DNA of 64,000 nucleotides from a virus. Below the pieces are notes generated by a model. That model had not been told where the DNA came from and made no database searches. It saw nothing but the letters and a program-made list of their open reading frames with translations. Below, in pieces: positions 1 to 64,000 of this stretch; positions within the stretch are counted from its first letter, which is position 1, and the number at the start of each line of letters is the position of its first letter. The stretch is taken from positions 33,142 through 97,141 of the IMG/VR virus record IMGVR_UViG_3300024239_000013. One strand, given 5' to 3'. The position numbers and the translations under genes are program-made.

Positions 1-146
1 GTAGAATAATCCTTTGTTTGTCCTCTAGATTAATCTTACTTGAATCCAATTCTTTCTTAGCAGCCATAACTTGTAAATAAACTCCTCTTGCTAGTTTTTC
101 AACCTCCTTTCTGTAGGTGACTAGTAGTTCGCTTGTCTTAGCATCC
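1..146 (-). CDS. hypothetical protein, C-terminally truncated by window start (MDAKTSELLVTYRKEVEKLARGVYLQVMAAKKELDSS...)
   Basis: Hand translation of the reverse complement; ATG at 144-146; ORF stays open to position 1. Confidence 0.3.
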
Positions 147-174
147 ATGCTTAATTCTATAATATTTTTTTTTA

Positions 175-339
175 TTAGTGTTTTAATTTCCCGTTCGATA
201 GTTTGATAACACATTTCCAACACGTAACTGCTGTTGCTTGGTAATCAACCTTATCAACTGGTTCCCCACATAGTTTACAATTTAATCTCTTAAATGTTTT
301 TTGAATTCTGGATTTAATTTTATCCTTTAATTTAGCCAT
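175..339 (-). CDS. small zinc-ribbon protein (CKLCGEP...CWKC), 54 aa
   Basis: Hand-translated ORF below the track cutoff; two CxxC pairs. Confidence 0.3.
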   Translation of the reverse strand: MAKLKDKIKSRIQKTFKRLNCKLCGEPVDKVDYQATAVTCWKCVIKLSNGKLKH

Positions 340-341
340 GA

Positions 342-656
342 TTAGTATCCCATTTCAATTTTAACTGAAGGATCCGGTTTTATCTCGTGTCCGGGAATGT
401 TTCTTTTAACATAATCTGCTAGGAATTGACATCTCTCATACTCCTCATTGATTATGAAAAGACTTGTCATTCTATCTATAGCCTTACATACTGAATCCAG
501 ATCAACATCAACTATTGCTGAATCTCCTTTCGATACCAACATATCGTAAGCCATATAACATCCATCAACAAACTCTTTTCTTGATATCTCTTTTAGCTTC
601 TCCTGAATTTCTTTTGAGTGTGCTTCAAACTCTTCGTCGTCAAAGTCTTCGTGCAT
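342..656 (-). CDS. hypothetical acidic protein
   Basis: Intact 104-aa ORF tightly packed with neighbours. Confidence 0.5.
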   Translation of the reverse strand: MHEDFDDEEFEAHSKEIQEKLKEISRKEFVDGCYMAYDMLVSKGDSAIVDVDLDSVCKAIDRMTSLFIINEEYERCQFLADYVKRNIPGHEIKPDPSVKIEMGY

Positions 657-660
657 AACG

Positions 661-882
661 TTATTCTATTATATGTGCTGTTTTACTTAATCCTGTTTCT
701 TTAACCTCTCTGTATAAAGTACTGCCTTCTGAAATGATTTCCATTTCTCCCTCAAATTCGCTACTGGTGTCTCTTCTGATTTTCTCCCTAATGATAACAC
801 CGCCGGCGAGATATACCTTGTTCTGTATATCGTAATGCTTAGCCTTGTTATCCGTGGTACATATAAATTTTACCGCTGCCAT
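661..882 (-). CDS. hypothetical protein
   Basis: 73-aa ORF, same strand and spacing as neighbours. Confidence 0.4.
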   Translation of the reverse strand: MAAVKFICTTDNKAKHYDIQNKVYLAGGVIIREKIRRDTSSEFEGEMEIISEGSTLYREVKETGLSKTAHIIE

Positions 883-1191
883 TTTTATGGTTTTATTTTA
901 GATTTATATATTATAGTGAAAATCCAGACAAAGATTTCAGACAAATTGGTGGTAGGCTTTACTTCATATTAAGCTTTCACCCCGGGAGTTTTTCTTTTTT
1001 CATCCAGCCAATTTTTAAACATGGCTCTTTCCTCCTCGTTCATTTCATTGTGGAATTTTTCAAATTCTCCAGCTGCTTCCTTAAAATCTTGAATCAATTG
1101 TTCAATGCTTCTTGTTGTTCTCATAATCTTTTATTTTAAATTGTTAAATGTATTAATATTCTTTTTTTCCTTCCTTTCCTTCCCTTAATTA

Positions 1192-1824
1192 CTATACATA
1201 CTCGTATTTTTTTTCAGCGGTCCCATTGTACTTAAGCCCATTCTCATAGAATTCCATTTCGTTCTCAGAGATTCTAATTTCCATTTCAGCATCTGAAAAA
1301 TAATCACTATAAGATCTTTCTATTCTGTTTTTTATTTCTTCTACGTGGGTTTTGAATTTTTCCTCTGCGTTTTTAACTAGGACTTTAACGTAGTTGTACC
1401 TTGGATCAGATTCTAAAAATTCATTATCAATTGTAAGTGTCGTTGAAGTATAATGGCTTTCATGAAAACTAAAGCTAATGTACTTCTGGTATTTTTTCGG
1501 AAAGCCAAGCCATTCGAGAAACATTTCTTCGTTGGTTATCTCTAGGGCTTCCTTAATATTAATTGTTCCAAATTCTCCTTCATACTCCAGTCCCTTTCTG
1601 TGGTTTTTGAAAACGAAATTGTCATGGTTCTTTTCATAATAATCCTCTCCGAATAACTCCGCCATTTCTTTGTGTTGGGGTTCGAATAATGCGCAGTCAT
1701 CAATTGCCCAGTCATAAGCCTCGTCGGAATTTGTGTGCTTTAGTCTTTCCCTCATTTTTTCGATAGCAACTTTTTTTGCTTCTTCTGAAAGTTCGTTGAA
1801 TTGGTAAATGTTTATTGTTCTCAT
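1192..1824 (-). CDS. hypothetical protein with capsid-targeting-like N-terminus (MRTINIYQFNELSEE)
   Basis: 210-aa ORF; N-terminal I-Y-Q-F-N-E resembles T4 targeting sequence Y-Q-E-F-I-A-E. Confidence 0.5.
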   Translation of the reverse strand: MRTINIYQFNELSEEAKKVAIEKMRERLKHTNSDEAYDWAIDDCALFEPQHKEMAELFGEDYYEKNHDNFVFKNHRKGLEYEGEFGTINIKEALEITNEEMFLEWLGFPKKYQKYISFSFHESHYTSTTLTIDNEFLESDPRYNYVKVLVKNAEEKFKTHVEEIKNRIERSYSDYFSDAEMEIRISENEMEFYENGLKYNGTAEKKYEYV

Positions 1825-1908
1825 TGTTGTCCTATTTTTGATGAGGTAAAATTACAAAATCTTATTTAGATAAAAAAATAATTTACAAATTTTTTTAAGA
1901 AAAATAAT

Positions 1909-2388
1909 TTAATCTCGAATATTTTCCAACCTCACACTTTCGTTGATTCTTGTATTCAGCTCTCCAACCTTTAAATTAATCCAGTTGTCAACCCTGGCAG
2001 TTATTTCATTTTTAACCAATTCCAGGTCTATATCCACTTTCACATCAAACCCAAAGGAGATTTCAATGTTTTCCGAAAATATCCATGTTTTATTACTATT
2101 CGGTTTGTAGTTCAATTTTTCAGGTTCGTCAAAGTATTCTATGTAGATTGCGGTTTTCTCTGCCACTTGGTCGAGTATACTCATACCCAAAGAATTTTTC
2201 AAAAAAGCTTTTATTGTTTCAGTTCTACTTATCTCTGCGAGAAACTTGCACACAAAAAGCTTATCCCTCGACAACTTTTCGGAAGGGAATAAAAATGAAT
2301 ATCTAACATCAATTTCGACATTCTCTAAACCAAGAGATTCCACCTCGGAAATGAATTCTTCTATCAATCTATCTAACATTTTACACAC
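1909..2388 (-). CDS. hypothetical protein
   Basis: 159-aa ORF. Confidence 0.5.
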   Translation of the reverse strand: MCKMLDRLIEEFISEVESLGLENVEIDVRYSFLFPSEKLSRDKLFVCKFLAEISRTETIKAFLKNSLGMSILDQVAEKTAIYIEYFDEPEKLNYKPNSNKTWIFSENIEISFGFDVKVDIDLELVKNEITARVDNWINLKVGELNTRINESVRLENIRD

Positions 2389-2468
2389 ATATGAGACTAT
2401 TATAAACGTGGGTTAAAAAAATGCAATTTCCCAAAAAGCATTTGTGTCTAATGGGTAACACCTCGGAT

Positions 2469-2735
2469 CTATTGCTGTTCCTTGTCCTTAGCCTTTTTAC
2501 CGGACTCATTTCTTCCCTTTCTCTTAGCAGCTTCTGGATCGGGTCTAGTGACGTACAACGAAACCCCTGCAACAACGCAGGTTAGGATCAATAGCATTGG
2601 CTTCATGAATCCAGGCCACTCCACAGGATTAAAAGAATCCAATAAGAAACTGAGGTTGATATAAACCAGTAATAATGATATAAGGAAAACCTTTCCCTGA
2701 TACTCGAACGAATTGTTGTTTTTTTGATCAGCCAT
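2469..2735 (-). CDS. small membrane protein (one or two hydrophobic helices)
   Basis: 88 aa; hydrophobic stretches FLISLLLVYINLSFLL and MLLILTCVVAGVSLYV. Confidence 0.45.
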   Translation of the reverse strand: MADQKNNNSFEYQGKVFLISLLLVYINLSFLLDSFNPVEWPGFMKPMLLILTCVVAGVSLYVTRPDPEAAKRKGRNESGKKAKDKEQQ

Positions 2736-3019
2736 CTTCTATTCTATTTTATTATATTATATTTTTTTTATACAAATATAGAAAATCTTTGCGGAATAAA
2801 AAAATTAAATTGGGTTCTAAGAGTTTTTTTTAAACGCCCGGCCACATAGTATATTAGCACCTTACTATGTTTTTTTTTGCTGAATCATTTTTTTCCTTCG
2901 AGAAAATTTCATAAATTTACATTGGGGAATTGTGGTCAAAAAAATACACCGAGAAAATATTCCGCGGTGTAAAATAAAGAATAGGTTGTTTATTATTTAA
3001 GTTTATCTTATATTACGTA

Positions 3020-3850
3020 TTAGGGAGTGTAGTTGTCTAGGAAGTGAATAGCCCTTCTCGCCGAATTCCTATTAAATGTTTCTCTGCTCTTAGTGTGTTT
3101 TCTGTAGTATTCACCTCTTCCGAATTCTCTATCGTAGTCATATCCAGGAGAGAGGTAGGATTCCAATTCATCTATGAGTTCGCTCACTATTTCCTTAGTA
3201 TCTATGGGAGCGAGGTCTGTTTCTAGATCCAGCCAGTCCTGAGATGACTTAGGAACCAAAGGATCATTTAGTAGATCTGTGGCGTAGTTGATTGCAGAGT
3301 CTGCGTCGTTTTGTAGTTCGATCTCGGAGCTCGGGTAGGTTAGCTGTAAAGCATATTCCTCCGGGAGGTCCAGTGTTCTAACCACCCACTTATCAGCTTT
3401 GAGCTTATCCTGAGGTCTCTTAGGTGTAAGGATAGTGAATAGTGGGATCCCAATGAAAAGCTCGAACAACTGCTCGTCATCATCGTAGTCTATTTCTCTG
3501 TATAGATCGGGTTCGCCGTCGTAATAGCTTTCCTTCAGACCTTCACCCTCACCTTTATCCTTACTCATCTCCTTATAAAGAGAAAGAGCCGAGGGTTCGT
3601 CAACCAACCCAGCCTTTACGAGTTTGGTGTAGTATGCAGGATCTTCCCATAGGTGATCCAATGCTATCTCTTCTGCAATCCCTTTGTTGTCGGCGTGTTC
3701 AGATTCTACTGCCACCCCGAGTTCCAGTTGCTTATTTTTTAGACTAAGTAGCGTGGCTTCATCTGAGATGCCATGTCTTTTGGCTACCGCGGGTAGGGTT
3801 GGGGGTTTGGAGGCTCCGCCCTGTAAGAACGATTCGAACTTTTGTATCAT
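3020..3850 (-). CDS. hypothetical acidic protein
   Basis: 276-aa ORF; no recognisable motif. Confidence 0.55.
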   Translation of the reverse strand: MIQKFESFLQGGASKPPTLPAVAKRHGISDEATLLSLKNKQLELGVAVESEHADNKGIAEEIALDHLWEDPAYYTKLVKAGLVDEPSALSLYKEMSKDKGEGEGLKESYYDGEPDLYREIDYDDDEQLFELFIGIPLFTILTPKRPQDKLKADKWVVRTLDLPEEYALQLTYPSSEIELQNDADSAINYATDLLNDPLVPKSSQDWLDLETDLAPIDTKEIVSELIDELESYLSPGYDYDREFGRGEYYRKHTKSRETFNRNSARRAIHFLDNYTP

Positions 3851-3919
3851 GTTATGTTAGGTTATGTTATATTGTATTGTTCCTTGTATATATTTACATG
3901 CGTGTTAAAGAGGATGAGA

Positions 3920-5000
3920 GTTAAGACTAAGACTAAGACTAAGACTAAGGTTTCTCTGGGGAATTTTGGGGAGAATCCCAGAGAGGGCCCGGCCTCCAAA
4001 TAGATAATAGATATAGTAAAGCTAAGTATACTAAGACTAAGACTAAGTATAAAGCTAAAGCTAAAGCTAATTAGACTAAGGCTAAGACTAAGACTAAGTA
4101 TAGACATAGGTATACTAAGAAGACATCCACTATCCAGACTAAGACTAAGACTTGTTCCGTTCCTAGTTCAGCTAAGAGAACTAATCTGAGTGGTGGGCTC
4201 GCGTGCCTCTTGTGGAACCCGGGGCGAGGCGAAGGGTAAAGGGGTACAGAGGGGGTAAACGGGGCGATTATCGGGGCGGGGAAATCGGGGCGAGATTCGG
4301 GGTCGGACTACGGGGGAAGAAACCAAGTTTTTTTCCAGTTTTTTCCAGTTTTTTCCACTTCGTTACACTCTGCCAACTTGGTGGGGAAACCCCGGGGGTA
4401 AACGGGGATTTCTTAGAATCTCCCAGAAACACCCTGGGTGGTGGGCTCGGCCCTAAAGAGGGGCTTCCACAAGGGCCCTTTTTACGAGAAAACCCCCGGT
4501 TGGATATGGATAAGTACCTGGATACTCTCTGGTTGGGTACGACTAAGTGATAGGGATACTCTCTGGTTGGATATGGATAAGTACCTGGATACTCTCTGGT
4601 TACGTAACGATTGGGGAATGTGTCTACGTCTCTCTATGTACTAATGACTGAAGCGTCTTGAATTCCTTACGCGGGTATGCGTCCATGTAGTAACTTACTA
4701 TCATACTATGTTTCTTTAGATAGTGTGGTTATTGTACTTAGTCTTAGTCTTTCTTATCTCTTCTCACTCTACTTGACTACTGAGAATTGGTTTGTTATGC
4801 TACGTAACTTATCTAGTAGTATAATGAGATAGATGTGGATATTATGCTTACTGTGCATCACCCTGGGTAGTCTTAGTCTTAGTCTTAGTCTACCACCTAC
4901 ATTTATGCTTAGCTTTATACTTAGTCTTAGTGACGGAAAATGTATGAGCTATTTGGAGGCCGGGCCCTCTAGGAGAAAGGAGCCCGAAATCCCCCTCGAG
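3920..5000. repeat. GC-rich, G-run-rich non-coding island. It is flanked by perfect 21-bp inverted repeats (AGAGGGCCCGGCCTCCAAATA at 3982-4002; its reverse complement at 4950-4970) and by (TAAGAC)n on the left, (GTCTTA)n on the right. Internal direct repeats: CCAGTTTTTT x3 at 4327-4358, a roughly 32-bp unit duplicated at 4503-4534 and 4570-4601, and ATCGGGGCG-like units at 4260-4310
   Basis: Read directly in the sequence; composition contrasts sharply with the AT-rich surroundings; ORFs inside are low-complexity. Confidence 0.8.
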
Positions 5001-5260
5001 CTCTCATTTCACCCAATTGCCTGATCCATGTTAACCGACATGATATAGAATGGATCTTTTTAAAGTAATATACAGAAAATAAAAGAAACCCATTAAAATT
5101 TTTGAGAATTTCAACTCAAATAAATCTGTTGATATGATCTTGATGGTTTCCCCGAGATCAAAGCGGGGGTGATCGAAAGGACTGGTATGGGATCTTCCTA
5201 GAATTGCAGCACTAAAAAGAATCGGAATGCTTTAATGTCGCATTCAGCATTTAATTAAAA

Positions 5261-5284
5261 GGCAGGTTGATTCCTGCTTTTTTT
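5261..5284 (+). terminator. rho-independent terminator-like hairpin (GCAGG-TTGATT-CCTGC followed by a T-run)
   Basis: Stem-loop plus T-run read in the sequence. Confidence 0.4.
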
Positions 5285-5526
5285 GCGCAGATTCCATAGG
5301 TCTGAGAGTTTTTATTCAAATTCATATATCACAATAAAACAATCAGTATGGTATTTATTATACGCATTCTTAAATGCAGCAAAGTGATTTACAGAAACTC
5401 GCTAAAAAAAGATCTCTATGTCTTTATCCTAACAAAAACCGGACAATGTTTTAGAGATATATAAAACAGAACAAAATAAAAGGTGAATTGTATAAAAAGG
5501 CGGACAATAAAAAAATCCCAAAAAAT

Positions 5527-6354
5527 ATGAGCATTAAGAATTATAAAACATTCATAAGTGAAAGTTCGGATGCAAGTACACTGACAACTGAACAAATAGA
5601 TTTCCTTGACAAGTATGTTATCGGTAAATGGCATATGAATGATGATGGATTTGTTGATGTTGATGGCGTGTTTGATTGTTCTAATAAAGGGATATCTGAT
5701 TTTAAAGGAATAAAGTTTGGTAATGTTGATAGACATTTTAATTGTGCTGATAACAAATTAACCTCATTAGAAGGCGGTCCAAAAGAGGTTGGTGGTAGTT
5801 TTTATTGTAGTCATAACAAAATAACCTCATTAGAATTTGGTCCGAAAGAAGTTGGTGGTCATTTTTATTGTAATCATAACAACATAACCTCATTAGAAGG
5901 TTGTCCAAAAGAGGTCGGCGGTAGTTTTAATTGTTCGTATAACAACTTAATCTCATTAGAATTTGGTCCAAAAGAGGTGAAAGGATATTTTAATTGCTCA
6001 GATAACAACTTAATCTCATTAGAAGGAGCTCCGAAAGAAGTTGACGGTAGTTTTAATTGCTCAGATAACAACTTAATCTCATTAGAAGGAGCTCCAATAG
6101 AAATTGGGCGGGAATTTTATTTGGATCATAACGAAGGTGCATCAGCAGAAACTCTAAAATCGATATACAGTAAAATGAAAGAAGCCAAATCTGATTATAA
6201 AACAGTTTTAAAATCTTTATGGAAAGGAATATCAATAGGAGATAAAATACTTTTATACACACCAGATCTGGATTGGGTTGAAGAAGATGAAGCGGCTAAA
6301 TTATATAACCTAAAGAAGTACAATAGCATAAAGAAAATGCTCTATTTCATATAA
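5527..6354 (+). CDS. targeting-sequence/LRR-like tandem family member 1 (putative capsid-internal, injected protein). Probable start at the internal Met (MSIKNYKTFISESS); the track ORF begins at 5488
   Basis: N-terminal Y-K-T-F-I-S-E-S motif; 22-aa F-x-C-S-x-N-x-L-T/I-S-L-E-G-x-P-K-E-V-G-G repeats; conserved C-terminal domain (KTVLKSLW...LYTPDLDWVEEDE...LKKYNSIKKM). Confidence 0.75.
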   Translation: MSIKNYKTFISESSDASTLTTEQIDFLDKYVIGKWHMNDDGFVDVDGVFDCSNKGISDFKGIKFGNVDRHFNCADNKLTSLEGGPKEVGGSFYCSHNKITSLEFGPKEVGGHFYCNHNNITSLEGCPKEVGGSFNCSYNNLISLEFGPKEVKGYFNCSDNNLISLEGAPKEVDGSFNCSDNNLISLEGAPIEIGREFYLDHNEGASAETLKSIYSKMKEAKSDYKTVLKSLWKGISIGDKILLYTPDLDWVEEDEAAKLYNLKKYNSIKKMLYFI

Positions 6355-6368
6355 TATAAAGAAGCATA

Positions 6369-7064
6369 ATGAAAAGAATCTCAAATTATAAAACATTCAT
6401 AAATGAAAGTACAGGTGCAAGTACATTGACTGCAGAACAGATCGATTTCCTTGATAGATGTGTTAGAGGAACGTGGAAGCTGAATGATGAAGAATTTGTT
6501 GATGTTGATGGGAATTTTGATTGTTTCAATAAAGGAATATCTGACTTTAAAGGAATAAAGTTTGGTAAGGTTAATGGAGATTTTGATTGTTCATATAATA
6601 ATTTAAGTTCTTTGGAAGGATGTCCAAAAGAAGTTGTTGGACATTTTGATTGCTCACATAACAAATTATCTTCATTAGAATTTGCTCCGGAAAGGGTGAG
6701 AAGTAGTTTTTATTGCTCACACAACAACTTAACCTCATTAGAATTTGCTCCGGAAAGGGTGAAAAATAGTTTTTATTGTCAGAATAACAGCTTAACCTCA
6801 TTAGATGGGGTTCCTAAAAAAGTTGGAGGATTTTTTTATTTTGATCATAATGAAGGGATTTCTTCAGAAACCTTAAAAATGATATCCATCCAAATGAAAG
6901 TAATCAAATCTGATTATAAAACAGTTTTAAAATCTTTATGGAGTGAAATACCAGTAGAAGACAAAGTACTTTTATATTCATCAGATCTAGATTGGGTTGA
7001 AGAAGATGAAGGATCTAAATTATCTAATCTAAAGAAGTATAAAAACATAAAGAAAATGATCTAA
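6369..7064 (+). CDS. targeting-sequence/LRR-like tandem family member 2
   Basis: Same N-terminal motif, repeats and C-terminal domain; conserved upstream junction ...TAATATAATATAAAGAAGCATAATG. Confidence 0.8.
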   Translation: MKRISNYKTFINESTGASTLTAEQIDFLDRCVRGTWKLNDEEFVDVDGNFDCFNKGISDFKGIKFGKVNGDFDCSYNNLSSLEGCPKEVVGHFDCSHNKLSSLEFAPERVRSSFYCSHNNLTSLEFAPERVKNSFYCQNNSLTSLDGVPKKVGGFFYFDHNEGISSETLKMISIQMKVIKSDYKTVLKSLWSEIPVEDKVLLYSSDLDWVEEDEGSKLSNLKKYKNIKKMI

Positions 7065-7080
7065 TATAATATAAAGCAAC

Positions 7081-7965
7081 ATGATGAAAAGAATCTCGAA
7101 TTATAAAACATTCATAAACGAAAGCTCGAGTGAAAATAAGCTGACTCAGAAACAACTTGATTTTCTTAACAACCACGTTAAGGGATATTGGAAGTTGAAT
7201 GCTGGAGTTGTTGATGTTGATGGCGATTTTGATTGTTTTAGTAAAGGGATATCAGACTTTAAAGGAATAGTGTTTGGAAAGGTTAGCGGAGATTTTGATT
7301 GCTCACGTAATAATTTAAGTTCTTTAAAAGGTGCTCCTAAAGAGGTTGGTGGACATTTTGATTGTTCACATAACAACTTAAAATCATTAGAAGGAGCTCC
7401 AAAACAGGTTAGTGGAGATTTTGATTGCTCACGTAATAATTTAAGTTCTTTGGAAGGTGCTCCTAAAGAGGTTGGTGGACATTTCCATTGTTCATACAAC
7501 AAATTAACATCATTAGAAGGTTGTCCTAAAGAAGTTGGTGGACATTTTTATTGTTATGTTAACAAATTAACCTCATTAGAATTTGGTCCTAAAGAAGTTG
7601 GTGGAGATTTCGATTGCTCTGACAACAAATTAACCTCATTAGAATTTGGTCCCGAAGAGGTTGGGAGAAGCTTTAATTGCTCAAATAACAAATTAACATC
7701 ATTAGAAGGAGCTCCTAAAGAAGTTGGTGGAGATTTACGATTTTCTCATAATGAGGGAATATCAACCAAAACGATAGGTCTTATATTTGACAAAATGAAA
7801 AAGTCCAAATTGGACTATTCTGATGCTTTAAAATCTTTATGGAAAGAAATACCAGTAGAAGACAAAGTACTTTTATATTCATCAGATCTAGATTGGATTG
7901 AAGAAGATGAAGCGTCTAAATTAGTTAAGTTAAAGAAGTATAATAGCATAAAGAAAATGATCTAA
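7081..7965 (+). CDS. targeting-sequence/LRR-like tandem family member 3
   Basis: Paralog architecture; MMKRISNYKTFINESS start. Confidence 0.8.
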   Translation: MMKRISNYKTFINESSSENKLTQKQLDFLNNHVKGYWKLNAGVVDVDGDFDCFSKGISDFKGIVFGKVSGDFDCSRNNLSSLKGAPKEVGGHFDCSHNNLKSLEGAPKQVSGDFDCSRNNLSSLEGAPKEVGGHFHCSYNKLTSLEGCPKEVGGHFYCYVNKLTSLEFGPKEVGGDFDCSDNKLTSLEFGPEEVGRSFNCSNNKLTSLEGAPKEVGGDLRFSHNEGISTKTIGLIFDKMKKSKLDYSDALKSLWKEIPVEDKVLLYSSDLDWIEEDEASKLVKLKKYNSIKKMI

Positions 7966-7984
7966 TATAATATAAAGAAGCATA

Positions 7985-8869
7985 ATGAAAAGAATCTCAA
8001 ATTATAAAACATTCATAAACGAAAGCTCGAGTGAAAGTACGCTAACACCTGAACAAATTAATTTCCTTAACAATTATGTTAAGGGATATTGGAAGTTGAA
8101 TGCTGATGGAGTTGTTGATGTAGATGGCCATTTTAGTTGTTTCAATAAAGGGTTATCAGACTTTAAAGGAATAGTGTTTGGAAAGGTTAATAGAGATTTT
8201 GATTGTTCAAACAACAACTTAACCTCATTAGAAGGCTGTCCAAAAAAAGTTGGGGGAGATTTTTTTTGTTATGTTAACAAATTAACCTCTTTAAAAGGAT
8301 CGCCAAAAGAGGTTGGTGGTAGTTTTATTTGTTCAGGTAATAACATAATCACATTGGAAGATGCACCTAAAAAAACCAGAAGAAGCTTTGATTGCTCACA
8401 TAATAAATTAACATCATTAGAATTCGGTCCAAAAGAGGTTGGAGGCAATTTTAACTGCTCGCATAATAAATTAACATCATTAGAAGGTGCTCCTGAAGAA
8501 GTTGGTGTGGATTTTTATTGTTATTATAACGAATTGAATAATCTAAAGGGTTCCTCGTATGTAGTTGGAAGAGATTTTAACTGCTCGGATAATAAATTAA
8601 CATCATTAGAAGGAGCTCCAAAAGAAATTGGAGATGATTTCATATTAGAAGATAATGAAGGTGTTTCTTCAGAAATCTTAAAAGAGATATTTAGAAAAAT
8701 GTTAGAATCCAAATTGGACTATAAAACAGTTTTAAAATCTTTATGGAAAGAAATCTCAATAGAAGATAAAATACTTTTATACACACCAGATCTAGACTGG
8801 GTTGAAGAAGATGAAGGGTCCAAATTAGTTAAGCTAAAGAAGTATAGCAACATAAAGAAAATGATCTAG
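7985..8869 (+). CDS. targeting-sequence/LRR-like tandem family member 4
   Basis: Paralog architecture. Confidence 0.8.
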   Translation: MKRISNYKTFINESSSESTLTPEQINFLNNYVKGYWKLNADGVVDVDGHFSCFNKGLSDFKGIVFGKVNRDFDCSNNNLTSLEGCPKKVGGDFFCYVNKLTSLKGSPKEVGGSFICSGNNIITLEDAPKKTRRSFDCSHNKLTSLEFGPKEVGGNFNCSHNKLTSLEGAPEEVGVDFYCYYNELNNLKGSSYVVGRDFNCSDNKLTSLEGAPKEIGDDFILEDNEGVSSEILKEIFRKMLESKLDYKTVLKSLWKEISIEDKILLYTPDLDWVEEDEGSKLVKLKKYSNIKKMI

Positions 8870-8883
8870 TATAAATCAGCATA

Positions 8884-9828
8884 ATGAAAAGAATAATAAA
8901 TTATAAAACATTCGTAAATGAAAGTTCAGGTGCAAGTACACTGACAACTGAACAAATAGATTTCCTTAACAGGTATGTTAGGGGGAAATGGAAGTTGAAT
9001 GCTGGAGTTGTTGATGTTGATGGCGATTTTGATTGTTTTAGTAAAGGGATATCAGACTTTAAAGGAATAGTGTTTGGAAAGGTTAGCGGAGATTTTGATT
9101 GCTCACGTAATAATTTAAGTTCTTTAAAAGGTGCTCCTAAAGAGGTTGGTGGACATTTTGATTGTTCACATAACAACTTAAAATCATTAGAAGATGCACC
9201 TAAAAAAACTGGACGTAGTTTTTATTGTTCGTATAATAAATTAACCTCATTAGAATTTGCTCCGGAAAGGGTGAGAAGTAGTTTTCATTGTCAGAATAAC
9301 AGCTTAACCTCATTAGAAGGAGCTCCTAAAGAAGTTGGAGGGTATTTCGATTGCTCAAGCAACAACTTAACCTCATTAGAAGGAGCTCCAAAAGAGATTG
9401 GGTATGATTTCGATTGCTCACACAACAACTTAACCACATTAGAAGGCTGTCCAAAAGAAATTGTTGAAGATTTCGATTGCTCACACAACAACTTAACCAC
9501 ATTGGAATTCTCTCCAGAGAAAGTTGGTGTTAATTTTTATTGCTTCAATAACAACTTAATTTCATTAAAAGGAGCTCCAAAAGAGATTGGATATGATTTC
9601 ATATTAAAAAATAATGAAGGAGCATCATCAGAAATCTTAAAAGAGATATTTAGAAAAATGTTAGAATCCAAATTGGACTACTCTGATGTTTTAAAATCCC
9701 TTTGGGATGAAATACCAATAAAAGATAAAATAGTTCTATATACCCCTGATCTAGACTGGGTTGAAGAAGATGAAGCGTCTAAATTATCTAAGTTAAAGAA
9801 GTATAGCAACATAAAGAAAATGATCTAG
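8884..9828 (+). CDS. targeting-sequence/LRR-like tandem family member 5
   Basis: Paralog architecture; 9 repeat units. Confidence 0.8.
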   Translation: MKRIINYKTFVNESSGASTLTTEQIDFLNRYVRGKWKLNAGVVDVDGDFDCFSKGISDFKGIVFGKVSGDFDCSRNNLSSLKGAPKEVGGHFDCSHNNLKSLEDAPKKTGRSFYCSYNKLTSLEFAPERVRSSFHCQNNSLTSLEGAPKEVGGYFDCSSNNLTSLEGAPKEIGYDFDCSHNNLTTLEGCPKEIVEDFDCSHNNLTTLEFSPEKVGVNFYCFNNNLISLKGAPKEIGYDFILKNNEGASSEILKEIFRKMLESKLDYSDVLKSLWDEIPIKDKIVLYTPDLDWVEEDEASKLSKLKKYSNIKKMI

Positions 9829-9842
9829 TATAAATCAGCATA

Positions 9843-10727
9843 ATGAAAAGAATAATAAATTATAAAACATTCGTAAATGAAAGTTCAGGTGCAAGTACAC
9901 TGACAACTGAACAAATAGATTTCCTTAACAGGTATGTTAGGGGGAAATGGAAGTTGAATAATGATGGGGTTGTTGATGTAGATGGGGATTTTAATTGTTT
10001 TAATAAAGGGTTATCAGACTTTAAAGAAATAAAATTTGGAAAAGTTACAGGATATTTTGATTGCTCTAAGAACAACTTAACCTCATTAGAGGGTTCACCA
10101 AAAAAAGTTGGTGTAGATTTTTATTGTAGTCATAACAAATTAACCTCATTAGAAGGAGCGCCTATAGAAGTTTATAGAAGTTTCGATTGCAAGGGTAACA
10201 AATTAACCTCGTTAGAATTCGGTCCAAAAAAGGTGGAGGGAAATTTTATTTGTTCAATTAACAAATTAACCTCGTTAGAATTCGGTCCAAAAGGAGTTCC
10301 TGGAACTTTCAATTGTTCATTTAACAAATTAACCTCGTTAGAATTCGGTCCAAAAGAAGTCGGAAGTAGTTTTAATTGCTCATTTAACAACTTAACCTCA
10401 TTAGAATTCTCTCCAGAGAAAGTTGATGTTGATTTTTATTGCTCGAATAATAAATTAACATCATTAGAAGGTGTCCCAAAAGAAATTGGTGGATATTTCT
10501 GGTGTTCTTATAATGTTGGACTATCGACAGATATAATAAATCTTATATTCAGAAAAATGATAAAGTATAGATCTGATTATAAAACAGTTTTAAAATCTTT
10601 ATGGAAAGAAATCTCAATAGAAGACAAGATACTTTTATATTCATCAGATCTAGATTGGATTGAAGAAGATGAAGCGGCTAAATTAGCTAAGTTAAAGAAG
10701 TATAGCAACATAAAGAAAATGATCTAG
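9843..10727 (+). CDS. targeting-sequence/LRR-like tandem family member 6
   Basis: Paralog architecture; 5' region nearly identical to member 5 at the nucleotide level. Confidence 0.8.
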   Translation: MKRIINYKTFVNESSGASTLTTEQIDFLNRYVRGKWKLNNDGVVDVDGDFNCFNKGLSDFKEIKFGKVTGYFDCSKNNLTSLEGSPKKVGVDFYCSHNKLTSLEGAPIEVYRSFDCKGNKLTSLEFGPKKVEGNFICSINKLTSLEFGPKGVPGTFNCSFNKLTSLEFGPKEVGSSFNCSFNNLTSLEFSPEKVDVDFYCSNNKLTSLEGVPKEIGGYFWCSYNVGLSTDIINLIFRKMIKYRSDYKTVLKSLWKEISIEDKILLYSSDLDWIEEDEAAKLAKLKKYSNIKKMI

Positions 10728-10741
10728 TATAAATCAGCATA

Positions 10742-11689
10742 ATGAAAAGAATAATAAATTATAAAACATTCATAAACGAAAGCTCGAGTGAAAATAACTT
10801 GACACCTGAACAGATATATTTCCTGAACAAGCAGATTAAGGGGAAATGGAAGTTGAATGCTGATGGGGTTGTTGATGTTGTTGGAAATATCCATTGTTCA
10901 CATAGAGAAATATCGGACTTCAAGGGAATAAAATTCGGAAAAGTTACTGGGTATTTTGATTGCTCAAATAACAACTTAACATCATTAGAGGGTTGTCCAA
11001 AAGAGGTTGGTGGACATTTTTATTGTTCATATAACAGCTTAACATCATTAGAGGGTTGTCCAAAAGAGGTTGGGGGACATTTTTATTGTCAACGTAACAA
11101 CTTAACCTCATTAGAAGGTGGTCCAGAAAGAGTGAATGGAGATTTCATTTGTTATGGTAACAAATTAGCTTCATTAGAATTTGGACCCAAGGAGGTTAGA
11201 GGTACTTTCGATTGCTCAAATAACAAATTAACATCCTTAGAAGGATGCTCTAAAGAGGTGAATGGAGATTTCGATTGCACATATAACAAATTAACATCAT
11301 TAGAATTCTCTCCAGTTAAAGTTGGTGGTACTTTCGATTGTTCAGATAATAACTTAACCTCATTAGAATTTGGACCTGAAGATGTTGGGGGAGGCTTTAA
11401 TTGTTCCCGTAATAAATTAACCTCATTAGAAGGAGCTCCTAAAGAAGTTGGAGGTACTTTACGATGTTTTTATAATGAGGGTTTATCAAACGAAACAATA
11501 GGTCTTATATTTGAAAAAATGATAAAATCCAGATTGGATTATAAAACAGTTTTAAAATCTTTATGGGGAGAAATACCAATAAAAGATAAAATAGTTCTAT
11601 ATACCCCTGATCTGGATTGGGTTGAAGGAGATGAAGCGGCTAAATTATCTAATCTAAAGAAGTATAGCAACATAAAGAAAATGATCTAA
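10742..11689 (+). CDS. targeting-sequence/LRR-like tandem family member 7
   Basis: Paralog architecture. Confidence 0.8.
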   Translation: MKRIINYKTFINESSSENNLTPEQIYFLNKQIKGKWKLNADGVVDVVGNIHCSHREISDFKGIKFGKVTGYFDCSNNNLTSLEGCPKEVGGHFYCSYNSLTSLEGCPKEVGGHFYCQRNNLTSLEGGPERVNGDFICYGNKLASLEFGPKEVRGTFDCSNNKLTSLEGCSKEVNGDFDCTYNKLTSLEFSPVKVGGTFDCSDNNLTSLEFGPEDVGGGFNCSRNKLTSLEGAPKEVGGTLRCFYNEGLSNETIGLIFEKMIKSRLDYKTVLKSLWGEIPIKDKIVLYTPDLDWVEGDEAAKLSNLKKYSNIKKMI

Positions 11690-11705
11690 TATAATATAAA
11701 AAAAC

Positions 11706-12653
11706 ATGATGAAAAGAATAGTAAATTATAAAACATTCATAAACGAAAGCTCTGGTGAAAATAACCTGACCCCAGAACAAATTGATTTCCTTAACAACTA
11801 TGTTAAGGGGAAATGGAAGTTTAATGTTGGAGTTGTTGATATTGATGGCGATTTTAGTTGTTTCGATAGAGGAATATCTGACTTTAAAGGAATAGTGTTT
11901 GGAAGGGTTACCGGTCATTTTGACTGTTCGGATAACAACTTAACATCATTAGAAGGTTGTCCAAAAGAGGTTGGTGGAAATTTTTATTGTCATTATAACA
12001 ACTTAACCTCATTAGAAGGTTGTCCAAAAGAGGTTGGCGGACATTTTTATTGTCATTATAACAACTTAACATCATTAGAAGGTTGTCCAAAAAAAGTGAA
12101 TGGAGATTTCGATTGCACAGATAACAACTTAACCTCATTAGAATTCGGTCCAAAAGAGATTAATGGACATTTTTATTGTTATGATAACAGCTTAACCTCA
12201 TTAGAATTTGGTCCCGAAAGAGTGAATGGAGATTTTGATTGTTCGAATAACAACTTAACCTCATTAGAATTTGGACCCAAAGAGGTTGGTGGTACTTTCG
12301 ATTGCTCACGTAATAACTTAAGCTCGTTAGAAGGTGTTCCTGAAAAGCTGAACGGAGTTTTTTATTTCTCATGTAACAAATTAACCTCATTAGAAGGTGC
12401 TCCTAAAAAACTAGGATCACAATTTTTTTGTGAGAATAATGAAGGGATATCAACCAAAACGATAAATCTTATATTTGACAAAATGGAAACCTCCAAATCT
12501 GATTATAAAACAGTTTTAAAATCTTTATGGAAAGAAATACCAATAGAAGATAAAATACTTTTATACACCCCAGATCTTGATTGGGTTGAAGAAGATGAAG
12601 GGTCTAAATTAGCTAAGTTAAAGAAGTATAGCAACATAAAGAAAATGATCTAA
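11706..12653 (+). CDS. targeting-sequence/LRR-like tandem family member 8
   Basis: Paralog architecture. Confidence 0.8.
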   Translation: MMKRIVNYKTFINESSGENNLTPEQIDFLNNYVKGKWKFNVGVVDIDGDFSCFDRGISDFKGIVFGRVTGHFDCSDNNLTSLEGCPKEVGGNFYCHYNNLTSLEGCPKEVGGHFYCHYNNLTSLEGCPKKVNGDFDCTDNNLTSLEFGPKEINGHFYCYDNSLTSLEFGPERVNGDFDCSNNNLTSLEFGPKEVGGTFDCSRNNLSSLEGVPEKLNGVFYFSCNKLTSLEGAPKKLGSQFFCENNEGISTKTINLIFDKMETSKSDYKTVLKSLWKEIPIEDKILLYTPDLDWVEEDEGSKLAKLKKYSNIKKMI

Positions 12654-12671
12654 TATAATATAAAGAGCACA

Positions 12672-13367
12672 ATGAAAAGAATAGTAAATTATAAAACTTT
12701 CATAAATGAAAGTGCAGGTGCAAGTACACTGACTTCAGAACAGATAGATTTCCTTAACAACTATGTTAAGGGGAAATGGAAGCTGAATGGTGAAGGATTT
12801 ATTGATATAGATGGTGATTTTAGTTGTTTCGATAAAGGGTTATCAGACTTTAGATGGATAAAATTTGGAAAAGTTACAGGGTATTTTTATTGTTCATATA
12901 ATGGATTGACATCATTAGAGGGAGCACCAAAAAAAGTTGGTTTGAGTTTTTATTGTCATAATAACAAATTAACATCATTGGATGGCTCTCCTAAAGAGAT
13001 TGGTGGAAATTTCGATTGCTCTGACAACAAATTAACCTCATTAGAATTCTCACCCGAAAGTGTAAAGGGGAGCTTTGATTGCTCATATAACAACTTAACA
13101 TCATTAGAATTTGGTCCTAAAGAAGTTGGCGGAGATTTACGATTTTCTCATAATGAGGGATTGTCAACCAAAACGATAGGTCTTATATTTGACAAAATGG
13201 AAAAGTCCAAATTGGACTATAAAACAGTTTTAAAATCTTTATGGAAAGAAATACCAATAGAAGATAAAATACTTTTATACAATGCGGATCTAGATTGGAT
13301 TGAAGGAGATGAAGCGGCTAAATTAGCTAAGTTGAATAAATATAGCAACATAAAGAAAATGATCTAA
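12672..13367 (+). CDS. targeting-sequence/LRR-like tandem family member 9 (short, fewer repeats)
   Basis: Paralog architecture. Confidence 0.8.
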   Translation: MKRIVNYKTFINESAGASTLTSEQIDFLNNYVKGKWKLNGEGFIDIDGDFSCFDKGLSDFRWIKFGKVTGYFYCSYNGLTSLEGAPKKVGLSFYCHNNKLTSLDGSPKEIGGNFDCSDNKLTSLEFSPESVKGSFDCSYNNLTSLEFGPKEVGGDLRFSHNEGLSTKTIGLIFDKMEKSKLDYKTVLKSLWKEIPIEDKILLYNADLDWIEGDEAAKLAKLNKYSNIKKMI

Positions 13368-13386
13368 TATAATATAAAGAAACATA

Positions 13387-14271
13387 ATGAAAAGAATAGT
13401 AAATTATAAAGCATTCATAAACGAAATCTCGAGTGAAAATAACTTGACACCAGAACAGATAGATTTCCTTAACAGGTATGTTGAGGGGAAATGGAAGTTG
13501 AATGCTGATGGAGCTGTTGATGTAGATGGCGATTTTAGTTGTTTCGATAAAGGGTTATCAGACTTTAAAGGAATAGTGTTTGAGAAGATTAGTGGAGATT
13601 TTGACTGTTCGGCTAACAGCTTAATATCATTAGAAGGTTGTCCAAAAGAGGTTAATGGATATTTTTATTGTCATTATAACAAACTAACCTCATTAGAATT
13701 TGGTCCTGAAAGTGTAGATGGAGATTTCGATTGTTCGAATAACAATTTAACTTCATTAGAATTTGGACCCAAAGAGGTTGGTGGAAATTTTGACTGTTCA
13801 TACAACAAATTAACCTCATTAGAAGTCTGTCCAAAAAAAGTTGGGGGAACTTTCAATTGTTCATTTAATAAATTAACATCATTAGAATTCAGTCCAAAAG
13901 AGGTTGGTGGTAGTTTCAATTGCTCATTTAACAACTTAACATCGTTGCAATTCTCTCCAGAGAAAGTTGATGCTTATTTTCATTGTTCAAATAACAACTT
14001 AACCTCATTAGAAGGGGTATCAAAAGAAGTTGGAGGGAATTTAAGATGTTTTTATAATGAAGGGCTATCAACCGAAACAATAAATCTTATATTTGACAAA
14101 ATGATAAAGTCCAAATTGGACTATTCTGATGCTTTAAAATCTTTATGGAAAGAAATACCAGTAGAAGACAAAGTACTTTTATACACACCCGATCTAGATT
14201 GGGTTGAAGAAGACGAAGCGTCTAAATTAGCTAAGCTAAAGAAGTATAGCAGCATAAAGAAAATGATCTAG
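13387..14271 (+). CDS. targeting-sequence/LRR-like tandem family member 10
   Basis: Paralog architecture. Confidence 0.8.
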   Translation: MKRIVNYKAFINEISSENNLTPEQIDFLNRYVEGKWKLNADGAVDVDGDFSCFDKGLSDFKGIVFEKISGDFDCSANSLISLEGCPKEVNGYFYCHYNKLTSLEFGPESVDGDFDCSNNNLTSLEFGPKEVGGNFDCSYNKLTSLEVCPKKVGGTFNCSFNKLTSLEFSPKEVGGSFNCSFNNLTSLQFSPEKVDAYFHCSNNNLTSLEGVSKEVGGNLRCFYNEGLSTETINLIFDKMIKSKLDYSDALKSLWKEIPVEDKVLLYTPDLDWVEEDEASKLAKLKKYSSIKKMI

Positions 14272-14285
14272 TATAAAGAAGAATA

Positions 14286-15233
14286 ATGAAAAGAATAGTA
14301 AATTATAAAACTTTTATAAACGAAAGTTCAGGTGCAAGTACACTGACAACTGAACAGATAGATTTCCTTAACAGGTATGTTAAGGGGAAATGGAAGTTGA
14401 ATGATAATGGAGTTGTTGATGTTGATGGTGATTTTAGTTGTTCCGATAAAGAAATATCAGACTTTAAAGGAATAATATTTGGAAAAGTTACCGGTCATTT
14501 CTATTGCTCAAGTAACAACTTAAGATCATTAGAAGGTTGTCCCAAAGAGGTTGGAGGGGGTTTCAATTGCTCACGTAATGAATTAACATCATTGGAAGGT
14601 TGTCCAGAAAGGGTGAATGGAGATTTCATTTGTTATGGTAACAACTTAACCTCATTAGAAGGTTGTACAGAAAGAGTGAATGGAGATTTCATTTGTTCGG
14701 CTAACAACTTAACCTCATTAGAAGGCTGCCCTAAGGAAGTTGAGGGATTTTTCAATTGTTCATTTAATAAATTAGCTTCTTTAGAAGGATGTCCTGGAGA
14801 AATTGGAAGTAGTTTTTATTGTTCGTATAACAAATTAACCTCATTAGAATTTGGCCCAGAAATGGTGAATGGAGATTTCGTTTGTTCAGATAACAAATTA
14901 ACCTCGTTAGAATTCAGTCCAAAAGAAGTTGGTGGTAATTTTATTTGTTCAGATAACAACTTAACATCATTAGAGGGAATATCAAAAAAAGTTGGGGGAT
15001 CTTTATGGTGTTCTTCTAATGAAGGACTATCAACCGAAACGATAGATCTTATATTTGATAAAATCATAAAGTTCAAATTGGACTATTTGGATGCTTTAAA
15101 TTTTTTATGGGAGGATATCCCAATAGAAGATAAAGTACTTTTATACACACCCGATTTAGATTGGATTGAAGGAGAGGAAGCGGTTAAATTATCTAATCTA
15201 AAGAAGTATAGTAAAATAAAGAAAATGATATAA
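14286..15233 (+). CDS. targeting-sequence/LRR-like tandem family member 11
   Basis: Paralog architecture. Confidence 0.8.
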   Translation: MKRIVNYKTFINESSGASTLTTEQIDFLNRYVKGKWKLNDNGVVDVDGDFSCSDKEISDFKGIIFGKVTGHFYCSSNNLRSLEGCPKEVGGGFNCSRNELTSLEGCPERVNGDFICYGNNLTSLEGCTERVNGDFICSANNLTSLEGCPKEVEGFFNCSFNKLASLEGCPGEIGSSFYCSYNKLTSLEFGPEMVNGDFVCSDNKLTSLEFSPKEVGGNFICSDNNLTSLEGISKKVGGSLWCSSNEGLSTETIDLIFDKIIKFKLDYLDALNFLWEDIPIEDKVLLYTPDLDWIEGEEAVKLSNLKKYSKIKKMI

Positions 15234-15277
15234 TACGGGGATTATAGAATACATAATAGAAAAAAATAATAAACGAT

Positions 15278-15736
15278 ATGAGATATATTCAACTTTACGA
15301 GAACTTCTCGGTATTAAATGAGACTACCATTGATAGATTTAGTCCTGATGTTATTAGAGGTCAAGATGCAATCGATTCTCAATTTTTTAATAAATTGATG
15401 CCAAAAACAGCAAAAACAACATCAGAAGCTCAGAACAGGATATTATCATTTTCTGGCGGTACTATGTTTGTACATTATCAATACTTCATTGTTACACCAA
15501 AGGGAAATACCCCCGATAGACCTATTTATAGAATACATAATAGCCAATATTGGTTAAATGACTACCAATTAATTAGGCAGGGTAAAAATGGACAGGATGT
15601 AAACGTAACCGAGATTTACATAACCGACATTACAGATCCCAAAAACGAGATTAGACTCGGATCGGTTTATGTTGATACTAGAATTTATTTAGATGAACAA
15701 AAAATTGTTTTTGATGTACTCAAGAGTCATTCATAA
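15278..15736 (+). CDS. hypothetical protein with targeting-like N-terminus (MRYIQLYENFSVLNE)
   Basis: 152-aa ORF; L-Y-E-N-F motif. Confidence 0.55.
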   Translation: MRYIQLYENFSVLNETTIDRFSPDVIRGQDAIDSQFFNKLMPKTAKTTSEAQNRILSFSGGTMFVHYQYFIVTPKGNTPDRPIYRIHNSQYWLNDYQLIRQGKNGQDVNVTEIYITDITDPKNEIRLGSVYVDTRIYLDEQKIVFDVLKSHS

Positions 15737-15750
15737 AAAGATAATAAAAA

Positions 15751-16335
15751 TTGAATGAATTAAATTTAAGTATTCAGACAATATTTAAAGAAGATCTTAA
15801 GTGTTTATATTTTAATGATATATATAAAATGAATAAAATATTAACATTAAGCGCATTGATAGCTCCGGTTATTTATGAAGCTCAGATCACAGTGATGAAC
15901 CAGAGTTCCATAGAATCGGGACTAAAGATAGTAAAAGGATTAATCAAAAGAGGGTTTACTCCTAAAGCTGCAGCTGCAATAGCAGGAAATATGTGGCAGG
16001 AATCTAGGTTTAATCCAAAGATTAGCCACAAAAACTCTCAGCACGTTGGTATAGTACAATGGGGTGGTAAGAGAAAGCAAAACCTAATGAAAAGATCTGG
16101 ATGGAGCAGATTAGAAACACAATTAGATTTTGTTAAACATGAATTTGATACAAACGATCAGTTTAAAAAGCTACTAAAGAACATCGAAAAGGTGTCATTG
16201 AAAAAAGCAACCGAAGCAGTTGCAAGAACCTATGAGGGATGCAGAGATCCTCATCACCCAAATAGGAATTCGGCTGCACAAAAACTGTTTGAAGCATATA
16301 AAAAAGAAAAACAGACAGTAGATATAATAGAATAA
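15751..16335 (+). CDS. putative peptidoglycan hydrolase (phage tail lysozyme-like motif A-I-A-G-N-M-W-Q-E-S-R-F-N-P ... G-I-V-Q-W)
   Basis: Motif resembles the G-N-x-x-x-E-S-x-F-N-P / Q-W signature of phage tail-lysozyme-type muramidases; this family assignment is from memory. Confidence 0.45.
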   Translation: MNELNLSIQTIFKEDLKCLYFNDIYKMNKILTLSALIAPVIYEAQITVMNQSSIESGLKIVKGLIKRGFTPKAAAAIAGNMWQESRFNPKISHKNSQHVGIVQWGGKRKQNLMKRSGWSRLETQLDFVKHEFDTNDQFKKLLKNIEKVSLKKATEAVARTYEGCRDPHHPNRNSAAQKLFEAYKKEKQTVDIIE

Positions 16336-16354
16336 AAATTAAAAATATAAGGAT

Positions 16355-16630
16355 ATGAAAAACATAAAACTATATGAAAATTTCATTAACGAAAAAATTT
16401 CATCCGAAGCTGTTTATATTCACAATATAACCGGTGCTGGACAACAATCTATTCAAAACTTTATTGACGACAATAATATAGACGCTGATAAATTAGCGGA
16501 ATATGTGAAAGTAAATAAGGATCATAAAGAAAAGTATGATGTAAGAGATATGATTTCAGGAACTGGACTAGGATCAGATAAAAATAGAAGAGAAAATTTT
16601 ATTAAAAAATTCAAGAGAGGTAAAAAATAG
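16355..16630 (+). CDS. small protein with targeting-like N-terminus (MKNIKLYENFINEK)
   Basis: 91 aa; Y-E-N-F-I-N-E motif. Confidence 0.55.
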   Translation: MKNIKLYENFINEKISSEAVYIHNITGAGQQSIQNFIDDNNIDADKLAEYVKVNKDHKEKYDVRDMISGTGLGSDKNRRENFIKKFKRGKK

Positions 16631-16658
16631 AACTATTTAATTCGAAACACATTAAAAA

Positions 16659-16690
16659 ATCATATCTATAATTTAGATATGATTTTTTTT
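16659..16690 (+). terminator. rho-independent terminator-like hairpin (ATCATATCTA ... TAGATATGAT followed by T8)
   Basis: 9-10 bp stem plus T-run immediately after the 16630 stop. Confidence 0.5.
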
Positions 16691-16698
16691 AGGATATT

Positions 16699-17661
16699 AT
16701 GACAGAAGAAAAACTTTTTAGATGGACTAATTATTCAGTAAAGTCACTAGAAAATTTAATTGAAGGGATGGAAAAACATCATCCGGAAGATTATAAAAAG
16801 ATAAAGGAAATAAGTGATCGTTTACTATTGTATTATAGGGGAGATAATATATTAACAGAAAAACAAAAAAATACTCTAGATTCTTTATCTAAAGATTGGT
16901 ACATATCACCAGAAAACGGAGGGGTTAATATTGGATATATGTATGCTTCGGATTGGGGATTATCCATTAAAAATTATTGGGAAGAGGATACGGAATCTGC
17001 GAGAAAAAAAAGACTAAAGCTTTTTGAGGATCTTAAAAAAATAAAATTTAATGAGGTTTATTCTCTTTCTTTGAGATCGTGTGGATTAGAAGAATTTTGG
17101 CCAAATATGCCAAAAAGAACTTCTAGATTTGATTGTTCCTATAATAAGATAGAAAGTCTAGTTGGAGGTCCAGAATATGCTAGTGAATACGATTTCTGTG
17201 GGAATAATATTAAAAGCTTTGATGGGTTACCTGACAATGTTAAAGAATTAGATTGCAGTCATAACCCAATAGAGGATTTTTCAACCCTAAAAGTTAAAGA
17301 ATTATTAAGGTTTAGATGTCGGGATACACATATAAAAAATCTAATAGGTTGTCCTAAAGTTACAACCTTTTTAGACGTATCAGGATGTAAGTTAACCTCA
17401 GTTGAAGGAGCCCCGTTAAATTTAACCTTAAGAGAGGTTAATTTTGGGGAAAATGTGGTTAGTGAAAAAACATTAAAACTTGCTTTCAATGCAATGAAAA
17501 AAGCTAAAGGAGATTATGGTAAAGGATTGGATAAAATATGGAAAAAAATACCTATAGAAGACCAAATACAAATGTATAAGGACAATCCAAATCTTACTAA
17601 TGATGAGGTAAAAAAATATTACAATTTAAAAAAATATTTTGATATAAAAACTTTTATATAA
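16699..17661 (+). CDS. divergent member of the LRR-like family; lacks the targeting-like start but keeps F-D-C-S-x-N repeats and the conserved C-terminal domain
   Basis: FDCSYNKIESLVGGP and LDCSHNPIEDF repeats; C-terminal GDYGKGLDKIWKKIPIEDQIQMY...NLKKYFDIKTFI parallels the family C-terminus. Confidence 0.6.
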   Translation: MTEEKLFRWTNYSVKSLENLIEGMEKHHPEDYKKIKEISDRLLLYYRGDNILTEKQKNTLDSLSKDWYISPENGGVNIGYMYASDWGLSIKNYWEEDTESARKKRLKLFEDLKKIKFNEVYSLSLRSCGLEEFWPNMPKRTSRFDCSYNKIESLVGGPEYASEYDFCGNNIKSFDGLPDNVKELDCSHNPIEDFSTLKVKELLRFRCRDTHIKNLIGCPKVTTFLDVSGCKLTSVEGAPLNLTLREVNFGENVVSEKTLKLAFNAMKKAKGDYGKGLDKIWKKIPIEDQIQMYKDNPNLTNDEVKKYYNLKKYFDIKTFI

Positions 17662-17699
17662 GGATTGGATATATATGTTTTAAATATAAATAAAAACGT

Positions 17700-18056
17700 A
17701 TGAAAAACCTAAAAGTTTATGAAAACTTCCTAATCAAATCTCCCGGATTAGATATCGATACAAATAAAAAAGAAATTAATCCAGGTTTTAATGACTATAC
17801 AAAAAAACCAAATGTGACCCCTGAACAAGAAGCCATCAGAAATAAACTAGAATCTGATGTAAAGAGAATGTACCCAAAAATAGTTATAAAACATTCACCA
17901 GACGGACAATCAGGTGCATCTGTAGATAATATAGTTATTTACGCTACTGATCATTACGACTCATTTAACGCATTCTTATTTGGTTTGGTGATGGGTAAGA
18001 TTCATGGAAGCGAAATGCCAGCTAAAATGGCATCTAGAATAGGCGAAGATTTATAA
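17700..18056 (+). CDS. small protein with targeting-like N-terminus (MKNLKVYENFLIKS)
   Basis: 118 aa. Confidence 0.55.
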   Translation: MKNLKVYENFLIKSPGLDIDTNKKEINPGFNDYTKKPNVTPEQEAIRNKLESDVKRMYPKIVIKHSPDGQSGASVDNIVIYATDHYDSFNAFLFGLVMGKIHGSEMPAKMASRIGEDL

Positions 18057-18124
18057 CAAATATTTTATCCGGCGGGCTCAGTGCCCCATTTTAGGACCGG
18101 AATAGTTACGACTATTTAAAAAAG

Positions 18125-18155
18125 GGTGGAATTTCGTTACTTCCACCTTTTATTT
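18125..18155 (+). terminator. rho-independent terminator-like hairpin (GGTGGAA-loop-TTCCACC followed by TTTTATTT)
   Basis: Read in the sequence. Confidence 0.5.
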
Positions 18156-18186
18156 GATATATAATGAATAAATTAATTTTTCTAAT

Positions 18187-18990
18187 ATGAAAAAAATAGC
18201 ATCATTTAATGAGTTTGTAAATGAGGATAACGGGCTTCTAGGACACATAGCTCCATTATTGGGTAGCATTGAAATAGATGGTAAAAAAAAAGCAGAGGAA
18301 ATTAGAAGCCAGGATACAGGTTCTGAGATTGATCAAGGTGATCTTTTACCGTCCGATTTTAATCCATTTCCAGGTAATGATGATTTCACTCTTTATATGC
18401 AACATCAGCAAGGAGTAGCTGGAGCAAAGGGATTAATAGAAGCATCTTTAGGAACTGGTAAATTAGCATCAGATACGATCAAAACCAAGAATGGTAAAAA
18501 ATATGCAAATTTAATTTCAAATGTTCCTAGCGACAAACCTCAAATTAAAAATTCCATAATAAAAGCATTAGACTCGGGTGATCAAAAAACTGCATCGGTT
18601 TTATTCCTAAATATGTGGAAGGAAAAATGGAACCGAGCATATAAAGATGCAAAGATCGAAATAGAAAAGCCACAAAACTCTACTGCTAAATCAGCTATAA
18701 AAAAATACAGTTCAGCATATGGGGTTCCTTTTGATTTTGCTATAACCGTAGCAAAATTGGAATCCGGATTTAAGCCTAATGTAGGAAACAATACCTATAA
18801 AGGATTATTTGCTCTAAGTCAAAATGGATTTAATAAATATGTTCCTGGAGGAAATATTTTTAACCCAGATGATAATGCTAAAGCAGGAATTCAAAGTCTA
18901 AGAGATAATATAAAAGAATTCAAAAAACAACTAGGTGATAAAACTCTAGCCTCTCTTAATATTGCTCAATGGGCAAAAAATATAGCTTAA
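18187..18990 (+). CDS. targeting-sequence-tagged lytic transglycosylase (SLT domain)
   Basis: N-terminal MKKIASFNEFVNEDNG; SLT-type motif AITVAKLESGFKPNV...YKGLFALSQ. Confidence 0.6.
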   Translation: MKKIASFNEFVNEDNGLLGHIAPLLGSIEIDGKKKAEEIRSQDTGSEIDQGDLLPSDFNPFPGNDDFTLYMQHQQGVAGAKGLIEASLGTGKLASDTIKTKNGKKYANLISNVPSDKPQIKNSIIKALDSGDQKTASVLFLNMWKEKWNRAYKDAKIEIEKPQNSTAKSAIKKYSSAYGVPFDFAITVAKLESGFKPNVGNNTYKGLFALSQNGFNKYVPGGNIFNPDDNAKAGIQSLRDNIKEFKKQLGDKTLASLNIAQWAKNIA

Positions 18991-19014
18991 TAAATTAAAT
19001 CAAATTAAATAAAT

Positions 19015-19305
19015 ATGTTACAAGGAAATAATAGTTATAGATTAGTCGCAGACAAGGATTACCGACCAGGTTCTTTAGATTCTAGTAATGGACCAACCTC
19101 TCTAGAAGGACCAATAACTCTAGTTTATGTTGCTCCAGGAGCTGCAGTATTAGATTTTTATGATGCTAAAAATAACAGAAGCATAATAGAGATTGGACCT
19201 AATAATACCGGAATTCTTTTACCGATAACAGTAATGGCAACTGGTAGTAATTTATCCGGTGAAATCTTTGGATTCTCGCAAGGAGGAATCTATGCAAATA
19301 GATAA
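19015..19305 (+). CDS. hypothetical protein
   Basis: 96-aa ORF followed by a terminator. Confidence 0.45.
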   Translation: MLQGNNSYRLVADKDYRPGSLDSSNGPTSLEGPITLVYVAPGAAVLDFYDAKNNRSIIEIGPNNTGILLPITVMATGSNLSGEIFGFSQGGIYANR

Positions 19306-19328
19306 AAATAAAATATAATAAGATAGCA

Positions 19329-19361
19329 AAAAAACTCTAGTGAAAACTAGAGTTTTTTTTT
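19329..19361 (+). terminator. rho-independent terminator-like hairpin (AACTCTAGT-GAAA-ACTAGAGTT followed by T9); A-run upstream makes it potentially bidirectional
   Basis: Read in the sequence. Confidence 0.55.
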
Positions 19362-19379
19362 ATTGATTGACAATATTTA

Positions 19380-19961
19380 TTATTCCAGAGTAATGGTAAT
19401 TTTGGATCCCGTCGATTTAACTAATTTTTGTAAATTAGAGAAAAATTCAACTAGTTCTAAAGATTTGTCTAATGTTTTTTCCGGCCCTAAATTTACCTGT
19501 ACCTTTCTATTTTCCATCAATTTTTTTCTAAGAATGATTGATGTTTTTGTTCTGTTTAGAGATTTGGCCATATCACCAACCGACATTTTATTTGACATCA
19601 TTTGTTCTAAAGCTAAAATTTCACTGTCTGTCCATCTTCTTCTTCTTATAGACTGATCATTTTTTAAAGGCGTTCCGTTTTCATTAGAATCCCTATCCTG
19701 AAATTTTCTCAAGTTTTTTGCAAACTTCATAGCAGAAACTGCAGCAAAACTTCTACCTAATTTCTTTGAAATTTCATTAACCGTCATTTTTTCATCTACC
19801 ATTTTTTTCAATTCTGCTAACTCGCTATCTGACCATCTTCTCGATTTAGCCCTTTTTGAAATCTTTTTTGTTTTAGCAGATTTTACTTTAGCATTTCCGT
19901 GATTCAAAACTGAATGGTAGTTTTTTACTGATGAAGGTTTTGATGATTTTCTTGTTCTCAT
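19380..19961 (-). CDS. basic DNA-binding protein with two tandem Myb/SANT-like helix-turn-helix repeats (RRWSDSELAELKKMV...MTVNEISKKLGRS and RRRWTDSEILALEQMM...MSVGDMAKSLNRT)
   Basis: Internal duplication with W...E...L and helix-turn-helix-like segments; lysine/arginine-rich. Confidence 0.5.
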   Translation of the reverse strand: MRTRKSSKPSSVKNYHSVLNHGNAKVKSAKTKKISKRAKSRRWSDSELAELKKMVDEKMTVNEISKKLGRSFAAVSAMKFAKNLRKFQDRDSNENGTPLKNDQSIRRRRWTDSEILALEQMMSNKMSVGDMAKSLNRTKTSIILRKKLMENRKVQVNLGPEKTLDKSLELVEFFSNLQKLVKSTGSKITITLE

Positions 19962-20058
19962 TTTTTAATGTATTTAAAATTTATGTTGCAAATATATTAA
20001 AATAAATCGGATAAAAAAAATAAATCGGATAAAAAAAATTTATTTTGATATATAAAAC

Positions 20059-20415
20059 ATGGAAAAAATGATAAAAAATTACAATAATTTTATTAATGAG
20101 TCCAAAAAAGAATCTTTTGAAGAGTTTTCTTTAATTAGATTAAACGGGGCTAAAAAAATAGCAGAAAATGCTAAAGAAAAAGGTGGTGATGCTCTACTTA
20201 CTTACCATCATTTTAAAGTTAAGATACCAACTTATAAAAAAGCTAAAGATGGTGAATTTGATATGATAAATTCTAAAAAAGAATATGAAACCCTTTTAGA
20301 AAAATTATATAAATCAACCAAGGATAATATGAAAATAAGCCAAGTTGAATTTCAGGAATTGGTTGGTAGAATAGAAGTATTAGGAGAACTTATTATCAGA
20401 AAGGAGATAGAATAA
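20059..20415 (+). CDS. small protein with targeting-like N-terminus (MEKMIKNYNNFINESKK)
   Basis: 118 aa. Confidence 0.55.
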   Translation: MEKMIKNYNNFINESKKESFEEFSLIRLNGAKKIAENAKEKGGDALLTYHHFKVKIPTYKKAKDGEFDMINSKKEYETLLEKLYKSTKDNMKISQVEFQELVGRIEVLGELIIRKEIE

Positions 20416-20416
20416 A

Positions 20417-20713
20417 CTATTCGCCCTCCTTTCTTATTGTTACCCAATTTGGATTGTTTAATATATCTCTTAATTTTTCTGCAACTGTTAATTTAGTTCC
20501 AATTTTTTCTGGGTGCATCTCATCCAGAAGTTTATGCATCTGCTCAATTTCTCTATTTAACTTTCTAAGAATTTCTTCGTTATCCTCTGCTTTGGATTTT
20601 GATGTAGTAGTTGTATTAAAATCAGGTAATGAGAATAATTCATATGGACGGGTTATAGAAGAATCTGACCTTCCGTACATTGGAATATGCATGTTAAAAA
20701 TATCGTCTTCCAT
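20417..20713 (-). CDS. hypothetical protein
   Basis: 98-aa ORF. Confidence 0.45.
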   Translation of the reverse strand: MEDDIFNMHIPMYGRSDSSITRPYELFSLPDFNTTTTSKSKAEDNEEILRKLNREIEQMHKLLDEMHPEKIGTKLTVAEKLRDILNNPNWVTIRKEGE

Positions 20714-20714
20714 A

Positions 20715-20969
20715 TTAATAGATTTTAGAATTATCGATTAATTTATCATTTCTTAAAACTTGTATGACTGAAACTATTTCCTCGACTGTATTTTGATCTT
20801 TGACCTCATTTCCACTAAAGTCAATTATAGTCCAAGATTCCTTCCCTAAATTAAAGTCGTTTACCACAGTGACGTTATATGATGAATCTTCTTTTTTAAC
20901 CGTATAAAAGGTTTTTTTGGATTCTACCATATAAGTATTTTTCTCTACTATTTTTTCTATCTTTATCAT
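20715..20969 (-). CDS. hypothetical protein
   Basis: 84-aa ORF. Confidence 0.45.
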   Translation of the reverse strand: MIKIEKIVEKNTYMVESKKTFYTVKKEDSSYNVTVVNDFNLGKESWTIIDFSGNEVKDQNTVEEIVSVIQVLRNDKLIDNSKIY

Positions 20970-21438
20970 ATTTGGAATTTTAAATTATTTTTTCATTTAC
21001 CTCGTATAAGTAATTAGAATCCATCCAATTACTTGTTCTCTAAAACCAATATCATTCATTCCCTACTCATCTGCCAAATGTTTTAAATGAAGAGGAAGTT
21101 TTTGTGAAAGATTTTCTAGCTGAAGCCTAGTTGGTATCCCCCGGGAGAGAGCGTATAAAGATTGTAAGTCATCTAATAAAAATGATCAAGATTATTAAGG
21201 ACATGGACCATCTGGATCTATAATTTCCATATTATCATATTCTTCCTCCGTAATTATTACATATCCTTTATTCATAATCCACAAATGTACAGATTGCCAA
21301 TCTAAATCATTTTCTTCGAGAATTCTCTCCATTTTTTCGTTTAATTCTTCTTTTGACATTTTCTAAAAATTCACTTACATCAAGTGATAAGCTTTTAATT
21401 AATAATATTTTTTCTAATAGTTTATGTTGTTATAAAAT

Positions 21439-21834
21439 CTATTTTTCGTAATAAAAAATCGTATAACCCTCTCCTTCAAAAGCACCTTTGCTTGTTATTG
21501 AAACTATTTCTATTCTATCCTCTTGTTCATTAACCCAATTGACTAGTGTTCCTGCATATTTAAAAGAATCAACCCTTAATTTTCTTATAATTATTAATTC
21601 CCCACTCCCATTTCCCTCTTCAGATTTCGTAAAATGCCTTCTTGTTAATTCAGTTAAAATTAAATTACGCAAACCCATTACTCCAGTAATAAAATCATTT
21701 GTTGAGATTTTATAATGACTCACTAAGAATCTAATATGAGAATCATCAGGAAAGTTTGAAGAATCGCTTTCCCTTGATAATTCTATTAAGGAATCAGTAT
21801 CCAATTTTGATAGATATTCGAAAATATTTTCCAT
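21439..21834 (-). CDS. hypothetical protein
   Basis: 131-aa ORF. Confidence 0.5.
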   Translation of the reverse strand: MENIFEYLSKLDTDSLIELSRESDSSNFPDDSHIRFLVSHYKISTNDFITGVMGLRNLILTELTRRHFTKSEEGNGSGELIIIRKLRVDSFKYAGTLVNWVNEQEDRIEIVSITSKGAFEGEGYTIFYYEK

Positions 21835-21849
21835 TTTTTTTAATTTTTG

Positions 21850-22011
21850 TAATCAGGACAGGGTTCGAACCTGTACGATTAAGTTTTTCCTAGTGAATAT
21901 CTAAATTAACTTTTGGTTTTGCTAATCTCTGAATTCACCTTGGTTACGTCTGCCTACCCACTTAATCTAAAAACCATATTAAATAGCGTCTACCAATTCC
22001 GCCACCTGATC
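21850..22011 (-). tRNA. tRNA-like gene of about 162 nt. 5' end GAUCAGG-UG-GCG-GAAUUGGUAGA-CGC (type-II Leu/Tyr/Ser-like acceptor and D-arm); 3' end ACAGG-UUCGAAC-CCUGU-CCUGAUU-A (T-arm and acceptor). They are separated by about 110 nt instead of about 30, so it carries insertion(s) or intron(s). The insert holds a candidate anticodon hairpin GGUGA-AU-UCA-G...UCACU (anticodon UCA, which would read UGA)
   Basis: Hand folding of the reverse complement; the 7-bp acceptor pairs, including one G-U. Confidence 0.5.
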
Positions 22012-22081
22012 TTATTTTATTATTGTTAATTCTTTTTATAATAAAATCCTAGAAATTTTTATTTAATTTATTTTTATTATT

Positions 22082-22330
22082 CTATGATTCGAATTTTAAA
22101 TAATCGCCATCTCTCTGATCTAGGATAAGATTAACTTTACTCCATCCGGCTTTTATGTATCTGTCTCTAAGAACATAAAAATGAGTATGATCTAGACCAG
22201 ATGGGATTCGTATGTATATGCTCTGACCTTTTGATATTGATTTTTTAGATAATCTGGAATCTATCTCTTTTTCGTATAGATCTACATCTTCTTGAAATTT
22301 TTCTATTAATTTTATTGGTGATATTGCCAT
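22082..22330 (-). CDS. hypothetical protein
   Basis: 82-aa ORF. Confidence 0.45.
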   Translation of the reverse strand: MAISPIKLIEKFQEDVDLYEKEIDSRLSKKSISKGQSIYIRIPSGLDHTHFYVLRDRYIKAGWSKVNLILDQRDGDYLKFES

Positions 22331-22453
22331 TTTTTATCTATTTTTTTATATTTTATTAAGAAACCCATATTCGATTTCTTACATATATTAATACATTTCT
22401 AACTTAGCCAAAACAAAATTATGTATTATGATAAATGTGACTTATATTTTTAA

Positions 22454-22753
22454 TTATAATTCACTGTTAAATCTACTTAAATCCTGAGAATAGTCTATTT
22501 CTGTGTGGGGATAAATAGGAAATTCTGGTACATTGTATTCTAAATCCAATTCAGAAAGATAAGCGATCCCTCCGTTTGTCAAACTACCTCCTTTGATGTA
22601 AACATAATGTCACCTTTCGTCATTGTAGACATGTTCGTCTGAGATAAAAATAATAGGTTCACACGCCAAATATTGGTCTGATAAGCTTTTGATTGTAAAT
22701 TTTGAATTTAATCTGACTCTAACCCCTCTTGCAATTTGATTAGATTTTATCAT
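22454..22753 (-). CDS. hypothetical protein (100 codons) interrupted by a single in-frame TGA at 22610-22612: MIKSNQIARGVRV...HVYNDER-[TGA]-HYVYIKGGSLTNGGIAYLSELDLEYNVPEFPIY...
   Basis: Both halves are open in the same frame (47 and 52 codons) in an AT-rich context where random ORFs of that length are unlikely; not in the supplied track. Confidence 0.5.
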
Positions 22754-22771
22754 AAATGTTTTTTTTTTATA

Positions 22772-22900
22772 TTACCAGGACAGGATTCGAACCTGCATCT
22801 CCTTATCAATGGCACCTGGAACTTTCACACATCAATGTGACTGATAAATTCACACTCTGAAGCTACTCCTTCTTGCGTCTTCCGATTCCGCCACCTGGAT
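22772..22900 (-). tRNA. second tRNA-like gene of about 129 nt. 5' end AUCCAGG-UG-GCG-GAAUCGGAAGA-CGC; 3' end GCAGG-UUCGAAU-CCUGU-CCUGGUA-A; about 80-nt middle section (contains CUUCAGA). Two acceptor pairs are mismatched as read
   Basis: Hand folding; 5' and 3' portions are paralogous to the 21850-22011 element. Confidence 0.4.
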
Positions 22901-22916
22901 ATTTTATAATTAACTA

Positions 22917-23264
22917 TTAATCCCTACTTAAAAATTTGATATAATAGCCTTCTCTGTTTATGTGCAATTTTTCTAAAAGCCCCAAGTCCATTAATTTATT
23001 AATCTGGTCCTGATTTGGTTCTTTTTCCATAACAGCTCCCCCATAGACCCTGCTACCTATCTTAATCCACCCTAGATCCTCTACATGTTTTTCTGGGTTT
23101 GATTTTTCTGGAAATATCTCTTCTACTATCTCGTAATGAAAGGATACATATTCGGAATCCATGTCTCCTTTAAATCTGTGAATTTTCCCGTACGTATCAA
23201 TCCAGAATTCTCTTTCTACTCTTTTAAGATTACTTTTCCTTATCATAACAATTTCCTCTTCCAT
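22917..23264 (-). CDS. hypothetical protein
   Basis: 115-aa ORF. Confidence 0.5.
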   Translation of the reverse strand: MEEEIVMIRKSNLKRVEREFWIDTYGKIHRFKGDMDSEYVSFHYEIVEEIFPEKSNPEKHVEDLGWIKIGSRVYGGAVMEKEPNQDQINKLMDLGLLEKLHINREGYYIKFLSRD

Positions 23265-23358
23265 ATAATTCCATTTTAACTTAATTGCATTTATAATTTT
23301 TTCTCTAGCAAATATATGTCAATAAATCGTTTTAAAAAAATAATAACAATAGAAAAAT

Positions 23359-23583
23359 TTATTTATTTTCTATTATTTCGCCTTTCCAGTCCACCATATC
23401 GAAATTCTCCCAGTCAATTTCCTTTAGATTTTTAATCATTTCATCAACTTTCTTTTTCAACTCGAGTATAGATTCTTCTAGATTAGCACCATATCCTGAT
23501 AAATCTGAATATTCTTCGATTAGTCTGGCTTCAAATGATTGATACCTTTCCTTTCCGTCGTTATGTATTTGTAATTTGTACAT
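23359..23583 (-). CDS. hypothetical protein
   Basis: 74-aa ORF. Confidence 0.4.
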   Translation of the reverse strand: MYKLQIHNDGKERYQSFEARLIEEYSDLSGYGANLEESILELKKKVDEMIKNLKEIDWENFDMVDWKGEIIENK

Positions 23584-23685
23584 TCCTATAGATATTTTTG
23601 CTTATTTTAAATATTTCTTTGGGTTCATATTCATATTATCGTGTCAATTCCTCGTTTCTATATAGTTTTAAGAATCCTTTACCTG

Positions 23686-23871
23686 TTAAATGAAAGTTAA
23701 TTTTAGATCAGAAGCAGGGTATTTTATCCTCGTTGTGCTACTTGATTTTATCTCTCCTACAACTATAATATAATTTCCTTGTCTGTATGCCCCCTTGGCC
23801 TCGTAATTTTTACCGTAGGGTATCGGGTATTTTGGAGATTCGTTAATAATCTCTACTATTACTTTTTCCAT
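23686..23871 (-). CDS. hypothetical protein
   Basis: 61-aa ORF. Confidence 0.35.
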   Translation of the reverse strand: MEKVIVEIINESPKYPIPYGKNYEAKGAYRQGNYIIVVGEIKSSSTTRIKYPASDLKLTFI

Positions 23872-23993
23872 AATGAATTATTTACAAGAAGGAAAGTTTT
23901 GATGTATATGCAATAGAATAACCAATGCACAAATTATTGAAAATGTCATAGAGAAAACCATAGCTAACATCATGGCTTTAAATGGGCTTAATT

Positions 23994-24266
23994 TCATAAT
24001 TTAATTTTTTTATGTAATTTATTAAATCCTTTTTTTATGTCTGAAAGTATTTTACTAGGAGTTGATAGTTCCAAATCCCATCTTTTTACTTTTTCCTCAC
24101 TTTCTAGAACAATTTTATCGTGGAGATAATCAGTAATTAAAGAATCTAGTTCTTTTCTAATTAATTCTTTGCAATCTTCACATGATAAAATAAAAAGAGG
24201 TTTATCTTGATCAGTTGTAAATTTATATTTGGCCTTATTTCCACATTTACATTTATGTTCATCCAT
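23994..24266 (-). CDS. small zinc-ribbon protein (CKCGN...CEDCK)
   Basis: 90 aa with two Cys pairs. Confidence 0.45.
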   Translation of the reverse strand: MDEHKCKCGNKAKYKFTTDQDKPLFILSCEDCKELIRKELDSLITDYLHDKIVLESEEKVKRWDLELSTPSKILSDIKKGFNKLHKKIKL

Positions 24267-24289
24267 GATAACTCTATTTAAGGTTGTTT

Positions 24290-24601
24290 TTAAACTAATC
24301 TATAGGGTTTTGCTATAGCATTAATCTTAGTTATAACTTCATTTGGAAGTTGGTAATATGATCCTTCTAGAGCCTTTAGTGAATCTATAAAGACAGAATG
24401 ATCTAACGAGAGGTTTCCTGGAATTTTTAATTCTTCTTCAATAAACTCCTCCTCTATCAAAGATTTCAGATGATCCCTTAATTTTTCGTTAGATGAGCAT
24501 TCATAGACTAGTGTTGATAAAAGCTCTTTCTTTTCCTTTTGTGTACACTCATAGACGAATTCGTCAATGTCAATACTAACAGATGTTTCAAAATCCGGCA
24601 T
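24290..24601 (-). CDS. hypothetical acidic protein
   Basis: 103-aa ORF. Confidence 0.45.
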   Translation of the reverse strand: MPDFETSVSIDIDEFVYECTQKEKKELLSTLVYECSSNEKLRDHLKSLIEEEFIEEELKIPGNLSLDHSVFIDSLKALEGSYYQLPNEVITKINAIAKPYRLV

Positions 24602-24777
24602 AATTTATTTTTTTTAATTAATTAAATGTAATTTTTATATAAATGTAATATTTATATTCGAAAATAAAAAAAAATTCCAAATATATAGATTGGATAACTC
24701 GAATCCCTTTAAATTTTTAAATTCATAAGAATTTAAAGAAAAAAATTCCATTATGGACACGAATAGCAATAAACAAA

Positions 24778-25008
24778 ATGCAAAAAAAGAATATCCAGAC
24801 GATTCTGTTGGTATTGGCTACGTTTTTCAATCCACTTGGATTCGATGCTCTCTTCGCTATTGTGATGAAGTGGACCGGATCTTATTGGATAACAGATGGA
24901 ATTTTCTATTGCCTATCAGCACTATTTTTTGGTCTATATTACTGGGTCTCTAAAAAATCCCCAAGATTTATAATATTTGGACCAAAAAAGAAAAAGATTA
25001 GCCAATAA
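24778..25008 (+). CDS. small two-helix membrane protein
   Basis: 76 aa; hydrophobic helices ILLVLATFFNPLGF and IFYCLSALFFGLYYWV. Confidence 0.45.
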   Translation: MQKKNIQTILLVLATFFNPLGFDALFAIVMKWTGSYWITDGIFYCLSALFFGLYYWVSKKSPRFIIFGPKKKKISQ

Positions 25009-25189
25009 CATTGGCTTTTTCTTTTTCTTTTGTTTTATTGATTTTTTTAAAAGCCATTTCGTATGATTCGACCAAGGAATTTCCGTCTTTGATATATTCC
25101 ATAGCTAGATCCATAACCTCTTTTTGTATACCCAACTTATAACATTCATAGAGGATTTCTTCTATTATTTCTGAACCAGTTAAACTCAT
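24998..25189 (-). CDS. hypothetical protein
   Basis: 63-aa ORF. Confidence 0.4.
   Translation of the reverse strand: MSLTGSEIIEEILYECYKLGIQKEVMDLAMEYIKDGNSLVESYEMAFKKINKTKEKEKANVIG
25000..25021 (+). terminator. terminator-like hairpin (AGCCAAT-AAC-ATTGGCT followed by TTTTT) overlapping the convergent gene ends
   Basis: Read in the sequence. Confidence 0.4.
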
Positions 25190-25397
25190 TTTATTAATTT
25201 TTTTTAATATCGATTTTTCATTATGATTAAAAAAACATTCTCTTTTTTCTACATCCAGTTCATTTAATAAGATGTCTGGATGCTAACCTTTCATTTTTTT
25301 TCAAATATAACATCAACAATTTTCTTACCGTACTTATTCATTGCCTCTTCTATGAATTCTTTTTTTATTACTATTGCTCCTATCATAATAGTCTTTT

Positions 25398-26267
25398 TTA
25401 ATATCTAACTATAGGAACTAAAACCTCAGATACAAATTCCTCCATGTCATTTATTGATATTTTATCTAGTGTATCATCATCACTATGACAAAGCCACCAT
25501 GAAGAGTTATCTAGATAACCCTCGCTCGTTTTTATACTAGATTCACCCTCTAATAAAATAGGAAGAGGATTTATAACATTCGTGTCTATACCATATCTTG
25601 ATAAAATATAACAATCACTACCCGGTGTTGGGTGGATTGGAGGATCAAATAAGTTTTTTATGTGTTCTGTTAGTTTTCCTTGATGTGAACCTATCATAAA
25701 ATTTTTACCTCCCTTACCAGAAAGCTCTAGATTAAGAACCCATTCAATTTCACCAAATTCTCCTTCCGTTATTTGTTCTGCCAATCTTTTTGCACCTCTA
25801 AAACCAACTTCTTCCGCATCGGTTATTACTACATTTATCTCAGGGACTAAGTATTTAAGATATATTGCATTTATGACTGAAGCTGAATTATCGTTGGCAT
25901 TCTGTGAATTTGGATTAATTATATCATGATGTGCTATCACCATTCTTTTACTTTCTCCCTTCATAACTATATTATAAAGCTTTGTACCAAGATCGTCAAA
26001 CTCATCTATTACGTATTCTATCCCATATCTTTCCAAAAGATCTGAGATGAATTTTACTCTTGGTGTAGGTTCTAAAGTATTATAAAATGCATTGCCAACA
26101 TTTTTAACCTGACAAAATTCATTTATTGATTGGAGTATTGGATGCATATAAAAATTATTTTCTGTAAATGTATGATATGAATGCGAAATTAAAAAATATA
26201 TATATAGAAAAATTAATTTTTTTATATAATATGTTAAATTTAAAAACTTTCGCTCTTTTTGAATCAA
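25398..26267 (-). CDS. Zn-dependent peptidase-like protein (M28/M20-family signature HHDII...NANDNSASV...DAEEVGFRGA)
   Basis: His / Asp / Glu-Glu metal-ligand pattern typical of co-catalytic zinc exopeptidases. Confidence 0.45.
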   Translation of the reverse strand: MIQKERKFLNLTYYIKKLIFLYIYFLISHSYHTFTENNFYMHPILQSINEFCQVKNVGNAFYNTLEPTPRVKFISDLLERYGIEYVIDEFDDLGTKLYNIVMKGESKRMVIAHHDIINPNSQNANDNSASVINAIYLKYLVPEINVVITDAEEVGFRGAKRLAEQITEGEFGEIEWVLNLELSGKGGKNFMIGSHQGKLTEHIKNLFDPPIHPTPGSDCYILSRYGIDTNVINPLPILLEGESSIKTSEGYLDNSSWWLCHSDDDTLDKISINDMEEFVSEVLVPIVRY

Positions 26268-26803
26268 ATAATTATAACTTTACTCTAGAAGATGTAAGAA
26301 AACTACCACTATATTCACGTTTAGTTAAAATGGGATTTGAAGACACCACCACTGATAGAATATGGAATAATGGGAATATGAGATTTTATAATTATCAACT
26401 AAGAATGACTAATCCTGAATATTCACTAACCATATATGGTAATGGACCGATCAGAAAAACGACTATGGGCAATCCTTATATTCTTAAAAGATTTCCTGAA
26501 ATAAAAAGTTTGGAAGATTTTAATCTAAGATTCTATTATGTGATGAAATGGGGTAAAAAACTTTATAAAAAAATTCATAAAAAAGAAATTGATTTTCAAT
26601 TATCACCAGACGAGAAAAAATCAATTACCAAGGTTCTAGTAGATATATATAAAGAAATAGGAGCTATTCCATTTTTACCCACTTATAATTCTTTATCTGA
26701 TGATGAAAAGGATGATTTTTTAAAGGAAATAAATCAAACAAAAGAAAGATTTGAAAAAAATATAAAAAGTTATTTAAGAATTAGAAAAATAGCTTTTCTA
26801 TAA
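26231..26803 (+). CDS. hypothetical protein; probable start at the internal Met giving a targeting-like N-terminus (MLNLKTFALFESNNY)
   Basis: Track ORF 26168..26803 overlaps the upstream gene by 100 nt; the internal ATG at 26231 is in frame. Confidence 0.45.
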   Translation: MLNLKTFALFESNNYNFTLEDVRKLPLYSRLVKMGFEDTTTDRIWNNGNMRFYNYQLRMTNPEYSLTIYGNGPIRKTTMGNPYILKRFPEIKSLEDFNLRFYYVMKWGKKLYKKIHKKEIDFQLSPDEKKSITKVLVDIYKEIGAIPFLPTYNSLSDDEKDDFLKEINQTKERFEKNIKSYLRIRKIAFL

Positions 26804-26825
26804 AATAATATAATTGAATAAAAAA

Positions 26826-26855
26826 ATAGCCATAATTTACTGTGGCTATTTTTTT
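26826..26855. terminator. bidirectional terminator-like hairpin (ATAGCCA-loop-TGGCTAT flanked by an A-run and a T-run)
   Basis: Lies between convergent genes. Confidence 0.5.
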
Positions 26856-26868
26856 AATAATTTTTATA

Positions 26869-28056
26869 TTATCTTCTTTTTCCGAAAATTGGATCATTAT
26901 TTCCTTCTATGTCATTATATATTGCCCAATAACAAATTCCCACTGTTATCACCAGGGTGAAAAAGAAAGTAACCCAAATTGCCCAATTTGGTGGGTCTAC
27001 AGTGATGTAAGAAAATTCCTTAAAATCCCTTCTAGTGTAAGATTTTTCTACGTTATTCTTAATAGATTTTCCAATAATATCGACATTGAATCTAGGATTT
27101 TTCATTAAATCTTCTCTTATATCAGGTATAATCTTACTTGTTTTTGACCAAGAAAATGGCTTAACCCATTGAATATCCTTAGTTTTACTACTAAGACCTA
27201 TACAAACAATAACTTCGTTATCATTCCCTCCTTTCCAATAAGCTTCCTGCATATTGGCAGATAGAATAGACCTATCGACAAAGAATAGAACATATATTCT
27301 GGCGTGCTTATTAACCCCAAGATAACCATTTAGGAATTTATTCCACTGTTTAAGTTTTTCTATTTCAGAATTATGTATCCATTTAATTTTTTCTGCACCT
27401 AAAACAGTTTCCTGCATAATACCTTCTATCTTAGGATAGTTATAAAGGTCATAATTCTTAACATCTTCATCGGTTACTTTTATGAAATCAAATGATGAAT
27501 GTGCTGCCTGTACTCTGTTTTCGTACCAGTGGTCTGTTGTAGTAGATTCAGCAGACATAGGATCACCGTCCCATTTTATACTGTACATGTCTCCATCTTT
27601 ACCACAGCTATATGTATAATCTATATCTCTATTTAGCTCAACAAACTTTGGTTTATCTTTCCATTTTTCCATTAAAAAATTGTAAAATTCTCTAGAGATT
27701 TCAAATTCCTGACCCAAAGAATTTAGAACCGTCCATCTTTCTCTATTATAGTCACAATATGAACAATCGTATGTAACTGTGGTCGTACAATTTTTTCCGC
27801 AGCTAACTGTTCGAGTACATGTTCTATGAACGTAAGTCTCCCATGGTTCATAATATCTAGCCTCTATTATGATTGCCCCGTGATATTCGGTGTCATTTAC
27901 CTGTATCTTCTCGACCATTAATTTAAAGCCTAAAATGAAAATTGAACAAATAATAGCTGGTATTACAACTTCCCACCAAACTAAATTTCTTCTAAACCAT
28001 TTTAACATTACGAAAGCCCCCAATAAAGGTATTAATAAAGATAACCAAATTGACAT
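26869..28056 (-). CDS. Cys-rich membrane protein (N- and C-terminal transmembrane helices)
   Basis: 395 aa; hydrophobic termini; CGKNC...CSYCDY cluster. Confidence 0.55.
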   Translation of the reverse strand: MSIWLSLLIPLLGAFVMLKWFRRNLVWWEVVIPAIICSIFILGFKLMVEKIQVNDTEYHGAIIIEARYYEPWETYVHRTCTRTVSCGKNCTTTVTYDCSYCDYNRERWTVLNSLGQEFEISREFYNFLMEKWKDKPKFVELNRDIDYTYSCGKDGDMYSIKWDGDPMSAESTTTDHWYENRVQAAHSSFDFIKVTDEDVKNYDLYNYPKIEGIMQETVLGAEKIKWIHNSEIEKLKQWNKFLNGYLGVNKHARIYVLFFVDRSILSANMQEAYWKGGNDNEVIVCIGLSSKTKDIQWVKPFSWSKTSKIIPDIREDLMKNPRFNVDIIGKSIKNNVEKSYTRRDFKEFSYITVDPPNWAIWVTFFFTLVITVGICYWAIYNDIEGNNDPIFGKRR

Positions 28057-28080
28057 ATTTGTAATTTTTGAAGTTTATAG

Positions 28081-28106
28081 AAAAAGCCAGCTTTATAACT
28101 GGCTTT
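28081..28106 (-). terminator. terminator-like hairpin (AAGCCAG-loop-CTGGCTT) with a T-run on the minus strand
   Basis: Follows the LemA-like gene on the minus strand. Confidence 0.4.
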
Positions 28107-28128
28107 ATTTTATTATTTTATTATTATT

Positions 28129-28686
28129 TTAGAATACGTTTACTTCGTTATCCTTTCCTGTTTTGATCACGCCGTCCGTTCTATCTGAGGTAATTGGTTT
28201 ATATTCTAATTTTTTTCTACCCATCATTGTAGATAATATAAAACCAGACGGAAACTTATCTAATAAATTGTCATGTTCATAAACAATGCCCTGTATCATT
28301 TTTTCCTCCATGAAAAAATCGTTTCTCTGTCCTTCGATGGCTCTACTCAAATCTCCATATAAAGCGGATACTGATTCGAAGTTTGCGTTAGGATTGCTCT
28401 CCTGAACCCATTTCATAAATAACTGGTCGGAGTCCTTACGTCCTGCCATAATCATATCAACGTTTCTTGCGAAAGAACTGTCATTTTTAACAGCAACCTG
28501 AGATTTCTGACTAATTGTTTTCCACATCTTGTCATAGAATGCAGTTCTTTCGTCCATTTTTTGCTTGAATCTATTCCTTAAGTCGACTTCTTGGTTTGAT
28601 GTTGAGATAAGCCCTGAAATTAACCAGATTAAGATAAATCCTCCAAGTGCTAGACTTGCATAGCGAATAATTTGTTTAGTGTCCAT
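28129..28686 (-). CDS. LemA-family membrane protein
   Basis: N-terminal transmembrane helix plus roughly 160-aa domain; C-terminal FPSGFILSTMMGRKKLEYKP resembles the LemA FPTNLIAGILGFKPRPYF motif. Confidence 0.55.
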   Translation of the reverse strand: MDTKQIIRYASLALGGFILIWLISGLISTSNQEVDLRNRFKQKMDERTAFYDKMWKTISQKSQVAVKNDSSFARNVDMIMAGRKDSDQLFMKWVQESNPNANFESVSALYGDLSRAIEGQRNDFFMEEKMIQGIVYEHDNLLDKFPSGFILSTMMGRKKLEYKPITSDRTDGVIKTGKDNEVNVF

Positions 28687-28814
28687 TCTTTAAAAATTTT
28701 TATTTTATATTTATAAAGGCAAATTTATATTAAAATAACGAAAGAAAAAAATAATTCATCGAAATTATTTTAAAAAATTGCAATATAATTAACATCACTT
28801 TAAATTTATAAAGA

Positions 28815-29384
28815 ATGTCAAAGTTAGTTTCAGTAATGGGTGCTCCAAGTTCAGGTAAGAGTACTTTAGCAACCTCAGTTCATCACGGACTAAAGATAAG
28901 AAAAAAGAATTCTGTTTTTGTAGGAGAGGCTGCAACGGACTATATAGCGGAATGGGGAGTTCCTGACAGTCCAACAGATCAGATAGTTATTTTTTATAAG
29001 CAGCTCAGTAGAGAAAATATGTACAAAGATTCCAAGGAATGGGTTATTTGTGACTCTAGCTCTATATTAAATTATTTCTATTTTAGATCTTTGTTTAATT
29101 CTAAATTAAGTTTAAAGGATATTGCGACAATTAATCATATACAGAAGGAAATTCTAAAATCCATAAACCAATGGCACAAAATTTATTACGTTCCCCCTTT
29201 TTTAGATGACGAAGATCCTGTAGATGGTATAAGATTCCATGATAGAGAGGATATAATTAAGATAGACGGAATGATTCGAAATTATTTAGATCTGGAAAAT
29301 ATAGAATATACTGATTTGACAAATATACCCATAGATGAAAGGGACCAGTGGGTAATAAATGATCTATTAAAATCTAGAAAATAG
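28815..29384 (+). CDS. P-loop NTPase (putative nucleoside/nucleotide kinase)
   Basis: Walker A motif VMGAPSSGKSTLA at the N-terminus. Confidence 0.5.
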   Translation: MSKLVSVMGAPSSGKSTLATSVHHGLKIRKKNSVFVGEAATDYIAEWGVPDSPTDQIVIFYKQLSRENMYKDSKEWVICDSSSILNYFYFRSLFNSKLSLKDIATINHIQKEILKSINQWHKIYYVPPFLDDEDPVDGIRFHDREDIIKIDGMIRNYLDLENIEYTDLTNIPIDERDQWVINDLLKSRK

Positions 29385-29828
29385 TTATCTTACTGGTATT
29401 ACAATGTCTGGCGAATTCTTTAAAAAGTATTCGCTATTTTTTATGGCTTTATTTAACGAAGTTTCTTTTATAGTTTCTCTCCAATTGATTGTTTTATTCT
29501 TATTTAAACCAATCTTAAGATTCTTTATACTGGTCCATTTTTCTATATAAGTTGGATCATATGGAAGTTTTTTAGATTTCATATTTCCTTCCTCGTCTTT
29601 AACTATACCATAAAATTCTGGATATAATGTAGCCATATTAACCGGAATCCCTTCTTTACCTCCAACCTTATATCGGGAAAGCTCATTTACACTTTTTACC
29701 TGAGCAGCAAAAATGTTACATTTGCCCTCCTTGTTTTTCTTACCTTTTATTAAAAGCCATCCACCAAGAGACCATTTTATCCCTTGGTTGTTCCATTGGT
29801 TATATTCTAATATATTCTCCATATCCAT
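29385..29828 (-). CDS. hypothetical protein
   Basis: 147-aa ORF. Confidence 0.5.
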   Translation of the reverse strand: MDMENILEYNQWNNQGIKWSLGGWLLIKGKKNKEGKCNIFAAQVKSVNELSRYKVGGKEGIPVNMATLYPEFYGIVKDEEGNMKSKKLPYDPTYIEKWTSIKNLKIGLNKNKTINWRETIKETSLNKAIKNSEYFLKNSPDIVIPVR

Positions 29829-29877
29829 ATATATTTAATAAAATATTGGATATATAAATAAAATAAGTGAATATGAA

Positions 29878-30141
29878 ATGAAAAAGTTTTTTATAGATTT
29901 GTTATCAGGGCAAACTGAGGTGTCAAGTAAGAGATTTGCTGCTCTTTTTGCATTAGTAAATTTGGTGATTCTAACTTGGATTGCCACTTTAAATGATGAT
30001 AATTTAATTACACCTGAATTTATGTTTGATGCATTACTAATGATCGCGGGAGGTGGTTTCGGTCTAAGCGTTGTGGAAAAAGTTCTGACTACAAAAAATT
30101 CTAAAAAAACTGATTCAAACGAACAAAACCCTACAATATGA
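29878..30141 (+). CDS. small two-helix membrane protein (holin-like topology)
   Basis: 87 aa; helices FAALFALVNLVILTWIATL and LLMIAGGGFGLSVV. Confidence 0.4.
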   Translation: MKKFFIDLLSGQTEVSSKRFAALFALVNLVILTWIATLNDDNLITPEFMFDALLMIAGGGFGLSVVEKVLTTKNSKKTDSNEQNPTI

Positions 30142-30404
30142 AAAATTTAAAACCGTTTGAAGATTATAACATTTCGAATTTAGACGAGGCTCTAGAAGAG
30201 TCTTCATGTTTAAGCGAGAATGCTAAGAATGAATTGAAAAGAATCTGTGAAGAGTATTTAGTTAAAGAAGCTATCGATTATGATGAAGATGATTATGATG
30301 AGCATACATACGATGGGTATGTAGAAGAGACCGCTAATTATATTAAAGAATGTTTAGGTAGACCCGGATATTCATCTTTAGATAAACCATACACAACACA
30401 ATAA
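30138..30404 (+). CDS. hypothetical acidic protein
   Basis: 88 aa; start overlaps the upstream stop (ATGA). Confidence 0.45.
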   Translation: MKNLKPFEDYNISNLDEALEESSCLSENAKNELKRICEEYLVKEAIDYDEDDYDEHTYDGYVEETANYIKECLGRPGYSSLDKPYTTQ

Positions 30405-30405
30405 T

Positions 30406-30975
30406 ATGAGTAGATTGGTAAAATTTGATAAATATAAATCAGAAATCAAAGAATCTGAGGAGGAAGAATTTACATATAGCCTTGATGAAATTTCGGATGC
30501 TCTTGATTCAGTGGAAGATGATCTAATTAATTACATAGAAATTCATAATATAGAAATTTTAGATGTTGACCACGACGAAACTCGCGACGGAGAGGTGGTA
30601 TTAAAGCCGATAATTGGTGAACATTCTGACCTTGTCTATGACTATAATACAGACCTAAATGATTTAATTTTAAAAGAGCTTTCAAAATCAGGTAATGACG
30701 GACTTAAACCCCGATTTAATTCTGACGTTATATTTAATGCTATAGATTTAGTTTCTTCTTACATTGGAAAATATGTAAATGATGTATCGATGGATGATAT
30801 AGAAATAGAATATGAAACAAGGTCCGGAAATTTTAATGAGATAACTGTAACATTCCTGATAAATCAGAAAAGTTTAAAAAATGTTGAGATTTTATCTATT
30901 AATTTCAAAGAATGGAAAAAAGAAGTTCTCGGACAAATAGTTAAAAGTATAACCAGAAAGTTTAAATACATATAA
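30406..30975 (+). CDS. hypothetical acidic protein
   Basis: 189-aa ORF. Confidence 0.5.
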   Translation: MSRLVKFDKYKSEIKESEEEEFTYSLDEISDALDSVEDDLINYIEIHNIEILDVDHDETRDGEVVLKPIIGEHSDLVYDYNTDLNDLILKELSKSGNDGLKPRFNSDVIFNAIDLVSSYIGKYVNDVSMDDIEIEYETRSGNFNEITVTFLINQKSLKNVEILSINFKEWKKEVLGQIVKSITRKFKYI

Positions 30976-31008
30976 AAAAAATCCCAATCAAGATTGGGAT
31001 TTTTTTTA
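30975..31008. terminator. bidirectional terminator hairpin (ATCCCAATC-AAG-ATTGGGAT flanked by A8 and T8)
   Basis: Perfect 8-9 bp stem between convergent genes. Confidence 0.6.
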
Positions 31009-31027
31009 TAATGATATTAGTTAAAGA

Positions 31028-32923
31028 TTATTTTTTGTCTTTCTTTTCTGATTTATCATCTTCTGACGAATCTTTCATAATATCTTTCTTTTGTGATTTT
31101 TCTTGAATTTGTTTTAAAAGCTCCATTCCGAGTAATCCTGAAATTGGTCCATTTCCAACATCGTTACCAGAGATTAAAATTTCTGGGATAATTTTAATTC
31201 CATTTGTACCAATCATTTCAGTAACTTTTAATTTTCCGAAATTATCTTCTCCCATAGCTTTAACCTGTTTCTCATAAGCTTCAGCAGTTGCTTTACCGAT
31301 AGCTGAGATTTTAGATGCCTCAGCATCGCCGGTTAATTTAATCTGGGCAGCTTCAGCTTCAGCCATTAGTTTCTTAGCTTTGGATTCAGCTCCAGCTTTT
31401 AACTCAAGAGCTTTAGCTTCTCCTTCTGATTTTTTAACAGCAGCTTCAGCTTCACGTTGTGAGATTTCTACCGATTGCTGAGCTGATACCATTTGACCTT
31501 GCATATTTGCTAATGCTTTTGCTGATTCTAGTGTCTTACGTTGGTCTTGTGCTTTTCTCTGGGTTTCGAATGTAATCTCCTCTTCCTGAGCAATCTTACG
31601 ATCTGTTAAGGTTTTCATTAAAGATTCTGGCGGAACAATATCACCGATCAAGGTATCTACTGCATGAACGTTATATTCTTCTAGTACTTTAGAAATACTT
31701 ACTTTAGCTGCGTCTTGACGTTGTTGTCTTGTAGATAAAAATGAAATAACATCTGAATCTTGAGCGGAGTTTCTGAAATAGTTCCCGATTGTAGGTTCAA
31801 GAACCTGAGATACTAAATTTGACATAGATCCAAATCTTGCAATAACTTTAGGTGCTTCGTTAGAAGGAATGTGAATAATCTGAGATACGTCTAGATTGAA
31901 TGGAAATCCATCTTTAGATCTAACCGTAATTGTGCTCAGGTTTTTATCCAGATCATGAGATTCCGAACGAGCTGTAGCCCAATTGAGTACTAGGTTTGTT
32001 GTAGGAACTATTTCAATTTTCTGAGTATATGGATTGATAGCGTATTTACCTGGATCTAGTGGAGTTATCCATACGCCCCTTTGCCCTTTCTTAACTATAT
32101 TTCCGTGTTTAAATCCATCACCAGTTGTGTCTTCTCCTTCCTCCCCTACATAAGAAATAACTACACCGACGTGACCGATTGGAATCTGAGTCATTTCTCT
32201 CTTTTCAATTTCTACTGCCCAGGGGTTTAGTGAATATGATCCTGCTTGAATAACCTGTACCTGTAAACCTCTCTGACCTCCGTTTTCTAAGAATTTATCA
32301 AAATTTTGAAAGTTGTTGTGTCCTTCAATAGGTGAACCTGCAATAGATCCAGGAGATAGCGGGATACCGTCTAATGCTGTTACCACTCCGACCATTCCAT
32401 CTTCAATGTAAGTAATGTCTGCGATAAGAACATCAAATAAAAATTTATTGATACGATACACCCCGTTATTAAGATATCCTACTTGTTTACCCCTTTGCCC
32501 CCCTTTTGTCAAGAAAGCCCTACTGTCTTGGAAATTATCACAGTCTATATTTCTTGCTAAAATTGACCCAGTTGGAAGAGGTAACCCGTCTTTAGCAGAA
32601 AGTAATCCAATTTTACCTCTAGGTATTTCTGTTAAATCTGCCATTTCAACTGAGTATTGCCAAATCCAATATCCCCAATATAAACCGGGTGCTAAAGTGT
32701 CTGCCTGAAACCCTGCTTCTCCATTAAGAGCGATGATTTTTCCGTCGGGTAATGATTTATTTTCACCAAAAAGAACAAATTTCTTGGTAACGAGACCAAT
32801 TTTATCTTCTGGGATTATAACCATACCAAAGAAAACCCTCAGTGTAAATTTATAAAATACAATCAATAATAATGGAACTAATACCCATCCGAATTTTAAT
32901 AATAAGCTTAATGCTAAATCCAT
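31028..32923 (-). CDS. flotillin-like SPFH/band-7 membrane protein
   Basis: N-terminal transmembrane helix; SPFH-like core; long Ala/Glu/Lys-rich coiled-coil (AEAEAAQIKLTGDAEASKISAIGKATAEAYEKQ) as in bacterial flotillins such as YqiK. Confidence 0.65.
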   Translation of the reverse strand: MDLALSLLLKFGWVLVPLLLIVFYKFTLRVFFGMVIIPEDKIGLVTKKFVLFGENKSLPDGKIIALNGEAGFQADTLAPGLYWGYWIWQYSVEMADLTEIPRGKIGLLSAKDGLPLPTGSILARNIDCDNFQDSRAFLTKGGQRGKQVGYLNNGVYRINKFLFDVLIADITYIEDGMVGVVTALDGIPLSPGSIAGSPIEGHNNFQNFDKFLENGGQRGLQVQVIQAGSYSLNPWAVEIEKREMTQIPIGHVGVVISYVGEEGEDTTGDGFKHGNIVKKGQRGVWITPLDPGKYAINPYTQKIEIVPTTNLVLNWATARSESHDLDKNLSTITVRSKDGFPFNLDVSQIIHIPSNEAPKVIARFGSMSNLVSQVLEPTIGNYFRNSAQDSDVISFLSTRQQRQDAAKVSISKVLEEYNVHAVDTLIGDIVPPESLMKTLTDRKIAQEEEITFETQRKAQDQRKTLESAKALANMQGQMVSAQQSVEISQREAEAAVKKSEGEAKALELKAGAESKAKKLMAEAEAAQIKLTGDAEASKISAIGKATAEAYEKQVKAMGEDNFGKLKVTEMIGTNGIKIIPEILISGNDVGNGPISGLLGMELLKQIQEKSQKKDIMKDSSEDDKSEKKDKK

Positions 32924-32998
32924 TTTTTCTTTTTTTTTAAAATTTATAATTATTTTTTTAGATATCCAAATTTAAATAATAAAATCGGATAAAAAAAA

Positions 32999-33427
32999 TT
33001 ATTTTATTTTTTTCCAAGAAATTTCAAAGTTTTTTATGTGTGGATCGATTGGAACTAAATCTATACTACACAATTTAACGATTTTGATCATATTTTCCAT
33101 AGAAATCTCGCCGAAAATAGTCGGCCTAAATATGGCTTTACCGCTTTCGAGTAAATATTTTGTGATATTAAAGTTTTCCTTATTTGCAAATTCAATATCT
33201 GCAACCCAAAACCCATCTTCCAGATACATATCTCTGGTAAAGTGGTTAACCTTATCGCTTCCTTTAATTTTGATGCCTTCAGTGCTCTTAATATGTACAA
33301 CCAAACCTTCTAAACATCTTTTTGATTTTTTAAAATCTTGAATTATAGAATCGATTTCGGAATCAGTATAATAATATCCATATTGATTTTTTTTACCAAC
33401 TTCTGCTATAGGATATTTTATTTTCAT
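32999..33427 (-). CDS. hypothetical protein
   Basis: 142-aa ORF. Confidence 0.5.
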   Translation of the reverse strand: MKIKYPIAEVGKKNQYGYYYTDSEIDSIIQDFKKSKRCLEGLVVHIKSTEGIKIKGSDKVNHFTRDMYLEDGFWVADIEFANKENFNITKYLLESGKAIFRPTIFGEISMENMIKIVKLCSIDLVPIDPHIKNFEISWKKIK

Positions 33428-33445
33428 AATATTTTTTCAAAATTT

Positions 33446-33787
33446 TTATTTATGTCTAATTCTTATCCAATCTACCTCTTCGTAATCCCTAGCATTATTT
33501 TTTTCCAATTTTATGTGAAGCATAAGAATGTTTGTTCCTTGAATGGGTAAAATTTTATAAGTTAATTTATTCTGACCTCTATTTAAATCGCCATTAGTAC
33601 TATAATTATAAAGATCTCTGATCTTATTATAGAGTAGCATGAGAGTCTCTTGTTTCCCGATTCCTCTTCCTGTCGCATATTCTAAGAAAACGTGATCTGT
33701 AACTATAGATTCTCCAATCTCTAATAACTGAGAAACTGCAAAGCTTGCAATTCTGGTGGTTTTTCCATTATTTCTATTTGTTATCAT
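33446..33787 (-). CDS. hypothetical protein
   Basis: 113-aa ORF. Confidence 0.45.
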   Translation of the reverse strand: MITNRNNGKTTRIASFAVSQLLEIGESIVTDHVFLEYATGRGIGKQETLMLLYNKIRDLYNYSTNGDLNRGQNKLTYKILPIQGTNILMLHIKLEKNNARDYEEVDWIRIRHK

Positions 33788-34505
33788 GTCTATTTTTAAT
33801 TTCTAATAATTTCTTATATTTTTTCCGATATAACGTTATTATAATAAGATAAGATATTCTCATATACAATCTACTGTCATTGTCTCTGGTCTTTTTATTA
33901 AAATAATAATCTAACTCGTGGGTATATAAATTGAATTTATTTGATTTTTGATTAGTCACAATCCGATACTGCTCATTAAAAGATCTTAAATTAAATAAAA
34001 TCATAGTATGAATCGGTATAACCCTTTCCTGATATACCATATCAGAACCGTCTGTAAATTTCTTGTATATTTTAAAATCCCATCTAAACCAACTTGGCAT
34101 ATATCTATTTTTAACACATTCGGATTTTAACTTCATTTTAGGTTCAAACATCACGGAATATCTTTTAAGATTAAATTTTATGGTTCTTTTTTTAATCTCA
34201 TTTAGACCTAATTCGTAATAATGATACCAAGAATTTAGTGCATATAACATCCCACTAGTACTCATTTTTTCTAATCTACCAACTAAAGATCCTGATAGAT
34301 AAGAATCTCTGAAGTAATATTTACCAGACTCTATCCAAGATAATCCATTTAAAGCAGCTTCACACCACCCAAAATTTGTACATTGATACCCATTCTTAAA
34401 TGAAGGTTTAATATGATAAATTCTTTCCTCTATATCTTCATATCTTCCTCTATGAGTTAATATTAGCTCGCTCTTACAAATAGGACAAAATATCTTATCT
34501 GACAT
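33774..34505 (-). CDS. hypothetical protein with N-terminal zinc-ribbon (CPICKSE...)
   Basis: 243-aa ORF. Confidence 0.5.
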   Translation of the reverse strand: MSDKIFCPICKSELILTHRGRYEDIEERIYHIKPSFKNGYQCTNFGWCEAALNGLSWIESGKYYFRDSYLSGSLVGRLEKMSTSGMLYALNSWYHYYELGLNEIKKRTIKFNLKRYSVMFEPKMKLKSECVKNRYMPSWFRWDFKIYKKFTDGSDMVYQERVIPIHTMILFNLRSFNEQYRIVTNQKSNKFNLYTHELDYYFNKKTRDNDSRLYMRISYLIIITLYRKKYKKLLEIKNRHDNK

Positions 34506-34831
34506 TACTTAAATCTTTTTATAACTTTAAGTTTATCTATTTCAAATGCCATTTCTTCTAGTGACTTAGTTTCAAATATTATTTCATTTTTATCAACATC
34601 CATCATTACTCTATCATACTCACCAGTTTCTTTATTTCTTACTACGAAACAAGCCACTTTTAAAGAATCGTTCTGCTCACCAGATCCCCATAATACTGAT
34701 TTATCGACTGCGTGTCTTGTGCTTATTTTGTCATGAAACCACTCGTGTGTTTCTGACTCCCAATACAAACCATCTCTTTCTAAAAATTCGTTTCTTTCCA
34801 TACTTATTTTTCTGTTGTTGGTTTTAGCCAC
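34505..34831 (-). CDS. hypothetical protein
   Basis: 108-aa ORF. Confidence 0.45.
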   Translation of the reverse strand: MAKTNNRKISMERNEFLERDGLYWESETHEWFHDKISTRHAVDKSVLWGSGEQNDSLKVACFVVRNKETGEYDRVMMDVDKNEIIFETKSLEEMAFEIDKLKVIKRFK

Positions 34832-35547
34832 ATTCCATTACTAAAAATGATCTGAATTATTCTTGGATTAATTTTCTTTATATTTTCTAATAGCTCAAGT
34901 GTTTTGATAGTGTCTTCTTTGAACATCTTAAATATCTCCTCCCTTATTCTTTCCTGAGAAACAACCTTTTCTAATTTATCGATAACTTCTTCGTTTGAAC
35001 AAACTTTCATAATCTCTTCCGAAATAGTAAATCCTTTTGTTACTGAAAATCTAAAAGCTCGTATAAGTCTTAATGGATCATCTAGCATGGTCTTTTCGGT
35101 TTCTAATGGTGTTATTAGGATTTTATTTTTCAAGTGCTCTAGACCACCAAAATGATCTATAATTCGACCATATTCATCTTTTGCTAAAGCATTCAAAGTA
35201 AAATCTCTTCTTTTTAAGTCGTCGTTAAGATTACCTGGTTTTATTATAGGTTGTCTAGTTCCTGGAAAATAACCAACCTCTTTTCTTGACATTACAAAAT
35301 CTGCAACCCCCTGATATTTGTGATTTGCTGGGAATTGTGCTCTTATTGTAAAACAATCGGGATGTGTTACAAATATTCTGAAACCCTCATTATTCAAATA
35401 GGTTTCCAGAATAGTAAACATTTCATAAGCTGTATAGTCTCTTGACAATAAACTTTCATACGGAACTGCTACATAATCAACATCCTTTGAAACCAAACCT
35501 AAAATTTCATCTCGGACCTTTCCTCCGACTTCGTAAAATGTAAACAT
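34804..35547 (-). CDS. minimal tRNA nucleotidyltransferase (CCA- or A-adding enzyme head domain; polymerase beta superfamily)
   Basis: GGKVRDEILG...DVDYV motif, RRDFTLNALA motif and DPLRLIRAFRF motif are the class-II CCA-adding head-domain signatures. Confidence 0.7.
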   Translation of the reverse strand: MFTFYEVGGKVRDEILGLVSKDVDYVAVPYESLLSRDYTAYEMFTILETYLNNEGFRIFVTHPDCFTIRAQFPANHKYQGVADFVMSRKEVGYFPGTRQPIIKPGNLNDDLKRRDFTLNALAKDEYGRIIDHFGGLEHLKNKILITPLETEKTMLDDPLRLIRAFRFSVTKGFTISEEIMKVCSNEEVIDKLEKVVSQERIREEIFKMFKEDTIKTLELLENIKKINPRIIQIIFSNGMWLKPTTEK

Positions 35548-35573
35548 TTTCTTTATTTTTTTAGCAAGATTAA

Positions 35574-35616
35574 TAAAAAAACACGAGGTATAAAAATTAT
35601 CCTCGTGTTTTTTTAA
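35574..35616. terminator. bidirectional terminator hairpin (CACGAGG-loop-CCTCGTG flanked by an A-run and a T-run)
   Basis: Read in the sequence. Confidence 0.55.
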
Positions 35617-35637
35617 AATTTTATTTAATCTAAATCA

Positions 35638-36114
35638 CTATTCCACCTTAAGAAACTTTAAAACCGAATCCCATCCAGGAAACTCCGATTGTCCAAAATG
35701 TATATGGGTTCCTTTGAAATCAGCAACCCCATTTGCTATTCTGTCATCTATTAAATAGTCACCCATTACTAGTCCTTTATTATGGCACAGAATTAATTTT
35801 TTCTTTGAAGTATTACCAAGATATTTTTGTACCCAATTTCTTTTCTCTGCCCAAGCATTAGGATTACTCCATGGTGGTGTGCTTAATATATAGGTTTCGT
35901 ATTTTTCCTGTAGTTTGTTCCATGCTTCAATAGCACCTTCAACAGGCTCTAGATCTTTGTAAGCATTTTCGTGCTTAAATAGGCTGTTACCCTTAATTCC
36001 TTGATTCTCTAGTTCTCTAGCTCTTTTATCGAAATCACAAATAACCCCATCCATATCTATGAGAACTATCGGTTTTGTGATTGGTATAGTTGCCCTTAAC
36101 CAGGATTTTTCCAT
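35638..36114 (-). CDS. 5'(3')-deoxyribonucleotidase (NT5C-type HAD phosphatase)
   Basis: HAD motif I LIDMDGVICDF and overall similarity to the 5'(3')-deoxyribonucleotidase family. Confidence 0.6.
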   Translation of the reverse strand: MEKSWLRATIPITKPIVLIDMDGVICDFDKRARELENQGIKGNSLFKHENAYKDLEPVEGAIEAWNKLQEKYETYILSTPPWSNPNAWAEKRNWVQKYLGNTSKKKLILCHNKGLVMGDYLIDDRIANGVADFKGTHIHFGQSEFPGWDSVLKFLKVE

Positions 36115-36489
36115 TTATTTAAAGTATTTAATTTTTATTTTTTCTGAGGCTAATCTATAAACATCCATAAAATCAGATAATTCAGAATCACTAAGATTCA
36201 GAATTCTTGACCCGACGCTTTCTAAATCAACATCAGATTCTGATTTATTTAATCTTAAAAAAGCTACAACAAAACAAGATTCATTAGATTGAAAGAAAGA
36301 TTTAGATATTTTGTGTCCATTTTTTTCTAAGAAATCTCCACCAAAACTATCGACATAGCCATCTTCTCTATATTCGTCCTCTTTTTCGAAAAGTTCGTTA
36401 ACTCCCCATTTAATAATTTCATAGAAAGGCTGCTCTGATTTAGTTGAGTTGTACTTTCTAGCCTCTATGTTGTTTATTCTAATTTTCAT
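36115..36489 (-). CDS. hypothetical protein
   Basis: 124-aa ORF. Confidence 0.45.
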   Translation of the reverse strand: MKIRINNIEARKYNSTKSEQPFYEIIKWGVNELFEKEDEYREDGYVDSFGGDFLEKNGHKISKSFFQSNESCFVVAFLRLNKSESDVDLESVGSRILNLSDSELSDFMDVYRLASEKIKIKYFK

Positions 36490-36494
36490 ATTCT

Positions 36495-36926
36495 TCAGCT
36501 TCTATAAATACATTCTTTATTTTTATAAATACTTAATACAGAACCCTGCCCGTGGGTAATCCCTATTTGGTAATTGTAATATTCGTAAACAGAAGATGGA
36601 AAATTCTCAGTAAATTCGTCTATTGGATCTATAACAGTTCCATATCTTGATGCAAATTCAAATATAAATGATGTGAGATTTAAAGGTTTATCCTGGTATG
36701 TTTGATAATGCTTAGCATCGTATCTATTCTGTTTAGACATAACCCTATCCATTATCGAATTGAATGAAGTTTCGTCTTTTATTTTTTCTCTAAATACTTG
36801 TATTCTTTCGTCTAAGATTGCTTCTTTAGCTTTAAGATTACTGATATATTCGGCAGTAGATTTTTTTCCTTCTGGACTGTCCAGATATTTTTTTAATCTT
36901 TCTGATAAGCTTTCAGTGTCTATCAT
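36495..36926 (-). CDS. hypothetical protein
   Basis: 143-aa ORF. Confidence 0.5.
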   Translation of the reverse strand: MIDTESLSERLKKYLDSPEGKKSTAEYISNLKAKEAILDERIQVFREKIKDETSFNSIMDRVMSKQNRYDAKHYQTYQDKPLNLTSFIFEFASRYGTVIDPIDEFTENFPSSVYEYYNYQIGITHGQGSVLSIYKNKECIYRS

Positions 36927-36938
36927 ATCCTATTTTTT

Positions 36939-37685
36939 TTATTTAATTCTTTCCCAAAATTCTCCTTTTTTCATCTTATTTTCAATTACATATTCAGCAG
37001 AAACAAAATCAAGTGCATCTTTAAGAACCTCTTCTGTGCATCCTCTTTCTGCATACGGATCATTAAATCTTGAAATGATGTCGATATCTCTAGGTTGATC
37101 TAATAATTCTTTAGGCTTATATGCTCTAACCTTACCTTTTTTAATCTCGAATTCAATAACTGGGATTTTTTCGCAATCCTCAGATATTTCCGAATTGATA
37201 AGTTGACATTTCAAATTAAGAAACGGAAACTCTTTAGCAATAATTATCCACTCATCATAGATCTCTCTAACATCTGGCCATTTTCCTATATTATAATTAT
37301 TACATCCTATATTTCCGTCCCATGAACACCATCCATGAGGACCACCTATCCAAGAAGATGCTATCCTATGATTATTCAAATAATATAAACCCGAAATTCT
37401 CCTGTATTTTTTAGCATAAAGTTCTTCTTTAAAGTCGTAAAGTTCCGAAAAATTGTTTAAATTAAATTCTTTCTTTAGCTCTACATAAAGATCGTTAGTG
37501 TCTAAATGATGTCCGAATATTAACTTATTGATTGTTTTTTCCCATTCTCTATCATTACAACAGAAGCTGAAACTATCTGTCCTAACTAGGATTTCCTTAG
37601 CCTGATCTTTCGTTACACTTTTACCTTTTACAATTAATCCCGGCCATTTGGGTAAATTAACTTCTAAAATGTTTTCCTTATTCAT
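36939..37685 (-). CDS. hypothetical protein
   Basis: 248-aa ORF. Confidence 0.5.
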   Translation of the reverse strand: MNKENILEVNLPKWPGLIVKGKSVTKDQAKEILVRTDSFSFCCNDREWEKTINKLIFGHHLDTNDLYVELKKEFNLNNFSELYDFKEELYAKKYRRISGLYYLNNHRIASSWIGGPHGWCSWDGNIGCNNYNIGKWPDVREIYDEWIIIAKEFPFLNLKCQLINSEISEDCEKIPVIEFEIKKGKVRAYKPKELLDQPRDIDIISRFNDPYAERGCTEEVLKDALDFVSAEYVIENKMKKGEFWERIK

Positions 37686-37749
37686 TTTATTTTTTTAGCA
37701 AATTTAACTCAAATGTACGGGAATTAAAAAAAATCTACGTGATATTTAA

Positions 37750-38160
37750 CTAGTCTTTTATTATAACCTTGAATTTTTTACCAGACTCCGAAATAATTTC
37801 ATCTATCCAAGCTTGTGCTTCTTCATTACTATTGAATTGCCTATATACTATATCTTTGTGAGCTAGATTAATTTCTACAGTAGCTTTATTCCAAATCTTT
37901 TTATTTTTCTCATCGACTCTAAGCCAACTATATCTTTCAAAATAAGAAGAGTCCATTCTGATTCTTTCATCATCATCCGTTAAATATCCAAAATTTCCAC
38001 TAGTCCATCCCTCAGGAATCTCTGGATGCTTTCCTACTACAAATCCCAGAAATTTTTTATCTCTTTCTGGTATTCTTTCCTTCCATCTATATTCAGATTC
38101 TCTTTCAGTTGTGAATTGGATTGAAATTATGTTATCTAATTGGAAATATTTCTTTGTCAT
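37750..38160 (-). CDS. hypothetical protein
   Basis: 136-aa ORF. Confidence 0.5.
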   Translation of the reverse strand: MTKKYFQLDNIISIQFTTERESEYRWKERIPERDKKFLGFVVGKHPEIPEGWTSGNFGYLTDDDERIRMDSSYFERYSWLRVDEKNKKIWNKATVEINLAHKDIVYRQFNSNEEAQAWIDEIISESGKKFKVIIKD

Positions 38161-38166
38161 TTCTTT

Positions 38167-38625
38167 TTAATTTTCTGATATTTGACTTGAAATCTTTTTA
38201 ACTTTACCAATATCCGCTCTTCCTTGATATTTTTTATTAAACTCACCGATGGTTTTACCTATTAGCGCCTGCTTATTGGTAATCACGTTTTTAAAGCTTT
38301 TCATAATTTCTGAAAGTGCCTCTTCAACCTCTTTATCCGACATTTGTGCTGGCATATAATTTCTAAGAACTGAAGCTTCTGCAGATTCCTTTATAGCCAA
38401 ATCATGTCTTCCGTTTTTTTCAAAGATTTCAATTGACTCTTCCCTTTGCTTGATTGCCTTGTTAATTATTTTAAGAAAATCAGCATCTGTCATTTCCACA
38501 TTTGGATTTGATTTTTCTGCAAGTGTAATTGCTGATTTTACACTACTCAAAGCTGCCTTAGCATCATTGTCCTTATTCTTCATTGCAGATAAAAAATCTG
38601 CATTTACCCTTTCTTTAATTGTCAT
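38167..38625 (-). CDS. YqeY/GatB-domain protein
   Basis: Full-length similarity to the YqeY family (MKxxDxxAKxALSSxK..., KQREESIEIFEKNGRHDLAxKE, YMPxQMSDxE, GRADIGKV). Confidence 0.65.
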   Translation of the reverse strand: MTIKERVNADFLSAMKNKDNDAKAALSSVKSAITLAEKSNPNVEMTDADFLKIINKAIKQREESIEIFEKNGRHDLAIKESAEASVLRNYMPAQMSDKEVEEALSEIMKSFKNVITNKQALIGKTIGEFNKKYQGRADIGKVKKISSQISEN

Positions 38626-39457
38626 CTATCTTTGTTTTTAAAGTATTTCTAATAAAATCTCTTTCCTGTGTAAATATTGGGGTTTCTACAACAGACCATT
38701 TATTCCTTTTGTATGTTTCTCCATTTTCTATGTTATTCATAGTAACCTGAATTTTTTTAATTACCGCCCCCCTTTTTTTTCGGAAATCATAATCATTCCA
38801 GTTGATCCCCTTCTGAAAAATCATTTCTTGCAACTGGTCAGTTTTTACCCCATTTAATTGATTGTGACTATAAAGACTTTGTGCCACCGAAGAGATGCTA
38901 TTCCTTACTGCATCTTGTTGTCTCCAGATAAAGTAGTTTTCGACCTCATCTATAAAAGGGATTTGAAATGCTCTGGCATCGAACGTAGCAAGTTTGAAAT
39001 TTTCAATTTCAGATTCTTTTAAAAGATTTCCATCGTAATTCATCGAATGATTAGCAATTCCAAATTCATTACAAAACCTTTTCATTCTAAGTTGATTAAA
39101 TTTTGCTGTAGCCATAGATGATGCAACAGAAACCATTTTTTGCAAGTTATTATCAAACCATGCATGTGTTCCAAGATCGTCGAAATCTGTTAGTAAAAGA
39201 CTTATCTCATCTGACTGAACGTAACCTAACTTGGTTCCTTGTATGTTTTTGCAGAGATAAACTGTTGTCTCATTCATGTCTTCAATTAGACCTTCGTCAA
39301 ATGGACGTTCTAAACCTTTAGTGTAGGTGTGAAATGCTTTCCCGTCGATCCTGATGATCGTGTAAGTTCTTCTTGGGAGCTTGATCCTTGTTCTATCTTC
39401 GTAGAACTCTTTCATTCTGTCGCCTAATGCGTCTTTCATAATATTTGCTTTATGCAA
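38615..39457 (-). CDS. Thg1-like protein (tRNA-His guanylyltransferase family 3'-5' nucleotidyltransferase)
   Basis: GDRMKEFYE, IIRIDGKAFHTYTKGLERPFDE and YVQSDEISLL match the catalytic core of Thg1 and bacterial Thg1-like proteins. Confidence 0.75.
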   Translation of the reverse strand: MHKANIMKDALGDRMKEFYEDRTRIKLPRRTYTIIRIDGKAFHTYTKGLERPFDEGLIEDMNETTVYLCKNIQGTKLGYVQSDEISLLLTDFDDLGTHAWFDNNLQKMVSVASSMATAKFNQLRMKRFCNEFGIANHSMNYDGNLLKESEIENFKLATFDARAFQIPFIDEVENYFIWRQQDAVRNSISSVAQSLYSHNQLNGVKTDQLQEMIFQKGINWNDYDFRKKRGAVIKKIQVTMNNIENGETYKRNKWSVVETPIFTQERDFIRNTLKTKIDDN

Positions 39458-39538
39458 CCTTCAATAGTCGGATGCTGATTAATATTTATTTATAGATTAT
39501 TTTTTATAAAAGTTCCTTTAGTAGTTTAATTTTTTTCA

Positions 39539-40066
39539 TTATGTATGAATTTTTTTTCCAACCAACCCACATAAAAATTCTGAAACCAATTCTGCCTCTG
39601 GATTCCTCCAAGCATGATTTAAGTAAACGTCGGCCTTATCGTGATAATGGTAATAATTTGAATCTAAATGTCTCTGTGCAGCCTTTGCTGTTAAGAATGA
39701 GTTGATATAAACTGGTTCCATTGAATATGTACATTTTTCTAATTCCGGAACATTTTCTTCAATCCATTCATCTAGTTCAAATCCAAAATCATCGTCCCAC
39801 ATTTCTTTTAGATTATCTGGCTCGTCTACTCCTTTTTCTATAAGATATTCTCTAAATTCCTCAAATTCTTCTATTACTTGGAAATCACCATCTCTGTCTA
39901 TCCAACAGCGGGTATCCCCATTTAAGTCCCAATCATATACTCTTCGCCAGTCTCTTATTTGAAAAATATGAGGCATCCGTGTACATCTTGGATCCTGTGT
40001 TGTCATTTCAGTAGCAAGTTCTATTAGCTTATCGTACATTTCGTCACTAATCTCTATATTTTTCAT
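39539..40066 (-). CDS. hypothetical protein
   Basis: 175-aa ORF. Confidence 0.5.
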   Translation of the reverse strand: MKNIEISDEMYDKLIELATEMTTQDPRCTRMPHIFQIRDWRRVYDWDLNGDTRCWIDRDGDFQVIEEFEEFREYLIEKGVDEPDNLKEMWDDDFGFELDEWIEENVPELEKCTYSMEPVYINSFLTAKAAQRHLDSNYYHYHDKADVYLNHAWRNPEAELVSEFLCGLVGKKIHT

Positions 40067-40652
40067 TATTTAATTCTTGATTTTCAATAAATTCTAATGT
40101 TGCTGCATAAGCAGATCCTTTAAAAACATCGTCTTTCGTCTCTTTTATTGCTCCTTTAAAAAGTCTCTTGAACTCATCAAATCCCTTGTTTTTTAAAATG
40201 ATAAGTCCAACCCCCATTACAGTTTTTGGTCTATCCACTCCGGTTTCTCTGACTATTTCGTCAGCTATATTTTTTATCTCCTCCTGATAACTTGGTTTTA
40301 TGTTATCTAGAGCATTTTCAAGAGCACTATAGAAGCAATTCTCTTCATTTATCAATCTACCTTTGAATGATAAGGATCCGTTGGAGTTTCTAGATATATC
40401 CATATAATAATCCCTATCATCTCTTTCTTCGTGGTCGATTACTCTATATAGAGAATCCTTATAAACAAAATACTCTTCAGTAACATATCCCTTTGAAAAA
40501 TTAGAATGATTAAATTTTTCCGCAAATTCAAAAATCCAATTTTCGCTCAATTCATAACCGAATCTTTTTGCTATGTATTTACAGGTCTCTTCTAGAGTTC
40601 CTTCTAGTTTAACCGGATATAATTTTCCAGTATGAAATTCAATTTTTTCCAT
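40047..40652 (-). CDS. hypothetical protein
   Basis: 201-aa ORF. Confidence 0.5.
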   Translation of the reverse strand: MEKIEFHTGKLYPVKLEGTLEETCKYIAKRFGYELSENWIFEFAEKFNHSNFSKGYVTEEYFVYKDSLYRVIDHEERDDRDYYMDISRNSNGSLSFKGRLINEENCFYSALENALDNIKPSYQEEIKNIADEIVRETGVDRPKTVMGVGLIILKNKGFDEFKRLFKGAIKETKDDVFKGSAYAATLEFIENQELNNEKYRD

Positions 40653-40655
40653 TTT

Positions 40656-41174
40656 TTATCTGTTATAAATCACAACTGTTACTTTGCAATCTGTTATATT
40701 ATTGTGTATAATTTCCTTTATTCTTTCCCAATTTCCTCCAGCTAAACCTGAGCCTATTTTTGGCATCCCTATATGTTTCCCTTTAAAAACCATATTTAAT
40801 TTTCTCATGCATATGGTAAATGCTTCATAATCAAAAGGTATTCTAACCCCATCTTTATGATTCATCCCATATCTAAATTGTGTATACGCATTAACAACGG
40901 TTAGCTCTGGTTCGTTCCTATTGTTTTTGGCATCTTCCAAAGACCATATTGATCTTTCACCCAATACGAATGTCTGGTAATCTATATTACCTAATTTTTC
41001 TATGGAAGGACCGATTCTTTCCATATTGAATTTATCAGCTCCAAATGCCTTTGCCATCTGTGGAGCAATTCCAGCTCCCATTGTCGATTGACAATTACAA
41101 CCATGAACTATAACATCAAAATTTCCTTTTTTGGCCAGATCTATTAAATCCCCATATATTTCTTTGTATTCCAT
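40656..41174 (-). CDS. macro-domain protein (ADP-ribose binding/processing)
   Basis: VIVHGCNCQSTMGAGIAPQMAKAFG resembles the macro-domain N-x-x-N-x-x-L-G-G-G-G-V-x-G-A-I nucleotide-binding loop; about 170 aa as expected. Confidence 0.5.
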   Translation of the reverse strand: MEYKEIYGDLIDLAKKGNFDVIVHGCNCQSTMGAGIAPQMAKAFGADKFNMERIGPSIEKLGNIDYQTFVLGERSIWSLEDAKNNRNEPELTVVNAYTQFRYGMNHKDGVRIPFDYEAFTICMRKLNMVFKGKHIGMPKIGSGLAGGNWERIKEIIHNNITDCKVTVVIYNR

Positions 41175-41335
41175 GGTTATTATTTTCTCCTGTTAAAACC
41201 AGATATTTTAGCTATCACAAAAAAAGGAACTATTATTGCATAAAATTCCCAATTTAAGAAACTAATTCCACCAAAAAAAGAAAGAGCAGCTCCTAGATAA
41301 ATTGGGCCGGATAATTCTAATAATTTTTTCATAAC

Positions 41336-42013
41336 TTATTTTATTTCGTCTATTAATGTTATTTCTGCTGTTTCGTAATCTATTCTGTAAATACCCTTAG
41401 GAACATCCTGATTTTTCCAGTTATATCTATTCTCTATTACAATGCAACTATTTCCTTTGATGATTGAAGAACTATTTTCGAATATTCTCTCTCCTCTTCT
41501 TAGGTCATATATTCCTCCATTAACACTGGCTAAATTTCCGCCCAAATGATATATTGTTTCTAAGCCTCCTGCATCTAGACAAACATCACCTAATCGATTA
41601 ACTACTACGTGATCTCCAAAGCCTTCGAATTTTAATGTTTTTTTACTTTTGTCTTGTATTCTGTTTCCGTATCTTAATAGCGTGCAATAGCCATCCACAA
41701 ATCCGTTTGTTCCGATTCCACCTTTTCTGAAAACTTCACTTGAAATTTTCAACCCGTTGTGGTATAGATACGAGTACCCTAATTTATTTTCCAAAGGTTC
41801 TCCTTTATCGTTTAATTCCTCAATAGGTCTTAGTTCATATCCTTCTTTCAGATCTTGATATTTAGATTCAATCTTCGATGGTTTAATTCCTTCCAATAAA
41901 TTTGATATCAGATGTAAATTAAGAGACTCACTTTTAACAAGTCCAATAATATCTGGATTCATATCAAAATAATTAAATTTTGGATTTTTATTATTATTTT
42001 TCGACATATTCAT
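41336..42013 (-). CDS. hypothetical protein
   Basis: 225-aa ORF. Confidence 0.5.
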   Translation of the reverse strand: MNMSKNNNKNPKFNYFDMNPDIIGLVKSESLNLHLISNLLEGIKPSKIESKYQDLKEGYELRPIEELNDKGEPLENKLGYSYLYHNGLKISSEVFRKGGIGTNGFVDGYCTLLRYGNRIQDKSKKTLKFEGFGDHVVVNRLGDVCLDAGGLETIYHLGGNLASVNGGIYDLRRGERIFENSSSIIKGNSCIVIENRYNWKNQDVPKGIYRIDYETAEITLIDEIK

Positions 42014-42392
42014 ATTTGATTTTCAGAATTCTGTATATAAAATTAGCTTTTTCTATATCTTCTCTGGATTTTGCTAAATCTAATAGATCCTGGAATTCTT
42101 TATCGTATATTTTTACTAGATCTTCTCTAGATTCAGCATCTTCAATCATTTTTTCTACTTTCTCGAAAAAGTTTAAGAATTTAATTCTATCACGAGAAAT
42201 CGAAATTATAGAGATTGACAAAATGCTTATAAAAATTCCCAAGGATAATCCAATCTTTAGGTTTACTAACATTGAAAATTTGGAATCCATTATCGAAAAT
42301 AAAGCAAAAGAATAAATAGATGAGATGAGCCACATAACAATAAAAATTTTAAATAAGCTTGATTCCATCAAGAATGCTGAGAATTTTTTCAT
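41994..42392 (-). CDS. membrane protein (three or four hydrophobic helices)
   Basis: 132 aa, strongly hydrophobic. Confidence 0.45.
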   Translation of the reverse strand: MKKFSAFLMESSLFKIFIVMWLISSIYSFALFSIMDSKFSMLVNLKIGLSLGIFISILSISIISISRDRIKFLNFFEKVEKMIEDAESREDLVKIYDKEFQDLLDLAKSREDIEKANFIYRILKIKYEYVEK

Positions 42393-42403
42393 AATGATTG
42401 TAT

Positions 42404-42847
42404 TTATATTTTGATCTCTCTATTAATATCTCTTTCTATATCTCTATTTTTAATAACTTCCCTTTTATCATAGTTCTTTTTACCCCTAGATAAAGATATC
42501 TCTAATTTAAATAAGGACCTATCATTTTCATAAATTCTGCAAGGAACTATACTCATACCTTTTATTAGATCCTTTTGGAGTTTATTAAGCTCCTTTCTTT
42601 TTAATAAAAGTTTTCTATCTCTTTTTGGATTGTGTGAATAGTTTGGGTTCGTCGATGATATGTGTAGGTTTCTTATGAAAAGTTCATTATTTATAAAATA
42701 GCAATAAGAATCTGTAAAATCAATTCTATTTTCTCTAATAGATTTTACCTCAGATCCAACCAATTGAATCCCTGCATCTAATTTTTTTATAAATTCAAAT
42801 TCAAATTTTGCTTTTTTGTTAATGATATTTATTTTTGATGGTTTCAT
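42404..42847 (-). CDS. smpB: SmpB (SsrA/tmRNA-binding ribosome-rescue protein) homolog
   Basis: End-to-end collinearity with bacterial SmpB: KFEFEFIKKLDAGIQLVGSEVKSIRENRIDFTDSYCYF..., RKLLLKRKELNKL, GMSIVPCRIYENDRSLFKLEISLSRGKKNYDKRE. Confidence 0.75.
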   Translation of the reverse strand: MKPSKINIINKKAKFEFEFIKKLDAGIQLVGSEVKSIRENRIDFTDSYCYFINNELFIRNLHISSTNPNYSHNPKRDRKLLLKRKELNKLQKDLIKGMSIVPCRIYENDRSLFKLEISLSRGKKNYDKREVIKNRDIERDINREIKI

Positions 42848-43158
42848 ATTAGTCCTGAGAGTTTAAATTCGAGTCCATTTTTTTTAGCTTTAATCTCAGC
42901 TTTTACCTCTATAACAGCATCTCCTAGATAATCACGATCGGTTTTTTCTACTGTGATGTCTATGTATCCTTCGTCTAAAAGTTGATTCGTTAATTTATTT
43001 AATACCTCACTTTTCACTTTTTCGATGATAAGTTGTTCAACTGATGATCCTCGATAAGCAAAAGCTCCGAATCTATAAGATGCTGATGCTTTAAAAATCT
43101 TAGTTTCCGGTTCATCAAAAAGCTTTCTTATGGTTTTTAATGATTTATCATGATCCAT
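42844..43158 (-). CDS. hypothetical protein
   Basis: 104 aa; overlaps the smpB start (ATGA). Confidence 0.5.
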   Translation of the reverse strand: MDHDKSLKTIRKLFDEPETKIFKASASYRFGAFAYRGSSVEQLIIEKVKSEVLNKLTNQLLDEGYIDITVEKTDRDYLGDAVIEVKAEIKAKKNGLEFKLSGLI

Positions 43159-43207
43159 TTTTTTTTATATCTTTTTTACGATTGCAAATTTAATAACTAT
43201 ATACGAT

Positions 43208-43243
43208 CAAAAAAAATAAATCCTGGTTATTTAACCAGGATTT
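43208..43243 (-). terminator. terminator hairpin (AAATCCTGGTT-loop-AACCAGGATTT) followed by T8 on the minus strand
   Basis: 11-bp stem. Confidence 0.55.
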
Positions 43244-43625
43244 ATATCATCTTTAAAATATTTTTAACCTTCGTTGTTTTTTTCAATTTTTTCAATATTT
43301 CATCACTAATTTCTTCTTCTAGTGTAAATTCTAATCTTTGAGAATTCCCATTGGGAGAAAAGTTCCAATCAAATCCTATCCCAATAATCTTTTTTAGATT
43401 TTCCACCAATTCGTCCATATAATAGGATATCCTTTTGGGTATTCTACCGTCGAATAACATTGACCAATATTCTATTACAAATTGTTCTGAGTTGATGATT
43501 AAATAATCACATTCCATCATACGGTCCTTAAAAAATTCAGTAATATATGGCTTATAGAAATCTATTAAAAATTCCAGATTCTCTTTCTCATCATCGAAAT
43601 TCTCATAAATCTTAATGTTATTCAT
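43242..43625 (-). CDS. protein with targeting-like N-terminus (MNNIKIYENFDDEK)
   Basis: 127 aa. Confidence 0.55.
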   Translation of the reverse strand: MNNIKIYENFDDEKENLEFLIDFYKPYITEFFKDRMMECDYLIINSEQFVIEYWSMLFDGRIPKRISYYMDELVENLKKIIGIGFDWNFSPNGNSQRLEFTLEEEISDEILKKLKKTTKVKNILKMI

Positions 43626-43626
43626 A

Positions 43627-44424
43627 TTATATCATTTTCCAAATTTTCCTGGTTTTTAAAACATTCTTGATTGTTTTTAGATTTTTTTCATTAATCTCGA
43701 TATTATCTTCATTAAAAATTTTAATGAATCCATGGAATATTCTTTTTTTAGCTGATATAGGTAGTTTATCTACTGATTCTATATACTGTGGATTTTCTAA
43801 AAGTGTCTTTGTGAATATTTCACTTAAAATATCTTTATCGACTATTTCACTTAGGGTTGATGGATTATTATAAAATTCATCTATTAAATTATCGTAAAGA
43901 TCTTTTACATTTTGTATTATTTTAGAGGATAAACCTTCAATTTTTTTTATATTAGAAGGAGCTATCAATCTAACATCCTTTAATTTCTCGATAAGATAAT
44001 CTAATGCTTCCTCTATTATAGACTTTAATTGATTATAGTCTCTTGGATTTGCTATGACATTTATTCTATGCCTTTCATCCCATTCATAGGTCTTTTTTAT
44101 TTCATATTCACCTATATTTAAACTTTCATCTATTGATATTTTAATACTTAGAAAATTCCCGATTAAATCCGGAACTGTGTCAAATCCGGTTAGATCTAGA
44201 AGCTTCTCTATCTCAGTTTTTATTTCACCAACATATGTTTTAATGGTTATTAAATAGTATGGAACTTTAGCTTCTAGTTTTCTGTCTATCTCTACGTATT
44301 TTCTACGATTATTTTTTGTGAAATCTAGATCTGCATAAAGTTTTTCTGAGAAATCTTGATCTAAGAAATTTCTAGGCTTATCCGATGATTCATTTATCCA
44401 ATTATTAAAATTCTTAACTTCCAT
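43627..44424 (-). CDS. protein with targeting-like N-terminus (MEVKNFNNWINESSDKP)
   Basis: 265 aa. Confidence 0.55.
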   Translation of the reverse strand: MEVKNFNNWINESSDKPRNFLDQDFSEKLYADLDFTKNNRRKYVEIDRKLEAKVPYYLITIKTYVGEIKTEIEKLLDLTGFDTVPDLIGNFLSIKISIDESLNIGEYEIKKTYEWDERHRINVIANPRDYNQLKSIIEEALDYLIEKLKDVRLIAPSNIKKIEGLSSKIIQNVKDLYDNLIDEFYNNPSTLSEIVDKDILSEIFTKTLLENPQYIESVDKLPISAKKRIFHGFIKIFNEDNIEINEKNLKTIKNVLKTRKIWKMI

Positions 44425-44459
44425 GGATTATATATCAAAATTTAAAACTTGATCTGCAA

Positions 44460-44846
44460 TTAAACCTCAGCTACTTTTTCGATACTTTCATTTTTGTGTC
44501 TTGCTACTAGTTTATTATAAAGGCATTCAATCTCATCCAAGGAAAGATTACTTTTTTTCCCGTTTATATCAACTGTACATGCAACTACATTTCCTTCAAT
44601 ATAACCCTTAGCTGAATCTACCCTATCGAAGCTTCTGGAATAAATTCCTTCCTCTTCGAAAATCCTATTTGTATAGTAACATGTTGGATAAGATAGCAAT
44701 TTTTTAACAGATTCAAAATTTAGATCAAAATCAAGTTTCCTGTCCTGTGCACTCTGATAGATTTTTAACATTTTCTTAGCTACCTCTAGGTCACTGATTT
44801 CTTCTTTTTTTGTAATGGGTAAAGATTTTTTTTTAATTTTAGTCAT
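44460..44846 (-). mobile_element. small HNH endonuclease (HNH_3-like: CYYTN...FDRVDSAKGYIEGNVVAC...N)
   Basis: D-R-V-D-S-x-K-G-Y-x-x-G-N-V motif typical of phage HNH_3 endonucleases. Confidence 0.5.
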
Positions 44847-44865
44847 TTTTTCAATTTTTTAGCGA

Positions 44866-45558
44866 TTAATTATGACCGAAATCTATTTCGGCTATATCGT
44901 CTATTGTGTATCCTTCATCATCATTCCCTGATGCATTAACCTCAACAACATATTTATTATTATCTGAGGTTTTTGTGCTGTTATAGATAAAATAGTAATA
45001 AGCTAGTTCACCAGGATTATACATTTTCATGATTTCTACTTTTTCAAATTCTCCAGATACTAATCCAGTCTTATTCCAAAATAACATTTCTATTACATCA
45101 TCATCTATAGATTTAATATAAACATCCTTCATTACCCTAGGATATAAAGAAGAGATTTCCATCGTAGAAGATGTGCAGTTTATATTAACATAGACTTCTG
45201 ATTCTTTGTATTTTAATTTAAGTACCACATCAAAGCCATATTCCAATTCATCTATGGTACGTCTAGCTCTCATCTTACCTATAACTGAGAGTTTTTTTAA
45301 TATATCTTCGGAAAGCTTTGGGTATGTAGATATTATATTTTTATTATCTTTAATAAAATTGTAAAAATCTTCAAAGGATAAATTCTCGAATGGTTCTTCT
45401 ATTCTAATATCATAGAATCTCAAACCAGATCTCCAATATTTTAATTTTATAGGTTTGCCTGTTAAGTTTGAAATCTCGTCTATTAATGATTCCAAGCTAT
45501 CTGTGGGTTGGGTAAAATCTTCAAATATTTTAATTCTTCTCATGATATATTTATCCAA
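44866..45558 (-). CDS. hypothetical protein
   Basis: 230-aa ORF. Confidence 0.5.
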   Translation of the reverse strand: MDKYIMRRIKIFEDFTQPTDSLESLIDEISNLTGKPIKLKYWRSGLRFYDIRIEEPFENLSFEDFYNFIKDNKNIISTYPKLSEDILKKLSVIGKMRARRTIDELEYGFDVVLKLKYKESEVYVNINCTSSTMEISSLYPRVMKDVYIKSIDDDVIEMLFWNKTGLVSGEFEKVEIMKMYNPGELAYYYFIYNSTKTSDNNKYVVEVNASGNDDEGYTIDDIAEIDFGHN

Positions 45559-45716
45559 TTCCTATGATCTTTTTTCCACGTACAAGAACTTTTTAGAATA
45601 TCTATATTGTCCAATTCTGATTCCCGAGTATTCTTTGTGTCTTTGTGTGATCTGGTGACCCAATGTACTCCCTCCTGTAATAATTATTTTCACAATTTTA
45701 TTTTAAATAAGATAAC

Positions 45717-46454
45717 TTATTTCTCCTTTAGCAAGAATGAATTAGAAATGGATTTGAAAGATATTGTTTTATCCTTGTTTCTAATAACCACTCCTTCTCT
45801 CTCCGCTCCATTGTATAGTTTTGATTTACCCTCTGCGTAAAGAAGAATTTCATCGACAGTTTCTGGTAGGCTATAATTTTCCTCGAGCACAGGAACAAGT
45901 TCAAGTGGTTTATCGTCATTATTAACTTTAGATAGGAATTCCCTCATTTCATCTAATCCTAGATATTCTTGAGTGTCAATATTGAAAATATTGAAAACTC
46001 TAAGAGTATGCCCTTTTATTTTATATGGATTCCCTTGAATTCCTTCACCGATAAGTTCACCCTGGATTGCGTAATTTTGATTAAGAGATCCTAGTTTTTC
46101 TGCTATCTTTAGCTCTCTAGCAACCTTCCAGAATGTATTTTCTTTTTTGGTTCTTTCGACACCATCTTCACCAATGATAGTACCAGGTACAAATTCTCCA
46201 GGATCCGCTAACTCAAGGTTTCTTGAACAGACTCCGAAAACTCCGTCTTTTAAATAGAAGGTTGCGGAACTTCCGTCTAGTTTTTCAGTCACATAAAACC
46301 TTTCAGTCTTCCAGCCCTCGTACTCTTTGGTTAGATTTTGACAGTTATGTACTAAAATATCGTTTGCATAGAAGTTATGAACTTTATCTACTTCAATGTC
46401 ATAACGTTTTGATTCATGATTTATCTTCTTAATAGATTTAATTTTATCTAACAT
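45717..46454 (-). CDS. C-terminal half of a fractured polynucleotide ligase. The C-half of a split intein (residues 1-37, ...KVHNFYANDILVHN; about 46344-46454) is fused to an Rnl2-like nucleotidyltransferase domain starting at Cys+1 (CQNL...VTEKLDGSSATFYLKDG)
   Basis: Split-intein C-half-like terminal HN followed by Cys; KxDG adenylyltransferase motif I, motif IV GEGIQG and motif V REGVVIR in the extein. Confidence 0.7.
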   Translation of the reverse strand: MLDKIKSIKKINHESKRYDIEVDKVHNFYANDILVHNCQNLTKEYEGWKTERFYVTEKLDGSSATFYLKDGVFGVCSRNLELADPGEFVPGTIIGEDGVERTKKENTFWKVARELKIAEKLGSLNQNYAIQGELIGEGIQGNPYKIKGHTLRVFNIFNIDTQEYLGLDEMREFLSKVNNDDKPLELVPVLEENYSLPETVDEILLYAEGKSKLYNGAEREGVVIRNKDKTISFKSISNSFLLKEK

Positions 46455-47416
46455 AGTATTTCTTTTAAAAGGTTATAGATTTCTTCGTTTGTCATATTAT
46501 TAATATCACTCTCCCAAAAATAGTGAACTGTATATCCTTTAGATTCTATAAGCTTACGTTTCCGATTGTCTTTCTTCCAAACATCCTTTGCTAAAAGACC
46601 ATCTAAAAGAACGTCAGACTCTTTATAGAACTTAGGATTAGCATGCCAAAAGTCACCTTGAACTTCTATGATAACTTTATTCTTAAATATCAGATCCCAG
46701 TTATATGCATATAGAAATCCGTTTGCCGTATATTCTACATCTAATTGATTTAGTATTGTCTGAATTCTGATCTCTTGACTACTTACATAATTTATATTAG
46801 CTCTTGCTTTTTCTGTCATCCGCCTGCGTTCATCCGCCGTCATTTTAGATATTCTTTTCTTCTGTGACTCTCCAATCTTCACCGAAACACCTGGGATTTG
46901 AGAAGGATTATAAACGCTATCTCCGTATTTTTTGATAAGAGTATCTCTTATAGATTCTTGGGCCTTTTCATAGTCTATATGTGACTGTGCAACCTTCCGT
47001 ATCTTTGGGTTGCAGAAGTTGTTCTCATATCCAAAGTTCTTTAGGAACGTCTCTTTCTTTTTTTTCTTGATGGCTTTAGCCTGTGATGGATTCTTAACCC
47101 CAAACCGTTTCATATTAGTAGACTCAATCTTATCTTTATAAACCTTGGTCTTTTTGCTTTCGCTATTAGTTCGTTTAATCCCAAGTAATTCGATATAATT
47201 TGCAAATGAAACCCCATACATTTCTTTAAGATCAGAGACATTATAACCTTCAAGATATAGATCCTTTACCGTATCGAAGGTTCTATCTTCTATTTCTATT
47301 TGAGATTTAATGTAGTTTACCTCATTTGTTAATTTATTAATGTTGTGATGTCTATTAATGTGTATTTTTAATATGTTCGTTTGATTGAATTCTTTATTGC
47401 AGATAATACACCTCAT
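46448..47416 (-). mobile_element. free-standing homing-endonuclease-like gene located between the two ligase halves; N-terminal C2H2 zinc finger (CIICNKEF...HINRHH) plus C-terminal Vsr-like/DUF559 PD-(D/E)xK nuclease domain (IIEVQGDFWHANP...KDNRKRKLIESKGYTVHYFWESD)
   Basis: Motifs read in the translation; genomic position matches the fractured-gene arrangement. Confidence 0.6.
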
Positions 47417-47490
47417 AATAAGTTTCCTTTTATTTATATATCTCTTATTTATATAAAAAACAATAAATAATCAGTCTTTTTAATAACTTT

Positions 47491-48300
47491 TTAGGTTATT
47501 TTAACGGTTTCATTACCTAAAAGATCTCTAACTTCTCTGAAGCATTTTAATTCAGGAAGCCAAATACGATGATTTCCAGTAGCTTTAATAGTCTTACCAG
47601 ACTCTAGTTCAATCATGTACCAATCGTTATTATTCTTTTGAATAGAATGACTGTTAATGGAGTTCATTTCATTTTCATCAGTTATAGTATTGTATGATAG
47701 AACCTTACCTGTATACTTTGACTCACAGATTTCCTTGATAGTCATTGGACCGTCTTCTGTGTTAACAATAACATCTTCAGACAAGCATCTTTCTTCATCA
47801 GTCTTTCTGATAAATGACGGGAAGTATCCCTTAACCTTTCCTGCTAGCTGTGCTGGAATAGGAGGTTCGTATTTTATGATTCCGAGAAGATCTGTTACAT
47901 CTAGACCCTCTTCTATAACAATAGAACCACCAGTCCCCAATTGTAATTTGTCTCCTTGTGGTTGTTTGCTAATTCCAACGACCATTTCTTTTTCACTTCT
48001 CAAAGTAGATAAAGGCAATAAAAGCCCTTGACTTAATTCTTGTCTAAGTCTAATAGTCTTTAATCTAAATCCTTCAATGTCCCCCATTTTTTTATATGAG
48101 GATTTTCTTAGAAATTCGAATTTTTCATCAATTGGTAAGAATGAATCAACTTCACAATAAATAGCCAATTCTCCCTCCTTATATTCTCCAATTCTAGTTA
48201 TAACTTTCCATCCACCAATATGACAAATCTCAAGTGAGTCTGCATTGGGATGTTTAGTTATTTTATCAATTCTCTTTACTGATGCTAATTTTCTTTCCAT
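47491..48300 (-). CDS. N-terminal half of the fractured polynucleotide ligase. N-extein (residues 1-171, with a tRNA-binding-domain-like OB N-terminus KHPNADSLEICHIGGWKV) is fused to the N-half of a split intein (residues 172-269, CLSEDVIVNTEDGPMTIKEI...IKATGNHRIW...; about 47494-47787)
   Basis: The intein N-half is collinear with DnaE split-intein N-halves (CLSYETEILTVEYGLLPIGKI...IRATKDHKF...); the ORF terminates right after the intein block. Confidence 0.7.
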   Translation of the reverse strand: MERKLASVKRIDKITKHPNADSLEICHIGGWKVITRIGEYKEGELAIYCEVDSFLPIDEKFEFLRKSSYKKMGDIEGFRLKTIRLRQELSQGLLLPLSTLRSEKEMVVGISKQPQGDKLQLGTGGSIVIEEGLDVTDLLGIIKYEPPIPAQLAGKVKGYFPSFIRKTDEERCLSEDVIVNTEDGPMTIKEICESKYTGKVLSYNTITDENEMNSINSHSIQKNNNDWYMIELESGKTIKATGNHRIWLPELKCFREVRDLLGNETVKIT

Positions 48301-48303
48301 CTT

Positions 48304-48765
48304 TTAATCTTTTTTATTTAATATTGTATGGATTGTTTCCTTTATTATTTCATTATATGGAAGCCAGGCTTCTGACAATTTTGCTTTGGTGTAATTTTTA
48401 GATCCCCTACAATCTCCATCTTTAGAAGGTTTAAGATCTCTGCACTGAGCAGGTCTTTCTTCAAATGACATCGTGCATCCTTTATCTGTTAAAAATATAC
48501 ACTCTCCTCCCCAAGAAGGATCAAGTACTTTACCTAAGGATTTTTTAGTCTGTGGACGTAGAAAGTAAAATGTTATATCATCATATTCGGGATTTTCTGT
48601 AGGATTACCTTCCCAGTAATCAAATTGATATCCCTTCTCGTACATTTTCTCCAGAGAATCGACAGTAATTTCTTTCATATCGTCAGGAGAAAGTATACCA
48701 GGAAGACTTTTACAACAACTTCCACACGATGAACAAATTGATATGTTTTCGTTATTTTCTATCAT
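48304..48765 (-). CDS. YkgJ-like cysteine-cluster protein (CSSCGSCCKSLPG)
   Basis: CxxCGxCC signature of the YkgJ/UPF0153 family. Confidence 0.45.
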   Translation of the reverse strand: MIENNENISICSSCGSCCKSLPGILSPDDMKEITVDSLEKMYEKGYQFDYWEGNPTENPEYDDITFYFLRPQTKKSLGKVLDPSWGGECIFLTDKGCTMSFEERPAQCRDLKPSKDGDCRGSKNYTKAKLSEAWLPYNEIIKETIHTILNKKD

Positions 48766-49019
48766 ATTTTTTAATTTATTAGATGTGACAGTTCTATATA
48801 GATATTAAAGTATCAACTATATTCTATTCAAAAAATAGGTTTAAAGAATCAATATCAGATTCATTTATTATTATAAAATACTCTCATATATTAATTTTAT
48901 ACCCAAATTTACATTCAAATTACGGGATAAAAAAATATAGATATATAATTATTTTTTTAATGGATCTTTTTAATTTGTCTAGATTACATTCTTTCGATGG
49001 ACTGAAAGAAATAAATTAA

Positions 49020-49049
49020 TTTGTAAAATATTATATGTCTAGTATAATT
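49020..49049 (+). promoter_or_regulatory. sigma70-like promoter candidate (TTTGTA-N17-TATAAT) upstream of 49093..49671, in a 327-bp divergent AT-rich intergenic region
   Basis: Hexamers read in the sequence; spacing is 17 nt. Confidence 0.3.
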
Positions 49050-49092
49050 CTTATTTTTCGATATATAAAAAAATCATATATTTTTAGCAATA

Positions 49093-49671
49093 ATGAAATA
49101 TCCAAAGAAGTATCTCACAGCAAATCCAAATGTAATGAAAAGAGAGATTAAAAAACACGGGGGAAAGGAAGACGACGATTCTTCCGCATACGGACCCTGG
49201 GATGCTGATTATAAAAGTAGAAAAGCTGGAAAGGGTAAACCGATTCCAACTAAACAGTCTAAATACACAAAAAAATACAAGGAACTCTTTGGAGAAAAAG
49301 AAAATTTTGAATCTAAAAACATACTAGATTTTGATGTGTTTAATCTACCAGACAATCTATTTGAGGATATAATTATAGAAAATACTGAAATTACCGAAAA
49401 GGTTATTATGGAATCTTCGATGGAGAAAGATGGTCCTATATATAAGGCTTTAAAAAAGAAATCTGATAAAACTGGATTTCCTCTAAATATATTAAAAAAA
49501 GTTTGGTCTAGAGGGTATTCAGCCTGGAAAACCGGTCATATTCCTGGGACTACACCCCAGCAATGGGCTATGGCTAGAGTTAATTCTTTTGTTACTGGTG
49601 GTAAAACAACTAAAATGTCCGATAAGGCACTATATGACCAGGCAAAGAAAAACAAGAAACAAAAAAGGTAG
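49093..49671 (+). CDS. hypothetical basic protein
   Basis: 192-aa ORF. Confidence 0.55.
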   Translation: MKYPKKYLTANPNVMKREIKKHGGKEDDDSSAYGPWDADYKSRKAGKGKPIPTKQSKYTKKYKELFGEKENFESKNILDFDVFNLPDNLFEDIIIENTEITEKVIMESSMEKDGPIYKALKKKSDKTGFPLNILKKVWSRGYSAWKTGHIPGTTPQQWAMARVNSFVTGGKTTKMSDKALYDQAKKNKKQKR

Positions 49672-49676
49672 TTCTT

Positions 49677-50426
49677 TTAAACTACCATATTTTTTTCAAA
49701 TTGTTCATATGTCCATTTAAGATAATCGTTACCAGCTTGGGTATTTTTAAAGGGATCTATTGGAATTTCGCCCCTATATTTATCAGGGCTTATCTTTTTC
49801 AGCTGTTCCCAAGCAGAAGGACCTATTTGAAATAGTCCTTTATAAGTTCTGTTTGTGTCTGGATCTGGATCAAATCTAGATTCTTTGTAAGCAACGGTCG
49901 TCAGAAATTCTTTTGGGAAATTAGGATTTGGTAGCTTTTCTATAGCATTCTTAACAACTTTATGTTGTGGAAGATTTATTTTATTTAAAGCTTCTTTTTT
50001 ATATTTATCCCAAGTGTTCTTCTGATAATTCAGAAAAGCCAATACAGCTTCCTTATCGTTTCCTTTTAAAACTTTAGCGTATCCTGGATCAGAGGAAGGC
50101 ATATTTTTAAGCATATTGTTTCTATCAGAACTGTTCAGTTTTTCCTTTCCTAGATAAACGTTAACCAATTTAACTGCTCCAGAAGGACCCTGCTGATGAG
50201 GTAAATATAACATATGTTGTCCTTCTATAGGAGAAGGTTGTTTAGCAACCTGTTGTTTTTTAACCTGTGTTGGTTGGAGGGTTTTCTGTGCTTCTTTCTG
50301 AAAAATTCTAGATAATAGCTTTTTAAAACTATCCCACAAATTCTTAACTCCATCTGAAAATCCCTCGTTAATTTCCAATTCGGGGTGAAATTCAAATTCT
50401 CTATATTCTTTAATGTGTTTTAGCAT
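49677..50426 (-). CDS. second lytic transglycosylase (SLT domain) with targeting-like N-terminus (MLKHIKEYREFEFHPELEINEG)
   Basis: SLT-type motif TVAYKESRFDPDPD...YKGLFQIGPSAWEQ. Confidence 0.6.
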   Translation of the reverse strand: MLKHIKEYREFEFHPELEINEGFSDGVKNLWDSFKKLLSRIFQKEAQKTLQPTQVKKQQVAKQPSPIEGQHMLYLPHQQGPSGAVKLVNVYLGKEKLNSSDRNNMLKNMPSSDPGYAKVLKGNDKEAVLAFLNYQKNTWDKYKKEALNKINLPQHKVVKNAIEKLPNPNFPKEFLTTVAYKESRFDPDPDTNRTYKGLFQIGPSAWEQLKKISPDKYRGEIPIDPFKNTQAGNDYLKWTYEQFEKNMVV

Positions 50427-50459
50427 AGTATTATATATCTATGAATCCCGTGGATAAAT

Positions 50460-50714
50460 TTAAAGTTTGGAATCTGCGGGCCAAAGATGTTCGTATCCCG
50501 TAATTTCACACCAATATTCAATATCAGAAAGCTCAAAATCCCGATCATCATAGAAATCTATAAAGTGTGATCCGTCCATATAGCCTTCATAAACGACGGC
50601 TATATGGAATTTACCATTCTTGTCCATGGCTACCACTGGATCACTCATTGAACCGTCCCAGTGACCTTTTTTATATGCGTTTGGGGTTTCATTCTTTACG
50701 TTTTTCCACTTCAT
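50460..50714 (-). CDS. hypothetical protein
   Basis: 84-aa ORF. Confidence 0.45.
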   Translation of the reverse strand: MKWKNVKNETPNAYKKGHWDGSMSDPVVAMDKNGKFHIAVVYEGYMDGSHFIDFYDDRDFELSDIEYWCEITGYEHLWPADSKL

Positions 50715-50721
50715 ATTTTTT

Positions 50722-51773
50722 CTATTTTTTAAATCTATTAAAAGAATTGACGGTGATCAAATTCCATTTAACTTTACCTATAAAATAATTAAGACTCCTT
50801 GAATTTGTGTAACTCATTGCAGAACTTAAATAGCTTTTTAAGTTATCAACCCATCCGTTGATTGTATATTCAACCGGCTGCATTCTAGTAACACCCTCGC
50901 TAGTTTTAAGTACAGTTTTACCCATTGCTAACTGTGCCTCCTTGGTACTCATTCCTCTGAACTTCTTAAACATTTTGGTTCCGAAGTTAAATAGCTGTTC
51001 AGTTTCCTTGGAGTATTGATCTACTCTTTCTCCAGGCTCTGTCCACCCTTCTTTTTTATTGTTTGCAAGATATGTTTCCCCGCACTCTCTAGAGCTTTAT
51101 TTAATATAGACCCAAGCATAATATAATCTGCTCCTAAAGCCAATCCTTTAATAATATCAGAATAACTTTTAAATCCACCATCAGCAACTATTTTTGAAGG
51201 ATTCGTTAGAGATTTTTTAATTCGATAACACTCATCAATTAGTGATGCCATAGGATAACCGATACCTGTCTGAACTGTAGTAAGACATCCTCCCCCATTA
51301 CCAATACCAATTCTAATATAATCTGCTCCGGCATCTGAAAAAATCTTATATGTTTCAGGATAAGCAACATTCCCGACCATTAATACTAAATCTTCTCCGT
51401 ACATATCTTTGCCTTTTTTGACTAGATCTAGTAATTTAGTCATATGGCCGTTAGCTATATCGATAAGAATATAATACTTTCCCTCTCTCTTATTTTTAAT
51501 AAAGAGTTCTTCGAATTGGTCCATTCCAATAGCTCTAAAAAAATCGAAAGATGTATTTTCTAAATTGGAATCAGAATATTCGGTCCTTGGCATTATTACT
51601 TTGATTCCTGCTTTAAGGAAGAAATCTTTATTTTCTTCACAAATTACAGTATCCATAGGTGCTGTAAAAAGGGGAAGATATCCATCCTCATATAAAACAT
51701 TAACTTCTTTTCTTGAAGTAATTTCGCTAATCGTAGCGGGAGTAATTAAAATATCATCAAAATCAAATTTCAT
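50722..51773 (-). pseudogene. GMP reductase / IMPDH-family (beta/alpha)8 enzyme interrupted by a -1 frameshift at a GGGGAAA tract (about 51085-51095). N-part is track ORF 51021..51773; C-part continues in the -1 frame through KMFKKFRGMSTKEAQ...EGVTRMQPVEY to 50722
   Basis: N-part carries the conserved GIGNGGGCLTTVQTGIGYP and ADGGFKSYSDIIKGLALGADYIMLGS blocks; hand translation of the other frame restores the canonical ...ESxGE-x-Y...RGMSS...EGKTV C-terminus. Confidence 0.6.
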
Positions 51774-52085
51774 TTATTTAGTTTTTTTTAAGTAATTAAC
51801 AACTGATTGTAATTTATCCGCATCCTTTTCGTTAAAGATGAATTCATCAAAAGCACCATAATTACATTTTCTCCCGAAAATATACATTAAGCCGTATTTT
51901 AATCTTTCAAAGAAAGGTCTTTTGTTTAGATGTATATGAAAATAACACATTGGATGTTTTACCCCATTAATATCATCATCGCTATATAAAATAATCATTT
52001 GATGTTCAGTCGAATAGCAACTACACAAAAGAATGTCTTTTTTATCGGTCATTTCCGATTCTTTTAAAAAATCTGTTTCCTCCAT
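51774..52085 (-). CDS. hypothetical protein
   Basis: 103-aa ORF. Confidence 0.45.
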   Translation of the reverse strand: MEETDFLKESEMTDKKDILLCSCYSTEHQMIILYSDDDINGVKHPMCYFHIHLNKRPFFERLKYGLMYIFGRKCNYGAFDEFIFNEKDADKLQSVVNYLKKTK

Positions 52086-52116
52086 TTTCTTTTATATTTT
52101 TATTTATTTTTTTTTA

Positions 52117-52452
52117 TTAATTCTCCTCGTACACATCAAACCCATCTTGATCATAATGATATTCGCAACAAGGATACGGTCTTCCTTTTTCGTCTATCTT
52201 TTGCCAAGCTTTTTTCTCATAGCTAACCCATATCCAATCAACACCTTCAATTCCAATTGGATGATCCTCAGATTCCAATGGGGGATCGTATGAATATGGG
52301 TCGATGTATCTATGACCACATTCACATTCTCTATTTACACAATCGTCGCATACATATGGACTGCTTCCGTCTCTGTATCCTGGAACGTAACACCATACGG
52401 CTAATTTTCCGCAATCACACAATATTTTTTCTTTATTACCAACTGTCAACAT
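52117..52452 (-). CDS. Cys-rich (zinc-binding?) hypothetical protein
   Basis: CDCGK...CDDCVNRECECGH clusters. Confidence 0.45.
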   Translation of the reverse strand: MLTVGNKEKILCDCGKLAVWCYVPGYRDGSSPYVCDDCVNRECECGHRYIDPYSYDPPLESEDHPIGIEGVDWIWVSYEKKAWQKIDEKGRPYPCCEYHYDQDGFDVYEEN

Positions 52453-52639
52453 CTGTTAAATCTAATTCTGTTTTTGTTAAATGACTATATACCGATATTT
52501 CCAAACCTATAGAATTGGGTGTTATTTTCCAAGTAAATGTTCCATATTCACCATAAATAGCCTTAATGTGACTAATCCATTCCTGATATAAAGAATTCTG
52601 CTTATCGGATAATTCTGCATGAATTACCTTATTATTCAT
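52436..52639 (-). CDS. hypothetical protein
   Basis: 67-aa ORF. Confidence 0.4.
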   Translation of the reverse strand: MNNKVIHAELSDKQNSLYQEWISHIKAIYGEYGTFTWKITPNSIGLEISVYSHLTKTELDLTDVDSW

Positions 52640-52653
52640 CTTGATTAATTTTT

Positions 52654-53328
52654 TTATTTCAACTTTTTAGATTTGATAACTTCATCAATTATACCATATT
52701 CAACTGCATCTTCTGAGCTTAACCAGAAATCTCTGGTTGCATCATTTTTTACCTGTTCGGCAGTTTTTCCACAATATTCGCCAAGAAGCTCAAATAAAAT
52801 CTCATTGTATTTTTTCCACTCTAACATATCAATTTCTGCGTCTTGTATGTTTCCGCTAAATCCACCGCTGGATTGGTGAAGCATAACCTTACTAAATCTT
52901 AGTGAGGCTCTTTTACCCTTAGTTCCTGCTCCCAATAAAACAGATCCCATTGAAGCTGCCATTCCTGTATTCACTGTTACTATGTCGGATTTAATGTAAC
53001 CCATAACGTCAACCATACTAAGTCCAGATTTAACAGATCCTCCTGGTGTGTCAATATGCATTGTAATGTCTCTATCATCAACAGAATCTAGAAACATAAG
53101 TTGTGCTTGTACAACGGTAGACATGTCGTCGTTAACAACTCCCGCAACCCAAAGAATTCTATCCATCATTAACCTATCAAAGACTGTCATCTGAGTAACT
53201 CTAAGCTGTCTCTCCTCGAGAATCATAGGAGTCATTGATGACTGGATTTTTTTGTCATAATAATCCAATTTCATAGAACTTATTCCGCTGCTCAGAGCAT
53301 ATTTTTTAAATTCCGCTGATGTATTCAT
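52654..53328 (-). CDS. clpP: ClpP-family serine protease. Probable start at the internal Met (MNTSAEFKK...); the track ORF extends to 53403
   Basis: Full-length ClpP similarity: DRILWVAGVVND, IDTPGGSVKSGLSMVDVM, GMAASMGSVLLGAGTKGKR, MLHQSSGGFSGNIQDAEI. Confidence 0.7.
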   Translation of the reverse strand: MNTSAEFKKYALSSGISSMKLDYYDKKIQSSMTPMILEERQLRVTQMTVFDRLMMDRILWVAGVVNDDMSTVVQAQLMFLDSVDDRDITMHIDTPGGSVKSGLSMVDVMGYIKSDIVTVNTGMAASMGSVLLGAGTKGKRASLRFSKVMLHQSSGGFSGNIQDAEIDMLEWKKYNEILFELLGEYCGKTAEQVKNDATRDFWLSSEDAVEYGIIDEVIKSKKLK

Positions 53329-53350
53329 ATTTAATCTATATTTTGTTTTT

Positions 53351-53755
53351 TTAATAATGTAAATCAATAAATAAAAAATCCTGATCGTCTTTATAGCTAA
53401 CACAACTCCAAGCAGGATGATATTGTTCTTTCAGCTCATCCCCAATCTCAATAATATTCGATAATGGATCCTCGATATCATATTCAGGTTCAAGACCACA
53501 TTCTCTTCTTTTAGATTCTTTTAAAAGATTTTCATTCATTTTTTTTGCTGAATGATAGGTAACACCTTCCTTTAGATAAACCCCCCAATCATTTCTTTCG
53601 AAATAAAAGTCCTCAACCCTCTGTATCATTATTTTTGCGTCATCTGGGATTCCATTTTTCTTTACGAATTCCTTTAGCCCACCAACAGTCAAATGCTGTT
53701 TATAATTCTTAATATCTTCTTTTGTGAGTTTTTTAATATTATTTTTATTCCTCAT
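53351..53755 (-). CDS. hypothetical protein
   Basis: 134-aa ORF. Confidence 0.45.
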   Translation of the reverse strand: MRNKNNIKKLTKEDIKNYKQHLTVGGLKEFVKKNGIPDDAKIMIQRVEDFYFERNDWGVYLKEGVTYHSAKKMNENLLKESKRRECGLEPEYDIEDPLSNIIEIGDELKEQYHPAWSCVSYKDDQDFLFIDLHY

Positions 53756-54150
53756 TTTTTTCTAAATTTAACATAGTTTTCTAAATATGAGGAGATGTTT
53801 TTTCCTCCTGCAGGATTCATAGAATGAACCAAATATTCAGGAAGATCCAAATCATTATCTATACAATAATCAACCAACCACTTTGCACAATCTAACCCAG
53901 TTTTTTCTTTAAATCTTTTGTACAATTTATTATAAGAACCCCCGTACATTTTTGGAGAGTAATGCTCATCAGCGAGGTCATGATCAAAAGAAATTATCTT
54001 AGGAAGACCTTTTTTGATGATGTAATCAACAAACTCGTCATAGTTTCTAACGATTACCCATTCCAATTTAGAATATATTGGGAGCTTCATATACTTTATA
54101 CAGTCATAAGGATGTCTAAAATCATCCAGAAATAAATTGTAATTCATCAT
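53752..54150 (-). CDS. hypothetical protein
   Basis: 132-aa ORF. Confidence 0.45.
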   Translation of the reverse strand: MMNYNLFLDDFRHPYDCIKYMKLPIYSKLEWVIVRNYDEFVDYIIKKGLPKIISFDHDLADEHYSPKMYGGSYNKLYKRFKEKTGLDCAKWLVDYCIDNDLDLPEYLVHSMNPAGGKNISSYLENYVKFRKK

Positions 54151-54161
54151 TATTTTTCCGT

Positions 54162-54542
54162 TTATTTTATTTTAATAAATAAATTTCCTGATTCTATAGA
54201 GGAAATACACAATAAATATTCAACCAATGTGATTTTTTTATTGTTTATTTCCATGTAAATTGAGTTTAGAAGAACTCTATCACTAAATGTTCCACCAAAT
54301 TCGTCACACTTTAGAATTATCTTAGTGTTCTTACCAAAAATCTCTGTTCCGAGGTCAGTTAAAAGATCCCTTGAAATATTAAAACTTATAGTTTTATGTG
54401 CATATCTAGCAAATACCCTTAGAATAGATCCACGAAGTTTTGTTTTAAAGATTTCCAGAATTGGGGATTCTCCTAGCTCTTCATAGCTCATATTATAATT
54501 TTCGAGATCCTCTTTTTTTATATTGAAATCTATGGTAGGCAT
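54162..54542 (-). CDS. hypothetical protein
   Basis: 126-aa ORF. Confidence 0.45.
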   Translation of the reverse strand: MPTIDFNIKKEDLENYNMSYEELGESPILEIFKTKLRGSILRVFARYAHKTISFNISRDLLTDLGTEIFGKNTKIILKCDEFGGTFSDRVLLNSIYMEINNKKITLVEYLLCISSIESGNLFIKIK

Positions 54543-54543
54543 A

Positions 54544-55284
54544 TTATCTGAACCAGTTTATCATACCATCCCACATTGCATCTCCGTGATTTATAGCCCC
54601 AAAATCGTAAAATTCCTCAATTCCAGATTCATCAAAATCCCTATCTTCTTCTGTGTAATATTCGGATTTTTCTAGAGTTTCTATTGGATTTTTTCTTTCC
54701 TTGTAATATTTCCACCATTCTTCTTTAGAGATATTCTCATAATCTGGATATATTGAAATTTCACCGGGATTATATAGACTAGGTTTAACCTTAGCAGGAA
54801 GACCATAGTACCATATCTTTCTGTCAGTCTCATTTTCAGGGTTTATGAAATTGTAAGGATGTTCTAATAGTTCTATAGTTAAAGCTTGAGCTTTCGACAT
54901 TGCATAACCAAGATCTCTAGAAGCAAATGAATATATCAATTTACCATTTGCATAGATTTCACATTTACCATTAGCCCTTAAATCATATTCATCCCACTTA
55001 TGTTTCAGATAATTATTTTGTTTATATCTGATTTCCCAACAAATTCTATTATTGCCTTTATTTATATAAGGAGTAAGTTCTCTTTCGAAATTAATCTCAC
55101 CTCTTACAGGTTCTTCTGTGTGATCTAGCCACCAAGTTGTTGGTGAATCATTCATTTCTCCTAATACATGGTGATATCCGTCTATGTCGTAAACCGTACA
55201 TAGTCTATCGTCCAAATATACGTCAAAAGCTTTTCTTACTTTATATTTTTCCCTTGCTTTGCTTATAGTTAAATATTTCCCCAT
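54544..55284 (-). CDS. hypothetical protein
   Basis: 246-aa ORF. Confidence 0.5.
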   Translation of the reverse strand: MGKYLTISKAREKYKVRKAFDVYLDDRLCTVYDIDGYHHVLGEMNDSPTTWWLDHTEEPVRGEINFERELTPYINKGNNRICWEIRYKQNNYLKHKWDEYDLRANGKCEIYANGKLIYSFASRDLGYAMSKAQALTIELLEHPYNFINPENETDRKIWYYGLPAKVKPSLYNPGEISIYPDYENISKEEWWKYYKERKNPIETLEKSEYYTEEDRDFDESGIEEFYDFGAINHGDAMWDGMINWFR

Positions 55285-55288
55285 ATTT

Positions 55289-55708
55289 TTATAATTCTAT
55301 TTCAAATCTATCTTTCATTTTTCTTATAGATTCTTCAGGAACCTCGTGAACATTAGTTCCCCCGTGTCTGTTCTCTATAATTATACTAGTTACCATATAA
55401 CCATATTCCTTTGCCAATTTGAAATATGGTTCCATTTCCCATTCTTGTGTAAATGTATTGGAAACTACTATTTCTGGATAATATCGAGAGTTTTGTTTAT
55501 TCTCTTTCATTCTATTCTCAACCTCATTTCTACACCATTCATGTGCAGCTTTTAATTTAGAAGGATTGAAATTATATTCCCCAGTTTCTTTATCGTAGAA
55601 ATATTTGTCAGCCTCGCATATTTCACAATCATTCCAAAGATGTCTTGCGAATGTAGATTTACCAGAGCCAGGTACACCTCTAATTAAAAATAGTGTAGGA
55701 TTCAACAT
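55289..55708 (-). CDS. polynucleotide 5'-kinase (T4 Pnk kinase-domain-like P-loop protein)
   Basis: LIRGVPGSGKSTFARHL versus T4 Pnk TIGCPGSGKSTWAREF; LAKEYGYMV versus T4 FAKEYGWKV. Confidence 0.65.
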   Translation of the reverse strand: MLNPTLFLIRGVPGSGKSTFARHLWNDCEICEADKYFYDKETGEYNFNPSKLKAAHEWCRNEVENRMKENKQNSRYYPEIVVSNTFTQEWEMEPYFKLAKEYGYMVTSIIIENRHGGTNVHEVPEESIRKMKDRFEIEL

Positions 55709-55741
55709 TTTTGTGGATTTTTTTAGATTTAATTTATTAAA

Positions 55742-56386
55742 TTAATTTTCCATGTGATGGTCTTTAGGTAGGACAAGAGTCTTTATTGGTCTGCCTTTTA
55801 AAATACCTAAGATCTCGTCTAGACTATATGGCTTTAAATCGTTACCATCAACTCCTACATCCATTGCTCTCCCCGAATTTACCTTTAAATTAGGTGGAAG
55901 ATGAACGTGTCCATGCAGATGTGGAACTCCCCTCCCCATATCTTCCCAGCTAGCAACAGGGAAGTGACTGCAGAAAAATTTGTATTTTTCAGTTTCTTTA
56001 TCCCGAGGTCTTCTTATTTCTAAGATATCATAGAATGCAACTTCTTTGAATATCTCTTGAATACCTTCTCTATTATTTTTTATGTGATGATCGTGATTTC
56101 CAAGAAATATGATAATATTCTTACATTTTATTTGAGATCTAAATTGTTCTATGGATTCAAATCCACCAAAACTCCAATCCCCTAAGTGGACTAAATAATC
56201 ATTCTCGTCAACATATAAATTTATTCCGTTAACAAGAGCGGAATTCATTTCCCCTAAGCTGTGGAAATCCCTAGTTCTGCTGGATTTATCACTCCAAGTT
56301 GAAACTCCTCGACAAATATTCTGGTGTGAATAGTGAGTATCGCTAGTAAACCAAATTTTCTGGTTCTTTTCTAATGTTATTTTCAT
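55742..56386 (-). CDS. calcineurin-like metallophosphoesterase (candidate 2',3'-cyclic/3'-phosphate end-healing phosphatase)
   Basis: WFTSDTHYSH, GDWSFGG, GNHDHH and HGHVH metallophosphoesterase motifs; sits between the kinase and Rnl1 genes, as in bacterial Pnkp. Confidence 0.6.
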   Translation of the reverse strand: MKITLEKNQKIWFTSDTHYSHQNICRGVSTWSDKSSRTRDFHSLGEMNSALVNGINLYVDENDYLVHLGDWSFGGFESIEQFRSQIKCKNIIIFLGNHDHHIKNNREGIQEIFKEVAFYDILEIRRPRDKETEKYKFFCSHFPVASWEDMGRGVPHLHGHVHLPPNLKVNSGRAMDVGVDGNDLKPYSLDEILGILKGRPIKTLVLPKDHHMEN

Positions 56387-56392
56387 AATTAT

Positions 56393-57490
56393 CTAATCTT
56401 CTGTTTTATTCCAAAATGGTTTTTGATATTTGGGTCTTATCATTTTCCAGATTTTTTCTGAATAGTCATTCCCATCATAGAACATAAATAAAATACTTGT
56501 TATATCTCTATCTTGTTCTTTTGCCCATTCTGCAAATTCCTTCCTTCCTTTATCTTTTTCAAAATCTGGTCTTTTTTCAAAGAAGCTCTTGTAAATATCG
56601 TTTACTCTTTCCTCTATTGATGAATAGTTATATTTCAATTCTTTTATTATTTTCTTCACCCAAAGATCAAATTCATCAGGAACCCTATCCAAAAAATTAC
56701 CAAGATCCTGTTTATTTTTTAAGAGCTCCCAGATATCCACATTCGAGAAGTTTGTCAATAGTCTATGTAATCTAACATATTCCTCGCCTTTTATTTTCAT
56801 TCTGAATCCGGAAGAAAATCTAATAACGAAACCCTCGGAATTTGAAGATATTATTTTTTTAAGCTCTTTGTAATTATTAAGACCGTCATATTTTTTAACT
56901 ACTTTAAACCCTATAGTTCCTAGAATACCCTGGTTTTTTAAGTTCATTAAGCTTTTTTCGTCAGAGTGAATATCATATTCATATCCATCTAAATTATCAA
57001 TAACTGAAAGTAAAATGATATCCTCAAAATCATAGCTAACAACTATTCGATTTTCTGGGTAGATAATCTCGAATAAATAAGTGCAATCTTTCAACAAATC
57101 CTTATAATGATATTTCTCCAATATAGATCTTCCCCTTATCGCTTGCTCTGAAGTGAATGATCCTTTTGTAGCAAAATGCCATTCCCCTTCGTAATTGAAA
57201 AGTATACCCAAGGATCCGTCCATCTTCTCGAAAACATCAAAATTTTCGTTCGGAATATCGCTAGAATCCAATTCTTCTAAATTAAAGAATTTAGGAAATG
57301 TCCTTGCAACGACATTTCCTTCCCTATCAAGAACCGTCCCTCTCATATTAAGAGTGATTTCATCCCACTCTTTAGAGAATTGGCACTCTCTTGAATAGTT
57401 ATAAATATCCAAAGGTAATGATGGATGAGAATTTTTTTCTAAAAGACCTCTTTCAATATAGGAATTGAGAATATTTATATCGTATTTCAT
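56393..57490 (-). CDS. RNA ligase 1 (T4 gene 63 / Rnl1-like tRNA repair ligase)
   Basis: Collinear with T4 Rnl1: MRGTVL (CRGIMF), FPKFFNL (PMEKFFNL), motif I EKMDGSL (KEDGSL), ATKGSFTSEQA (FKSKGSIKSEQA), EIIYPENRIVVSY. Confidence 0.75.
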   Translation of the reverse strand: MKYDINILNSYIERGLLEKNSHPSLPLDIYNYSRECQFSKEWDEITLNMRGTVLDREGNVVARTFPKFFNLEELDSSDIPNENFDVFEKMDGSLGILFNYEGEWHFATKGSFTSEQAIRGRSILEKYHYKDLLKDCTYLFEIIYPENRIVVSYDFEDIILLSVIDNLDGYEYDIHSDEKSLMNLKNQGILGTIGFKVVKKYDGLNNYKELKKIISSNSEGFVIRFSSGFRMKIKGEEYVRLHRLLTNFSNVDIWELLKNKQDLGNFLDRVPDEFDLWVKKIIKELKYNYSSIEERVNDIYKSFFEKRPDFEKDKGRKEFAEWAKEQDRDITSILFMFYDGNDYSEKIWKMIRPKYQKPFWNKTED

Positions 57491-57789
57491 TTCATATTAT
57501 TATAGTCGCAAATGTATGATATTATTTCGGGATTAAAAAAAATTAAAGATAAAGTTTTACTTTTTTAATGATTATTTATATAAGAATGAATGCAGGTAAC
57601 TTTCAATTTATATTTTATCCACATAACAATAACCATTTCAATTAAGGTCGTTTGTAATTTTAAATTTCAGAAAAGGAACGACACATACATCTATCAATTA
57701 AAAGTAATTCTAAAAAAAATTAATAGAATTTAAGATAGATATATTTTTTAAAAATACGCGTGAACAACTTCTATTTTCATATTCACGTT

Positions 57790-58095
57790 TTATCTGTAAT
57801 ATTTTTTCTTTAGATTAATTTCAAGCGTATCTGTAAATGTTTTATCGCAAACATTTACATCATAATAACCAATATGCCATTCGTGTTTACCGTTCACGAA
57901 GTTATATCCATAGTGGTACCCAAATTTATTTTCAACGTGAGAATCGACACATTTTCCAATAATCCTATATTCTCTACCGTTTTTAATGAAATTCGGTTTA
58001 CGTGTAATTTCACATCCAACCAATAACGATAATGTCATTACATAGAAAAGTAATCTCGTATTTAATACTTTATTATTGTTCAATAGTATTTTCAT
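57790..58095 (-). CDS. putative lipoprotein (signal peptide with LVGC lipobox)
   Basis: N-terminal LLFYVMTLSLLVGCEI. Confidence 0.5.
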   Translation of the reverse strand: MKILLNNNKVLNTRLLFYVMTLSLLVGCEITRKPNFIKNGREYRIIGKCVDSHVENKFGYHYGYNFVNGKHEWHIGYYDVNVCDKTFTDTLEINLKKKYYR

Positions 58096-58097
58096 AT

Positions 58098-58535
58098 TTA
58101 TTTGATTGTATTTTCGTTTATAAAAAAACCAAAATCAACTAAATCTTCAATATTTTTCATGTTATCCCTAAATAAAAATTCAACACCTTCTTCATAGGAA
58201 ATAAATCTTCCTATTGATATGTCATTATTGTGTACTAGATACCCATTTTTGTCTATTTTAAATCCTTTAAACAAAACTTTTTCTTTTGCTCTTAAATAAT
58301 TATAAATTTCATCATTGTAGGCATCATCATAACCTTCAATATAATTTTCAGGTTTTTCTAAAACATTACCATCCTCGTCACAAGGAACAAACATTTCTAG
58401 TTTTAAAGATTGTTTTAGAAATTCCACATATCTTTTCACTGTATTAATATGTCTTATGGCTTCTTCCTGCGTTGGAATATTTTCTAATAATTCAAAATGA
58501 TCTAAAACAAAATCAGAAATTGATATTAGTTTCAT
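58098..58535 (-). CDS. hypothetical protein, paralog of 59687..60067. ATG start at 58535; the track used an upstream GTG
   Basis: Shared LIS(I/M)(S/T)DFVL...FLKQ(S/P)LKLEMF(V/F)PCDEDGN(V/I)L; preceded by the conserved hairpin motif. Confidence 0.5.
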   Translation of the reverse strand: MKLISISDFVLDHFELLENIPTQEEAIRHINTVKRYVEFLKQSLKLEMFVPCDEDGNVLEKPENYIEGYDDAYNDEIYNYLRAKEKVLFKGFKIDKNGYLVHNNDISIGRFISYEEGVEFLFRDNMKNIEDLVDFGFFINENTIK

Positions 58536-58543
58536 AATTATCA

Positions 58544-58568
58544 CCACTTACTACAAGTGGGAAGTTTT
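58544..58568 (-). repeat. conserved hairpin motif copy 1 (CCACTT-ACTAC-AAGTGG-GAAGTTTT), 8 nt upstream of the 58535 start codon
   Basis: One of 6 copies (also 59387-59410, 60575-60598, 60969-60995, 61316-61344, 61735-61763). Confidence 0.6.
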
Positions 58569-58572
58569 AAGG

Positions 58573-58758
58573 TTAAAAAGGACAATATTCTTTTTTAGGT
58601 TTGTCCTGTAATTCTACATAATCTCTTTTTATTTTCTCTGAGATTGCTTTTCTTACAAAATCTGAAACCTTTATATTTCTGGATTTCAATTTCTCTAAAG
58701 TTCTTTTTTGGGTAGCTGAAATTTTAAGCGTAAAAACTTCGGTATATAAAGGTCTCAT
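58573..58758 (-). CDS. small ribbon-helix-helix-like DNA-binding protein
   Basis: VFTLKISATQKRTLEKL...VSDFVRKAISEKI resembles Arc/CopG-type folds. Confidence 0.35.
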   Translation of the reverse strand: MRPLYTEVFTLKISATQKRTLEKLKSRNIKVSDFVRKAISEKIKRDYVELQDKPKKEYCPF

Positions 58759-58803
58759 AATGATTTTGTATTACTTTTTATTCGTCTATATAGATGTTAT
58801 ACG

Positions 58804-59265
58804 CTATATTATTTTTCCCATCCTCTTTTCAAGTAATTGCGGATTTTCATAAATATTTCCTATTTTTTTATAAAGTCTATTTTCAAGTGGAAAAGTCCAG
58901 AACATACTTTCATCCAGTTCTTTTATATCCCCATCTTTATATTTCTCAAACTCATAATCTAACAAAGCTCCGAACATTCCCCATTCTTTAATCCAAACTA
59001 CAACAGTAATATTTCCTTCTTTATCCTCAAGAATATCACTTTCCCATATAAATTTAAATTCAGTGTCTTCAAATCCTGTCTTTTCCATTGCTATTATTTC
59101 AGCAAGATTTGCCCACTTATATTCTCCTGTTCCGTCTGGAATATAAAGAGCTTTTCCGTTTCCTACGATGGCATTGTATCTCATTTTTTTGCCATCCCAT
59201 AATCTGTAATTAGGTCTTTTCATTTTATAATTTTTTAGTATTAATATTACACGCTTCAACAGCAT
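58804..59265 (-). CDS. hypothetical protein
   Basis: 153-aa ORF. Confidence 0.5.
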   Translation of the reverse strand: MLLKRVILILKNYKMKRPNYRLWDGKKMRYNAIVGNGKALYIPDGTGEYKWANLAEIIAMEKTGFEDTEFKFIWESDILEDKEGNITVVVWIKEWGMFGALLDYEFEKYKDGDIKELDESMFWTFPLENRLYKKIGNIYENPQLLEKRMGKII

Positions 59266-59378
59266 CTGTTAATCCTTGTGAATAACAACTATAACAAAGA
59301 GTTTTTAAATCAAATTCAGGCGTTTCTGGTTTAAAATCTTTAAACTTTGATTGAAATCTTTGTTCATCCAAATACATA
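59226..59378 (-). CDS. small hypothetical protein (about 50 aa, MYLDEQRFQSKFKDFKPETPEF...) preceded by the conserved hairpin motif
   Basis: Hand-translated; below the track cutoff; the motif sits 8 nt upstream of its ATG. Confidence 0.3.
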
Positions 59379-59444
59379 TTAATAAACACTTACTACAAGT
59401 GGGAAGTTTTAATATTAATTGTTTTTATTTCGTCTATTTTTGTG

Positions 59445-59690
59445 TTATAAGCAATTATTACCAGACATTCGGTTAATTCTAATCTGTAGGTTTTCTCGCT
59501 CTTCATATAATTCCGACAAACGTTTATTGTAGTCAAAATCTTTGTTGGTTTCCATCGAAACTTCAAATCTGTGAATACCATTTAAAACAATCGTTTCACC
59601 CTTTTTAATGCGAAAAATAACATTTATAGCACCATTTATTATTTCAACCTTGTTTTGCATGTTGATTAATAATCTGTTTTTTTTTTTCAT
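59445..59690 (-). CDS. hypothetical protein
   Basis: 81-aa ORF. Confidence 0.4.
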   Translation of the reverse strand: MKKKNRLLINMQNKVEIINGAINVIFRIKKGETIVLNGIHRFEVSMETNKDFDYNKRLSELYEERENLQIRINRMSGNNCL

Positions 59691-60067
59691 AGTCCTATTT
59701 GTTTAATTGCTGATTCGGTTAAATAAATTGGTGTTATTGTATTAATAATATCTGATAAAGATTCTATTGTTGAGAATGTATTCACTAACCATTTAGCTTG
59801 AGCAATAGGTATATTTTCAAATAAAACTTTTTCTTTAGAATTATTGTATTGTATTTGTTTAAATTCTTTTTCACTTCCTGCATCTTTATCAGAAGCAAAT
59901 GGATTATTTAAAATATTTCCATCTTCGTCACAAGGAAAAAACATTTCTAGTTTTAAAGGCTGTTTTAGAAAGTTAGCATATTTTACAATTGAATCTCTTT
60001 GTTTTATATCTGTAATATCTTGATTAAGAACAAAATCTGTCATTGATATTAATCTAAATGTTTCCAC
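59687..60067 (-). CDS. hypothetical protein, paralog of 58098..58535
   Basis: Shared motifs (see 58098..58535). Confidence 0.5.
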   Translation of the reverse strand: METFRLISMTDFVLNQDITDIKQRDSIVKYANFLKQPLKLEMFFPCDEDGNILNNPFASDKDAGSEKEFKQIQYNNSKEKVLFENIPIAQAKWLVNTFSTIESLSDIINTITPIYLTESAIKQIGL

Positions 60068-60567
60068 GTTTTTCGGTTAATTATATTATATATATTACGA
60101 TATGTTACTTTGTATTTTAGTGCAAGTTCAGTTGGTTTTAATGTTGAATTTCTAATTTCAATTATATCTTTTTCTGTTAATTTGCTTTGATGGTGTTTTT
60201 CACCTGTCATAGTATTTGAAATTGACTTTTTATGCTTATCTGTTATAGAAGTCCCTTTTCTAGCATTTATAAATTTTTCTGATACACCTTTATTAGATAT
60301 ACGTTTTTTAGACTCTAATCCTATTTTGTTTTTAGATTCTATTGTATGTTTATAGCCTTCTGGATGGTCATAATTATAATGACATTTTCTACAAAGCTTT
60401 ATATAGTTTTCAACATTCTTTTCATGAAACTTGCCATTTATTAATGCATTATCCAATATAGATTCTGTATCTCCACATCTTTCACAGGCTTTTATGTGTT
60501 TCATTCTTCTTCTAATCCAATCATGAATATTTCTATAATCTTTTGAGTTCGTTGATATTAGTTTCAT
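60049..60567 (-). mobile_element. free-standing HNH homing endonuclease with a NUMOD-like DNA-binding C-terminus
   Basis: CERCG...H...N...LCRKCH HNH core; C-terminal basic helix-turn-helix-like repeats. Confidence 0.55.
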
Positions 60568-60569
60568 AA

Positions 60570-60959
60570 TTATATCCTCTTATAACAAGTGGGGTTTTTA
60601 ACAAGTTCTATGTTTGATTGTTTGTAGTATCTAAGGGATTTTAATTTTTCTTGGATACGAGATTCTACATCAGAAAAATCAATTTCTTTAAATAGATCAT
60701 GAATTATGTCAGTATCGTCCCCTGTTATCTCATTCCACAATTCCCAAGTTGAATCTGCTAATAAATCTCGAATTTGATTTTCGTCTATTCCATTAAAAAT
60801 AATAGGAGTTTTTTCAGTTGCCATTGGAGATTTATCGAAATTAATAGCATCAATATCATCAGAAATATTTTTTAGTCTTTGGTGACCTTCATCAGGATAT
60901 ACATAATATTTATATCCATTATTTATTGCTTCTTGTAATGTCATTTTTATATTTTTCAT
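60570..60959 (-). CDS. hypothetical acidic protein
   Basis: 129 aa; hairpin motif upstream. Confidence 0.5.
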   Translation of the reverse strand: MKNIKMTLQEAINNGYKYYVYPDEGHQRLKNISDDIDAINFDKSPMATEKTPIIFNGIDENQIRDLLADSTWELWNEITGDDTDIIHDLFKEIDFSDVESRIQEKLKSLRYYKQSNIELVKNPTCYKRI

Positions 60960-60975
60960 TTTATGCTTCCACTTA

Positions 60976-61305
60976 CTACAAGTGGGAAGTTTTTGATTCG
61001 TGTAATAATCTATCTATTTCAGCTACTATTAGTGCTCCTGCTTTTTGTAAATCTCTAATTCGTAAATTAGTATTATCTGTATAATCTCTTTTTAACCATT
61101 CTAAATCAAATGGCCAGAAATGTAAAAACATATCATTTCCCCATTCATTATCAATAAAACTAATCATATCATTAGTCATAGCATATGCACAGGCCGCATT
61201 TGCCAATTCTCCTTCTTTATGTTCTGCATCATGTTCATAAGTCCATCCTTCTATTTCAATTTGTCTTTGCCTTTCTTCAGCAATTAATTGTATTTCTGTT
61301 TTCAT
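60976..61305 (-). CDS. hypothetical protein
   Basis: 109 aa; hairpin motif upstream. Confidence 0.5.
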   Translation of the reverse strand: MKTEIQLIAEERQRQIEIEGWTYEHDAEHKEGELANAACAYAMTNDMISFIDNEWGNDMFLHFWPFDLEWLKRDYTDNTNLRIRDLQKAGALIVAEIDRLLHESKTSHL

Positions 61306-61351
61306 TTTATTAAATCCACTTACAAATTCTAGTGGGAAGTTTTAGTTTTGT

Positions 61352-61726
61352 TTATCCATCTAGCCAATCAGACCTATCATAACATAAATAAGAGTGGTCT
61401 TCTGGTTCTTCATATTTACAATTATTACAAAAAGCCTCAGAAAATTCTTCGTGAGTTGCTAATTCACCACAACCGCAGTAAAGTCTTTCTATTGAACCTT
61501 TTTTTATTTTTAACCTAATATTTCTATATTTAAAACAATCATCTATATTTTCAGGATAACCATTTTTATCAATATCTCCTTCAACATAGTCTTTGTTATC
61601 GTACATTTCTTCAACGTTCATAAAATCTTGACCATAAGACCTAACATTTCCCCAAACTTCATCTCCAATTTCTATATGAACATAATCTCCTATTACTTCT
61701 TGTTCTGATATTGCTTTTACAAACAT
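61352..61726 (-). CDS. hypothetical Cys-containing protein
   Basis: 124 aa; hairpin motif variant upstream. Confidence 0.5.
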   Translation of the reverse strand: MFVKAISEQEVIGDYVHIEIGDEVWGNVRSYGQDFMNVEEMYDNKDYVEGDIDKNGYPENIDDCFKYRNIRLKIKKGSIERLYCGCGELATHEEFSEAFCNNCKYEEPEDHSYLCYDRSDWLDG

Positions 61727-61780
61727 ATTTTAATCCACTTCGCTATGCCTAGTTGGAAGTTTTAAATTTTTCTAACTCAA

Positions 61781-62032
61781 CTAAGGAATCCATGTACAAA
61801 TAGCAACTTTGTCCCAATTTTTATTTTCAAGTAAAGTCTTATCATCAGACCATTGACCTAAATGATTTCGTTCGCCACTCTCTTTATCCCACATCCAATC
61901 ACAAAATTCATCCTCAAAACCAGTACCATTACCAGCATTAACAGTAACTCCATGAAATCTTGACAAGTCACCATCTACCAATAAAAATTGTAATGGGCTT
62001 TCAATGTCATTGTAAATAATTAAAGTTTTCAT
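61781..62032 (-). CDS. hypothetical protein
   Basis: 83-aa ORF. Confidence 0.45.
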   Translation of the reverse strand: MKTLIIYNDIESPLQFLLVDGDLSRFHGVTVNAGNGTGFEDEFCDWMWDKESGERNHLGQWSDDKTLLENKNWDKVAICTWIP

Positions 62033-62214
62033 TTATTAATTCTTTTGTCTTTTTCTAAAATTTCTTTTTTGTGTTCGAGGACTTTTCTAGCTTCTGTAGA
62101 AATTCCTTTATTTTTCTTTAAAGCATCAACAATTTTTCCCCATTCATATACATTTGAATGACTTAATGATGCTGTTCTTACTTGCCCTTTAAACCAATAA
62201 TTAATTGCTAACAT
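62029..62214 (-). CDS. hypothetical protein
   Basis: 61-aa ORF. Confidence 0.35.
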   Translation of the reverse strand: MLAINYWFKGQVRTASLSHSNVYEWGKIVDALKKNKGISTEARKVLEHKKEILEKDKRINK

Positions 62215-62253
62215 AATTTTTCAATATTTAAAATTGTATAAAATTCTTTTGAT

Positions 62254-62436
62254 TTAGTGGCATTTCATTAACTTTCTATTGAATTCTTGAGTATGGTTTA
62301 TTAATGGGTGGTTAAATTCAATTTCGTTAAACTTATTTTTATCAATATCAATTCGGATACAACACTTCATCACATCAACATTACTGAATACACGTTCTTC
62401 TATTTCGTCATTTTTTTGGAATAAATTTAACGTCAT
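62254..62436 (-). CDS. hypothetical protein
   Basis: 60-aa ORF. Confidence 0.3.
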   Translation of the reverse strand: MTLNLFQKNDEIEERVFSNVDVMKCCIRIDIDKNKFNEIEFNHPLINHTQEFNRKLMKCH

Positions 62437-62656
62437 TTAATTCATTGTACTCCTTTAAAGAAAAAGGTTTCACCTTATAATTTTGTCTTAATTTACCATA
62501 ATCAAAAACCATTCTTATACCTCTATGGGCCAAATAATTATAATCTCTTGTCATATAAACACAGGGATATAATATCCTCTGATCCATATAAATAAAACCA
62601 GTATCTAAAATTGATTTTAATCTTTTTAAGTTTAGTATATTATGATATAGTTCCAT
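62408..62656 (-). CDS. hypothetical protein
   Basis: 82-aa ORF. Confidence 0.4.
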   Translation of the reverse strand: MELYHNILNLKRLKSILDTGFIYMDQRILYPCVYMTRDYNYLAHRGIRMVFDYGKLRQNYKVKPFSLKEYNELNDVKFIPKK

Positions 62657-62707
62657 AAATTAAATGTTAAAATACTACACACAGATCCAAAATTTTTACT
62701 AGAAATA

Positions 62708-62989
62708 CTAAACAATATTTGCCACACCATTGGTAATTATATAATGAGTTTTACACCCAAACCTATGAAGTATTGACGGACTTATGGTCGCTTTACCGTT
62801 ATTAATGGTTAAGTTCCATTCACCTTCTTTAATAGGTATTGGTGTTTGCTTTCCACAACCACAAGGACAAAGGTGATTTGCTATTTTATATTCTTTTGAA
62901 TAATATAGTTTACCTGATTCCATTTCATTGAATCCTGGAATAAATTCTACTTCAATAAGTTCTAAAGGAACTTTCTGTAATGTTTTCAT
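62708..62989 (-). CDS. hypothetical zinc-ribbon protein (CPCGCGK...)
   Basis: 93-aa ORF. Confidence 0.45.
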   Translation of the reverse strand: MKTLQKVPLELIEVEFIPGFNEMESGKLYYSKEYKIANHLCPCGCGKQTPIPIKEGEWNLTINNGKATISPSILHRFGCKTHYIITNGVANIV

Positions 62990-63012
62990 TTTAATATTTT
63001 TTTAAATAAAAA

Positions 63013-63297
63013 TTAACCCCATATAGAATCTTCCAATTTTTCAACATCTTCTAGACTTCTAATATCAACATATTTAATCCTAATCCCATTATGAAAAACT
63101 GACACATGAAAGGATTTATTGTCGGTAACCATTCTAAAAGAAATGTCATGACCATAGAGCCCATTTTTAGAATATTGTAAATCAAATAATGATGTTGCAA
63201 CTTTTCTTAGTTCGTTATGATTTAGTTCGTTATGATTCATACTTTTCTTGTATATGTTAATATCGATATTTTTTCTAAAAATAATTTGACTATCCAA
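63013..63297 (-). CDS. hypothetical protein
   Basis: 94-aa ORF. Confidence 0.45.
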   Translation of the reverse strand: MDSQIIFRKNIDINIYKKSMNHNELNHNELRKVATSLFDLQYSKNGLYGHDISFRMVTDNKSFHVSVFHNGIRIKYVDIRSLEDVEKLEDSIWG

Positions 63298-64000
63298 TAA
63301 GTTTTACCCGAGAGGCTATCTTGAATCCAGCAATTGTATGAACTTCATGTTCACTAGTTCCAAAGTAATTAGTCACAAGATAATTGCCGGGTTTTGGAGA
63401 AATCTTGACAACTGATCCGGATGGTTCTTTTACATCACTGACATTTCCAAACATGTATCTCCACATATCACATGAAATTGAACCGCAATAAATCCAACCC
63501 AATTTTGGAAGTTCTTCACTGGCCTCGAACTCCATTCCAGAATTATCTCCTTGACCTTCAGCCCAACGATAAGTCTCTTCTATGATTATGAATTCTTGTT
63601 TATCACTAGACAAATAGATATCAATTGACGTATTTCCCAGTTGTTGGTAGCCAATATTGTCATTGGCATGAAACTCAGCAATACGTCTTCTTCCAACTAT
63701 AGTATTCAAAGAAAAGTAATTATAAGAAAAGTCTTTTTCAGCTTCGTCTAGTTTAGCAATGTGATCTTTAAAGAAGTTAGCAAAGACGATTTCTCCATTT
63801 ACTTTAAATTCAAATGACTGGGGTAAGTTATGTTCTAATTCGCAACGATCTTCCTGGTATTCATAAAACCATTTACTTGCTGGAGATTCTTTGGTATTGA
63901 GTTCAGCAACAAAACAAATAATCTTAGACTCTAGTGGATCATACCTCCAACCGAGTGATCGATTACAATTTGCACATGGTGAATCCAGTTCTATTTCCCT
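63290..64000 (-). CDS. hypothetical protein, N-terminally truncated by the window end (the frame stays open to 64000). The track 63290..63709 ORF uses an internal TTG
   Basis: Hand translation upstream of 63709 continues without a stop (...CANCNRSLGWRYDPLESKIICF...NTIVGRRR...). Confidence 0.45.
   Translation of the reverse strand, partial: REIELDSPCANCNRSLGWRYDPLESKIICFVAELNTKESPASKWFYEYQEDRCELEHNLPQSFEFKVNGEIVFANFFKDHIAKLDEAEKDFSYNYFSLNTIVGRRRIAEFHANDNIGYQQLGNTSIDIYLSSDKQEFIIIEETYRWAEGQGDNSGMEFEASEELPKLGWIYCGSISCDMWRYMFGNVSDVKEPSGSVVKISPKPGNYLVTNYFGTSEHEVHTIAGFKIASRVKLIG

Follow-up and report, generated by a model that had tools for sequence, protein, structure and literature searches.

A position-locked N-terminal tag on otherwise unrelated jumbo phage proteins resembles the T4 capsid-targeting sequence

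Results

The window (the whole 64,000-nucleotide stretch of DNA analysed here) encodes many proteins that begin alike (Table 1). Their position-locked N-terminus reads M-[KR]-x-[ILV]4-[KR]-x-[YF]7-x-x-[FW]10, and [ILV]-N-E usually comes next. The original prediction listed ten such ORFs beside a tandem gene family. All ten are present, with translations matching the N-termini it quoted, and nine carry this start, as do all 11 genes of the tandem family and four ORFs that it had not listed. The tenth, 1192..1824, is not a member: its aromatic residues are spaced Y-x-F, it scores -4.1 on the PSSM described below, and a conserved PHROG domain, aligned from residue 1-2 onwards, covers its N-terminus; we reject it.

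The tandem genes start MKRI.NYK[TA]F[IV]NE (MSIKNYKTFISES in the first), each contains leucine-rich repeats (LRR) of 21 residues (63 nt), and the array indicates that local duplication is active in this region. The tagged proteins were predicted to be otherwise unrelated, and indeed they have SLT, LRR or DUF5661 domains or none that is detectable; many of those without a domain are small and clustered. Among the PHROG matches is 'internal virion protein with endolysin domain', and hydrolases of the cell wall are a classic kind of ejected or virion protein. The isoelectric points of the tagged proteins run from 4.2 to 9.5, so they are not uniformly basic, an observation that tells against a head-cargo reading in that T4 internal proteins are basic.

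Some assignments depend on the choice of start. The tag at 26231 begins at an internal ATG of ORF 26168-26803, a start supported by the abutting upstream TATATAAT. The N-terminus of 29385..29822 is similar to that of a related locus, L016 (MEHILEYEQFSGESLNE). The possible member 3020..3850 is off register by 2.

Table 1. Tagged ORFs, promoter-like elements and other features of the locus
Feature	Position	Strand	Length (aa)	N-terminus or sequence	Remarks
Tandem LRR array	5527..15233	+			11 tagged genes
LRR genes 1-4	5527-6354, 6369-7064, 7084-7965, 7985-8869	+
LRR genes 5-8	8884-9828, 9843-10727, 10742-11689, 11709-12653	+
LRR genes 9-11	12672-13367, 13387-14271, 14286-15233	+
Tagged ORF	15278..15736	+	152	MRYIQLYENFSVLNE, then T	no known domain
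Tagged ORF	16355..16630	+	91	MKNIKLYENFINE, then K	no known domain
Tagged ORF	17700..18056	+	118	MKNLKVYENFLIK	aromatic pair present; no [ILV]xE site nearby
Tagged ORF	18187..18990	+	267	MKKIASFNEFVNE, then D	C-terminal SLT lytic transglycosylase domain, residues 170-248
Tagged ORF	20059..20415	+	118	MEKMIKNYNNFINE, then S
Tagged ORF	26231..26803	+	190	MLNLKTFALFE, then S	LR756502-style variant
Probable tagged ORF	29385..29822	-		MENILEYNQWNN	from third codon (Met), in register; newly recognised
Tagged ORF	30138..30404	+	88	MKNLKPFEDYNISNLDE, then A	newly recognised
Probable tagged ORF	30406..30975	+	189	MSRLVKFDKYKSEIKE, then S	fits register rule; newly recognised
Tagged ORF	43242..43625	-	127	MNNIKIYENFDDE
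Tagged ORF	43627..44424	-	265	MEVKNFNNWINE, then S
Tagged ORF	44866..45543	-	225	MRRIKIFEDFTQPTDSLESLIDE, then I	from ATG at 45543; newly recognised
Tagged ORF	49677..50426	-	249	MLKHIKEYREFEFHPELEINE, then G	C-terminal SLT domain, residues 162-246
Possible member	3020..3850	-	276	MIQKFESFLQGG	DUF5661; PSSM 9.7
Rejected ORF	1192..1824	-		MRTINIYQFNE
Tagged CHAP-domain ORF	L002 13649-14446	- (of locus)			outside window, adjoining
ClpP-family protease	52654-53403
Promoter-like element	5456..5464	+		GATATATAA	upstream of first LRR gene
Promoter-like element	15227..15234	+		GATATAAT	43 nt upstream of 15278
Promoter-like element	16321..16328	+		GATATAAT	26 nt upstream of 16355
Promoter-like element	17641..17649	+		GATATAAAA	50 nt upstream of 17700
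Promoter-like element	18156..18164	+		GATATATAA	22 nt upstream of 18187
Promoter-like element	20047..20055	+		GATATATAA	3 nt upstream of 20059
Promoter-like element	26223..26230	+		TATATAAT	abuts ATG at 26231
Promoter-like element	43626..43633	-		GATATAAT	abuts start of 43242-43625
Promoter-like element	44428..44436	-		GATATATAA	3 nt upstream of 43627-44424
Promoter-like element	50431..50439	-		GATATATAA	4 nt upstream of 49677-50426

The enrichment expected at N-termini is found. A register rule (an aliphatic residue at position 4, Y/F at 7, F/W/Y at 10, register +-1) selects 24 of the 116 window ORFs (~20%), against 0.7 +- 0.8 when the first 16 residues of each ORF are shuffled with composition preserved; without the tandem LRR family it selects 13 of 105, against 0.6 +- 0.8 and never more than 4 in 2000 shuffles. 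The strict pattern [YF]xx[FW][ILVM]xE, starting no later than residue 11, occurs in 15 ORFs where its internal frequency predicts 0.37. All N-termini show a slight excess of Lys, Asn and Ile, and Tyr and Phe show no general enrichment at the N-termini of window ORFs. Among the 12 non-LRR members, [ILV]NE falls within 17 residues in six (background 0.015) and any [ILVM]xE lies near the tag in nine (background 0.31); 17700, 43242 and 3020 have no cleavage-like site near the tag, which speaks against head cargo.

The same tag recurs in a related phage, the 642-kb LR756502, where 110 of 956 ORFs carry it against 9.5 expected; PTm1, our negative control, shows no excess (3 of 317 ORFs, 3.0 expected). 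A PSSM trained on LR756502 only and then applied to the window separates its ORFs into two modes, with 21 scoring 7.0 bits or more, the one after them 3.0, and control scores on internal Met peaking at 3.4. Among the members, 30406..30975 scores low because its residue 10 is Tyr, and 43627..44424 fails at -4.3, although both the register rule and the strict pattern accept it and its orthologues keep the tag invariant. A tagged set of this size (~20% of window ORFs, ~110 in LR756502) far exceeds any known cargo, which weighs against head cargo.

Conservation of the tag is at the protein level, and neither codon choice nor composition accounts for it. In three related phages the orthologues retain it despite synonymous changes; codons within it differ synonymously, and its conserved residues include Trp (TGG), Glu and Ser. 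Its residues are invariant in homologues at ~46-48% identity, while the next ~15 residues vary. For 43627..44424, M1, K4, F6, N7, W9, N11, E12 and S13 are invariant in seven homologues (six at 46-48% identity, one at 98%), and the one AF2 model made, of this protein, has a helix at 6-11, a low-confidence linker at 11-21 and then a folded domain. Orthologues of 44866..45543 start MKNIKLFE[ED]F; those of 49677..50426 keep the tag plus [ILV]NE then G at about residue 19-22; and those of 43242..43625 keep [YF]-E-x-W without any cleavage-like site being conserved.

The tag also behaves as a module. Tagged LRR and SLT proteins occur in both this phage and LR756502, whose tagged proteins further include PPK2, the CCA-adding enzyme (PolyA_pol), RNA ligase, NUDIX and methyltransferases, together with SET, Ank and HNH domains. 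That housekeeping-type enzymes are among them is an observation at odds with head cargo. According to the original prediction, a motif equally frequent on cytoplasmic enzymes would point to initiation or codon bias; in the window, RNA ligase, Thg1, the CCA-adding enzyme, GMP reductase and ClpP are all untagged, an outcome that favours targeting. A minority of enzymes are tagged in LR756502, on added N-terminal extensions, which argues for a sorting signal rather than initiation bias: the tags of its CCA-adding enzyme and RNA ligase sit on extensions of 30-36 residues, and the window orthologues have no extension.

Tagged genes share an upstream element as well. Of the 12 non-LRR tagged ORFs, 9 have GATATA(T)AAT in the 70 nt upstream, compared with 7 of the 93 other ORFs (Fisher p = 7e-7). 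A related AT-rich element in LR756502, AATATATA, precedes 57% of tagged ORFs and 16% of other ORFs; the portal, protease, MCP, terminase and sheath genes likewise have a match or close variant upstream.

The head module was read from relatives (45-62% identity in conserved proteins) rather than from this phage. They encode Portal_T4, a gp21-type protease (Peptidase_S77) and a gp23-type capsid protein (Gp23). Their scaffolds contain about a dozen tandem 14-residue repeats, N-I-x-Y-S-E-Y-I-A-E-N-L-D-K, each bearing the tag motif (YSEYIAE, then N), and residues 34-44 of the LR756502 MCP, in its N-terminal region, read EYAEFHQINE, then N. PTm1 has the same protease type yet lacks such tags, a further observation against head cargo.

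Discussion

We consider that the tag is probably a T4-type capsid-targeting and processing propeptide that marks head cargo, including two SLT transglycosylases and the LRR array. The capsid-targeting signal put forward in the original prediction appears to be the best-supported explanation, given the match to the T4 capsid targeting sequence (CTS), the head genes of relatives, the conservation and modularity of the tag and its upstream element. From these we infer scaffold binding, cleavage, presence in the virion and ejection. The short amphipathic helix M-K-x-[IL]4-K-x-[YF]7-x-x-[FW]10 would dock a new protein onto the prohead scaffolding core by imitating the scaffold's own repeat unit. 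A gp21-type prohead protease would then cleave after the adjoining [ILV]-x-E, mostly [ILV]-N-E then S, so that the tag would exit the capsid while the mature protein stayed in the head, to be ejected with the DNA into the next host. From the window, the predicted cargo comprises the LRR array with its 11 genes, both SLT transglycosylases and some ten small proteins of unassigned function; the tagged CHAP hydrolase lies just beyond the window.

A sorting or docking peptide for a target other than the capsid, such as an N-degron for timed degradation by ClpP or a signal for another phage-built assembly or compartment, strikes us as unlikely, albeit the most serious competitor. The ClpP-family protease in the window is conserved beside tagged genes in relatives, and the very large LR756502 set, with its cytoplasmic-type enzymes, is easier to reconcile with intracellular sorting or turnover than with packaging. 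However, neither ClpX nor an adaptor was seen, no degron of this form is known, and such sorting leaves unexplained the identity of the motif with the T4 CTS down to the cleavage triplet, its presence in scaffold repeats and in the capsid protein's N-terminal region, and the upstream element common to head genes.

We give very little credence to an effect on mRNA or translation initiation, in which AT-rich 5' codons (Lys, Asn, Ile, Tyr, Phe) are favoured on the short-leader or leaderless late mRNAs of an AT-rich phage (a Bacteroidetes host is predicted for relatives) and the peptide itself has no function. Tag codons are largely AT-rich, only 0-50 nt separate the promoter-like elements from the ATG, which makes leaders very short, and Lys, Asn and Ile are slightly enriched at all N-termini; but this reading is already largely refuted by the shuffles, by the lack of Tyr/Phe enrichment at other N-termini and by the survival of tag residues through synonymous changes, and the fixed register of residues 4, 7 and 10 and the arrival of the tag with whole extensions stand against it too.

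Just as improbable is that the tagged ORFs all descend from one ancestral gene as fast-diverging paralogues, with only the N-terminus retained and no need of a signal function: small, clustered, domain-less ORFs and a duplicating LRR array are what it expects, but the tagged proteins have unrelated Pfam domains (SLT, LRR and DUF5661 in the window, CHAP just outside, others such as PPK2, SET and HNH in LR756502), orthologous enzymes occur tagged and untagged, the DNA encoding the tags differs among members, and selective retention of 10-13 residues alone would itself imply function.

The proposed capsid-targeting propeptide has parallels of differing closeness. In phage P1, an N-terminal segment of DarB is enough for capsid entry of the protein itself or of a reporter, and this packaging signal serves delivery to the host (PMC9024508). 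The likeness is that of an N-terminal signal on a protein; DarB has a single 30-residue signal, on one protein, within the stepwise Dar assembly pathway, and the passages on DarB do not link it to a T4-type protease or scaffold.

The phiKZ-like giant phages (SPN3US, phiKZ, 201phi2-1) are likewise jumbo phages, and have N-terminal propeptides on many head proteins. The long propeptides on their head and ejection proteins are believed to direct these into the prohead, paralogues have conserved N-termini in common, and a gp21-related prohead protease trims the propeptides from many internal head proteins (PMC5694885). Those propeptides mostly exceed 100 residues, though some are shorter (20 in SPN3US gp45), whereas the tag here spans ~13-21 residues in fixed register; their sites are of A/S-x-E type with no short common consensus reported, and here [ILV]-x-E.

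The T4 CTS, MKTYQEFIAE (PMC8442874), is closest. Mutagenesis assigned Y4 and F7 to targeting and I8 and E10 to processing or cleavage (PMC9026906), whereas the present system is known from its sequence. Both are N-terminal tags of ~10-20 residues on otherwise unrelated proteins, with an aromatic pair spaced i, i+3 and then [IL]-x-E: Y-Q-E-F-I-A-E in T4, and Y-K-T-F-I-N-E, Y-E-N-F-I-N-E and F-N-E-F-V-N-E in the window. The T4 gp23 propeptide ends FGSFLTE, then A, the same pattern as the LR756502 capsid-protein motif, and the head proteins encoded by relatives are of gp20, gp21 and gp23 type. The tag here starts three residues longer (M-K-x-[IL]-K-x before the aromatic pair), its P2 is mostly Asn, and the relatives' scaffold is a tandem array of the motif, which T4 gp22 is not. 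Unlike the T4 internal proteins, the putative cargo is neither uniformly small nor basic and would consist of LRR arrays, cell-wall hydrolases and, in LR756502, also enzymes. Where T4 tags a handful of genes, these genomes tag dozens to ~110, which suggests that huge phages may load and inject a large and diverse set of proteins.

A register-locked N-terminal peptide on unrelated proteins

Many proteins encoded in this window begin with a common peptide that is locked in register: M1, K/R at residue 2, an aliphatic residue at 4, K/R at 5, Y/F at 7 and F/W at 10, most often followed directly by [ILV]-N-E. One example of this tag is MKNIKLYENFINES (Y7, F10, I11, E13). We scored N-termini by a rule covering three positions (residues 4, 7 and 10, register ±1), with composition-preserving shuffles as the control. 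Run for window ORFs, this enrichment check, which came with the original prediction, finds 24/116 that fit against 0.7 ± 0.8 in shuffles. Without the 11 genes of a tandem leucine-rich-repeat (LRR) array, the rule picks out 13 of 105 ORFs; shuffles give 0.6 ± 0.8 and, over 2000 of them, never more than 4. A PSSM derived from the N-termini of a related 642-kb phage (LR756502) alone, and applied to the window ORFs, gives bimodal scores: 21 ORFs reach at least 7.0 bits, the next reaches 3.0, and internal Met sites peak at 3.4.

The original prediction had listed ten unrelated ORFs with a targeting-like N-terminus. All ten translations agree with the N-termini quoted and the common peptide is real; its actual pattern is more precise than the consensus first proposed, being fixed in register at residues 4, 7 and 10. 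Nine of the ten carry it. The other, 1192-1824, was dropped: its spacing is Y-x-F, it scores -4.1 on the PSSM, and its N-terminus belongs to a conserved PHROG domain. ORF 41994-42392 was also rejected, as its orthologues do not keep the motif. ORF 43627-44424 fails the PSSM (-4.3), yet it satisfies the register rule as well as the strict pattern, and its tag does not vary among orthologues. The table gives tagged ORFs beyond the ten. Like a T4-type capsid targeting sequence (CTS), then, the tag is a short N-terminal peptide (~10-20 residues) on unrelated proteins, here 13 non-LRR and 11 LRR ORFs. The domains of the members are SLT (twice), LRR and DUF5661 in the window and CHAP just outside; the others have none.

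Features of the window and of related loci (window coordinates unless a contig or locus is named)
Feature	Coordinates	Strand	N-terminus
Tandem tagged LRR genes	5527-15233	+	
Tagged ORF	29385-29822		
Tagged ORF	30138-30404		
Tagged ORF	30406-30975		
Tagged ORF	44866-45543		
Possible tagged member	3020-3850		
Tagged CHAP-domain ORF, just past the window's left edge	L002 13649-14446		MDKIKSFDQFLNEAQF
CCA-adding enzyme, untagged	34804-35547	-	
Thg1-type tRNA-His guanylyltransferase, untagged	38615-39457	-	
SmpB, untagged	42404-42847	-	
ClpP-family protease, untagged	52654-53403	-	
Adjoining pair of membrane-protein-like ORFs	26869-28686	-	
Intein C-part + RNA_ligase domain	45717-46454	-	
DUF7487/DUF559 homing-endonuclease-like ORF	46448-47416	-	
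PHA02142 OB-fold + intein N-part	47491-48300	-	
Divergent gap	3851-5487		
Scaffold tandem array	LR756502.1 225272-227371 (L075)		
Scaffold tandem array	L085 10001-11044		
Scaffold tandem array	L086 6477-8633		
Cluster of tagged ORFs	L056 5885-7643		
Cluster of tagged ORFs	L051 3792-6438		

Source genome and spread of the tag

The window has a GC content of ~31% and short, tightly packed genes, and its enzymes are typical of phages: a T4 Rnl1-type RNA ligase, tRNA-His guanylyltransferase, CCA-adding enzyme, an intein-split RNA ligase, a GMP-reductase-like protein, ClpP and SmpB. ClpP, SmpB, Thg1 and the CCA-adding enzyme make up its translation/proteostasis toolkit, and ClpP adjoins tagged genes in relatives as well. 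A tRNA scan of the window found no tRNA. The window's genes are carried in ENA assembly ERZ27245855 on contigs k141_97055 (276,364 bp) and k141_784618 (89,217 bp), which indicates that the source is a huge phage; the 89-kb contig breaks off within the LRR array.

Megablast with 20 kb of the window returned no match among cultured phages, tblastn with the tagged SLT protein and with an IMG/VR tagged protein returned none among phages, and an IMG/VR scan found no relatives of the 43627-44424 family. The nearest cultured relative, Tenacibaculum phage PTm1, compared over its whole genome, has matches to just 3/115 window proteins, namely the membrane-protein-like pair, at 32-35% identity, and the endonuclease-like ORF. 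Matches to the first ORF of the pair also occur in Lak, Aeromonas, Vibrio and Bacillus jumbo phages, and PTm1's homologue of 28129-28686 carries the annotation 'virion structural protein'. The complete, uncultured LR756502.1 (642,428 bp) is matched by 24 window ORFs; for the conserved matches outside the LRR genes, identity is 45-62% (SPFH protein 62%, ClpP 48%). It is among the largest genomes of the 'huge phages' survey, in which genomes >634 kb are predicted to replicate in Bacteroidetes and are placed in the Mahaphage clade (PMC7162821).

In LR756502, 110/956 ORFs fit the register rule against 9.5 ± 2.8 expected, and in 80 ORFs the first aromatic lies at residue 7 exactly; typical N-termini are MKHLKxYKIFES and MxxKxYxxF[IV]NE. 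The majority of its tagged proteins have no Pfam domain; those that occur, each in single cases, are PPK2, PolyA_pol, RNA ligase, NUDIX, methyltransferase, ankyrin, SET, GNAT, HNH, LigT/Acb1 and SLT. PTm1, as a negative control, has no tag enrichment (3/317 ORFs against 3.0 expected). Across IMG/VR, DNA coding for YENFINE occurs at 51 sites. Most of them are internal and belong to unrelated families; three, on L024, L051 and L056, are tag-like and N-terminal. L056 and L051, both AT-rich viral contigs, hold clusters of tagged ORFs (N-termini MKHLKRYDES, MKKLKTYENFINEE, MIKKYNQFVNEN and MKNIEKYENFINEG), so the tag has spread beyond the window phage and LR756502.

Targeting-like, scaffold and capsid motifs

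The T4 CTS, MKTYQEFIAE, is removed inside the prohead and is by itself enough to package foreign proteins (PMC8442874, PMC3012670). Suppressor-based mutagenesis assigned targeting to residues 4 and 7 (Y, F) and processing to residues 8 and 10 (I, E), with Asp at position 10 blocking cleavage and leaving targeting unaffected (PMC9026906). The tag has the same aromatic-x-x-aromatic-[ILV]-x-E layout, lying three residues further from Met. Its aromatic pair, spaced i, i+3 like T4 Y4 and F7, is fixed as [YF]7-x-x-[FW]10 in the window and LR756502. A counterpart of the [IL]-x-E processing site, [ILVM]xE within 17 residues, is found in 11/11 LRR ORFs and 9/12 non-LRR members (background 0.31). The association of this cleavage-like triplet with the tag is strong: [ILV]NE follows the tag in 6/12 non-LRR members against a background of 0.015, and [IV]-[NS]-E is found in each of the 11 LRR genes.

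Related phages carry similar motifs in their head genes. Those of LR756502 encode a portal, a protease-scaffold fusion of 699 residues and a major capsid protein, each with a homologue in PTm1, and its protease domain matches proteins in the database for which Peptidase_S77 hits are precomputed. A protease of this type is present in LR756502 and on two related contigs (L085 and L086), and relatives also give Portal_T4 and Gp23 hits. In all three the scaffold part contains a tandem 14-residue unit, N-I-x-Y-S-E-Y-I-A-E-N-L-D-K, with ~12 copies in LR756502 and L086; at least one metagenome contig, L085, terminates inside the repeat. The core of this unit, YSEYIAE followed by N, is directly comparable to T4 YQEFIAE, and residues 34-44 of the LR756502 capsid protein read EYAEFHQINE followed by N. 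In this clade, the motif is thus found in the scaffold unit, at a candidate site of capsid maturation and at the N-termini of ~10% of proteins. This is the expectation if cargo docks into the core as a mimic of the scaffold unit and the same protease sets it free. The head genes of LR756502 are also flanked by tagged ORFs: upstream of the portal at 221232 and 222007, and downstream of the capsid gene at 231351.

No gp21-type (Peptidase_S77) protease was found in the window or its 10-kb flanks. The window phage's own protease is not among 94 homologues of the LR756502 protease, none of which lies on the 276-kb and 89-kb contigs; the PTm1 protease as query gave 3 matches. Three contigs with protease homologues that we inspected belong to other phages (25% GC, or from other samples).

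Upstream regions were compared by matches to promoter-like consensus elements. A GATATA(T)AAT-like element is present 0-50 nt upstream in 9/12 non-LRR tagged ORFs versus 7/93 others (Fisher p = 7e-7). In LR756502, AATATATA precedes 57% of tagged ORFs versus 16% of the remaining ORFs, and matches or close variants are also found upstream of the genes for portal, protease, capsid, terminase and sheath. These elements suggest joint expression of tagged genes and head genes, as packaging requires. Directly upstream of the promoter-like element of 20059-20415, at 19999-20039, the 18-nt sequence AAAATAAATCGGATAAAA forms a perfect tandem repeat of 2.3 copies.

A probable capsid-targeting signal and its alternatives

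We consider the tag to be, somewhat probably, a T4-type capsid-targeting propeptide. Tagged proteins would be incorporated into the core of the prohead, where a gp21-type protease would cut them after [ILV]-x-E, and would be delivered to the next host. Members 17700, 43242 and 3020, which have no cleavage-like site nearby, may be targeted and not processed. The two SLT proteins and the CHAP protein would fit a role in wall penetration at entry. The LRR array comprises 11 paralogues with 2-8 copies of a 63-nt (21-residue) repeat, copy number varying, and a 57%-identical LRR protein of Vibrio phage SRILMA lacks the tag; that the array is a diversifying set of injected binders is speculation.

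More tentatively, with the balance tipping slightly towards doubt, the sequences may reflect a strategy of Mahaphage-like huge phages with predicted Bacteroidetes hosts. Such phages would place an extended T4-type tag on 10-20% of their genes and thereby load a very large, fast-evolving injected proteome, with the scaffold built as tandem copies of this docking motif and the cargo including diversified arrays of LRR binders, cell-wall hydrolases, tRNA-repair enzymes, a LigT/Acb1-like phosphoesterase, a NUDIX hydrolase and methyltransferases.

Counting against packaging, no known cargo set comes near the tagged set in size, the tagged set of LR756502 includes ordinary-looking enzymes, and tagged ORFs have mixed pI (4.2-9.5). 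Another sorting signal, or a ClpP degron, would accommodate a large set with enzymes in it; this is an unlikely reading, leaving the scaffold, capsid-protein and T4 correspondences without explanation.

The behavior of the tag as a module bears on the two remaining alternatives. Among seven homologues of 43627-44424 (six at 46-48% identity), M1, K4, F6, N7, W9, N11, E12 and S13 are invariant and residues 14-28 are free to vary; an AlphaFold2 model of this protein has a short tag helix (residues 6-11), a low-confidence linker (11-21) and a folded body. At syntenic loci of related phages (L014, L016 and L018), four tagged genes retain the tag in all their orthologues, its codons showing synonymous differences, and tag-coding DNA is unlike from member to member. 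In LR756502, the CCA-adding enzyme and an RNA ligase bear the tag on 30-36-residue N-terminal extensions that their window orthologues lack, which makes the tag a movable module. Translational-initiation or codon bias, the alternative that the original prediction itself had raised, is contradicted by the shuffles, the absence of general N-terminal enrichment of Tyr and Phe, the synonymous changes and the tagged extensions, and we regard it as very improbable. Equally improbable is divergent paralogy, with the tagged ORFs as relatives of one gene, given the unrelated domains in the window and LR756502 and the enzymes that occur with and without the tag. Judged from sequence, the tag is not an artefact of composition, codon usage or paralogy.

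Should the tag be a capsid-targeting signal, the proteins that uncultured huge phages package and inject could be predicted from their genomes. Dozens of proteins would then be delivered along with the DNA, which would help to explain what some of huge phages' extra coding capacity serves, and the LRR array would be a candidate set of injected binders or effectors diversifying like the T4 internal-protein locus. The link between tag and scaffold repeat suggests a docking principle in which cargo mimics a scaffold unit plus protease site; this is testable, and could be reused for loading foreign proteins into capsids.

Other features of the window

An RNA ligase gene on the minus strand (45717-48300) is apparently interrupted, its two intein-bearing parts flanking the endonuclease-like ORF; related phages encode the ligase as one intact ORF of 357-380 aa. 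Between a minus-strand block and the LRR array lies a divergent gap of ~1.6 kb with no convincing gene. Its ORFs consist of low-complexity 'SLSLSL' runs, it holds G-rich tandem repeats (26-nt at 4252-4302, 33-nt at 4498-4601), and GC skew flips sign there; it could be a regulatory or replication-related region.

Comparison with known systems

The principle of a CTS removed by gp21 is already known from T4. What appears to be new is a longer, register-locked tag in huge phages of this clade that occurs on dozens to ~100 genes and is joined to LRR arrays, hydrolases and enzymes, along with a scaffold of tandem motif copies. We found no description of the tag in the open-access papers that we searched. 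The 'basic and aromatic N-terminal extensions' published for S21 (PMC7162821) might be the same tag; a crude regex search found no ribosomal protein S21 gene in the window or LR756502.

The phiKZ-like phages offer a looser analogue. Propeptides of phiKZ and SPN3US are mostly >100 residues with A/S-x-E-type ends, whereas the candidate sites here lie at residues 11-23 with an aliphatic P3. The internal proteins of T4 (IPI, IPII, IPIII) are small, highly basic and DNA-associated, unlike the tagged ORFs (pI 4.2-9.5, 88-315 aa), and the putative cargo proteins are not IP homologues, though the tag resembles the T4 CTS in layout. The same pattern recurs in T4 gp23, whose 65-residue propeptide, checked on the T4 sequence, ends FGSFLTE followed by A.

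Follow-up and report, generated by a model that had tools for sequence, protein, structure and literature searches.

At positions 3920-5000 of the 64-kb stretch of viral DNA analysed here in its entirety (hereafter, the window), a first-pass annotation had described a GC-rich island bracketed by inverted repeats, proposing that it might be a replication origin or packaging signal with iterons, a structured non-coding RNA, a non-autonomous mobile element or a cruciform recombination hotspot. Every feature in that description was recovered, far above chance in the 64-kb window. Next to nothing is known of origins and other cis-acting sites in jumbo phages, and lineages that have not been cultured cannot be approached genetically; the question raised by this locus is what kind of site it represents. 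The region is the window phage's copy of a single-copy non-coding module common to an uncultured lineage of 290-430 kb jumbo phages, in which it is ancient and vertically inherited.

Anatomy of a single-copy non-coding module

Read along the gene strand (minus in the window), the module begins with an outer G5T4G3 motif, followed by the IR1/IR2 repeat sets, a clade-specific simple-repeat arm, a quasi-palindromic motif and the core; after the core come the mirrored arm, IR2, IR1, the outer motif, a TATATA box and the gene. The corresponding features in the window are the following.

2840-2870, minus strand: motif 2, the second quasi-palindromic copy
2937-2970, minus strand: hairpin followed by a T run, 3' of the partner gene, intrinsic-terminator-like as read from the sequence
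3020-3850, minus strand: obligate partner gene, 276 aa, acidic (pI 4.5), with an N-terminal DUF5661 and a C-terminal domain with invariant NYATDL
3887-3894, minus strand: promoter-like ATATATA box upstream of the partner gene (in other clades GATATATAr, 3-25 nt before the ATG)
3922-3949, minus strand: extra (TAAGAC)4.7 block outside the inverted repeat; in the window and relative L007, absent from L005 and L006
3958-3971, minus strand: outer-right motif, CCCCAAAATTCCCC on the gene strand
3982-4012, minus strand: IR1-right, CTATTTGGAGGCCGGGCCCTCT on the gene strand, with the perfect 21-nt arm at 3982-4002
4013-4153, minus strand: right simple-repeat arm, pyrimidine-rich on the gene strand, (CTTAGT)n
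4154-4163, minus strand: IR2-right, GGAACGGAAC (in other clades TATAGGAGACGGAAy)
4214-4496, minus strand: conserved fixed-length core
4214-4320, minus strand: one-way GCCyCG array with 12-13-nt spacing, seen on the plus strand as G runs (CGGGGCG)
4329-4367, minus strand: three TGGAAAAAAC repeats, phased A-tracts exactly 10 nt apart
4428-4486, minus strand: most conserved 58-nt block, CGnAAA..GGCCCT-N8-GCCCCTCT..AGGGCCGAGC..CCACCCAGGGTG, 72-100% identical across clades
4498-4606, minus strand: variable-number tandem repeat, 33-nt unit x3.1 with a 67-nt double unit, clade A only
4680-4712, minus strand: quasi-palindromic motif 1, ACATAGTATGATAGTAAGTTACTACATGG, a candidate lineage-specific promoter or operator
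4713-4929, minus strand: left simple-repeat arm, purine-rich on the gene strand, (AGACTA)n at 4868-4891 and 4737-4751
4930-4940, minus strand: IR2-left, TTTTCCGTCAC, weak in the window's clade (in other clades GTTCCGTCTCyTATAGA)
4940-4970, minus strand: IR1-left, AGAGGGCCCGGCCTCCAAATAG on the gene strand, with the perfect 21-nt arm at 4950-4970
4983-4995, minus strand: outer-left motif, GGGGGATTTCGGG on the gene strand, inverted partner of 3958-3971

The 21-bp inverted repeats reported to bracket the island are exact: AGAGGGCCCGGCCTCCAAATA at 3982-4002 has its perfect reverse complement at 4950-4970, and no further match turns up in 64 kb with up to three mismatches allowed, the expected number being 0. 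The inverted repeat extends to 31 nt at 90% identity and looser inverted symmetry continues for ~150-230 nt inward from both ends, the two arms of the module being ~75-80% alike apart from IR1. A further inverted pair that the first description did not include lies outside the repeats (GGGGAATTTTGGGG at 3958-3971 and CCCGAAATCCCCC at 4983-4995), and GGGGGnTTTTGGG is kept at the outer-left position in all clades. The perfect arms are separated by 927 nt, a distance that makes the proposed cruciform recombination hotspot unlikely, since a short spacer would be expected.

Hexamer microsatellites form the mirrored arms, as had been claimed: TAAGAC x4.7 at 3922-3949, ACTAAG x11 at 4030-4098 and AGACTA x2.8 at 4136-4152 on one side, and the complementary TAGTCT x4 at 4868-4891 and CTTAGT at 4737-4751 on the other; the first of these blocks, however, sits outside the inverted repeat. 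A DUF2452 open reading frame occupies the left-arm position in clades C and G. The ~32-bp unit described as duplicated 67 bp apart is indeed duplicated (42-nt copies at 4498 and 4565, 67 nt apart and 95% identical), but the repeat is really a 33-nt unit present 3.1 times, and its copy number differs among relatives, reaching 5.1 units in L005.

Inspection of the core revealed three classes of motif. An 11-bp odd-centred palindrome, CACCCAGGGTG at 4430-4440, is invariant in all clades. GGGCCC/CCCGGG palindromes also occur, and a 14-bp palindrome, TTAGCCCGGGyTAA, is present two or three times in clades C and F. The triple repeat of the original account is present on the plus strand as CCAGTTTTTT x3 (period 10, 2.9 copies, 4329-4357); TGGWAAA repeats 10 nt apart stand at constant core coordinates, with three in clades A and B and one to three recognisable elsewhere. 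The iteron-like repeats that it mentioned likewise exist as the GCCyCG/CGGGGCG array, in which GCCyCG occupies conserved coordinates across clades at spacings of 12, 24 and 35 nt (multiples of ~12), with 12-13 nt throughout clade A. All 62 occurrences in 11 sequences are in the sense orientation and none is antisense. None of these motifs occurs anywhere else in the 64-kb window. Resemblances to Chi sites and DnaA boxes in the conserved block were considered and rejected, as they are not kept across clades.

The region had been portrayed as a 1.1-kb island of about half GC. It is GC-rich against a window background of ~0.31, but the island is larger (~3020 to ~4700, taking in the minus-strand 276-aa gene) and GC reaches 0.50-0.57 only at 4101-4600, the arms having 0.35-0.38. 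Quasi-palindromic motifs 1 and 2 bracket the GC-rich part and are the only two copies in 64 kb. The view that no credible open reading frame is present was borne out: frames of 52-115 aa exist in the region, but they are lacking from clades C and F, and the reading phase across the invariant block differs among clades. A coding role for the core was rejected, the long antisense frames being an artefact of G-richness.

Conservation, synteny and constraint among relatives

All 26 related loci, sorted by sequence into about eight groups (clades A-H) and all from uncultured jumbo phages, contain the module. Among loci fetched through the partner protein, each of the five that hold any upstream region carries it, including L075, which is cut inside the core. 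All 26 loci, which come from independent samples and clades, carry it in one and the same orientation, always with a leftward array of LRR genes on one side and, on the other, a rightward gene encoding an acidic protein. In clades A, C, D, F and G the divergent neighbour belongs to the LRR family, in agreement with the earlier remark that the island adjoins a hyperplastic internal-protein locus. Core length is fixed across relatives at either 244-245 or 267-268 nt, and a core profile recovers all members at E<1e-60. Core identity far exceeds the synonymous-site identity of the neighbouring gene in the comparisons made (0.88 vs 0.60, 0.95 vs 0.70, 0.71 vs 0.25); by this measure the core is under stronger constraint than the adjacent genes.

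The first-pass annotation had asked whether relatives would reveal the element to be mobile or variable. It occupies one syntenic locus in all clades, and the copy number of the tandem repeat and the presence of the extra block vary between relatives. Terminal inverted repeats together with inverted subterminal short repeats are what a non-autonomous, MITE-like transposon or its domesticated remnant would display, and in transposons such subterminal repeats serve as multiple transposase-binding sites. Against this origin, which is already largely refuted and which we consider scarcely credible, the motifs occur once in 64 kb, the same genes flank the module on both sides in all clades, the flanks contain no target-site duplication, no empty site was found among the relatives fetched through the partner protein, and the interior is under strong purifying selection.

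An invertible promoter switch, in which a recombinase would flip the IR1-bounded segment so that the promoter-like motif inside it points now to the LRR array, now to the acidic-protein gene, is very improbable as well. The layout does resemble fimS and the Bacteroides invertons, where a segment of several hundred bp bearing a promoter-like motif lies between genes, enclosed by inverted repeats of 20-30 bp; here, repeats of 21-31 bp flank ~930 bp with such a motif between divergent genes, and several metagenome contigs end inside the element. The module, however, is fixed in one orientation in 26/26 loci, has no adjacent recombinase, and its interior is far more complex and conserved than that of these switches. 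The contig breaks are accounted for by the element's own repeats (tandem repeat, microsatellites and inverted repeats), contigs L006 and L007 both breaking at the tandem repeat at 4498-4606. The module thus explains why assemblies of these phages break frequently at this point.

RNA-level and transcriptional readings of the core

Conserved, non-coding and GC-rich within an AT-rich genome, the island invites comparison with large structured RNAs such as GOLLD, ROOL, OLE and HEARO. Core GC remains at 0.53-0.59 whatever the genome GC of the relatives compared, sequence conservation is strong, and the whole 1.1 kb folds into a giant hairpin of -335 kcal/mol, which is due to the arms. The core itself behaves differently. 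None of 4227 Rfam families matched the window at gathering score, and none matched 3800-5300 at a permissive E<=5; a tRNA/tmRNA scan was also negative. (A snoRNA match in L002, at 19 bits against a threshold of 60 and outside the element, was attributed to chance.) The RNAalifold consensus of the core is only -20.9 kcal/mol for 8 sequences and -16.2 kcal/mol for 12 sequences from 7 clades (~300 nt), with covariation terms of -0.7 and +0.06, and z-scores against column shuffles are weak on either strand (-2.5 to -3.4). The sole recurrent hairpin, GGCCCU/AGGGCC, exhibits no compensatory change, breaking or wobbling instead, and is lost in L064. Another hairpin, in the TTCTnrGA region, occurs in clades A, D and E and is absent from B, C and F, and was not retained.

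Pairing between the arms was also assessed through their mismatches. Raw counts over six clade representatives displayed a wobble asymmetry favouring the antisense strand (20 vs 51), but this disappears in confidently aligned blocks (10 vs 13) and is treated as an artefact of composition or alignment. In those blocks transversions dominate (52, compared with 10 and 13 for the two wobble-type transitions); this pattern, with no wobble bias, fits conservation of sequence identity and not RNA pairing. Unlike the known large RNAs, the module has no Rfam match or covarying helices, and its gene strand is C-rich and G-poor. The structured RNA of the earlier account is therefore already largely refuted as a reading of the core, and we give it almost no credence.

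G-quadruplex potential, also put forward in the first pass, is real in the window genome, where the 307-nt core contains 13 runs of at least four G, and the window has one canonical motif (G3+N1-7 x4). The canonical motif is not conserved: among the relatives scanned its position shifts, and it is absent from L007, L002, L029, L014, L015 and others, and even from the close relative L005. A quadruplex formed by the G-rich plus strand as DNA or RNA, or a stable RNA-DNA hybrid arising when the core is transcribed against the direction of the gene, would be in keeping with a GC skew of the antisense strand that in most clades is +0.12 to +0.24 and with purine-rich inward-reading strands on both sides, and T4 oriF and oriG act via R-loops (PMC3016281). 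The skew is ~0 in clade D, however, no inward-facing promoter was identified, and we consider such an element improbable. Within the 64-kb window, both the quadruplex signal and the heuristic that a GC island denotes a structured RNA mislead.

The main rival to a replication origin is an RNA without structure. The core would then be transcribed on the gene strand from the quasi-palindromic motif, giving the acidic-protein gene a long 5' leader that is rich in C and folds poorly (or yielding a non-coding RNA), and acting as a Rho-utilisation or attenuation site or as a platform for an RNA-binding regulator, and so timing expression of the gene. The module always lies directly upstream of this gene in the same orientation, all GCCyCG repeats point one way and no terminator intervenes between core and gene. 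Elsewhere in the lineage the 25-nt quasi-palindromic motif is found again 30-110 nt ahead of start codons, as a promoter or operator would be. In its repeat half the core is rich in C and poor in G, the best 78-nt window having a C/G ratio of 2-5.4 in most clades, and C-rich, G-poor repeats at ~12-nt spacing resemble Rho-binding (rut) sites. Rho sites are not conserved in sequence, though, yet the 58-nt block is 72-100% identical across clades, and it is not obvious what an odd-centred palindrome or 10-bp phasing would mean in an RNA. Clade D lacks the C-richness (C/G 0.89-0.98), its best 78-nt window reaching 1.6-2.1; whole-core values are 0.9-1.5. The gene has its own TATATA box beside the ATG, L064 has the core but no motif 1 upstream of it, and the left inverted-repeat set lies upstream of the putative start, so that the inverted symmetry would go unexplained. 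We regard a leader RNA as possible but doubtful.

The quasi-palindromic motif itself invites comparison with the PeSL motifs of T4-type phages, short composite motifs repeated intergenically and flanking variable genes (PMC4122927). Its CATAsTATG..ATAsTATG form brackets the GC-rich cassette and recurs in related genomes, as a putative promoter or terminator; the likeness concerns this 25-nt motif and not the whole module, the sequence differs and there are two copies in 64 kb.

A further reading is purely transcriptional, two-way control: the end modules would be twin upstream modules for the divergent genes, which may encode packaged head proteins, and the core a cluster of enhancers or operators with no role in replication. 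On the right, in clades C, D, E and F, a gap of 13-14 nt separates the end of the outer-motif C-run from the GATATATA that follows, a -35-type geometry, and a mirror-oriented copy of the motif set faces the LRR gene. IR1-left and IR1-right covary between clades (GGCCTCC/GGAGGCC vs GCCCACC/GGTGGGC), as two sites for one factor would. The spacing rule nevertheless fails on the left side, the motifs are used at one locus only in 64 kb, and such conservation in a fixed ~250-nt core is unusual for operators, which normally co-evolve fast with their regulators. Two-way control alone therefore seems quite unlikely to us.

A candidate protein-assembly site on DNA

Our best guess, a tentative one, is that the module is a DNA-level site of protein assembly, most probably an origin of replication resembling T4 oriE. 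We infer that a protein bound to DNA reads its sequence, with replication initiation as the probable outcome. The module would act as double-stranded DNA, on which several sequence-specific proteins would come together at set distances from one another. In favour of this reading are the conservation of the module and its fixed core length, the palindromes, the 10-nt phasing and the regular GCCyCG coordinates, the restriction of these motifs to one locus in 64 kb, the joint change of both IR1 arms between clades, and arm mismatches without wobble bias. Candidate sites are the two mirror-image end modules (outer G5T4G3 motif, IR1 and IR2), facing the two divergent gene sets; the palindromes within the fixed-length core; the three repeats 10 bp apart, which would lie on one face of the helix and may bend the DNA; and the one-way GCCyCG array at ~12-bp spacing. 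Its likeliest job would be to serve as a phage replication origin, perhaps with a link to the regulation of the genes on either side. Among the roles originally suggested, an origin or packaging signal with iterons is thus compatible with the findings and constitutes the leading guess.

T4 oriE contains evenly spaced ~12-nt repeats in an intergenic region, at a strand switch of transcription and a change in skew, and repeats of this type are conserved in syntenic regions of relatives, the role of the oriE repeats being itself unproven (PMC3016281). The module likewise presents direct repeats spaced by ~12 nt at a switch of orientation and skew, syntenic in relatives. It differs from oriE in being far larger and without sequence similarity, in having mirror end modules, simple-repeat arms, a palindrome block and phased TGGWAAA repeats, and in the absence of repEA/repEB-like genes. 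The module coincides with a local minimum of cumulative GC skew (~3 kb), but this minimum falls together with the change in gene orientation and so provides no independent evidence for an origin.

Iteron origins such as lambda ori, P1 oriR and R6K gamma combine repeats in one orientation with neighbouring A-rich DNA that is bent or phased, with inverted repeats close to the promoter of the next gene, and with a tightly linked gene (also PMC3016281). The GCCyCG array supplies regularly spaced direct repeats in a single orientation, but with a repeat core of 6-7 nt at ~12-nt spacing as opposed to 17-22 bp at ~22 bp; the module is moreover GC-rich, and contains no DnaA boxes conserved across clades, only partial and clade-limited resemblances. 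The sole linked gene encodes an acidic protein and not a recognisable repeat-binding initiator. In herpesviruses, lytic origins (oriLyt, oriL/oriS) are non-coding regions of about a kilobase between divergent genes, with inverted repeats, GC-rich repeats and strand-asymmetric tracts. These viruses belong to an unrelated realm with no homology to the module, and the analogy is one of architecture.

Several observations weigh against an origin. The one-way GCCyCG repeats and the constant orientation of the module directly upstream of a gene would fit a function at the RNA level equally well, and no replication or initiator gene was found in the 64-kb window, which holds RNA-repair and metabolic genes. 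The partner protein is strongly acidic (pI 4.1-4.7 across relatives), and its constant domain yielded no Pfam, PHROG or fold match, making it an unlikely binder of the repeats. Its DUF5661 domain was discarded as the link to the element: DUF5661 proteins without the C-terminal domain (L010-L013) have no element, and clades D and G keep the element without DUF5661.

More boldly, the module could be a novel type of phage cis-element: a composite site of ~1 kb, deeply conserved and recognised by its sequence and not by an RNA fold, that initiates replication or loads replication factors between divergent genes for injected or head-packaged proteins and couples replication to their expression, or else its core could be a new class of long unstructured regulatory RNA; we think it rather unlikely that either holds. 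Under either reading, if true, the module would be the first defined cis-acting landmark of this uncultured lineage. It comes with a motif grammar (11-bp palindrome, 10-bp phased repeats, ~12-nt repeats and mirror-image end modules) that makes it a testable candidate origin or control region.

Neither the region nor 24 kb of the window showed DNA similarity to any of 50,697 phage records, and the literature searched mentions neither DUF5661 nor, in a phage context, these sequences. A genome-collection scan produced one match, in Streptomyces, which lies inside high-GC coding DNA and was ascribed to chance. Through its core profile, the module can serve as a marker with which to find and orient genomes of the lineage in metagenomes. 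The pattern GGAGACGGAA..TATTTGG, searched in IMG/VR, returned mostly unrelated matches but uncovered a new clade in L043.

Composition and anatomy of the element

The 21-nt inverted repeat reported in the first-pass annotation (AGAGGGCCCGGCCTCCAAATA at 3982-4002, with its exact complement at 4950-4970) was recovered, and these two copies are its sole matches in the window at up to three mismatches, where none would be expected. The inverted symmetry extends beyond the 21-mer to GGGGAATTTTGGGG (3958-3971) and CCCGAAATCCCCC (4983-4995). The TAAGAC/GTCTTA microsatellite blocks, three CCAGTTTTTT units with a period of 10 nt, a 33/67-nt tandem repeat and iteron-like CGGGGCG repeats were likewise present as described. 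The proposed GC-rich island stands in composition (0.50-0.57 GC at 4101-4600 vs ~0.31 for the window) but not in extent, since it is wider and also takes in a 276-aa minus-strand gene at 3020-3850, hereafter the partner gene. The GC content of this gene is ~0.45-0.48 and that of the core region (4100-4700) is likewise far above that of the 0.31-GC genome; partner gene and core are also GC-richer in the clade B locus L002. This GC-rich cassette of core and gene points to either a composition constraint or transfer from a GC-richer relative.

Homologous regions were identified by scanning with the 21-mer, through core-pattern scans of viral contigs and metagenomes, by looking up contigs encoding homologues of the neighbouring protein, with an IR2/IR1 scan, and with a profile made from the cores. 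The relatives, on contigs of up to 290-434 kb, form about eight sequence groups (clades A-H, the window being in A) and define the following order on the gene (minus) strand, 5' to 3':

1. outer motif, GGGGGnTTTTGGG
2. IR1-left, CCAGrGGGCCCGsCCwCCAAATAG
3. IR2-left, GTTCCGTCTCyTATAGA
4. purine-rich simple-repeat arm with a clade-dependent unit: TAAGAC in A; TAGAGAGAG and CATAGACA in B, D and F
5. quasi-palindromic motif, CATAsTATG-N8-ATAsTATG
6. core, constant in length at 244-245 nt (clades C and F: 267-268 nt), containing:
a block of 58 nt, closed by the invariant palindrome CACCCAGGGTG
a TTCTnrGA / CCCCGwTTAsCCC segment
TGGWAAA three times, exactly 10 nt apart
GCCyCG repeats, whose coordinates are conserved and lie at multiples of ~12 nt from one another
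7. pyrimidine-rich arm
8. IR2-right, then IR1-right, then the outer-right motif
9. GATATATAr box, then the ATG of the partner gene

The core repeats all run in one direction, the GCCyCG slots are all filled in clade A (at 12-13 nt), and these motifs are found nowhere else within the window. In clades C and G the left arm holds, between IR2-left and the quasi-palindromic motif, a DUF2452-family ORF of 117-128 aa (L014, ~390-740; L043, 2015-2400, minus strand; L072, 467-853), where other clades have simple repeats only. In L064, a distant 430-kb relative, a tandem duplication of a ~75-nt segment (1000-1150) directly adjoins the conserved block upstream; its relative position matches that of the clade-A 67-nt repeat, but the sequence is unrelated.

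The 25-nt quasi-palindromic motif (CATAsTATG-N4-TAAnATAsTATG) recurs intergenically in the phage lineage, elsewhere at a usual distance of 30-110 nt upstream from start codons. It is a candidate for a promoter or operator specific to this lineage and recalls PeSL motifs. Copies lie at 4688-4710 and 2840-2870 in the window, bracketing the cassette, at 4183-4207 and 5696-5720 in L002, and in L059, L062, L064, L065 and L069.

Constraint and inheritance

Core identity far exceeds that of four-fold synonymous sites in the adjacent gene (0.88 vs 0.60 for L002/L029, 0.95 vs 0.70 for L022/L026, and 0.71 vs 0.25 for window/L023), and identity within the 58-nt block is 0.72-1.00. The core is non-coding, in agreement with the earlier observation that the island lacks a credible ORF, because clades C and F have no open frames in it and the reading phase of the invariant block differs between clades.

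In all 20 pattern-derived loci with downstream sequence, a partner-gene homologue follows after 424-642 nt on the same strand; the core is present in 5/5 protein-derived loci holding any upstream region, L075 being cut inside it. The element is absent next to DUF5661 proteins without the C-terminal domain, and is kept in clades D and G although both lack DUF5661; its constant partner is therefore the C-terminal domain, which carries an invariant NYATDL motif. The flanks are also conserved: upstream lies an LRR-family gene on the other strand, and downstream come a small membrane protein and a 210-aa ORF. We conclude from these findings that the module goes back to an ancestor and was passed on vertically instead of being inserted recently.

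The suggestion of a non-autonomous element with terminal inverted repeats, and with it a MITE or transposon, was rejected: there is one copy in the 64-kb window, its synteny is conserved, the flanks show no target duplication, and relatives fetched through the protein include no empty site. An invertible switch was likewise rejected, the orientation being the same in 26/26 loci and no recombinase adjoining the element. Five independent metagenome contigs (L006, L007, L073, L075 and L076) terminate within the element or at its edge, which breakage of assemblies at the repeats and inverted repeats would explain; real population heterogeneity is a possible alternative.

Action at the DNA or RNA level

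A structured RNA, as previously proposed, is not borne out: Rfam families gave no match, the consensus fold of the core is weak (-20.9 kcal/mol for 8 sequences, -16.2 kcal/mol for 12 sequences from 7 clades) and its covariation is practically nil, and folding is equally weak on both strands. Only one hairpin recurs (GGCCCU/AGGGCC); all it shows is wobbles or broken pairs, and L064 has both halves replaced. The whole 1.1 kb can be folded as a giant hairpin (-335 kcal/mol) only owing to its arms, whose mismatches in confidently aligned blocks consist largely of transversions (52) and carry no bias towards wobble (10 vs 13). The idea of a cruciform did not hold either, the perfect arms being 927 nt apart. 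As for G-quadruplex potential, a canonical motif does exist in the window; it is missing from the close relative L005 and several clades and shifts in position, so a G-quadruplex element was rejected; the GCCyCG repeats give rise to the G runs as a by-product.

Several features make natural sense in duplex DNA: odd-centred palindromes (CACCCAGGGTG, invariant, and TTAGCCCGGGyTAA, clade-specific and repeated), strict 10-bp TGGWAAA phasing, and fixed spacing across the core. The one-way repeats, fixed orientation directly upstream of the partner gene and promoter- or operator-like motif fit an RNA role equally well. An unstructured C-rich leader RNA, such as a Rho-dependent attenuator, is one of the two main rival readings, though a rather unlikely one. 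The IR1 arms co-vary between clades (GGCCTCC/GGAGGCC vs GCCCACC/GGTGGGC), as would be expected of two sites for one factor and equally of a paired helix. A purely transcriptional two-way control region, with the inverted modules as twin upstream elements of divergent genes, is the other main rival and appears less likely still; the remaining readings, taken together, are about as unlikely.

We tentatively rank as most likely a DNA-level protein-assembly site, with replication origin as its preferred role. This ranking rests on regular one-way repeats beside phased A-rich repeats, on mirror-image end modules, single-copy status and a location where transcription direction and skew both switch, the skew evidence being confounded by gene orientation, and on precedent in T4, where oriE has evenly spaced 12-nt repeats, comparable to the ~12-nt GCCyCG spacing, and oriE, oriF and oriG lie, like the module, at such switches (PMC3016281). 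No published description of the element was found in the searched literature; its architecture is closest to repeat-bearing origins, and there is a fair though minor chance that it will prove to be a novel type of cis-element or a long unstructured RNA not described before.

No initiator was identified for the candidate origin. The conserved block (4440-4452 region of the window; equivalents in L002, L015 and L023) has in clades B, D and E a sequence, GAGCTACCACC, that resembles the Thermotoga 12-mer DnaA box, AAACCTACCACC (PMC10316083). Clades A, C, F and G do not conserve GAGCTACCACC, so the resemblance is probably coincidence. The partner protein is an unlikely repeat binder, being acidic (pI 4.1-4.7), without a fold match and of a family confined to the lineage. 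The only relative found outside this small family is P0120, a 5409-aa metagenomic protein in which eight stretches resemble residues 91-145 of the C-terminal domain.

The phage and neighbouring genes

The window derives from an uncultured jumbo phage with no nucleotide match among 50,697 phage records; the longest contig found to encode the neighbour protein measures 319 kb. Within the 64 kb, no gene for replication or packaging can be recognised. An RNA-repair/tRNA-related set at 25000-60000 comprises two RNA-ligase families, a Thg1-like guanylyltransferase and a CCA-adding enzyme, accompanied by ClpP, GMP reductase and two intein-containing genes; a homing-endonuclease-like ORF lies at 46448-47416.

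Eleven tandem LRR paralogs (5488-15233; 231-315 aa) all have a MKRISNYKTFINES-like start, and MKHIKLFEEF-like starts occur in the acidic partner gene and in other genes of relatives. The T4 capsid-targeting peptide is MKTYQEFIAE, and the resemblance of these N-termini to it suggests that the LRR array may encode head-packaged, injected proteins. A decayed small-ORF remnant (MKHIKIFENF...) lies at 5085-5175 on the plus strand, followed by a hairpin and T run at 5262-5290; the small ORF in L005 (2560-2660) still has its start codon.

Follow-up and report, generated by a model that had tools for sequence, protein, structure and literature searches.

A tandem array of predicted leucine-rich repeat binding proteins headed by a T4-like leader in a jumbo phage

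Eleven tandem genes of a jumbo phage encode what is best explained, from sequence and fold prediction, as a repertoire of small InlJ/IpaH-class leucine-rich repeat (LRR) binding proteins. Their N-terminal leader is best explained as the form that the T4 capsid-targeting sequence (CTS) takes in this group of phages, a putative propeptide of about 13 residues. Because each copy starts with such a T4-like head-loading tag, a panel of host-binding proteins may be delivered with the DNA. We give roughly an even chance to the reading in which the array encodes LRR binders that are made as precursors with a CTS-like propeptide, packaged, cleaved and ejected into the host. If this is true, one giant phage delivers a whole panel of host-binding proteins alongside its DNA. 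The window, which is the whole stretch of DNA that was analysed, spans 64,000 nucleotides (positions 33,142 to 97,141 of IMG/VR record IMGVR_UViG_3300024239_000013) and belongs to a jumbo phage whose genome measures at least 365 kb.

The LRR paralogues are arranged head-to-tail on the + strand at 5527-15233, and the eleven tandem paralogues with a leader and variable repeats reported by the first-pass annotation are thereby confirmed as open reading frames (ORFs). All 11 ORFs are intact. They encode proteins of 231-315 aa in which a 13-residue leader precedes an LRR solenoid and a helical C-domain. The N-termini of G2-G11 read MKRI[SIV]NYK[TA]F[IV]NE[SI], in keeping with the common MKRI start described earlier. 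The earlier start of G1 at 5488 did not hold; G1 most likely begins at ATG 5527 (MSIKNYKTFISES) and not at TTG 5488, and an independent gene call on a metagenome contig also gave a protein of 275 aa. As had been claimed, the array proteins share a conserved C-terminal domain of about 70 aa, and their extreme C-terminus is conserved too. A divergent and leaderless member, G12, completes the twelve that had been counted. The features of this block are as follows, with repeats given as degenerate + canonical units.

5527..6354, + strand: G1, LRR paralogue, 275 aa, ORF open from TTG 5488, leader MSIKNYKTFISE, 1+6 repeats
6369..7064, + strand: G2, LRR paralogue, 231 aa, 1+4 repeats
7084..7965, + strand: G3, LRR paralogue, 293 aa, 1+7 repeats
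7985..8869, + strand: G4, LRR paralogue, 294 aa, 1+7 repeats
8884..9828, + strand: G5, LRR paralogue, 314 aa, 1+8 repeats
9843..10727, + strand: G6, LRR paralogue, 294 aa, 1+7 repeats
10742..11689, + strand: G7, LRR paralogue, 315 aa, 1+8 repeats
11709..12653, + strand: G8, LRR paralogue, 314 aa, 1+8 repeats
12672..13367, + strand: G9, LRR paralogue, 231 aa, 1+4 repeats
13387..14271, + strand: G10, LRR paralogue, 294 aa, 1+7 repeats
14286..15233, + strand: G11, LRR paralogue, 315 aa, 1+8 repeats
16699..17661, + strand: G12, divergent twelfth family member, 320 aa, with LRRs and a C-terminal domain as in the array proteins
19328..19359, no strand: terminator-like bidirectional hairpin with a 14-bp stem, at the close of the + strand block in which the array lies

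G12 is 34% identical to G9 across the LRR and C-domain (E=5e-22) and matches LRR_4 at 30.1 bits (cut-off 27 bits). Its N-terminal region of 140 aa is unlike that of the array. Database searches used G7 as the query. The array is not a chance pattern: databases contain more than 6600 relatives of the LRR family, and F1, C3, N6 and L11 are invariant across 73 canonical units. G9 is 100% identical to P0023, which is found on contigs of 276 and 319 kb.

According to TRF the units recur every 21 aa (63 bp), and not every 22 aa as proposed earlier; the differences among proteins of 231, 294 and 315 aa are multiples of 21. Each protein contains one degenerate first unit of 22 aa, four to eight canonical units (F-x-C-S-x-N-x-L-T-S-L-E-G/F-x-P-K-E-V-G-G-x) and a capping half-unit. 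The original LRR call is upheld by profile searches. Its BspA/Tp-type subclass is rejected on the basis of InlJ/IpaH-class profile matches and the cysteine ladder, and by sequence the repeats are InlJ/IpaH-like with such a ladder. In the AF2 model of G9 (overall pLDDT 88), residues 1-16 are disordered (pLDDT <50) and are followed by a cap helix at 22-31, the solenoid and four C-terminal helices at 166-230. The leader is thus predicted to be disordered and not packed on the fold. Variation among the paralogues is concentrated at unit positions 21, 2, 5, 7 and 14 (pN/pS 1-2), which lie between the invariant core residues; positions 21, 2, 5 and 7 are solvent-exposed β-strand positions of the LRR concave face.

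Gene junctions are formed by near-identical 14-19-nt spacers, as quoted in the first-pass annotation, which had read them as signs of recent duplication or gene conversion. Paralogue proteins are 48-77% identical, dS is about 0.4-0.7 in the flanking domains, and a few identical DNA tracts are much longer than the median of 35 bp (205 bp in G3/G5, 117 bp in G5/G6 and 78 bp in G3/G10). The first 117 bp of G6 are identical in G5. This pattern indicates old duplications overlaid by gene conversion in patches, rather than recent duplication alone.

Experiments on the T4 CTS have shown that residues 4 and 7 are critical for targeting, whereas processing depends on residues 8 and 10 (PMC9026906). T4 IPIII and IPII both begin with MKTYQEFIAE. 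When aligned with them, the array leader (Y7-x-x-F10-I11-x-E13) carries all four critical residues at identical spacing (Y-x-x-F-I-x-E), and the parallel with the T4 targeting sequence drawn earlier is therefore exact at these functional positions. The array leader is three residues longer. It is also the most constrained segment of the gene (dN/dS 0.12, dS 0.49), and a purely mRNA-level signal is ruled out because dS in the leader is 0.49. Leader disorder, this purifying selection and the portability of the leader lend the parallel further weight.

About 12 unrelated proteins of the window begin with the leader, where 0.2 would be expected. A strict motif finds 5 non-LRR N-termini (0.22 expected) and a looser form finds 10 (0.15 expected), while the same expression applied to the T4 locus returns IPII and IPIII only. 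The relevant genes are listed below.

3020..3850, - strand: 276-aa DUF5661 protein with leader-like N-terminus MIQKFESF, divergent from the array; synteny with the arrays of L006 and L016
15278..15736, + strand: unrelated 152-aa protein, leader-like N-terminus MRYIQLYENFSVLNE
15829..16335, + strand: Phage_lysozyme2-domain protein with a hydrophobic N-terminus and no leader, amid leader-bearing genes
16355..16630, + strand: unrelated 91-aa protein, strict leader MKNIKLYENFINEK
17700..18056, + strand: unrelated 118-aa protein, leader MKNLKVYENF
18187..18990, + strand: SLT lytic-transglycosylase-domain protein, 267 aa, strict leader MKKIASFNEFVNED
20059..20415, + strand: unrelated 118-aa protein, strict leader MEKMIKNYNNFINES
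43242-43625, - strand: leader-bearing ORF, MNNIKIYENF
43627-44424, - strand: leader-bearing ORF, MEVKNFNNWINESS
44866-45543, - strand: leader-bearing ORF, MRRIKIFEDF
49677..50426, - strand: second SLT-domain protein, 249 aa, leader MLKHIKEYREFE

A CHAP cell-wall hydrolase with the leader lies just beyond the window edge. No secretion signal is present on the leader-bearing hydrolases (two SLT, one CHAP).

In related genomes the leader is linked to a gp21/gp23-type head module, which again supports the parallel with T4. The module runs in the order portal, gp21-like protease/scaffold, gp23-like capsid and then three leader-bearing genes (for example MLKYREFVINE), and this order is kept in 48 loci. 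The gp21-family protease is fused to the scaffold protein in the clade. L-N-E-S is present in the capsid N-termini of all 48 head-module loci, and all 120 capsid relatives among the matches listed are assigned to Pfam Gp23. LRR arrays and head modules share a contig in IMGVR_UViG_3300027770_000025 (arrays L015 and L120, head module L249) and in IMGVR_UViG_3300027963_000042 (L027/L028 and L242). The cultured T4-like Vibrio phage VB_VaC_TDDLMA encodes gp21, gp23 and gp20 homologues at 36, 32 and 31% identity, an LRR protein whose N-terminus MCTFEEWFGE is in the T4 register, and at least seven other small leader-bearing proteins, two of them within the morphogenesis module. Of the 99 non-array ORFs of the window, 22 are common to the clade, with synteny around the array, and the ClpP of the window is 63.5% identical to a ClpP encoded 1 kb from a clade head module. 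By these measures the window belongs to the clade with gp21/gp23-type head modules. No head gene, protease or scaffold was found in the approximately 100 kb of the window genome that was read (window, L003 and L011), and the database search did not return its capsid gene; we infer that this genome has the head module of its clade.

On the packaging reading, the disordered leader, with its aromatic-x-x-aromatic and hydrophobic-x-Glu elements, would dock the precursor on the scaffolding core during prohead assembly. The gp21-family prohead protease would then cut after I-N-E13, a site that closely resembles the invariant L-N-E↓S of the clade's capsid-protein propeptide. The mature 24-34-kDa solenoid would remain in the head with the DNA and be ejected into the cell at infection, where its concave face, which holds nearly all of the paralogue variation, would bind a host macromolecule. 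The 11 or 12 versions would provide breadth against variable host targets. We infer packaging, cleavage, ejection and target binding of the array proteins; an anti-defence role is speculation. The internal-protein interpretation put forward earlier is in this way partly supported.

It is also conceivable, though rather unlikely, that the leader is a general N-terminal tag of the clade unrelated to the capsid, and that the LRRs are intracellular takeover or anti-defence proteins that are made after infection and never packaged. In variants of this explanation the leader would serve some other phage-built assembly or compartment, recognition by the phage's own ClpP-type protease, or expression or stability. 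The breadth of leader use counts towards such a tag and against packaging: relatives carry the leader on an adenylate kinase, a phosphoribosyltransferase and an ATP-grasp ligase of the RimK type, and it also heads DUF5661 proteins and about a fifth of window ORFs (~22/110). Such cargo is far broader than the three internal proteins of T4 and speaks against taking the array proteins simply as internal proteins of the T4 kind. The array sits amid small early-type genes and is distant from head genes (60-190 kb separate the LRR loci from the head module in a 349-kb relative), and the phage encodes a ClpP homologue. Mature array proteins are acidic in 10 of 11 cases (pI 4.6-5.9), unlike the DNA-associated T4 IPII and IPIII (pI ~9.6). 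The I-x-E ending is missing from many leader variants, for example MKNLKVYENFLIKS, and G12 lacks a leader altogether, both of which also count against packaging. A capsid-unrelated tag, however, does not account for the three leader-bearing genes that in 48 head modules directly follow the capsid gene, the match at all four functional CTS residues or the same type of cleavage site in the capsid propeptide. Leaders on cell-wall hydrolases that lack secretion signals fit ejected enzymes and not cytoplasmic ones, and the leader dS excludes the purely mRNA-level variant.

We regard as improbable a reading in which the paralogues sit on the outside of the virion and serve host recognition as decorations, fibre tips or adhesins, anchored to the particle by the C-domain and with concave faces directed at different surface receptors. 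In its favour, the jumbo phage Goslar has LRR domains on its proposed host-recognition fibres (bioRxiv 10.64898/2026.04.21.720040), the nearest sequence relative of solved structure is a surface adhesin, conservation covers the C-terminal domain as well as the extreme C-terminus, and a diversified binding face would fit receptor variation. Yet the proteins are small and monomeric-looking, with no fibre, coiled-coil or trimerisation module in the AF2 model, and the gene context is not that of tail or baseplate. Relatives swap the C-terminal domain for unrelated ones while they retain the leader, and the shared leader itself would be left unexplained. Coincidental or convergent likeness to the CTS, with the first 13 residues acting as an LRR N-terminal cap and the array as a selfish or neutral expansion, is disfavoured and highly improbable. 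Short motifs do recur by chance, the leader is shifted three residues from that of T4, and tandem repeat genes easily expand by unequal recombination, as the gene-conversion tracts attest. Against this stand the modelled lack of packing on the fold, the excess of leaders on unrelated window proteins, the spread of the leader over many genomes with GC from 25 to 47%, a constraint on the leader that exceeds that on the folded domains, and the intactness of every array ORF.

Among known systems, the packaging reading is closest to T4 IPI, IPII and IPIII. In T4 a short N-terminal propeptide, and in the array the putative one, has an aromatic pair at i/i+3 and then hydrophobic-x-Glu (MKTYQEFIAE and MKRIxNYKTFINE), and in both the leader is common to otherwise unrelated proteins. 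The T4 internal-protein locus, like the array, is hypervariable, recombines and adjoins a lysozyme gene, and the gp21/gp22/gp23-type head pathway of T4 is present in the array phage's clade. The T4 proteins differ in being three, small and basic, whereas here 11-12 copies of a 24-34-kDa LRR solenoid are acidic when mature; the array leader is three residues longer and heads dozens of proteins including enzymes, the clade protease is fused to the scaffold, and packaging and cleavage are predicted. The injected Type 3 Secretion System (T3SS) LRR effectors IpaH, SspH1, SspH2, SlrP and YopM are related by profile and fold in their LRR domain (SspH2 E=2e-14, SspH1 5e-13, IpaH7.8 1e-7), and they share the concept of a short-repeat LRR recognition module delivered pre-made into a victim cell. 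In contrast to them, the array proteins have no NEL E3-ligase domain or T3SS signal, their C-terminal four-helix domain is unrelated, and delivery, if any, would be via the phage tail. Among solved structures, Listeria InlJ (PDB 3bz5) gives the best sequence match (E=1.3e-26) and has the same 21-residue period and Cys for a core Leu in every repeat; the NCBIfam internalin_J match (E=1e-16) reaches 60 bits, far below the family cut-off of 1700 bits. InlJ is an 850-aa surface adhesin, whereas the phage proteins of 231-315 aa lack a signal peptide, inter-repeat Ig-like region and LPXTG anchor. The ejection-protein families of phiKZ, 201phi2-1 and SPN3US likewise belong to jumbo phages with many head proteins, paralogous families and conserved N-termini, as in SPN3US gp53 and gp54, and a gp21-related protease cleaves these N-termini off after Glu (PMC5694885). 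Most of their propeptides exceed 100 residues, the sites are of the A/S/G-x-E type, and the families have neither LRR cargo nor a short portable leader on dozens of proteins. Giant eukaryotic virus LRR/FNIP expansions and 'uncultured Caudovirales' LRR proteins are also multi-copy families with a fold match in BFVD, where the matches include a dUTPase-LRR fusion like database relative P0044; they differ in host domain, and neither a shared leader nor a link to head modules has been described in these families.

Eleven head-to-tail genes on the + strand occupy 5527-15233, separated by intergenic spacers of 14-19 nt, as the first-pass annotation had proposed in describing eleven tandem paralogues. 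They encode leucine-rich repeat (LRR) proteins and are followed by a divergent relative, G12, which has an N-terminus unlike that of the array and 34% identity to G9 over the repeats and the C-terminal domain (E=5e-22). The members of the family are:

G1, 5527-6354, + strand, LRR paralogue
G2, 6369-7064, + strand, LRR paralogue
G3, 7084-7965, + strand, LRR paralogue
G4, 7985-8869, + strand, LRR paralogue
G5, 8884-9828, + strand, LRR paralogue
G6, 9843-10727, + strand, LRR paralogue
G7, 10742-11689, + strand, LRR paralogue
G8, 11709-12653, + strand, LRR paralogue
G9, 12672-13367, + strand, LRR paralogue
G10, 13387-14271, + strand, LRR paralogue
G11, 14286-15233, + strand, LRR paralogue
G12, 16699-17661, divergent relative

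Each array protein is comprised of a leader, a cap region (LTxEQIDFLN...), the repeats, a capping half-unit and a C-terminal domain, in that order. The leader of G2-G11 is a 13-residue peptide, MKRI[SIV]NYKTF[IV]NE, and that of G1 is MSIKNYKTFISE when the start is taken as the ATG at 5527 and not the TTG at 5488. The repeats consist of one degenerate 22-aa unit and then 4-8 canonical 21-aa units of the form F-x-C-S-x-N-x-L-T-S-L-E-G/F-x-P-K-E-V-G-G-x. A 22-aa repeat had been claimed, but Tandem Repeats Finder identified a 63-bp period in every gene, which corresponds to 21 aa and hence explains the protein lengths of 231, 294 and 315 aa. The C-terminal domain is conserved over about 70 aa, as had been noted from the sequence. 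A sigma-70 promoter scan gave no enrichment (67 sites vs 73.6 expected), and no convincing + strand terminator was found in the array interior. A strong bidirectional hairpin at 19328-19359 terminates the + strand block. The junction sequence TATAAAT was rejected as a T4-type late promoter because it lies only ~8 nt from the ATG.

Between a divergent DUF5661 gene and G1, ~1.7 kb (3850-5500) is free of genes and richer in GC. This spacer has runs of (TAAGAC)n in the two orientations, long imperfect inverted repeats (3922-4115 vs 4860-4970) around a G+C-rich core with a 33-bp tandem repeat in three copies (4498-4601), and a + strand hairpin at 5262-5277 followed by T7. Rfam searches over the whole window, spacer included, returned nothing. 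The spacer may represent a mobile element, an origin or the locus of a non-coding RNA.

The LRR identity proposed at first reading is upheld by the repeat core, Pfam, structure prediction and profile searches. The core F-x-C-x-x-N-x-L-x-x-L, with its period of 21 aa, follows the superfamily core LxxLxLxxNxL. Pfam LRR_4 matches G7 at 27.2 bits and G12 at 30.1 bits (cut-off 27), and Pfam LRRNT matches over a Cys-containing stretch. In a confident AlphaFold2 model from a 31-sequence alignment (pLDDT 88, pTM 0.81), residues 22-31 form a cap helix, each unit contributes one short strand to a solenoid, and residues 166-230 fold into four helices at the C-terminus. The best Foldseek matches of the model in the PDB are all LRR domains (SspH1, IpaH, VLRs, InlJ, YopM), with weak E-values. 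The family sequence profile matches Internalin-J best in the PDB (3bz5, E=1.3e-26), followed by SspH2 (2e-14) and then SspH1, IpaH7.8 and SlrP. InlJ has a 21-residue LRR with a cysteine ladder. The array repeats contain such a ladder, with C3 invariant in 73/73 canonical units at a period of 21. The NCBIfam internalin_J model matches at E=1e-16, and its 60 bits against a family cut-off of 1700 place the proteins outside the internalin J family. Judged by sequence, the array repeats belong to the InlJ/IpaH class of LRRs. The earlier BspA/Tp-type label is unsupported because Pfam LRR_5 has no match at E<=1 and the period is 21, compared with ~23 for TpLRR.

The LRR module is also found C-terminally fused to other domains in five database relatives of the family (P0005, P0020, P0044, P0052 and P0088). 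P0044 is a dUTPase-LRR fusion, an arrangement also present in a Marseillevirus model, and the other fusion partners are N-domains of 270-330 aa. Hence, the repeat array is a promiscuous module that reaches well past small leader-bearing proteins.

Pairwise protein identity between the array paralogues is 48-77%. Within the canonical unit, F1, C3, N6 and L11 are without change, and positions 21, 2, 5, 7 and 14 have the top entropy with pN/pS of ~1-2. In the LRR geometry LxxLxLxxN, the concave beta-sheet and the ascending loop form the usual ligand-binding face. By this standard geometry and the DSSP strands of the model, positions 21, 2, 5 and 7 are the solvent-exposed residues of the concave sheet and ascending loop. 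The duplications had been thought recent, but dS between paralogues is a substantial 0.4-0.7, so they are not. Long identical DNA tracts between a few pairs (205 bp in G3/G5, the first 117 bp in G5/G6 and 78 bp in G3/G10, vs a median of 35 bp) indicate gene conversion. Relatives of 231, 252, 273 and 294 aa from other samples bear a mosaic resemblance to individual paralogues.

LRR arrays lie repeatedly at the extreme ends of long metagenomic contigs. Examples include k141_97055 and k141_784618 of ERZ27245855 and the contig loci L007, L017, L018, L020, L021 and L023. The arrays evidently break assemblies, and therefore the copy numbers in public assemblies are probably underestimated or chimeric. 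The 316-aa 'G3' of k141_784618 is an apparent join of G3 and G5 over their common 205-bp tract.

The T4 capsid-targeting sequence (CTS) is a 10-19-residue propeptide in which residues 4 and 7 are the main ones for targeting and residues 8 and 10 for processing (PMC9026906). The N-termini of IPIII and IPII, as read from the T4 record, are both MKTYQEFIAE, with Y, F, I and E at the functional positions. The array leader, Y7-x-x-F10-I11-x-E13, has all four at identical spacing, in a register shifted +3 from the Met relative to T4, which bears out the parallel drawn in the first-pass annotation. Y7 and F10 are invariant or nearly so among 31 family members, as expected of T4-type targeting residues. 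The I/V11-N-E13 that comes after them fits hydrophobic-x-Glu, and E13 is invariant in the same 31. Residues 1-16 are the sole disordered part of the AlphaFold2 model (pLDDT <50). Within the gene, dN/dS is lowest over the first 14 codons (0.12) and reaches 0.25 in codons 15-34 and 0.43 in the C-terminal domain. As dS of these 14 codons is 0.49, the leader is conserved as a peptide and not as DNA.

The leader is common to unrelated proteins, both in the window and in relatives, as a portable signal would be. The strict pattern [YF]xx[FW][ILV]xE occurs at 5 non-LRR N-termini in the window vs 0.22 expected from the motif's internal frequency, and a looser leader pattern at 10 vs 0.15 expected. The same regex in the T4 locus identifies IPII and IPIII alone. 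Two cell-wall enzymes of the window carry the leader:

18187-18990, SLT lytic transglycosylase with leader
49677-50426, SLT lytic transglycosylase with leader

A CHAP hydrolase just left of the window has the N-terminus MDKIKSFDQFLNEA, and a DUF5661 protein in synteny with the array is also leader-bearing. LRR paralogues of other genomes start with MKNLKTYKMFES, MRYLKTYRIFEA or MKHIKEYRVFES. Some relatives keep the leader and have the C-terminal domain swapped for unrelated ones. Literature searches found no CTS-like leaders beyond work on T-even phages, phiKZ and SPN3US, no LRR arrays in phages and no virion proteomics with N-terminal mapping.

G9 is identical (100%) to a protein, P0023, on contigs of 276,364 bp (k141_97055 of ERZ27245855) and 319,334 bp (a JGI contig), and an 89-kb contig from the same sample as the former (k141_784618, 89,217 bp) terminates within the array from the opposite side. 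Because the 276,364-bp and 89-kb contigs meet in the array, the genome is at least ~365 kb. One step along the 276-kb contig contains only small hypothetical genes. A DNA search with 22 kb of the window found no match in deposited phages, NCBI cluster names were absent for the relatives, and PHROGs assigned no families to the leader-bearing orphan proteins. The window encodes RnlA-type and intein-split RNA ligases, Thg1, SmpB, YqeY, a CCA-adding enzyme, ClpP and homing endonucleases, a gene set typical of huge phages. With loci of a clade of metagenomic T4-related jumbo phages that share LRR arrays and leaders with it, the window has 22/99 non-array ORFs in common (30-80% identity), and the left array flank is syntenic.

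Translation and tRNA-repair genes are unusual for phages and typical of huge phages. A cluster of them spans 34804-42847 on the - strand:

42404-42847, - strand, SmpB
38615-39457, - strand, Thg1
38167-38625, - strand, YqeY
35638-36114, - strand, NT5C
34804-35547, - strand, PolyA_pol/CCA-adding enzyme

An apparent split RNA ligase at 45717-48300 (- strand) has an N-part (47491-48300) and a C-part (45717-46454), both with weak intein-splicing matches, and a homing-endonuclease gene lies between them (46448-47416). No tRNA or tmRNA gene was found in the window. At ~21835-21880 (- strand), upstream of the ORF 21439-21834, the sequence ...CAGGTTCGAACCCTGTCCTGATTACA resembles a tRNA in its T-arm and acceptor 3' end; ARAGORN called no tRNA there, and the element is perhaps what remains of a tRNA, or a fragment similar to an attachment site. 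A short hairpin, CTTCCCACT-N-AGTGG, is present at 58544-58560, 60969-60985 and 61316-61335 (3 exact copies vs 0.17 expected), with degenerate copies near 60570 and 61730. Consecutive - strand genes have it 10-20 nt ahead of their start codons, and it recalls the promoter/stem-loop cassettes that separate early genes in T4-type phages.

Among cultured phages, Vibrio phage VB_VaC_TDDLMA (PP083315.1) alone has a close LRR homologue. It encodes gp21, gp23 and gp20 homologues (36, 32 and 31% identity) in T4 order, and its LRR protein, WXB47710.1, starts with MCTFEEWFGE, in the T4 register. At least 7 other small proteins of this phage start with MKFKQFLAE, MKFKEYLNE, MNFKEYLED or MKFTEYLNE, 2 of them within the morphogenesis module. 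Its scaffold protein (L031, 12402-13121, - strand) starts with MDLGKLFESL, similar to the leader (...KLFES...) that cargo-like proteins carry in the metagenomic clade. The likeness hints that the leader might mimic a scaffold self-association helix.

IMG/VR contigs of the clade encode a T4-type neck protein, sheath, gp32-type SSB, UvsW-type helicase and topoisomerase II subunits. Their head module contains, in order, a portal (~870 aa), a fusion of gp21-like protease and coiled-coil scaffold (~650 aa), and a gp23-like capsid protein; all 120 of the capsid relatives listed belong to Pfam PF07068 (Gp23). Three genes directly after the capsid gene encode products that start with MKN[IL]PSFxEF (380 aa), M[ST]LxFKEWxxLNE[AS] (~300 aa) and ML[KN]FxxF[VI]xNE (~89 aa; e.g., MLKYREFVINE). 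The arrangement of the capsid gene with three leader-bearing genes is kept over 48 loci. The capsid N-terminus contains ...HYHSLNESAG..., invariant in 48/48 loci, and the L-N-E|S in it is a candidate maturation site of the Phi-N-E|S type, like the end of the leader. Arrays and head module are tied together on single contigs: IMGVR_UViG_3300027770_000025 (348,582 bp) has leader-bearing LRR arrays (L015, L120) and a head module (L249), and IMGVR_UViG_3300027963_000042 contains L027/L028 and L242.

We strongly infer that the window's own genome has the clade head module. The window ClpP (52654-53403, - strand) is 63.5% identical to its orthologue in a GC-0.30 relative (L171, 8748-9458). That orthologue follows the gp21/gp23 head module at a distance of 1 kb and adjoins T4-type topoisomerase II genes. 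ClpP might act in morphogenesis or regulation as a second protease. A gp21-family protease, scaffold and gp23-family capsid were not found in ~100 kb of the window's own genome, and its capsid is not among the 120 listed relatives of the clade capsid protein. When T4 gp13-gp24 were searched by tblastn against an initial set of loci, the terminases of PTm1 and the Vibrio phage alone matched. A scan of viral contigs with a T4 and Vibrio gp23 alignment identified close T4 relatives alone, and a scan with the capsid protein of L141 as sole query identified 7 close relatives. Tenacibaculum phage PTm1 was rejected as a bridge, as Pfam recognises 0/10 of its head-region proteins and its first 50 kb is without the leader.

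Several observations call for caution in reading the leader as a CTS. In relatives it is also carried by an adenylate kinase whose domain starts at residue 27, a RimK-type ATP-grasp ligase and a phosphoribosyltransferase, and some form of it is present on ~22/110 window ORFs when both patterns are counted. The I-x-E ending is absent from many non-LRR leaders. The mature LRR proteins are 24-34 kDa and 10/11 are acidic (pI 4.6-5.9; G6 has a pI of 7.9), unlike the small, basic, DNA-associated T4 IPII and IPIII (pI ~9.6). The array is situated among small early-type genes, and 60-190 kb separate the LRR loci of a 349-kb relative from its head module. The main rival, that the leader is a general tag serving another role, would fit this breadth of use, and we consider it rather unlikely. 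Against it stand the four CTS residues at T4 spacing and the leader-bearing genes next to the clade's capsid gene, and there is now considerably more support for the CTS interpretation than motif resemblance. We regard that interpretation as the best available explanation and its chances as about even, and packaging, cleavage and injection as putative steps. Of the first-pass annotation, then, the array, the LRR and the CTS likeness stand, and the 22-aa period, the BspA/Tp type and the recent duplication do not. An anti-defence role is pure conjecture; the sequences reveal a diversified binding face alone.

A broader proposal, which is possible yet doubtful, is that across this T4-related jumbo clade (130 to >460 kb) one portable N-terminal peptide is a general capsid-loading signal. 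It would direct dozens of pre-made proteins into the head for delivery together with the DNA, among them LRR arrays, several cell-wall hydrolases and nucleotide-metabolism enzymes, and the LRR array would be an injected combinatorial repertoire of host-protein binders. If the leader is such a signal, the T4 CTS would belong to an ancient cargo system widely conserved in the T4 superfamily and would not be a T-even peculiarity. The system would be recognisable by sequence, so that the injected proteome of uncultured giant phages could be predicted from genomes. LRR binders would join the short list of phage-injected proteins, the array and its binding-face variation would suggest an arms race against host targets that vary, and the family could be tested as a source of new anti-defence or host-takeover factors. 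As a 13-residue tag that functions in distant phages, the leader would also have practical use in packaging foreign proteins into non-model phages. Should the leader prove not to be a capsid signal, a conserved peptide on ~20% of the genes of a large clade is still a problem worth solving.

CTS-directed head cargo is an already known kind of system. What would be new here is the cargo class, a diversified array, and its occurrence in jumbo phages that form a distant branch of the T4 superfamily, where use of the leader is apparently far wider than in T4. Under the general capsid-loading proposal, the leader would be an analogue of encapsulin cargo peptides, and the LRR array would be the phage counterpart of type III-secreted LRR effectors.
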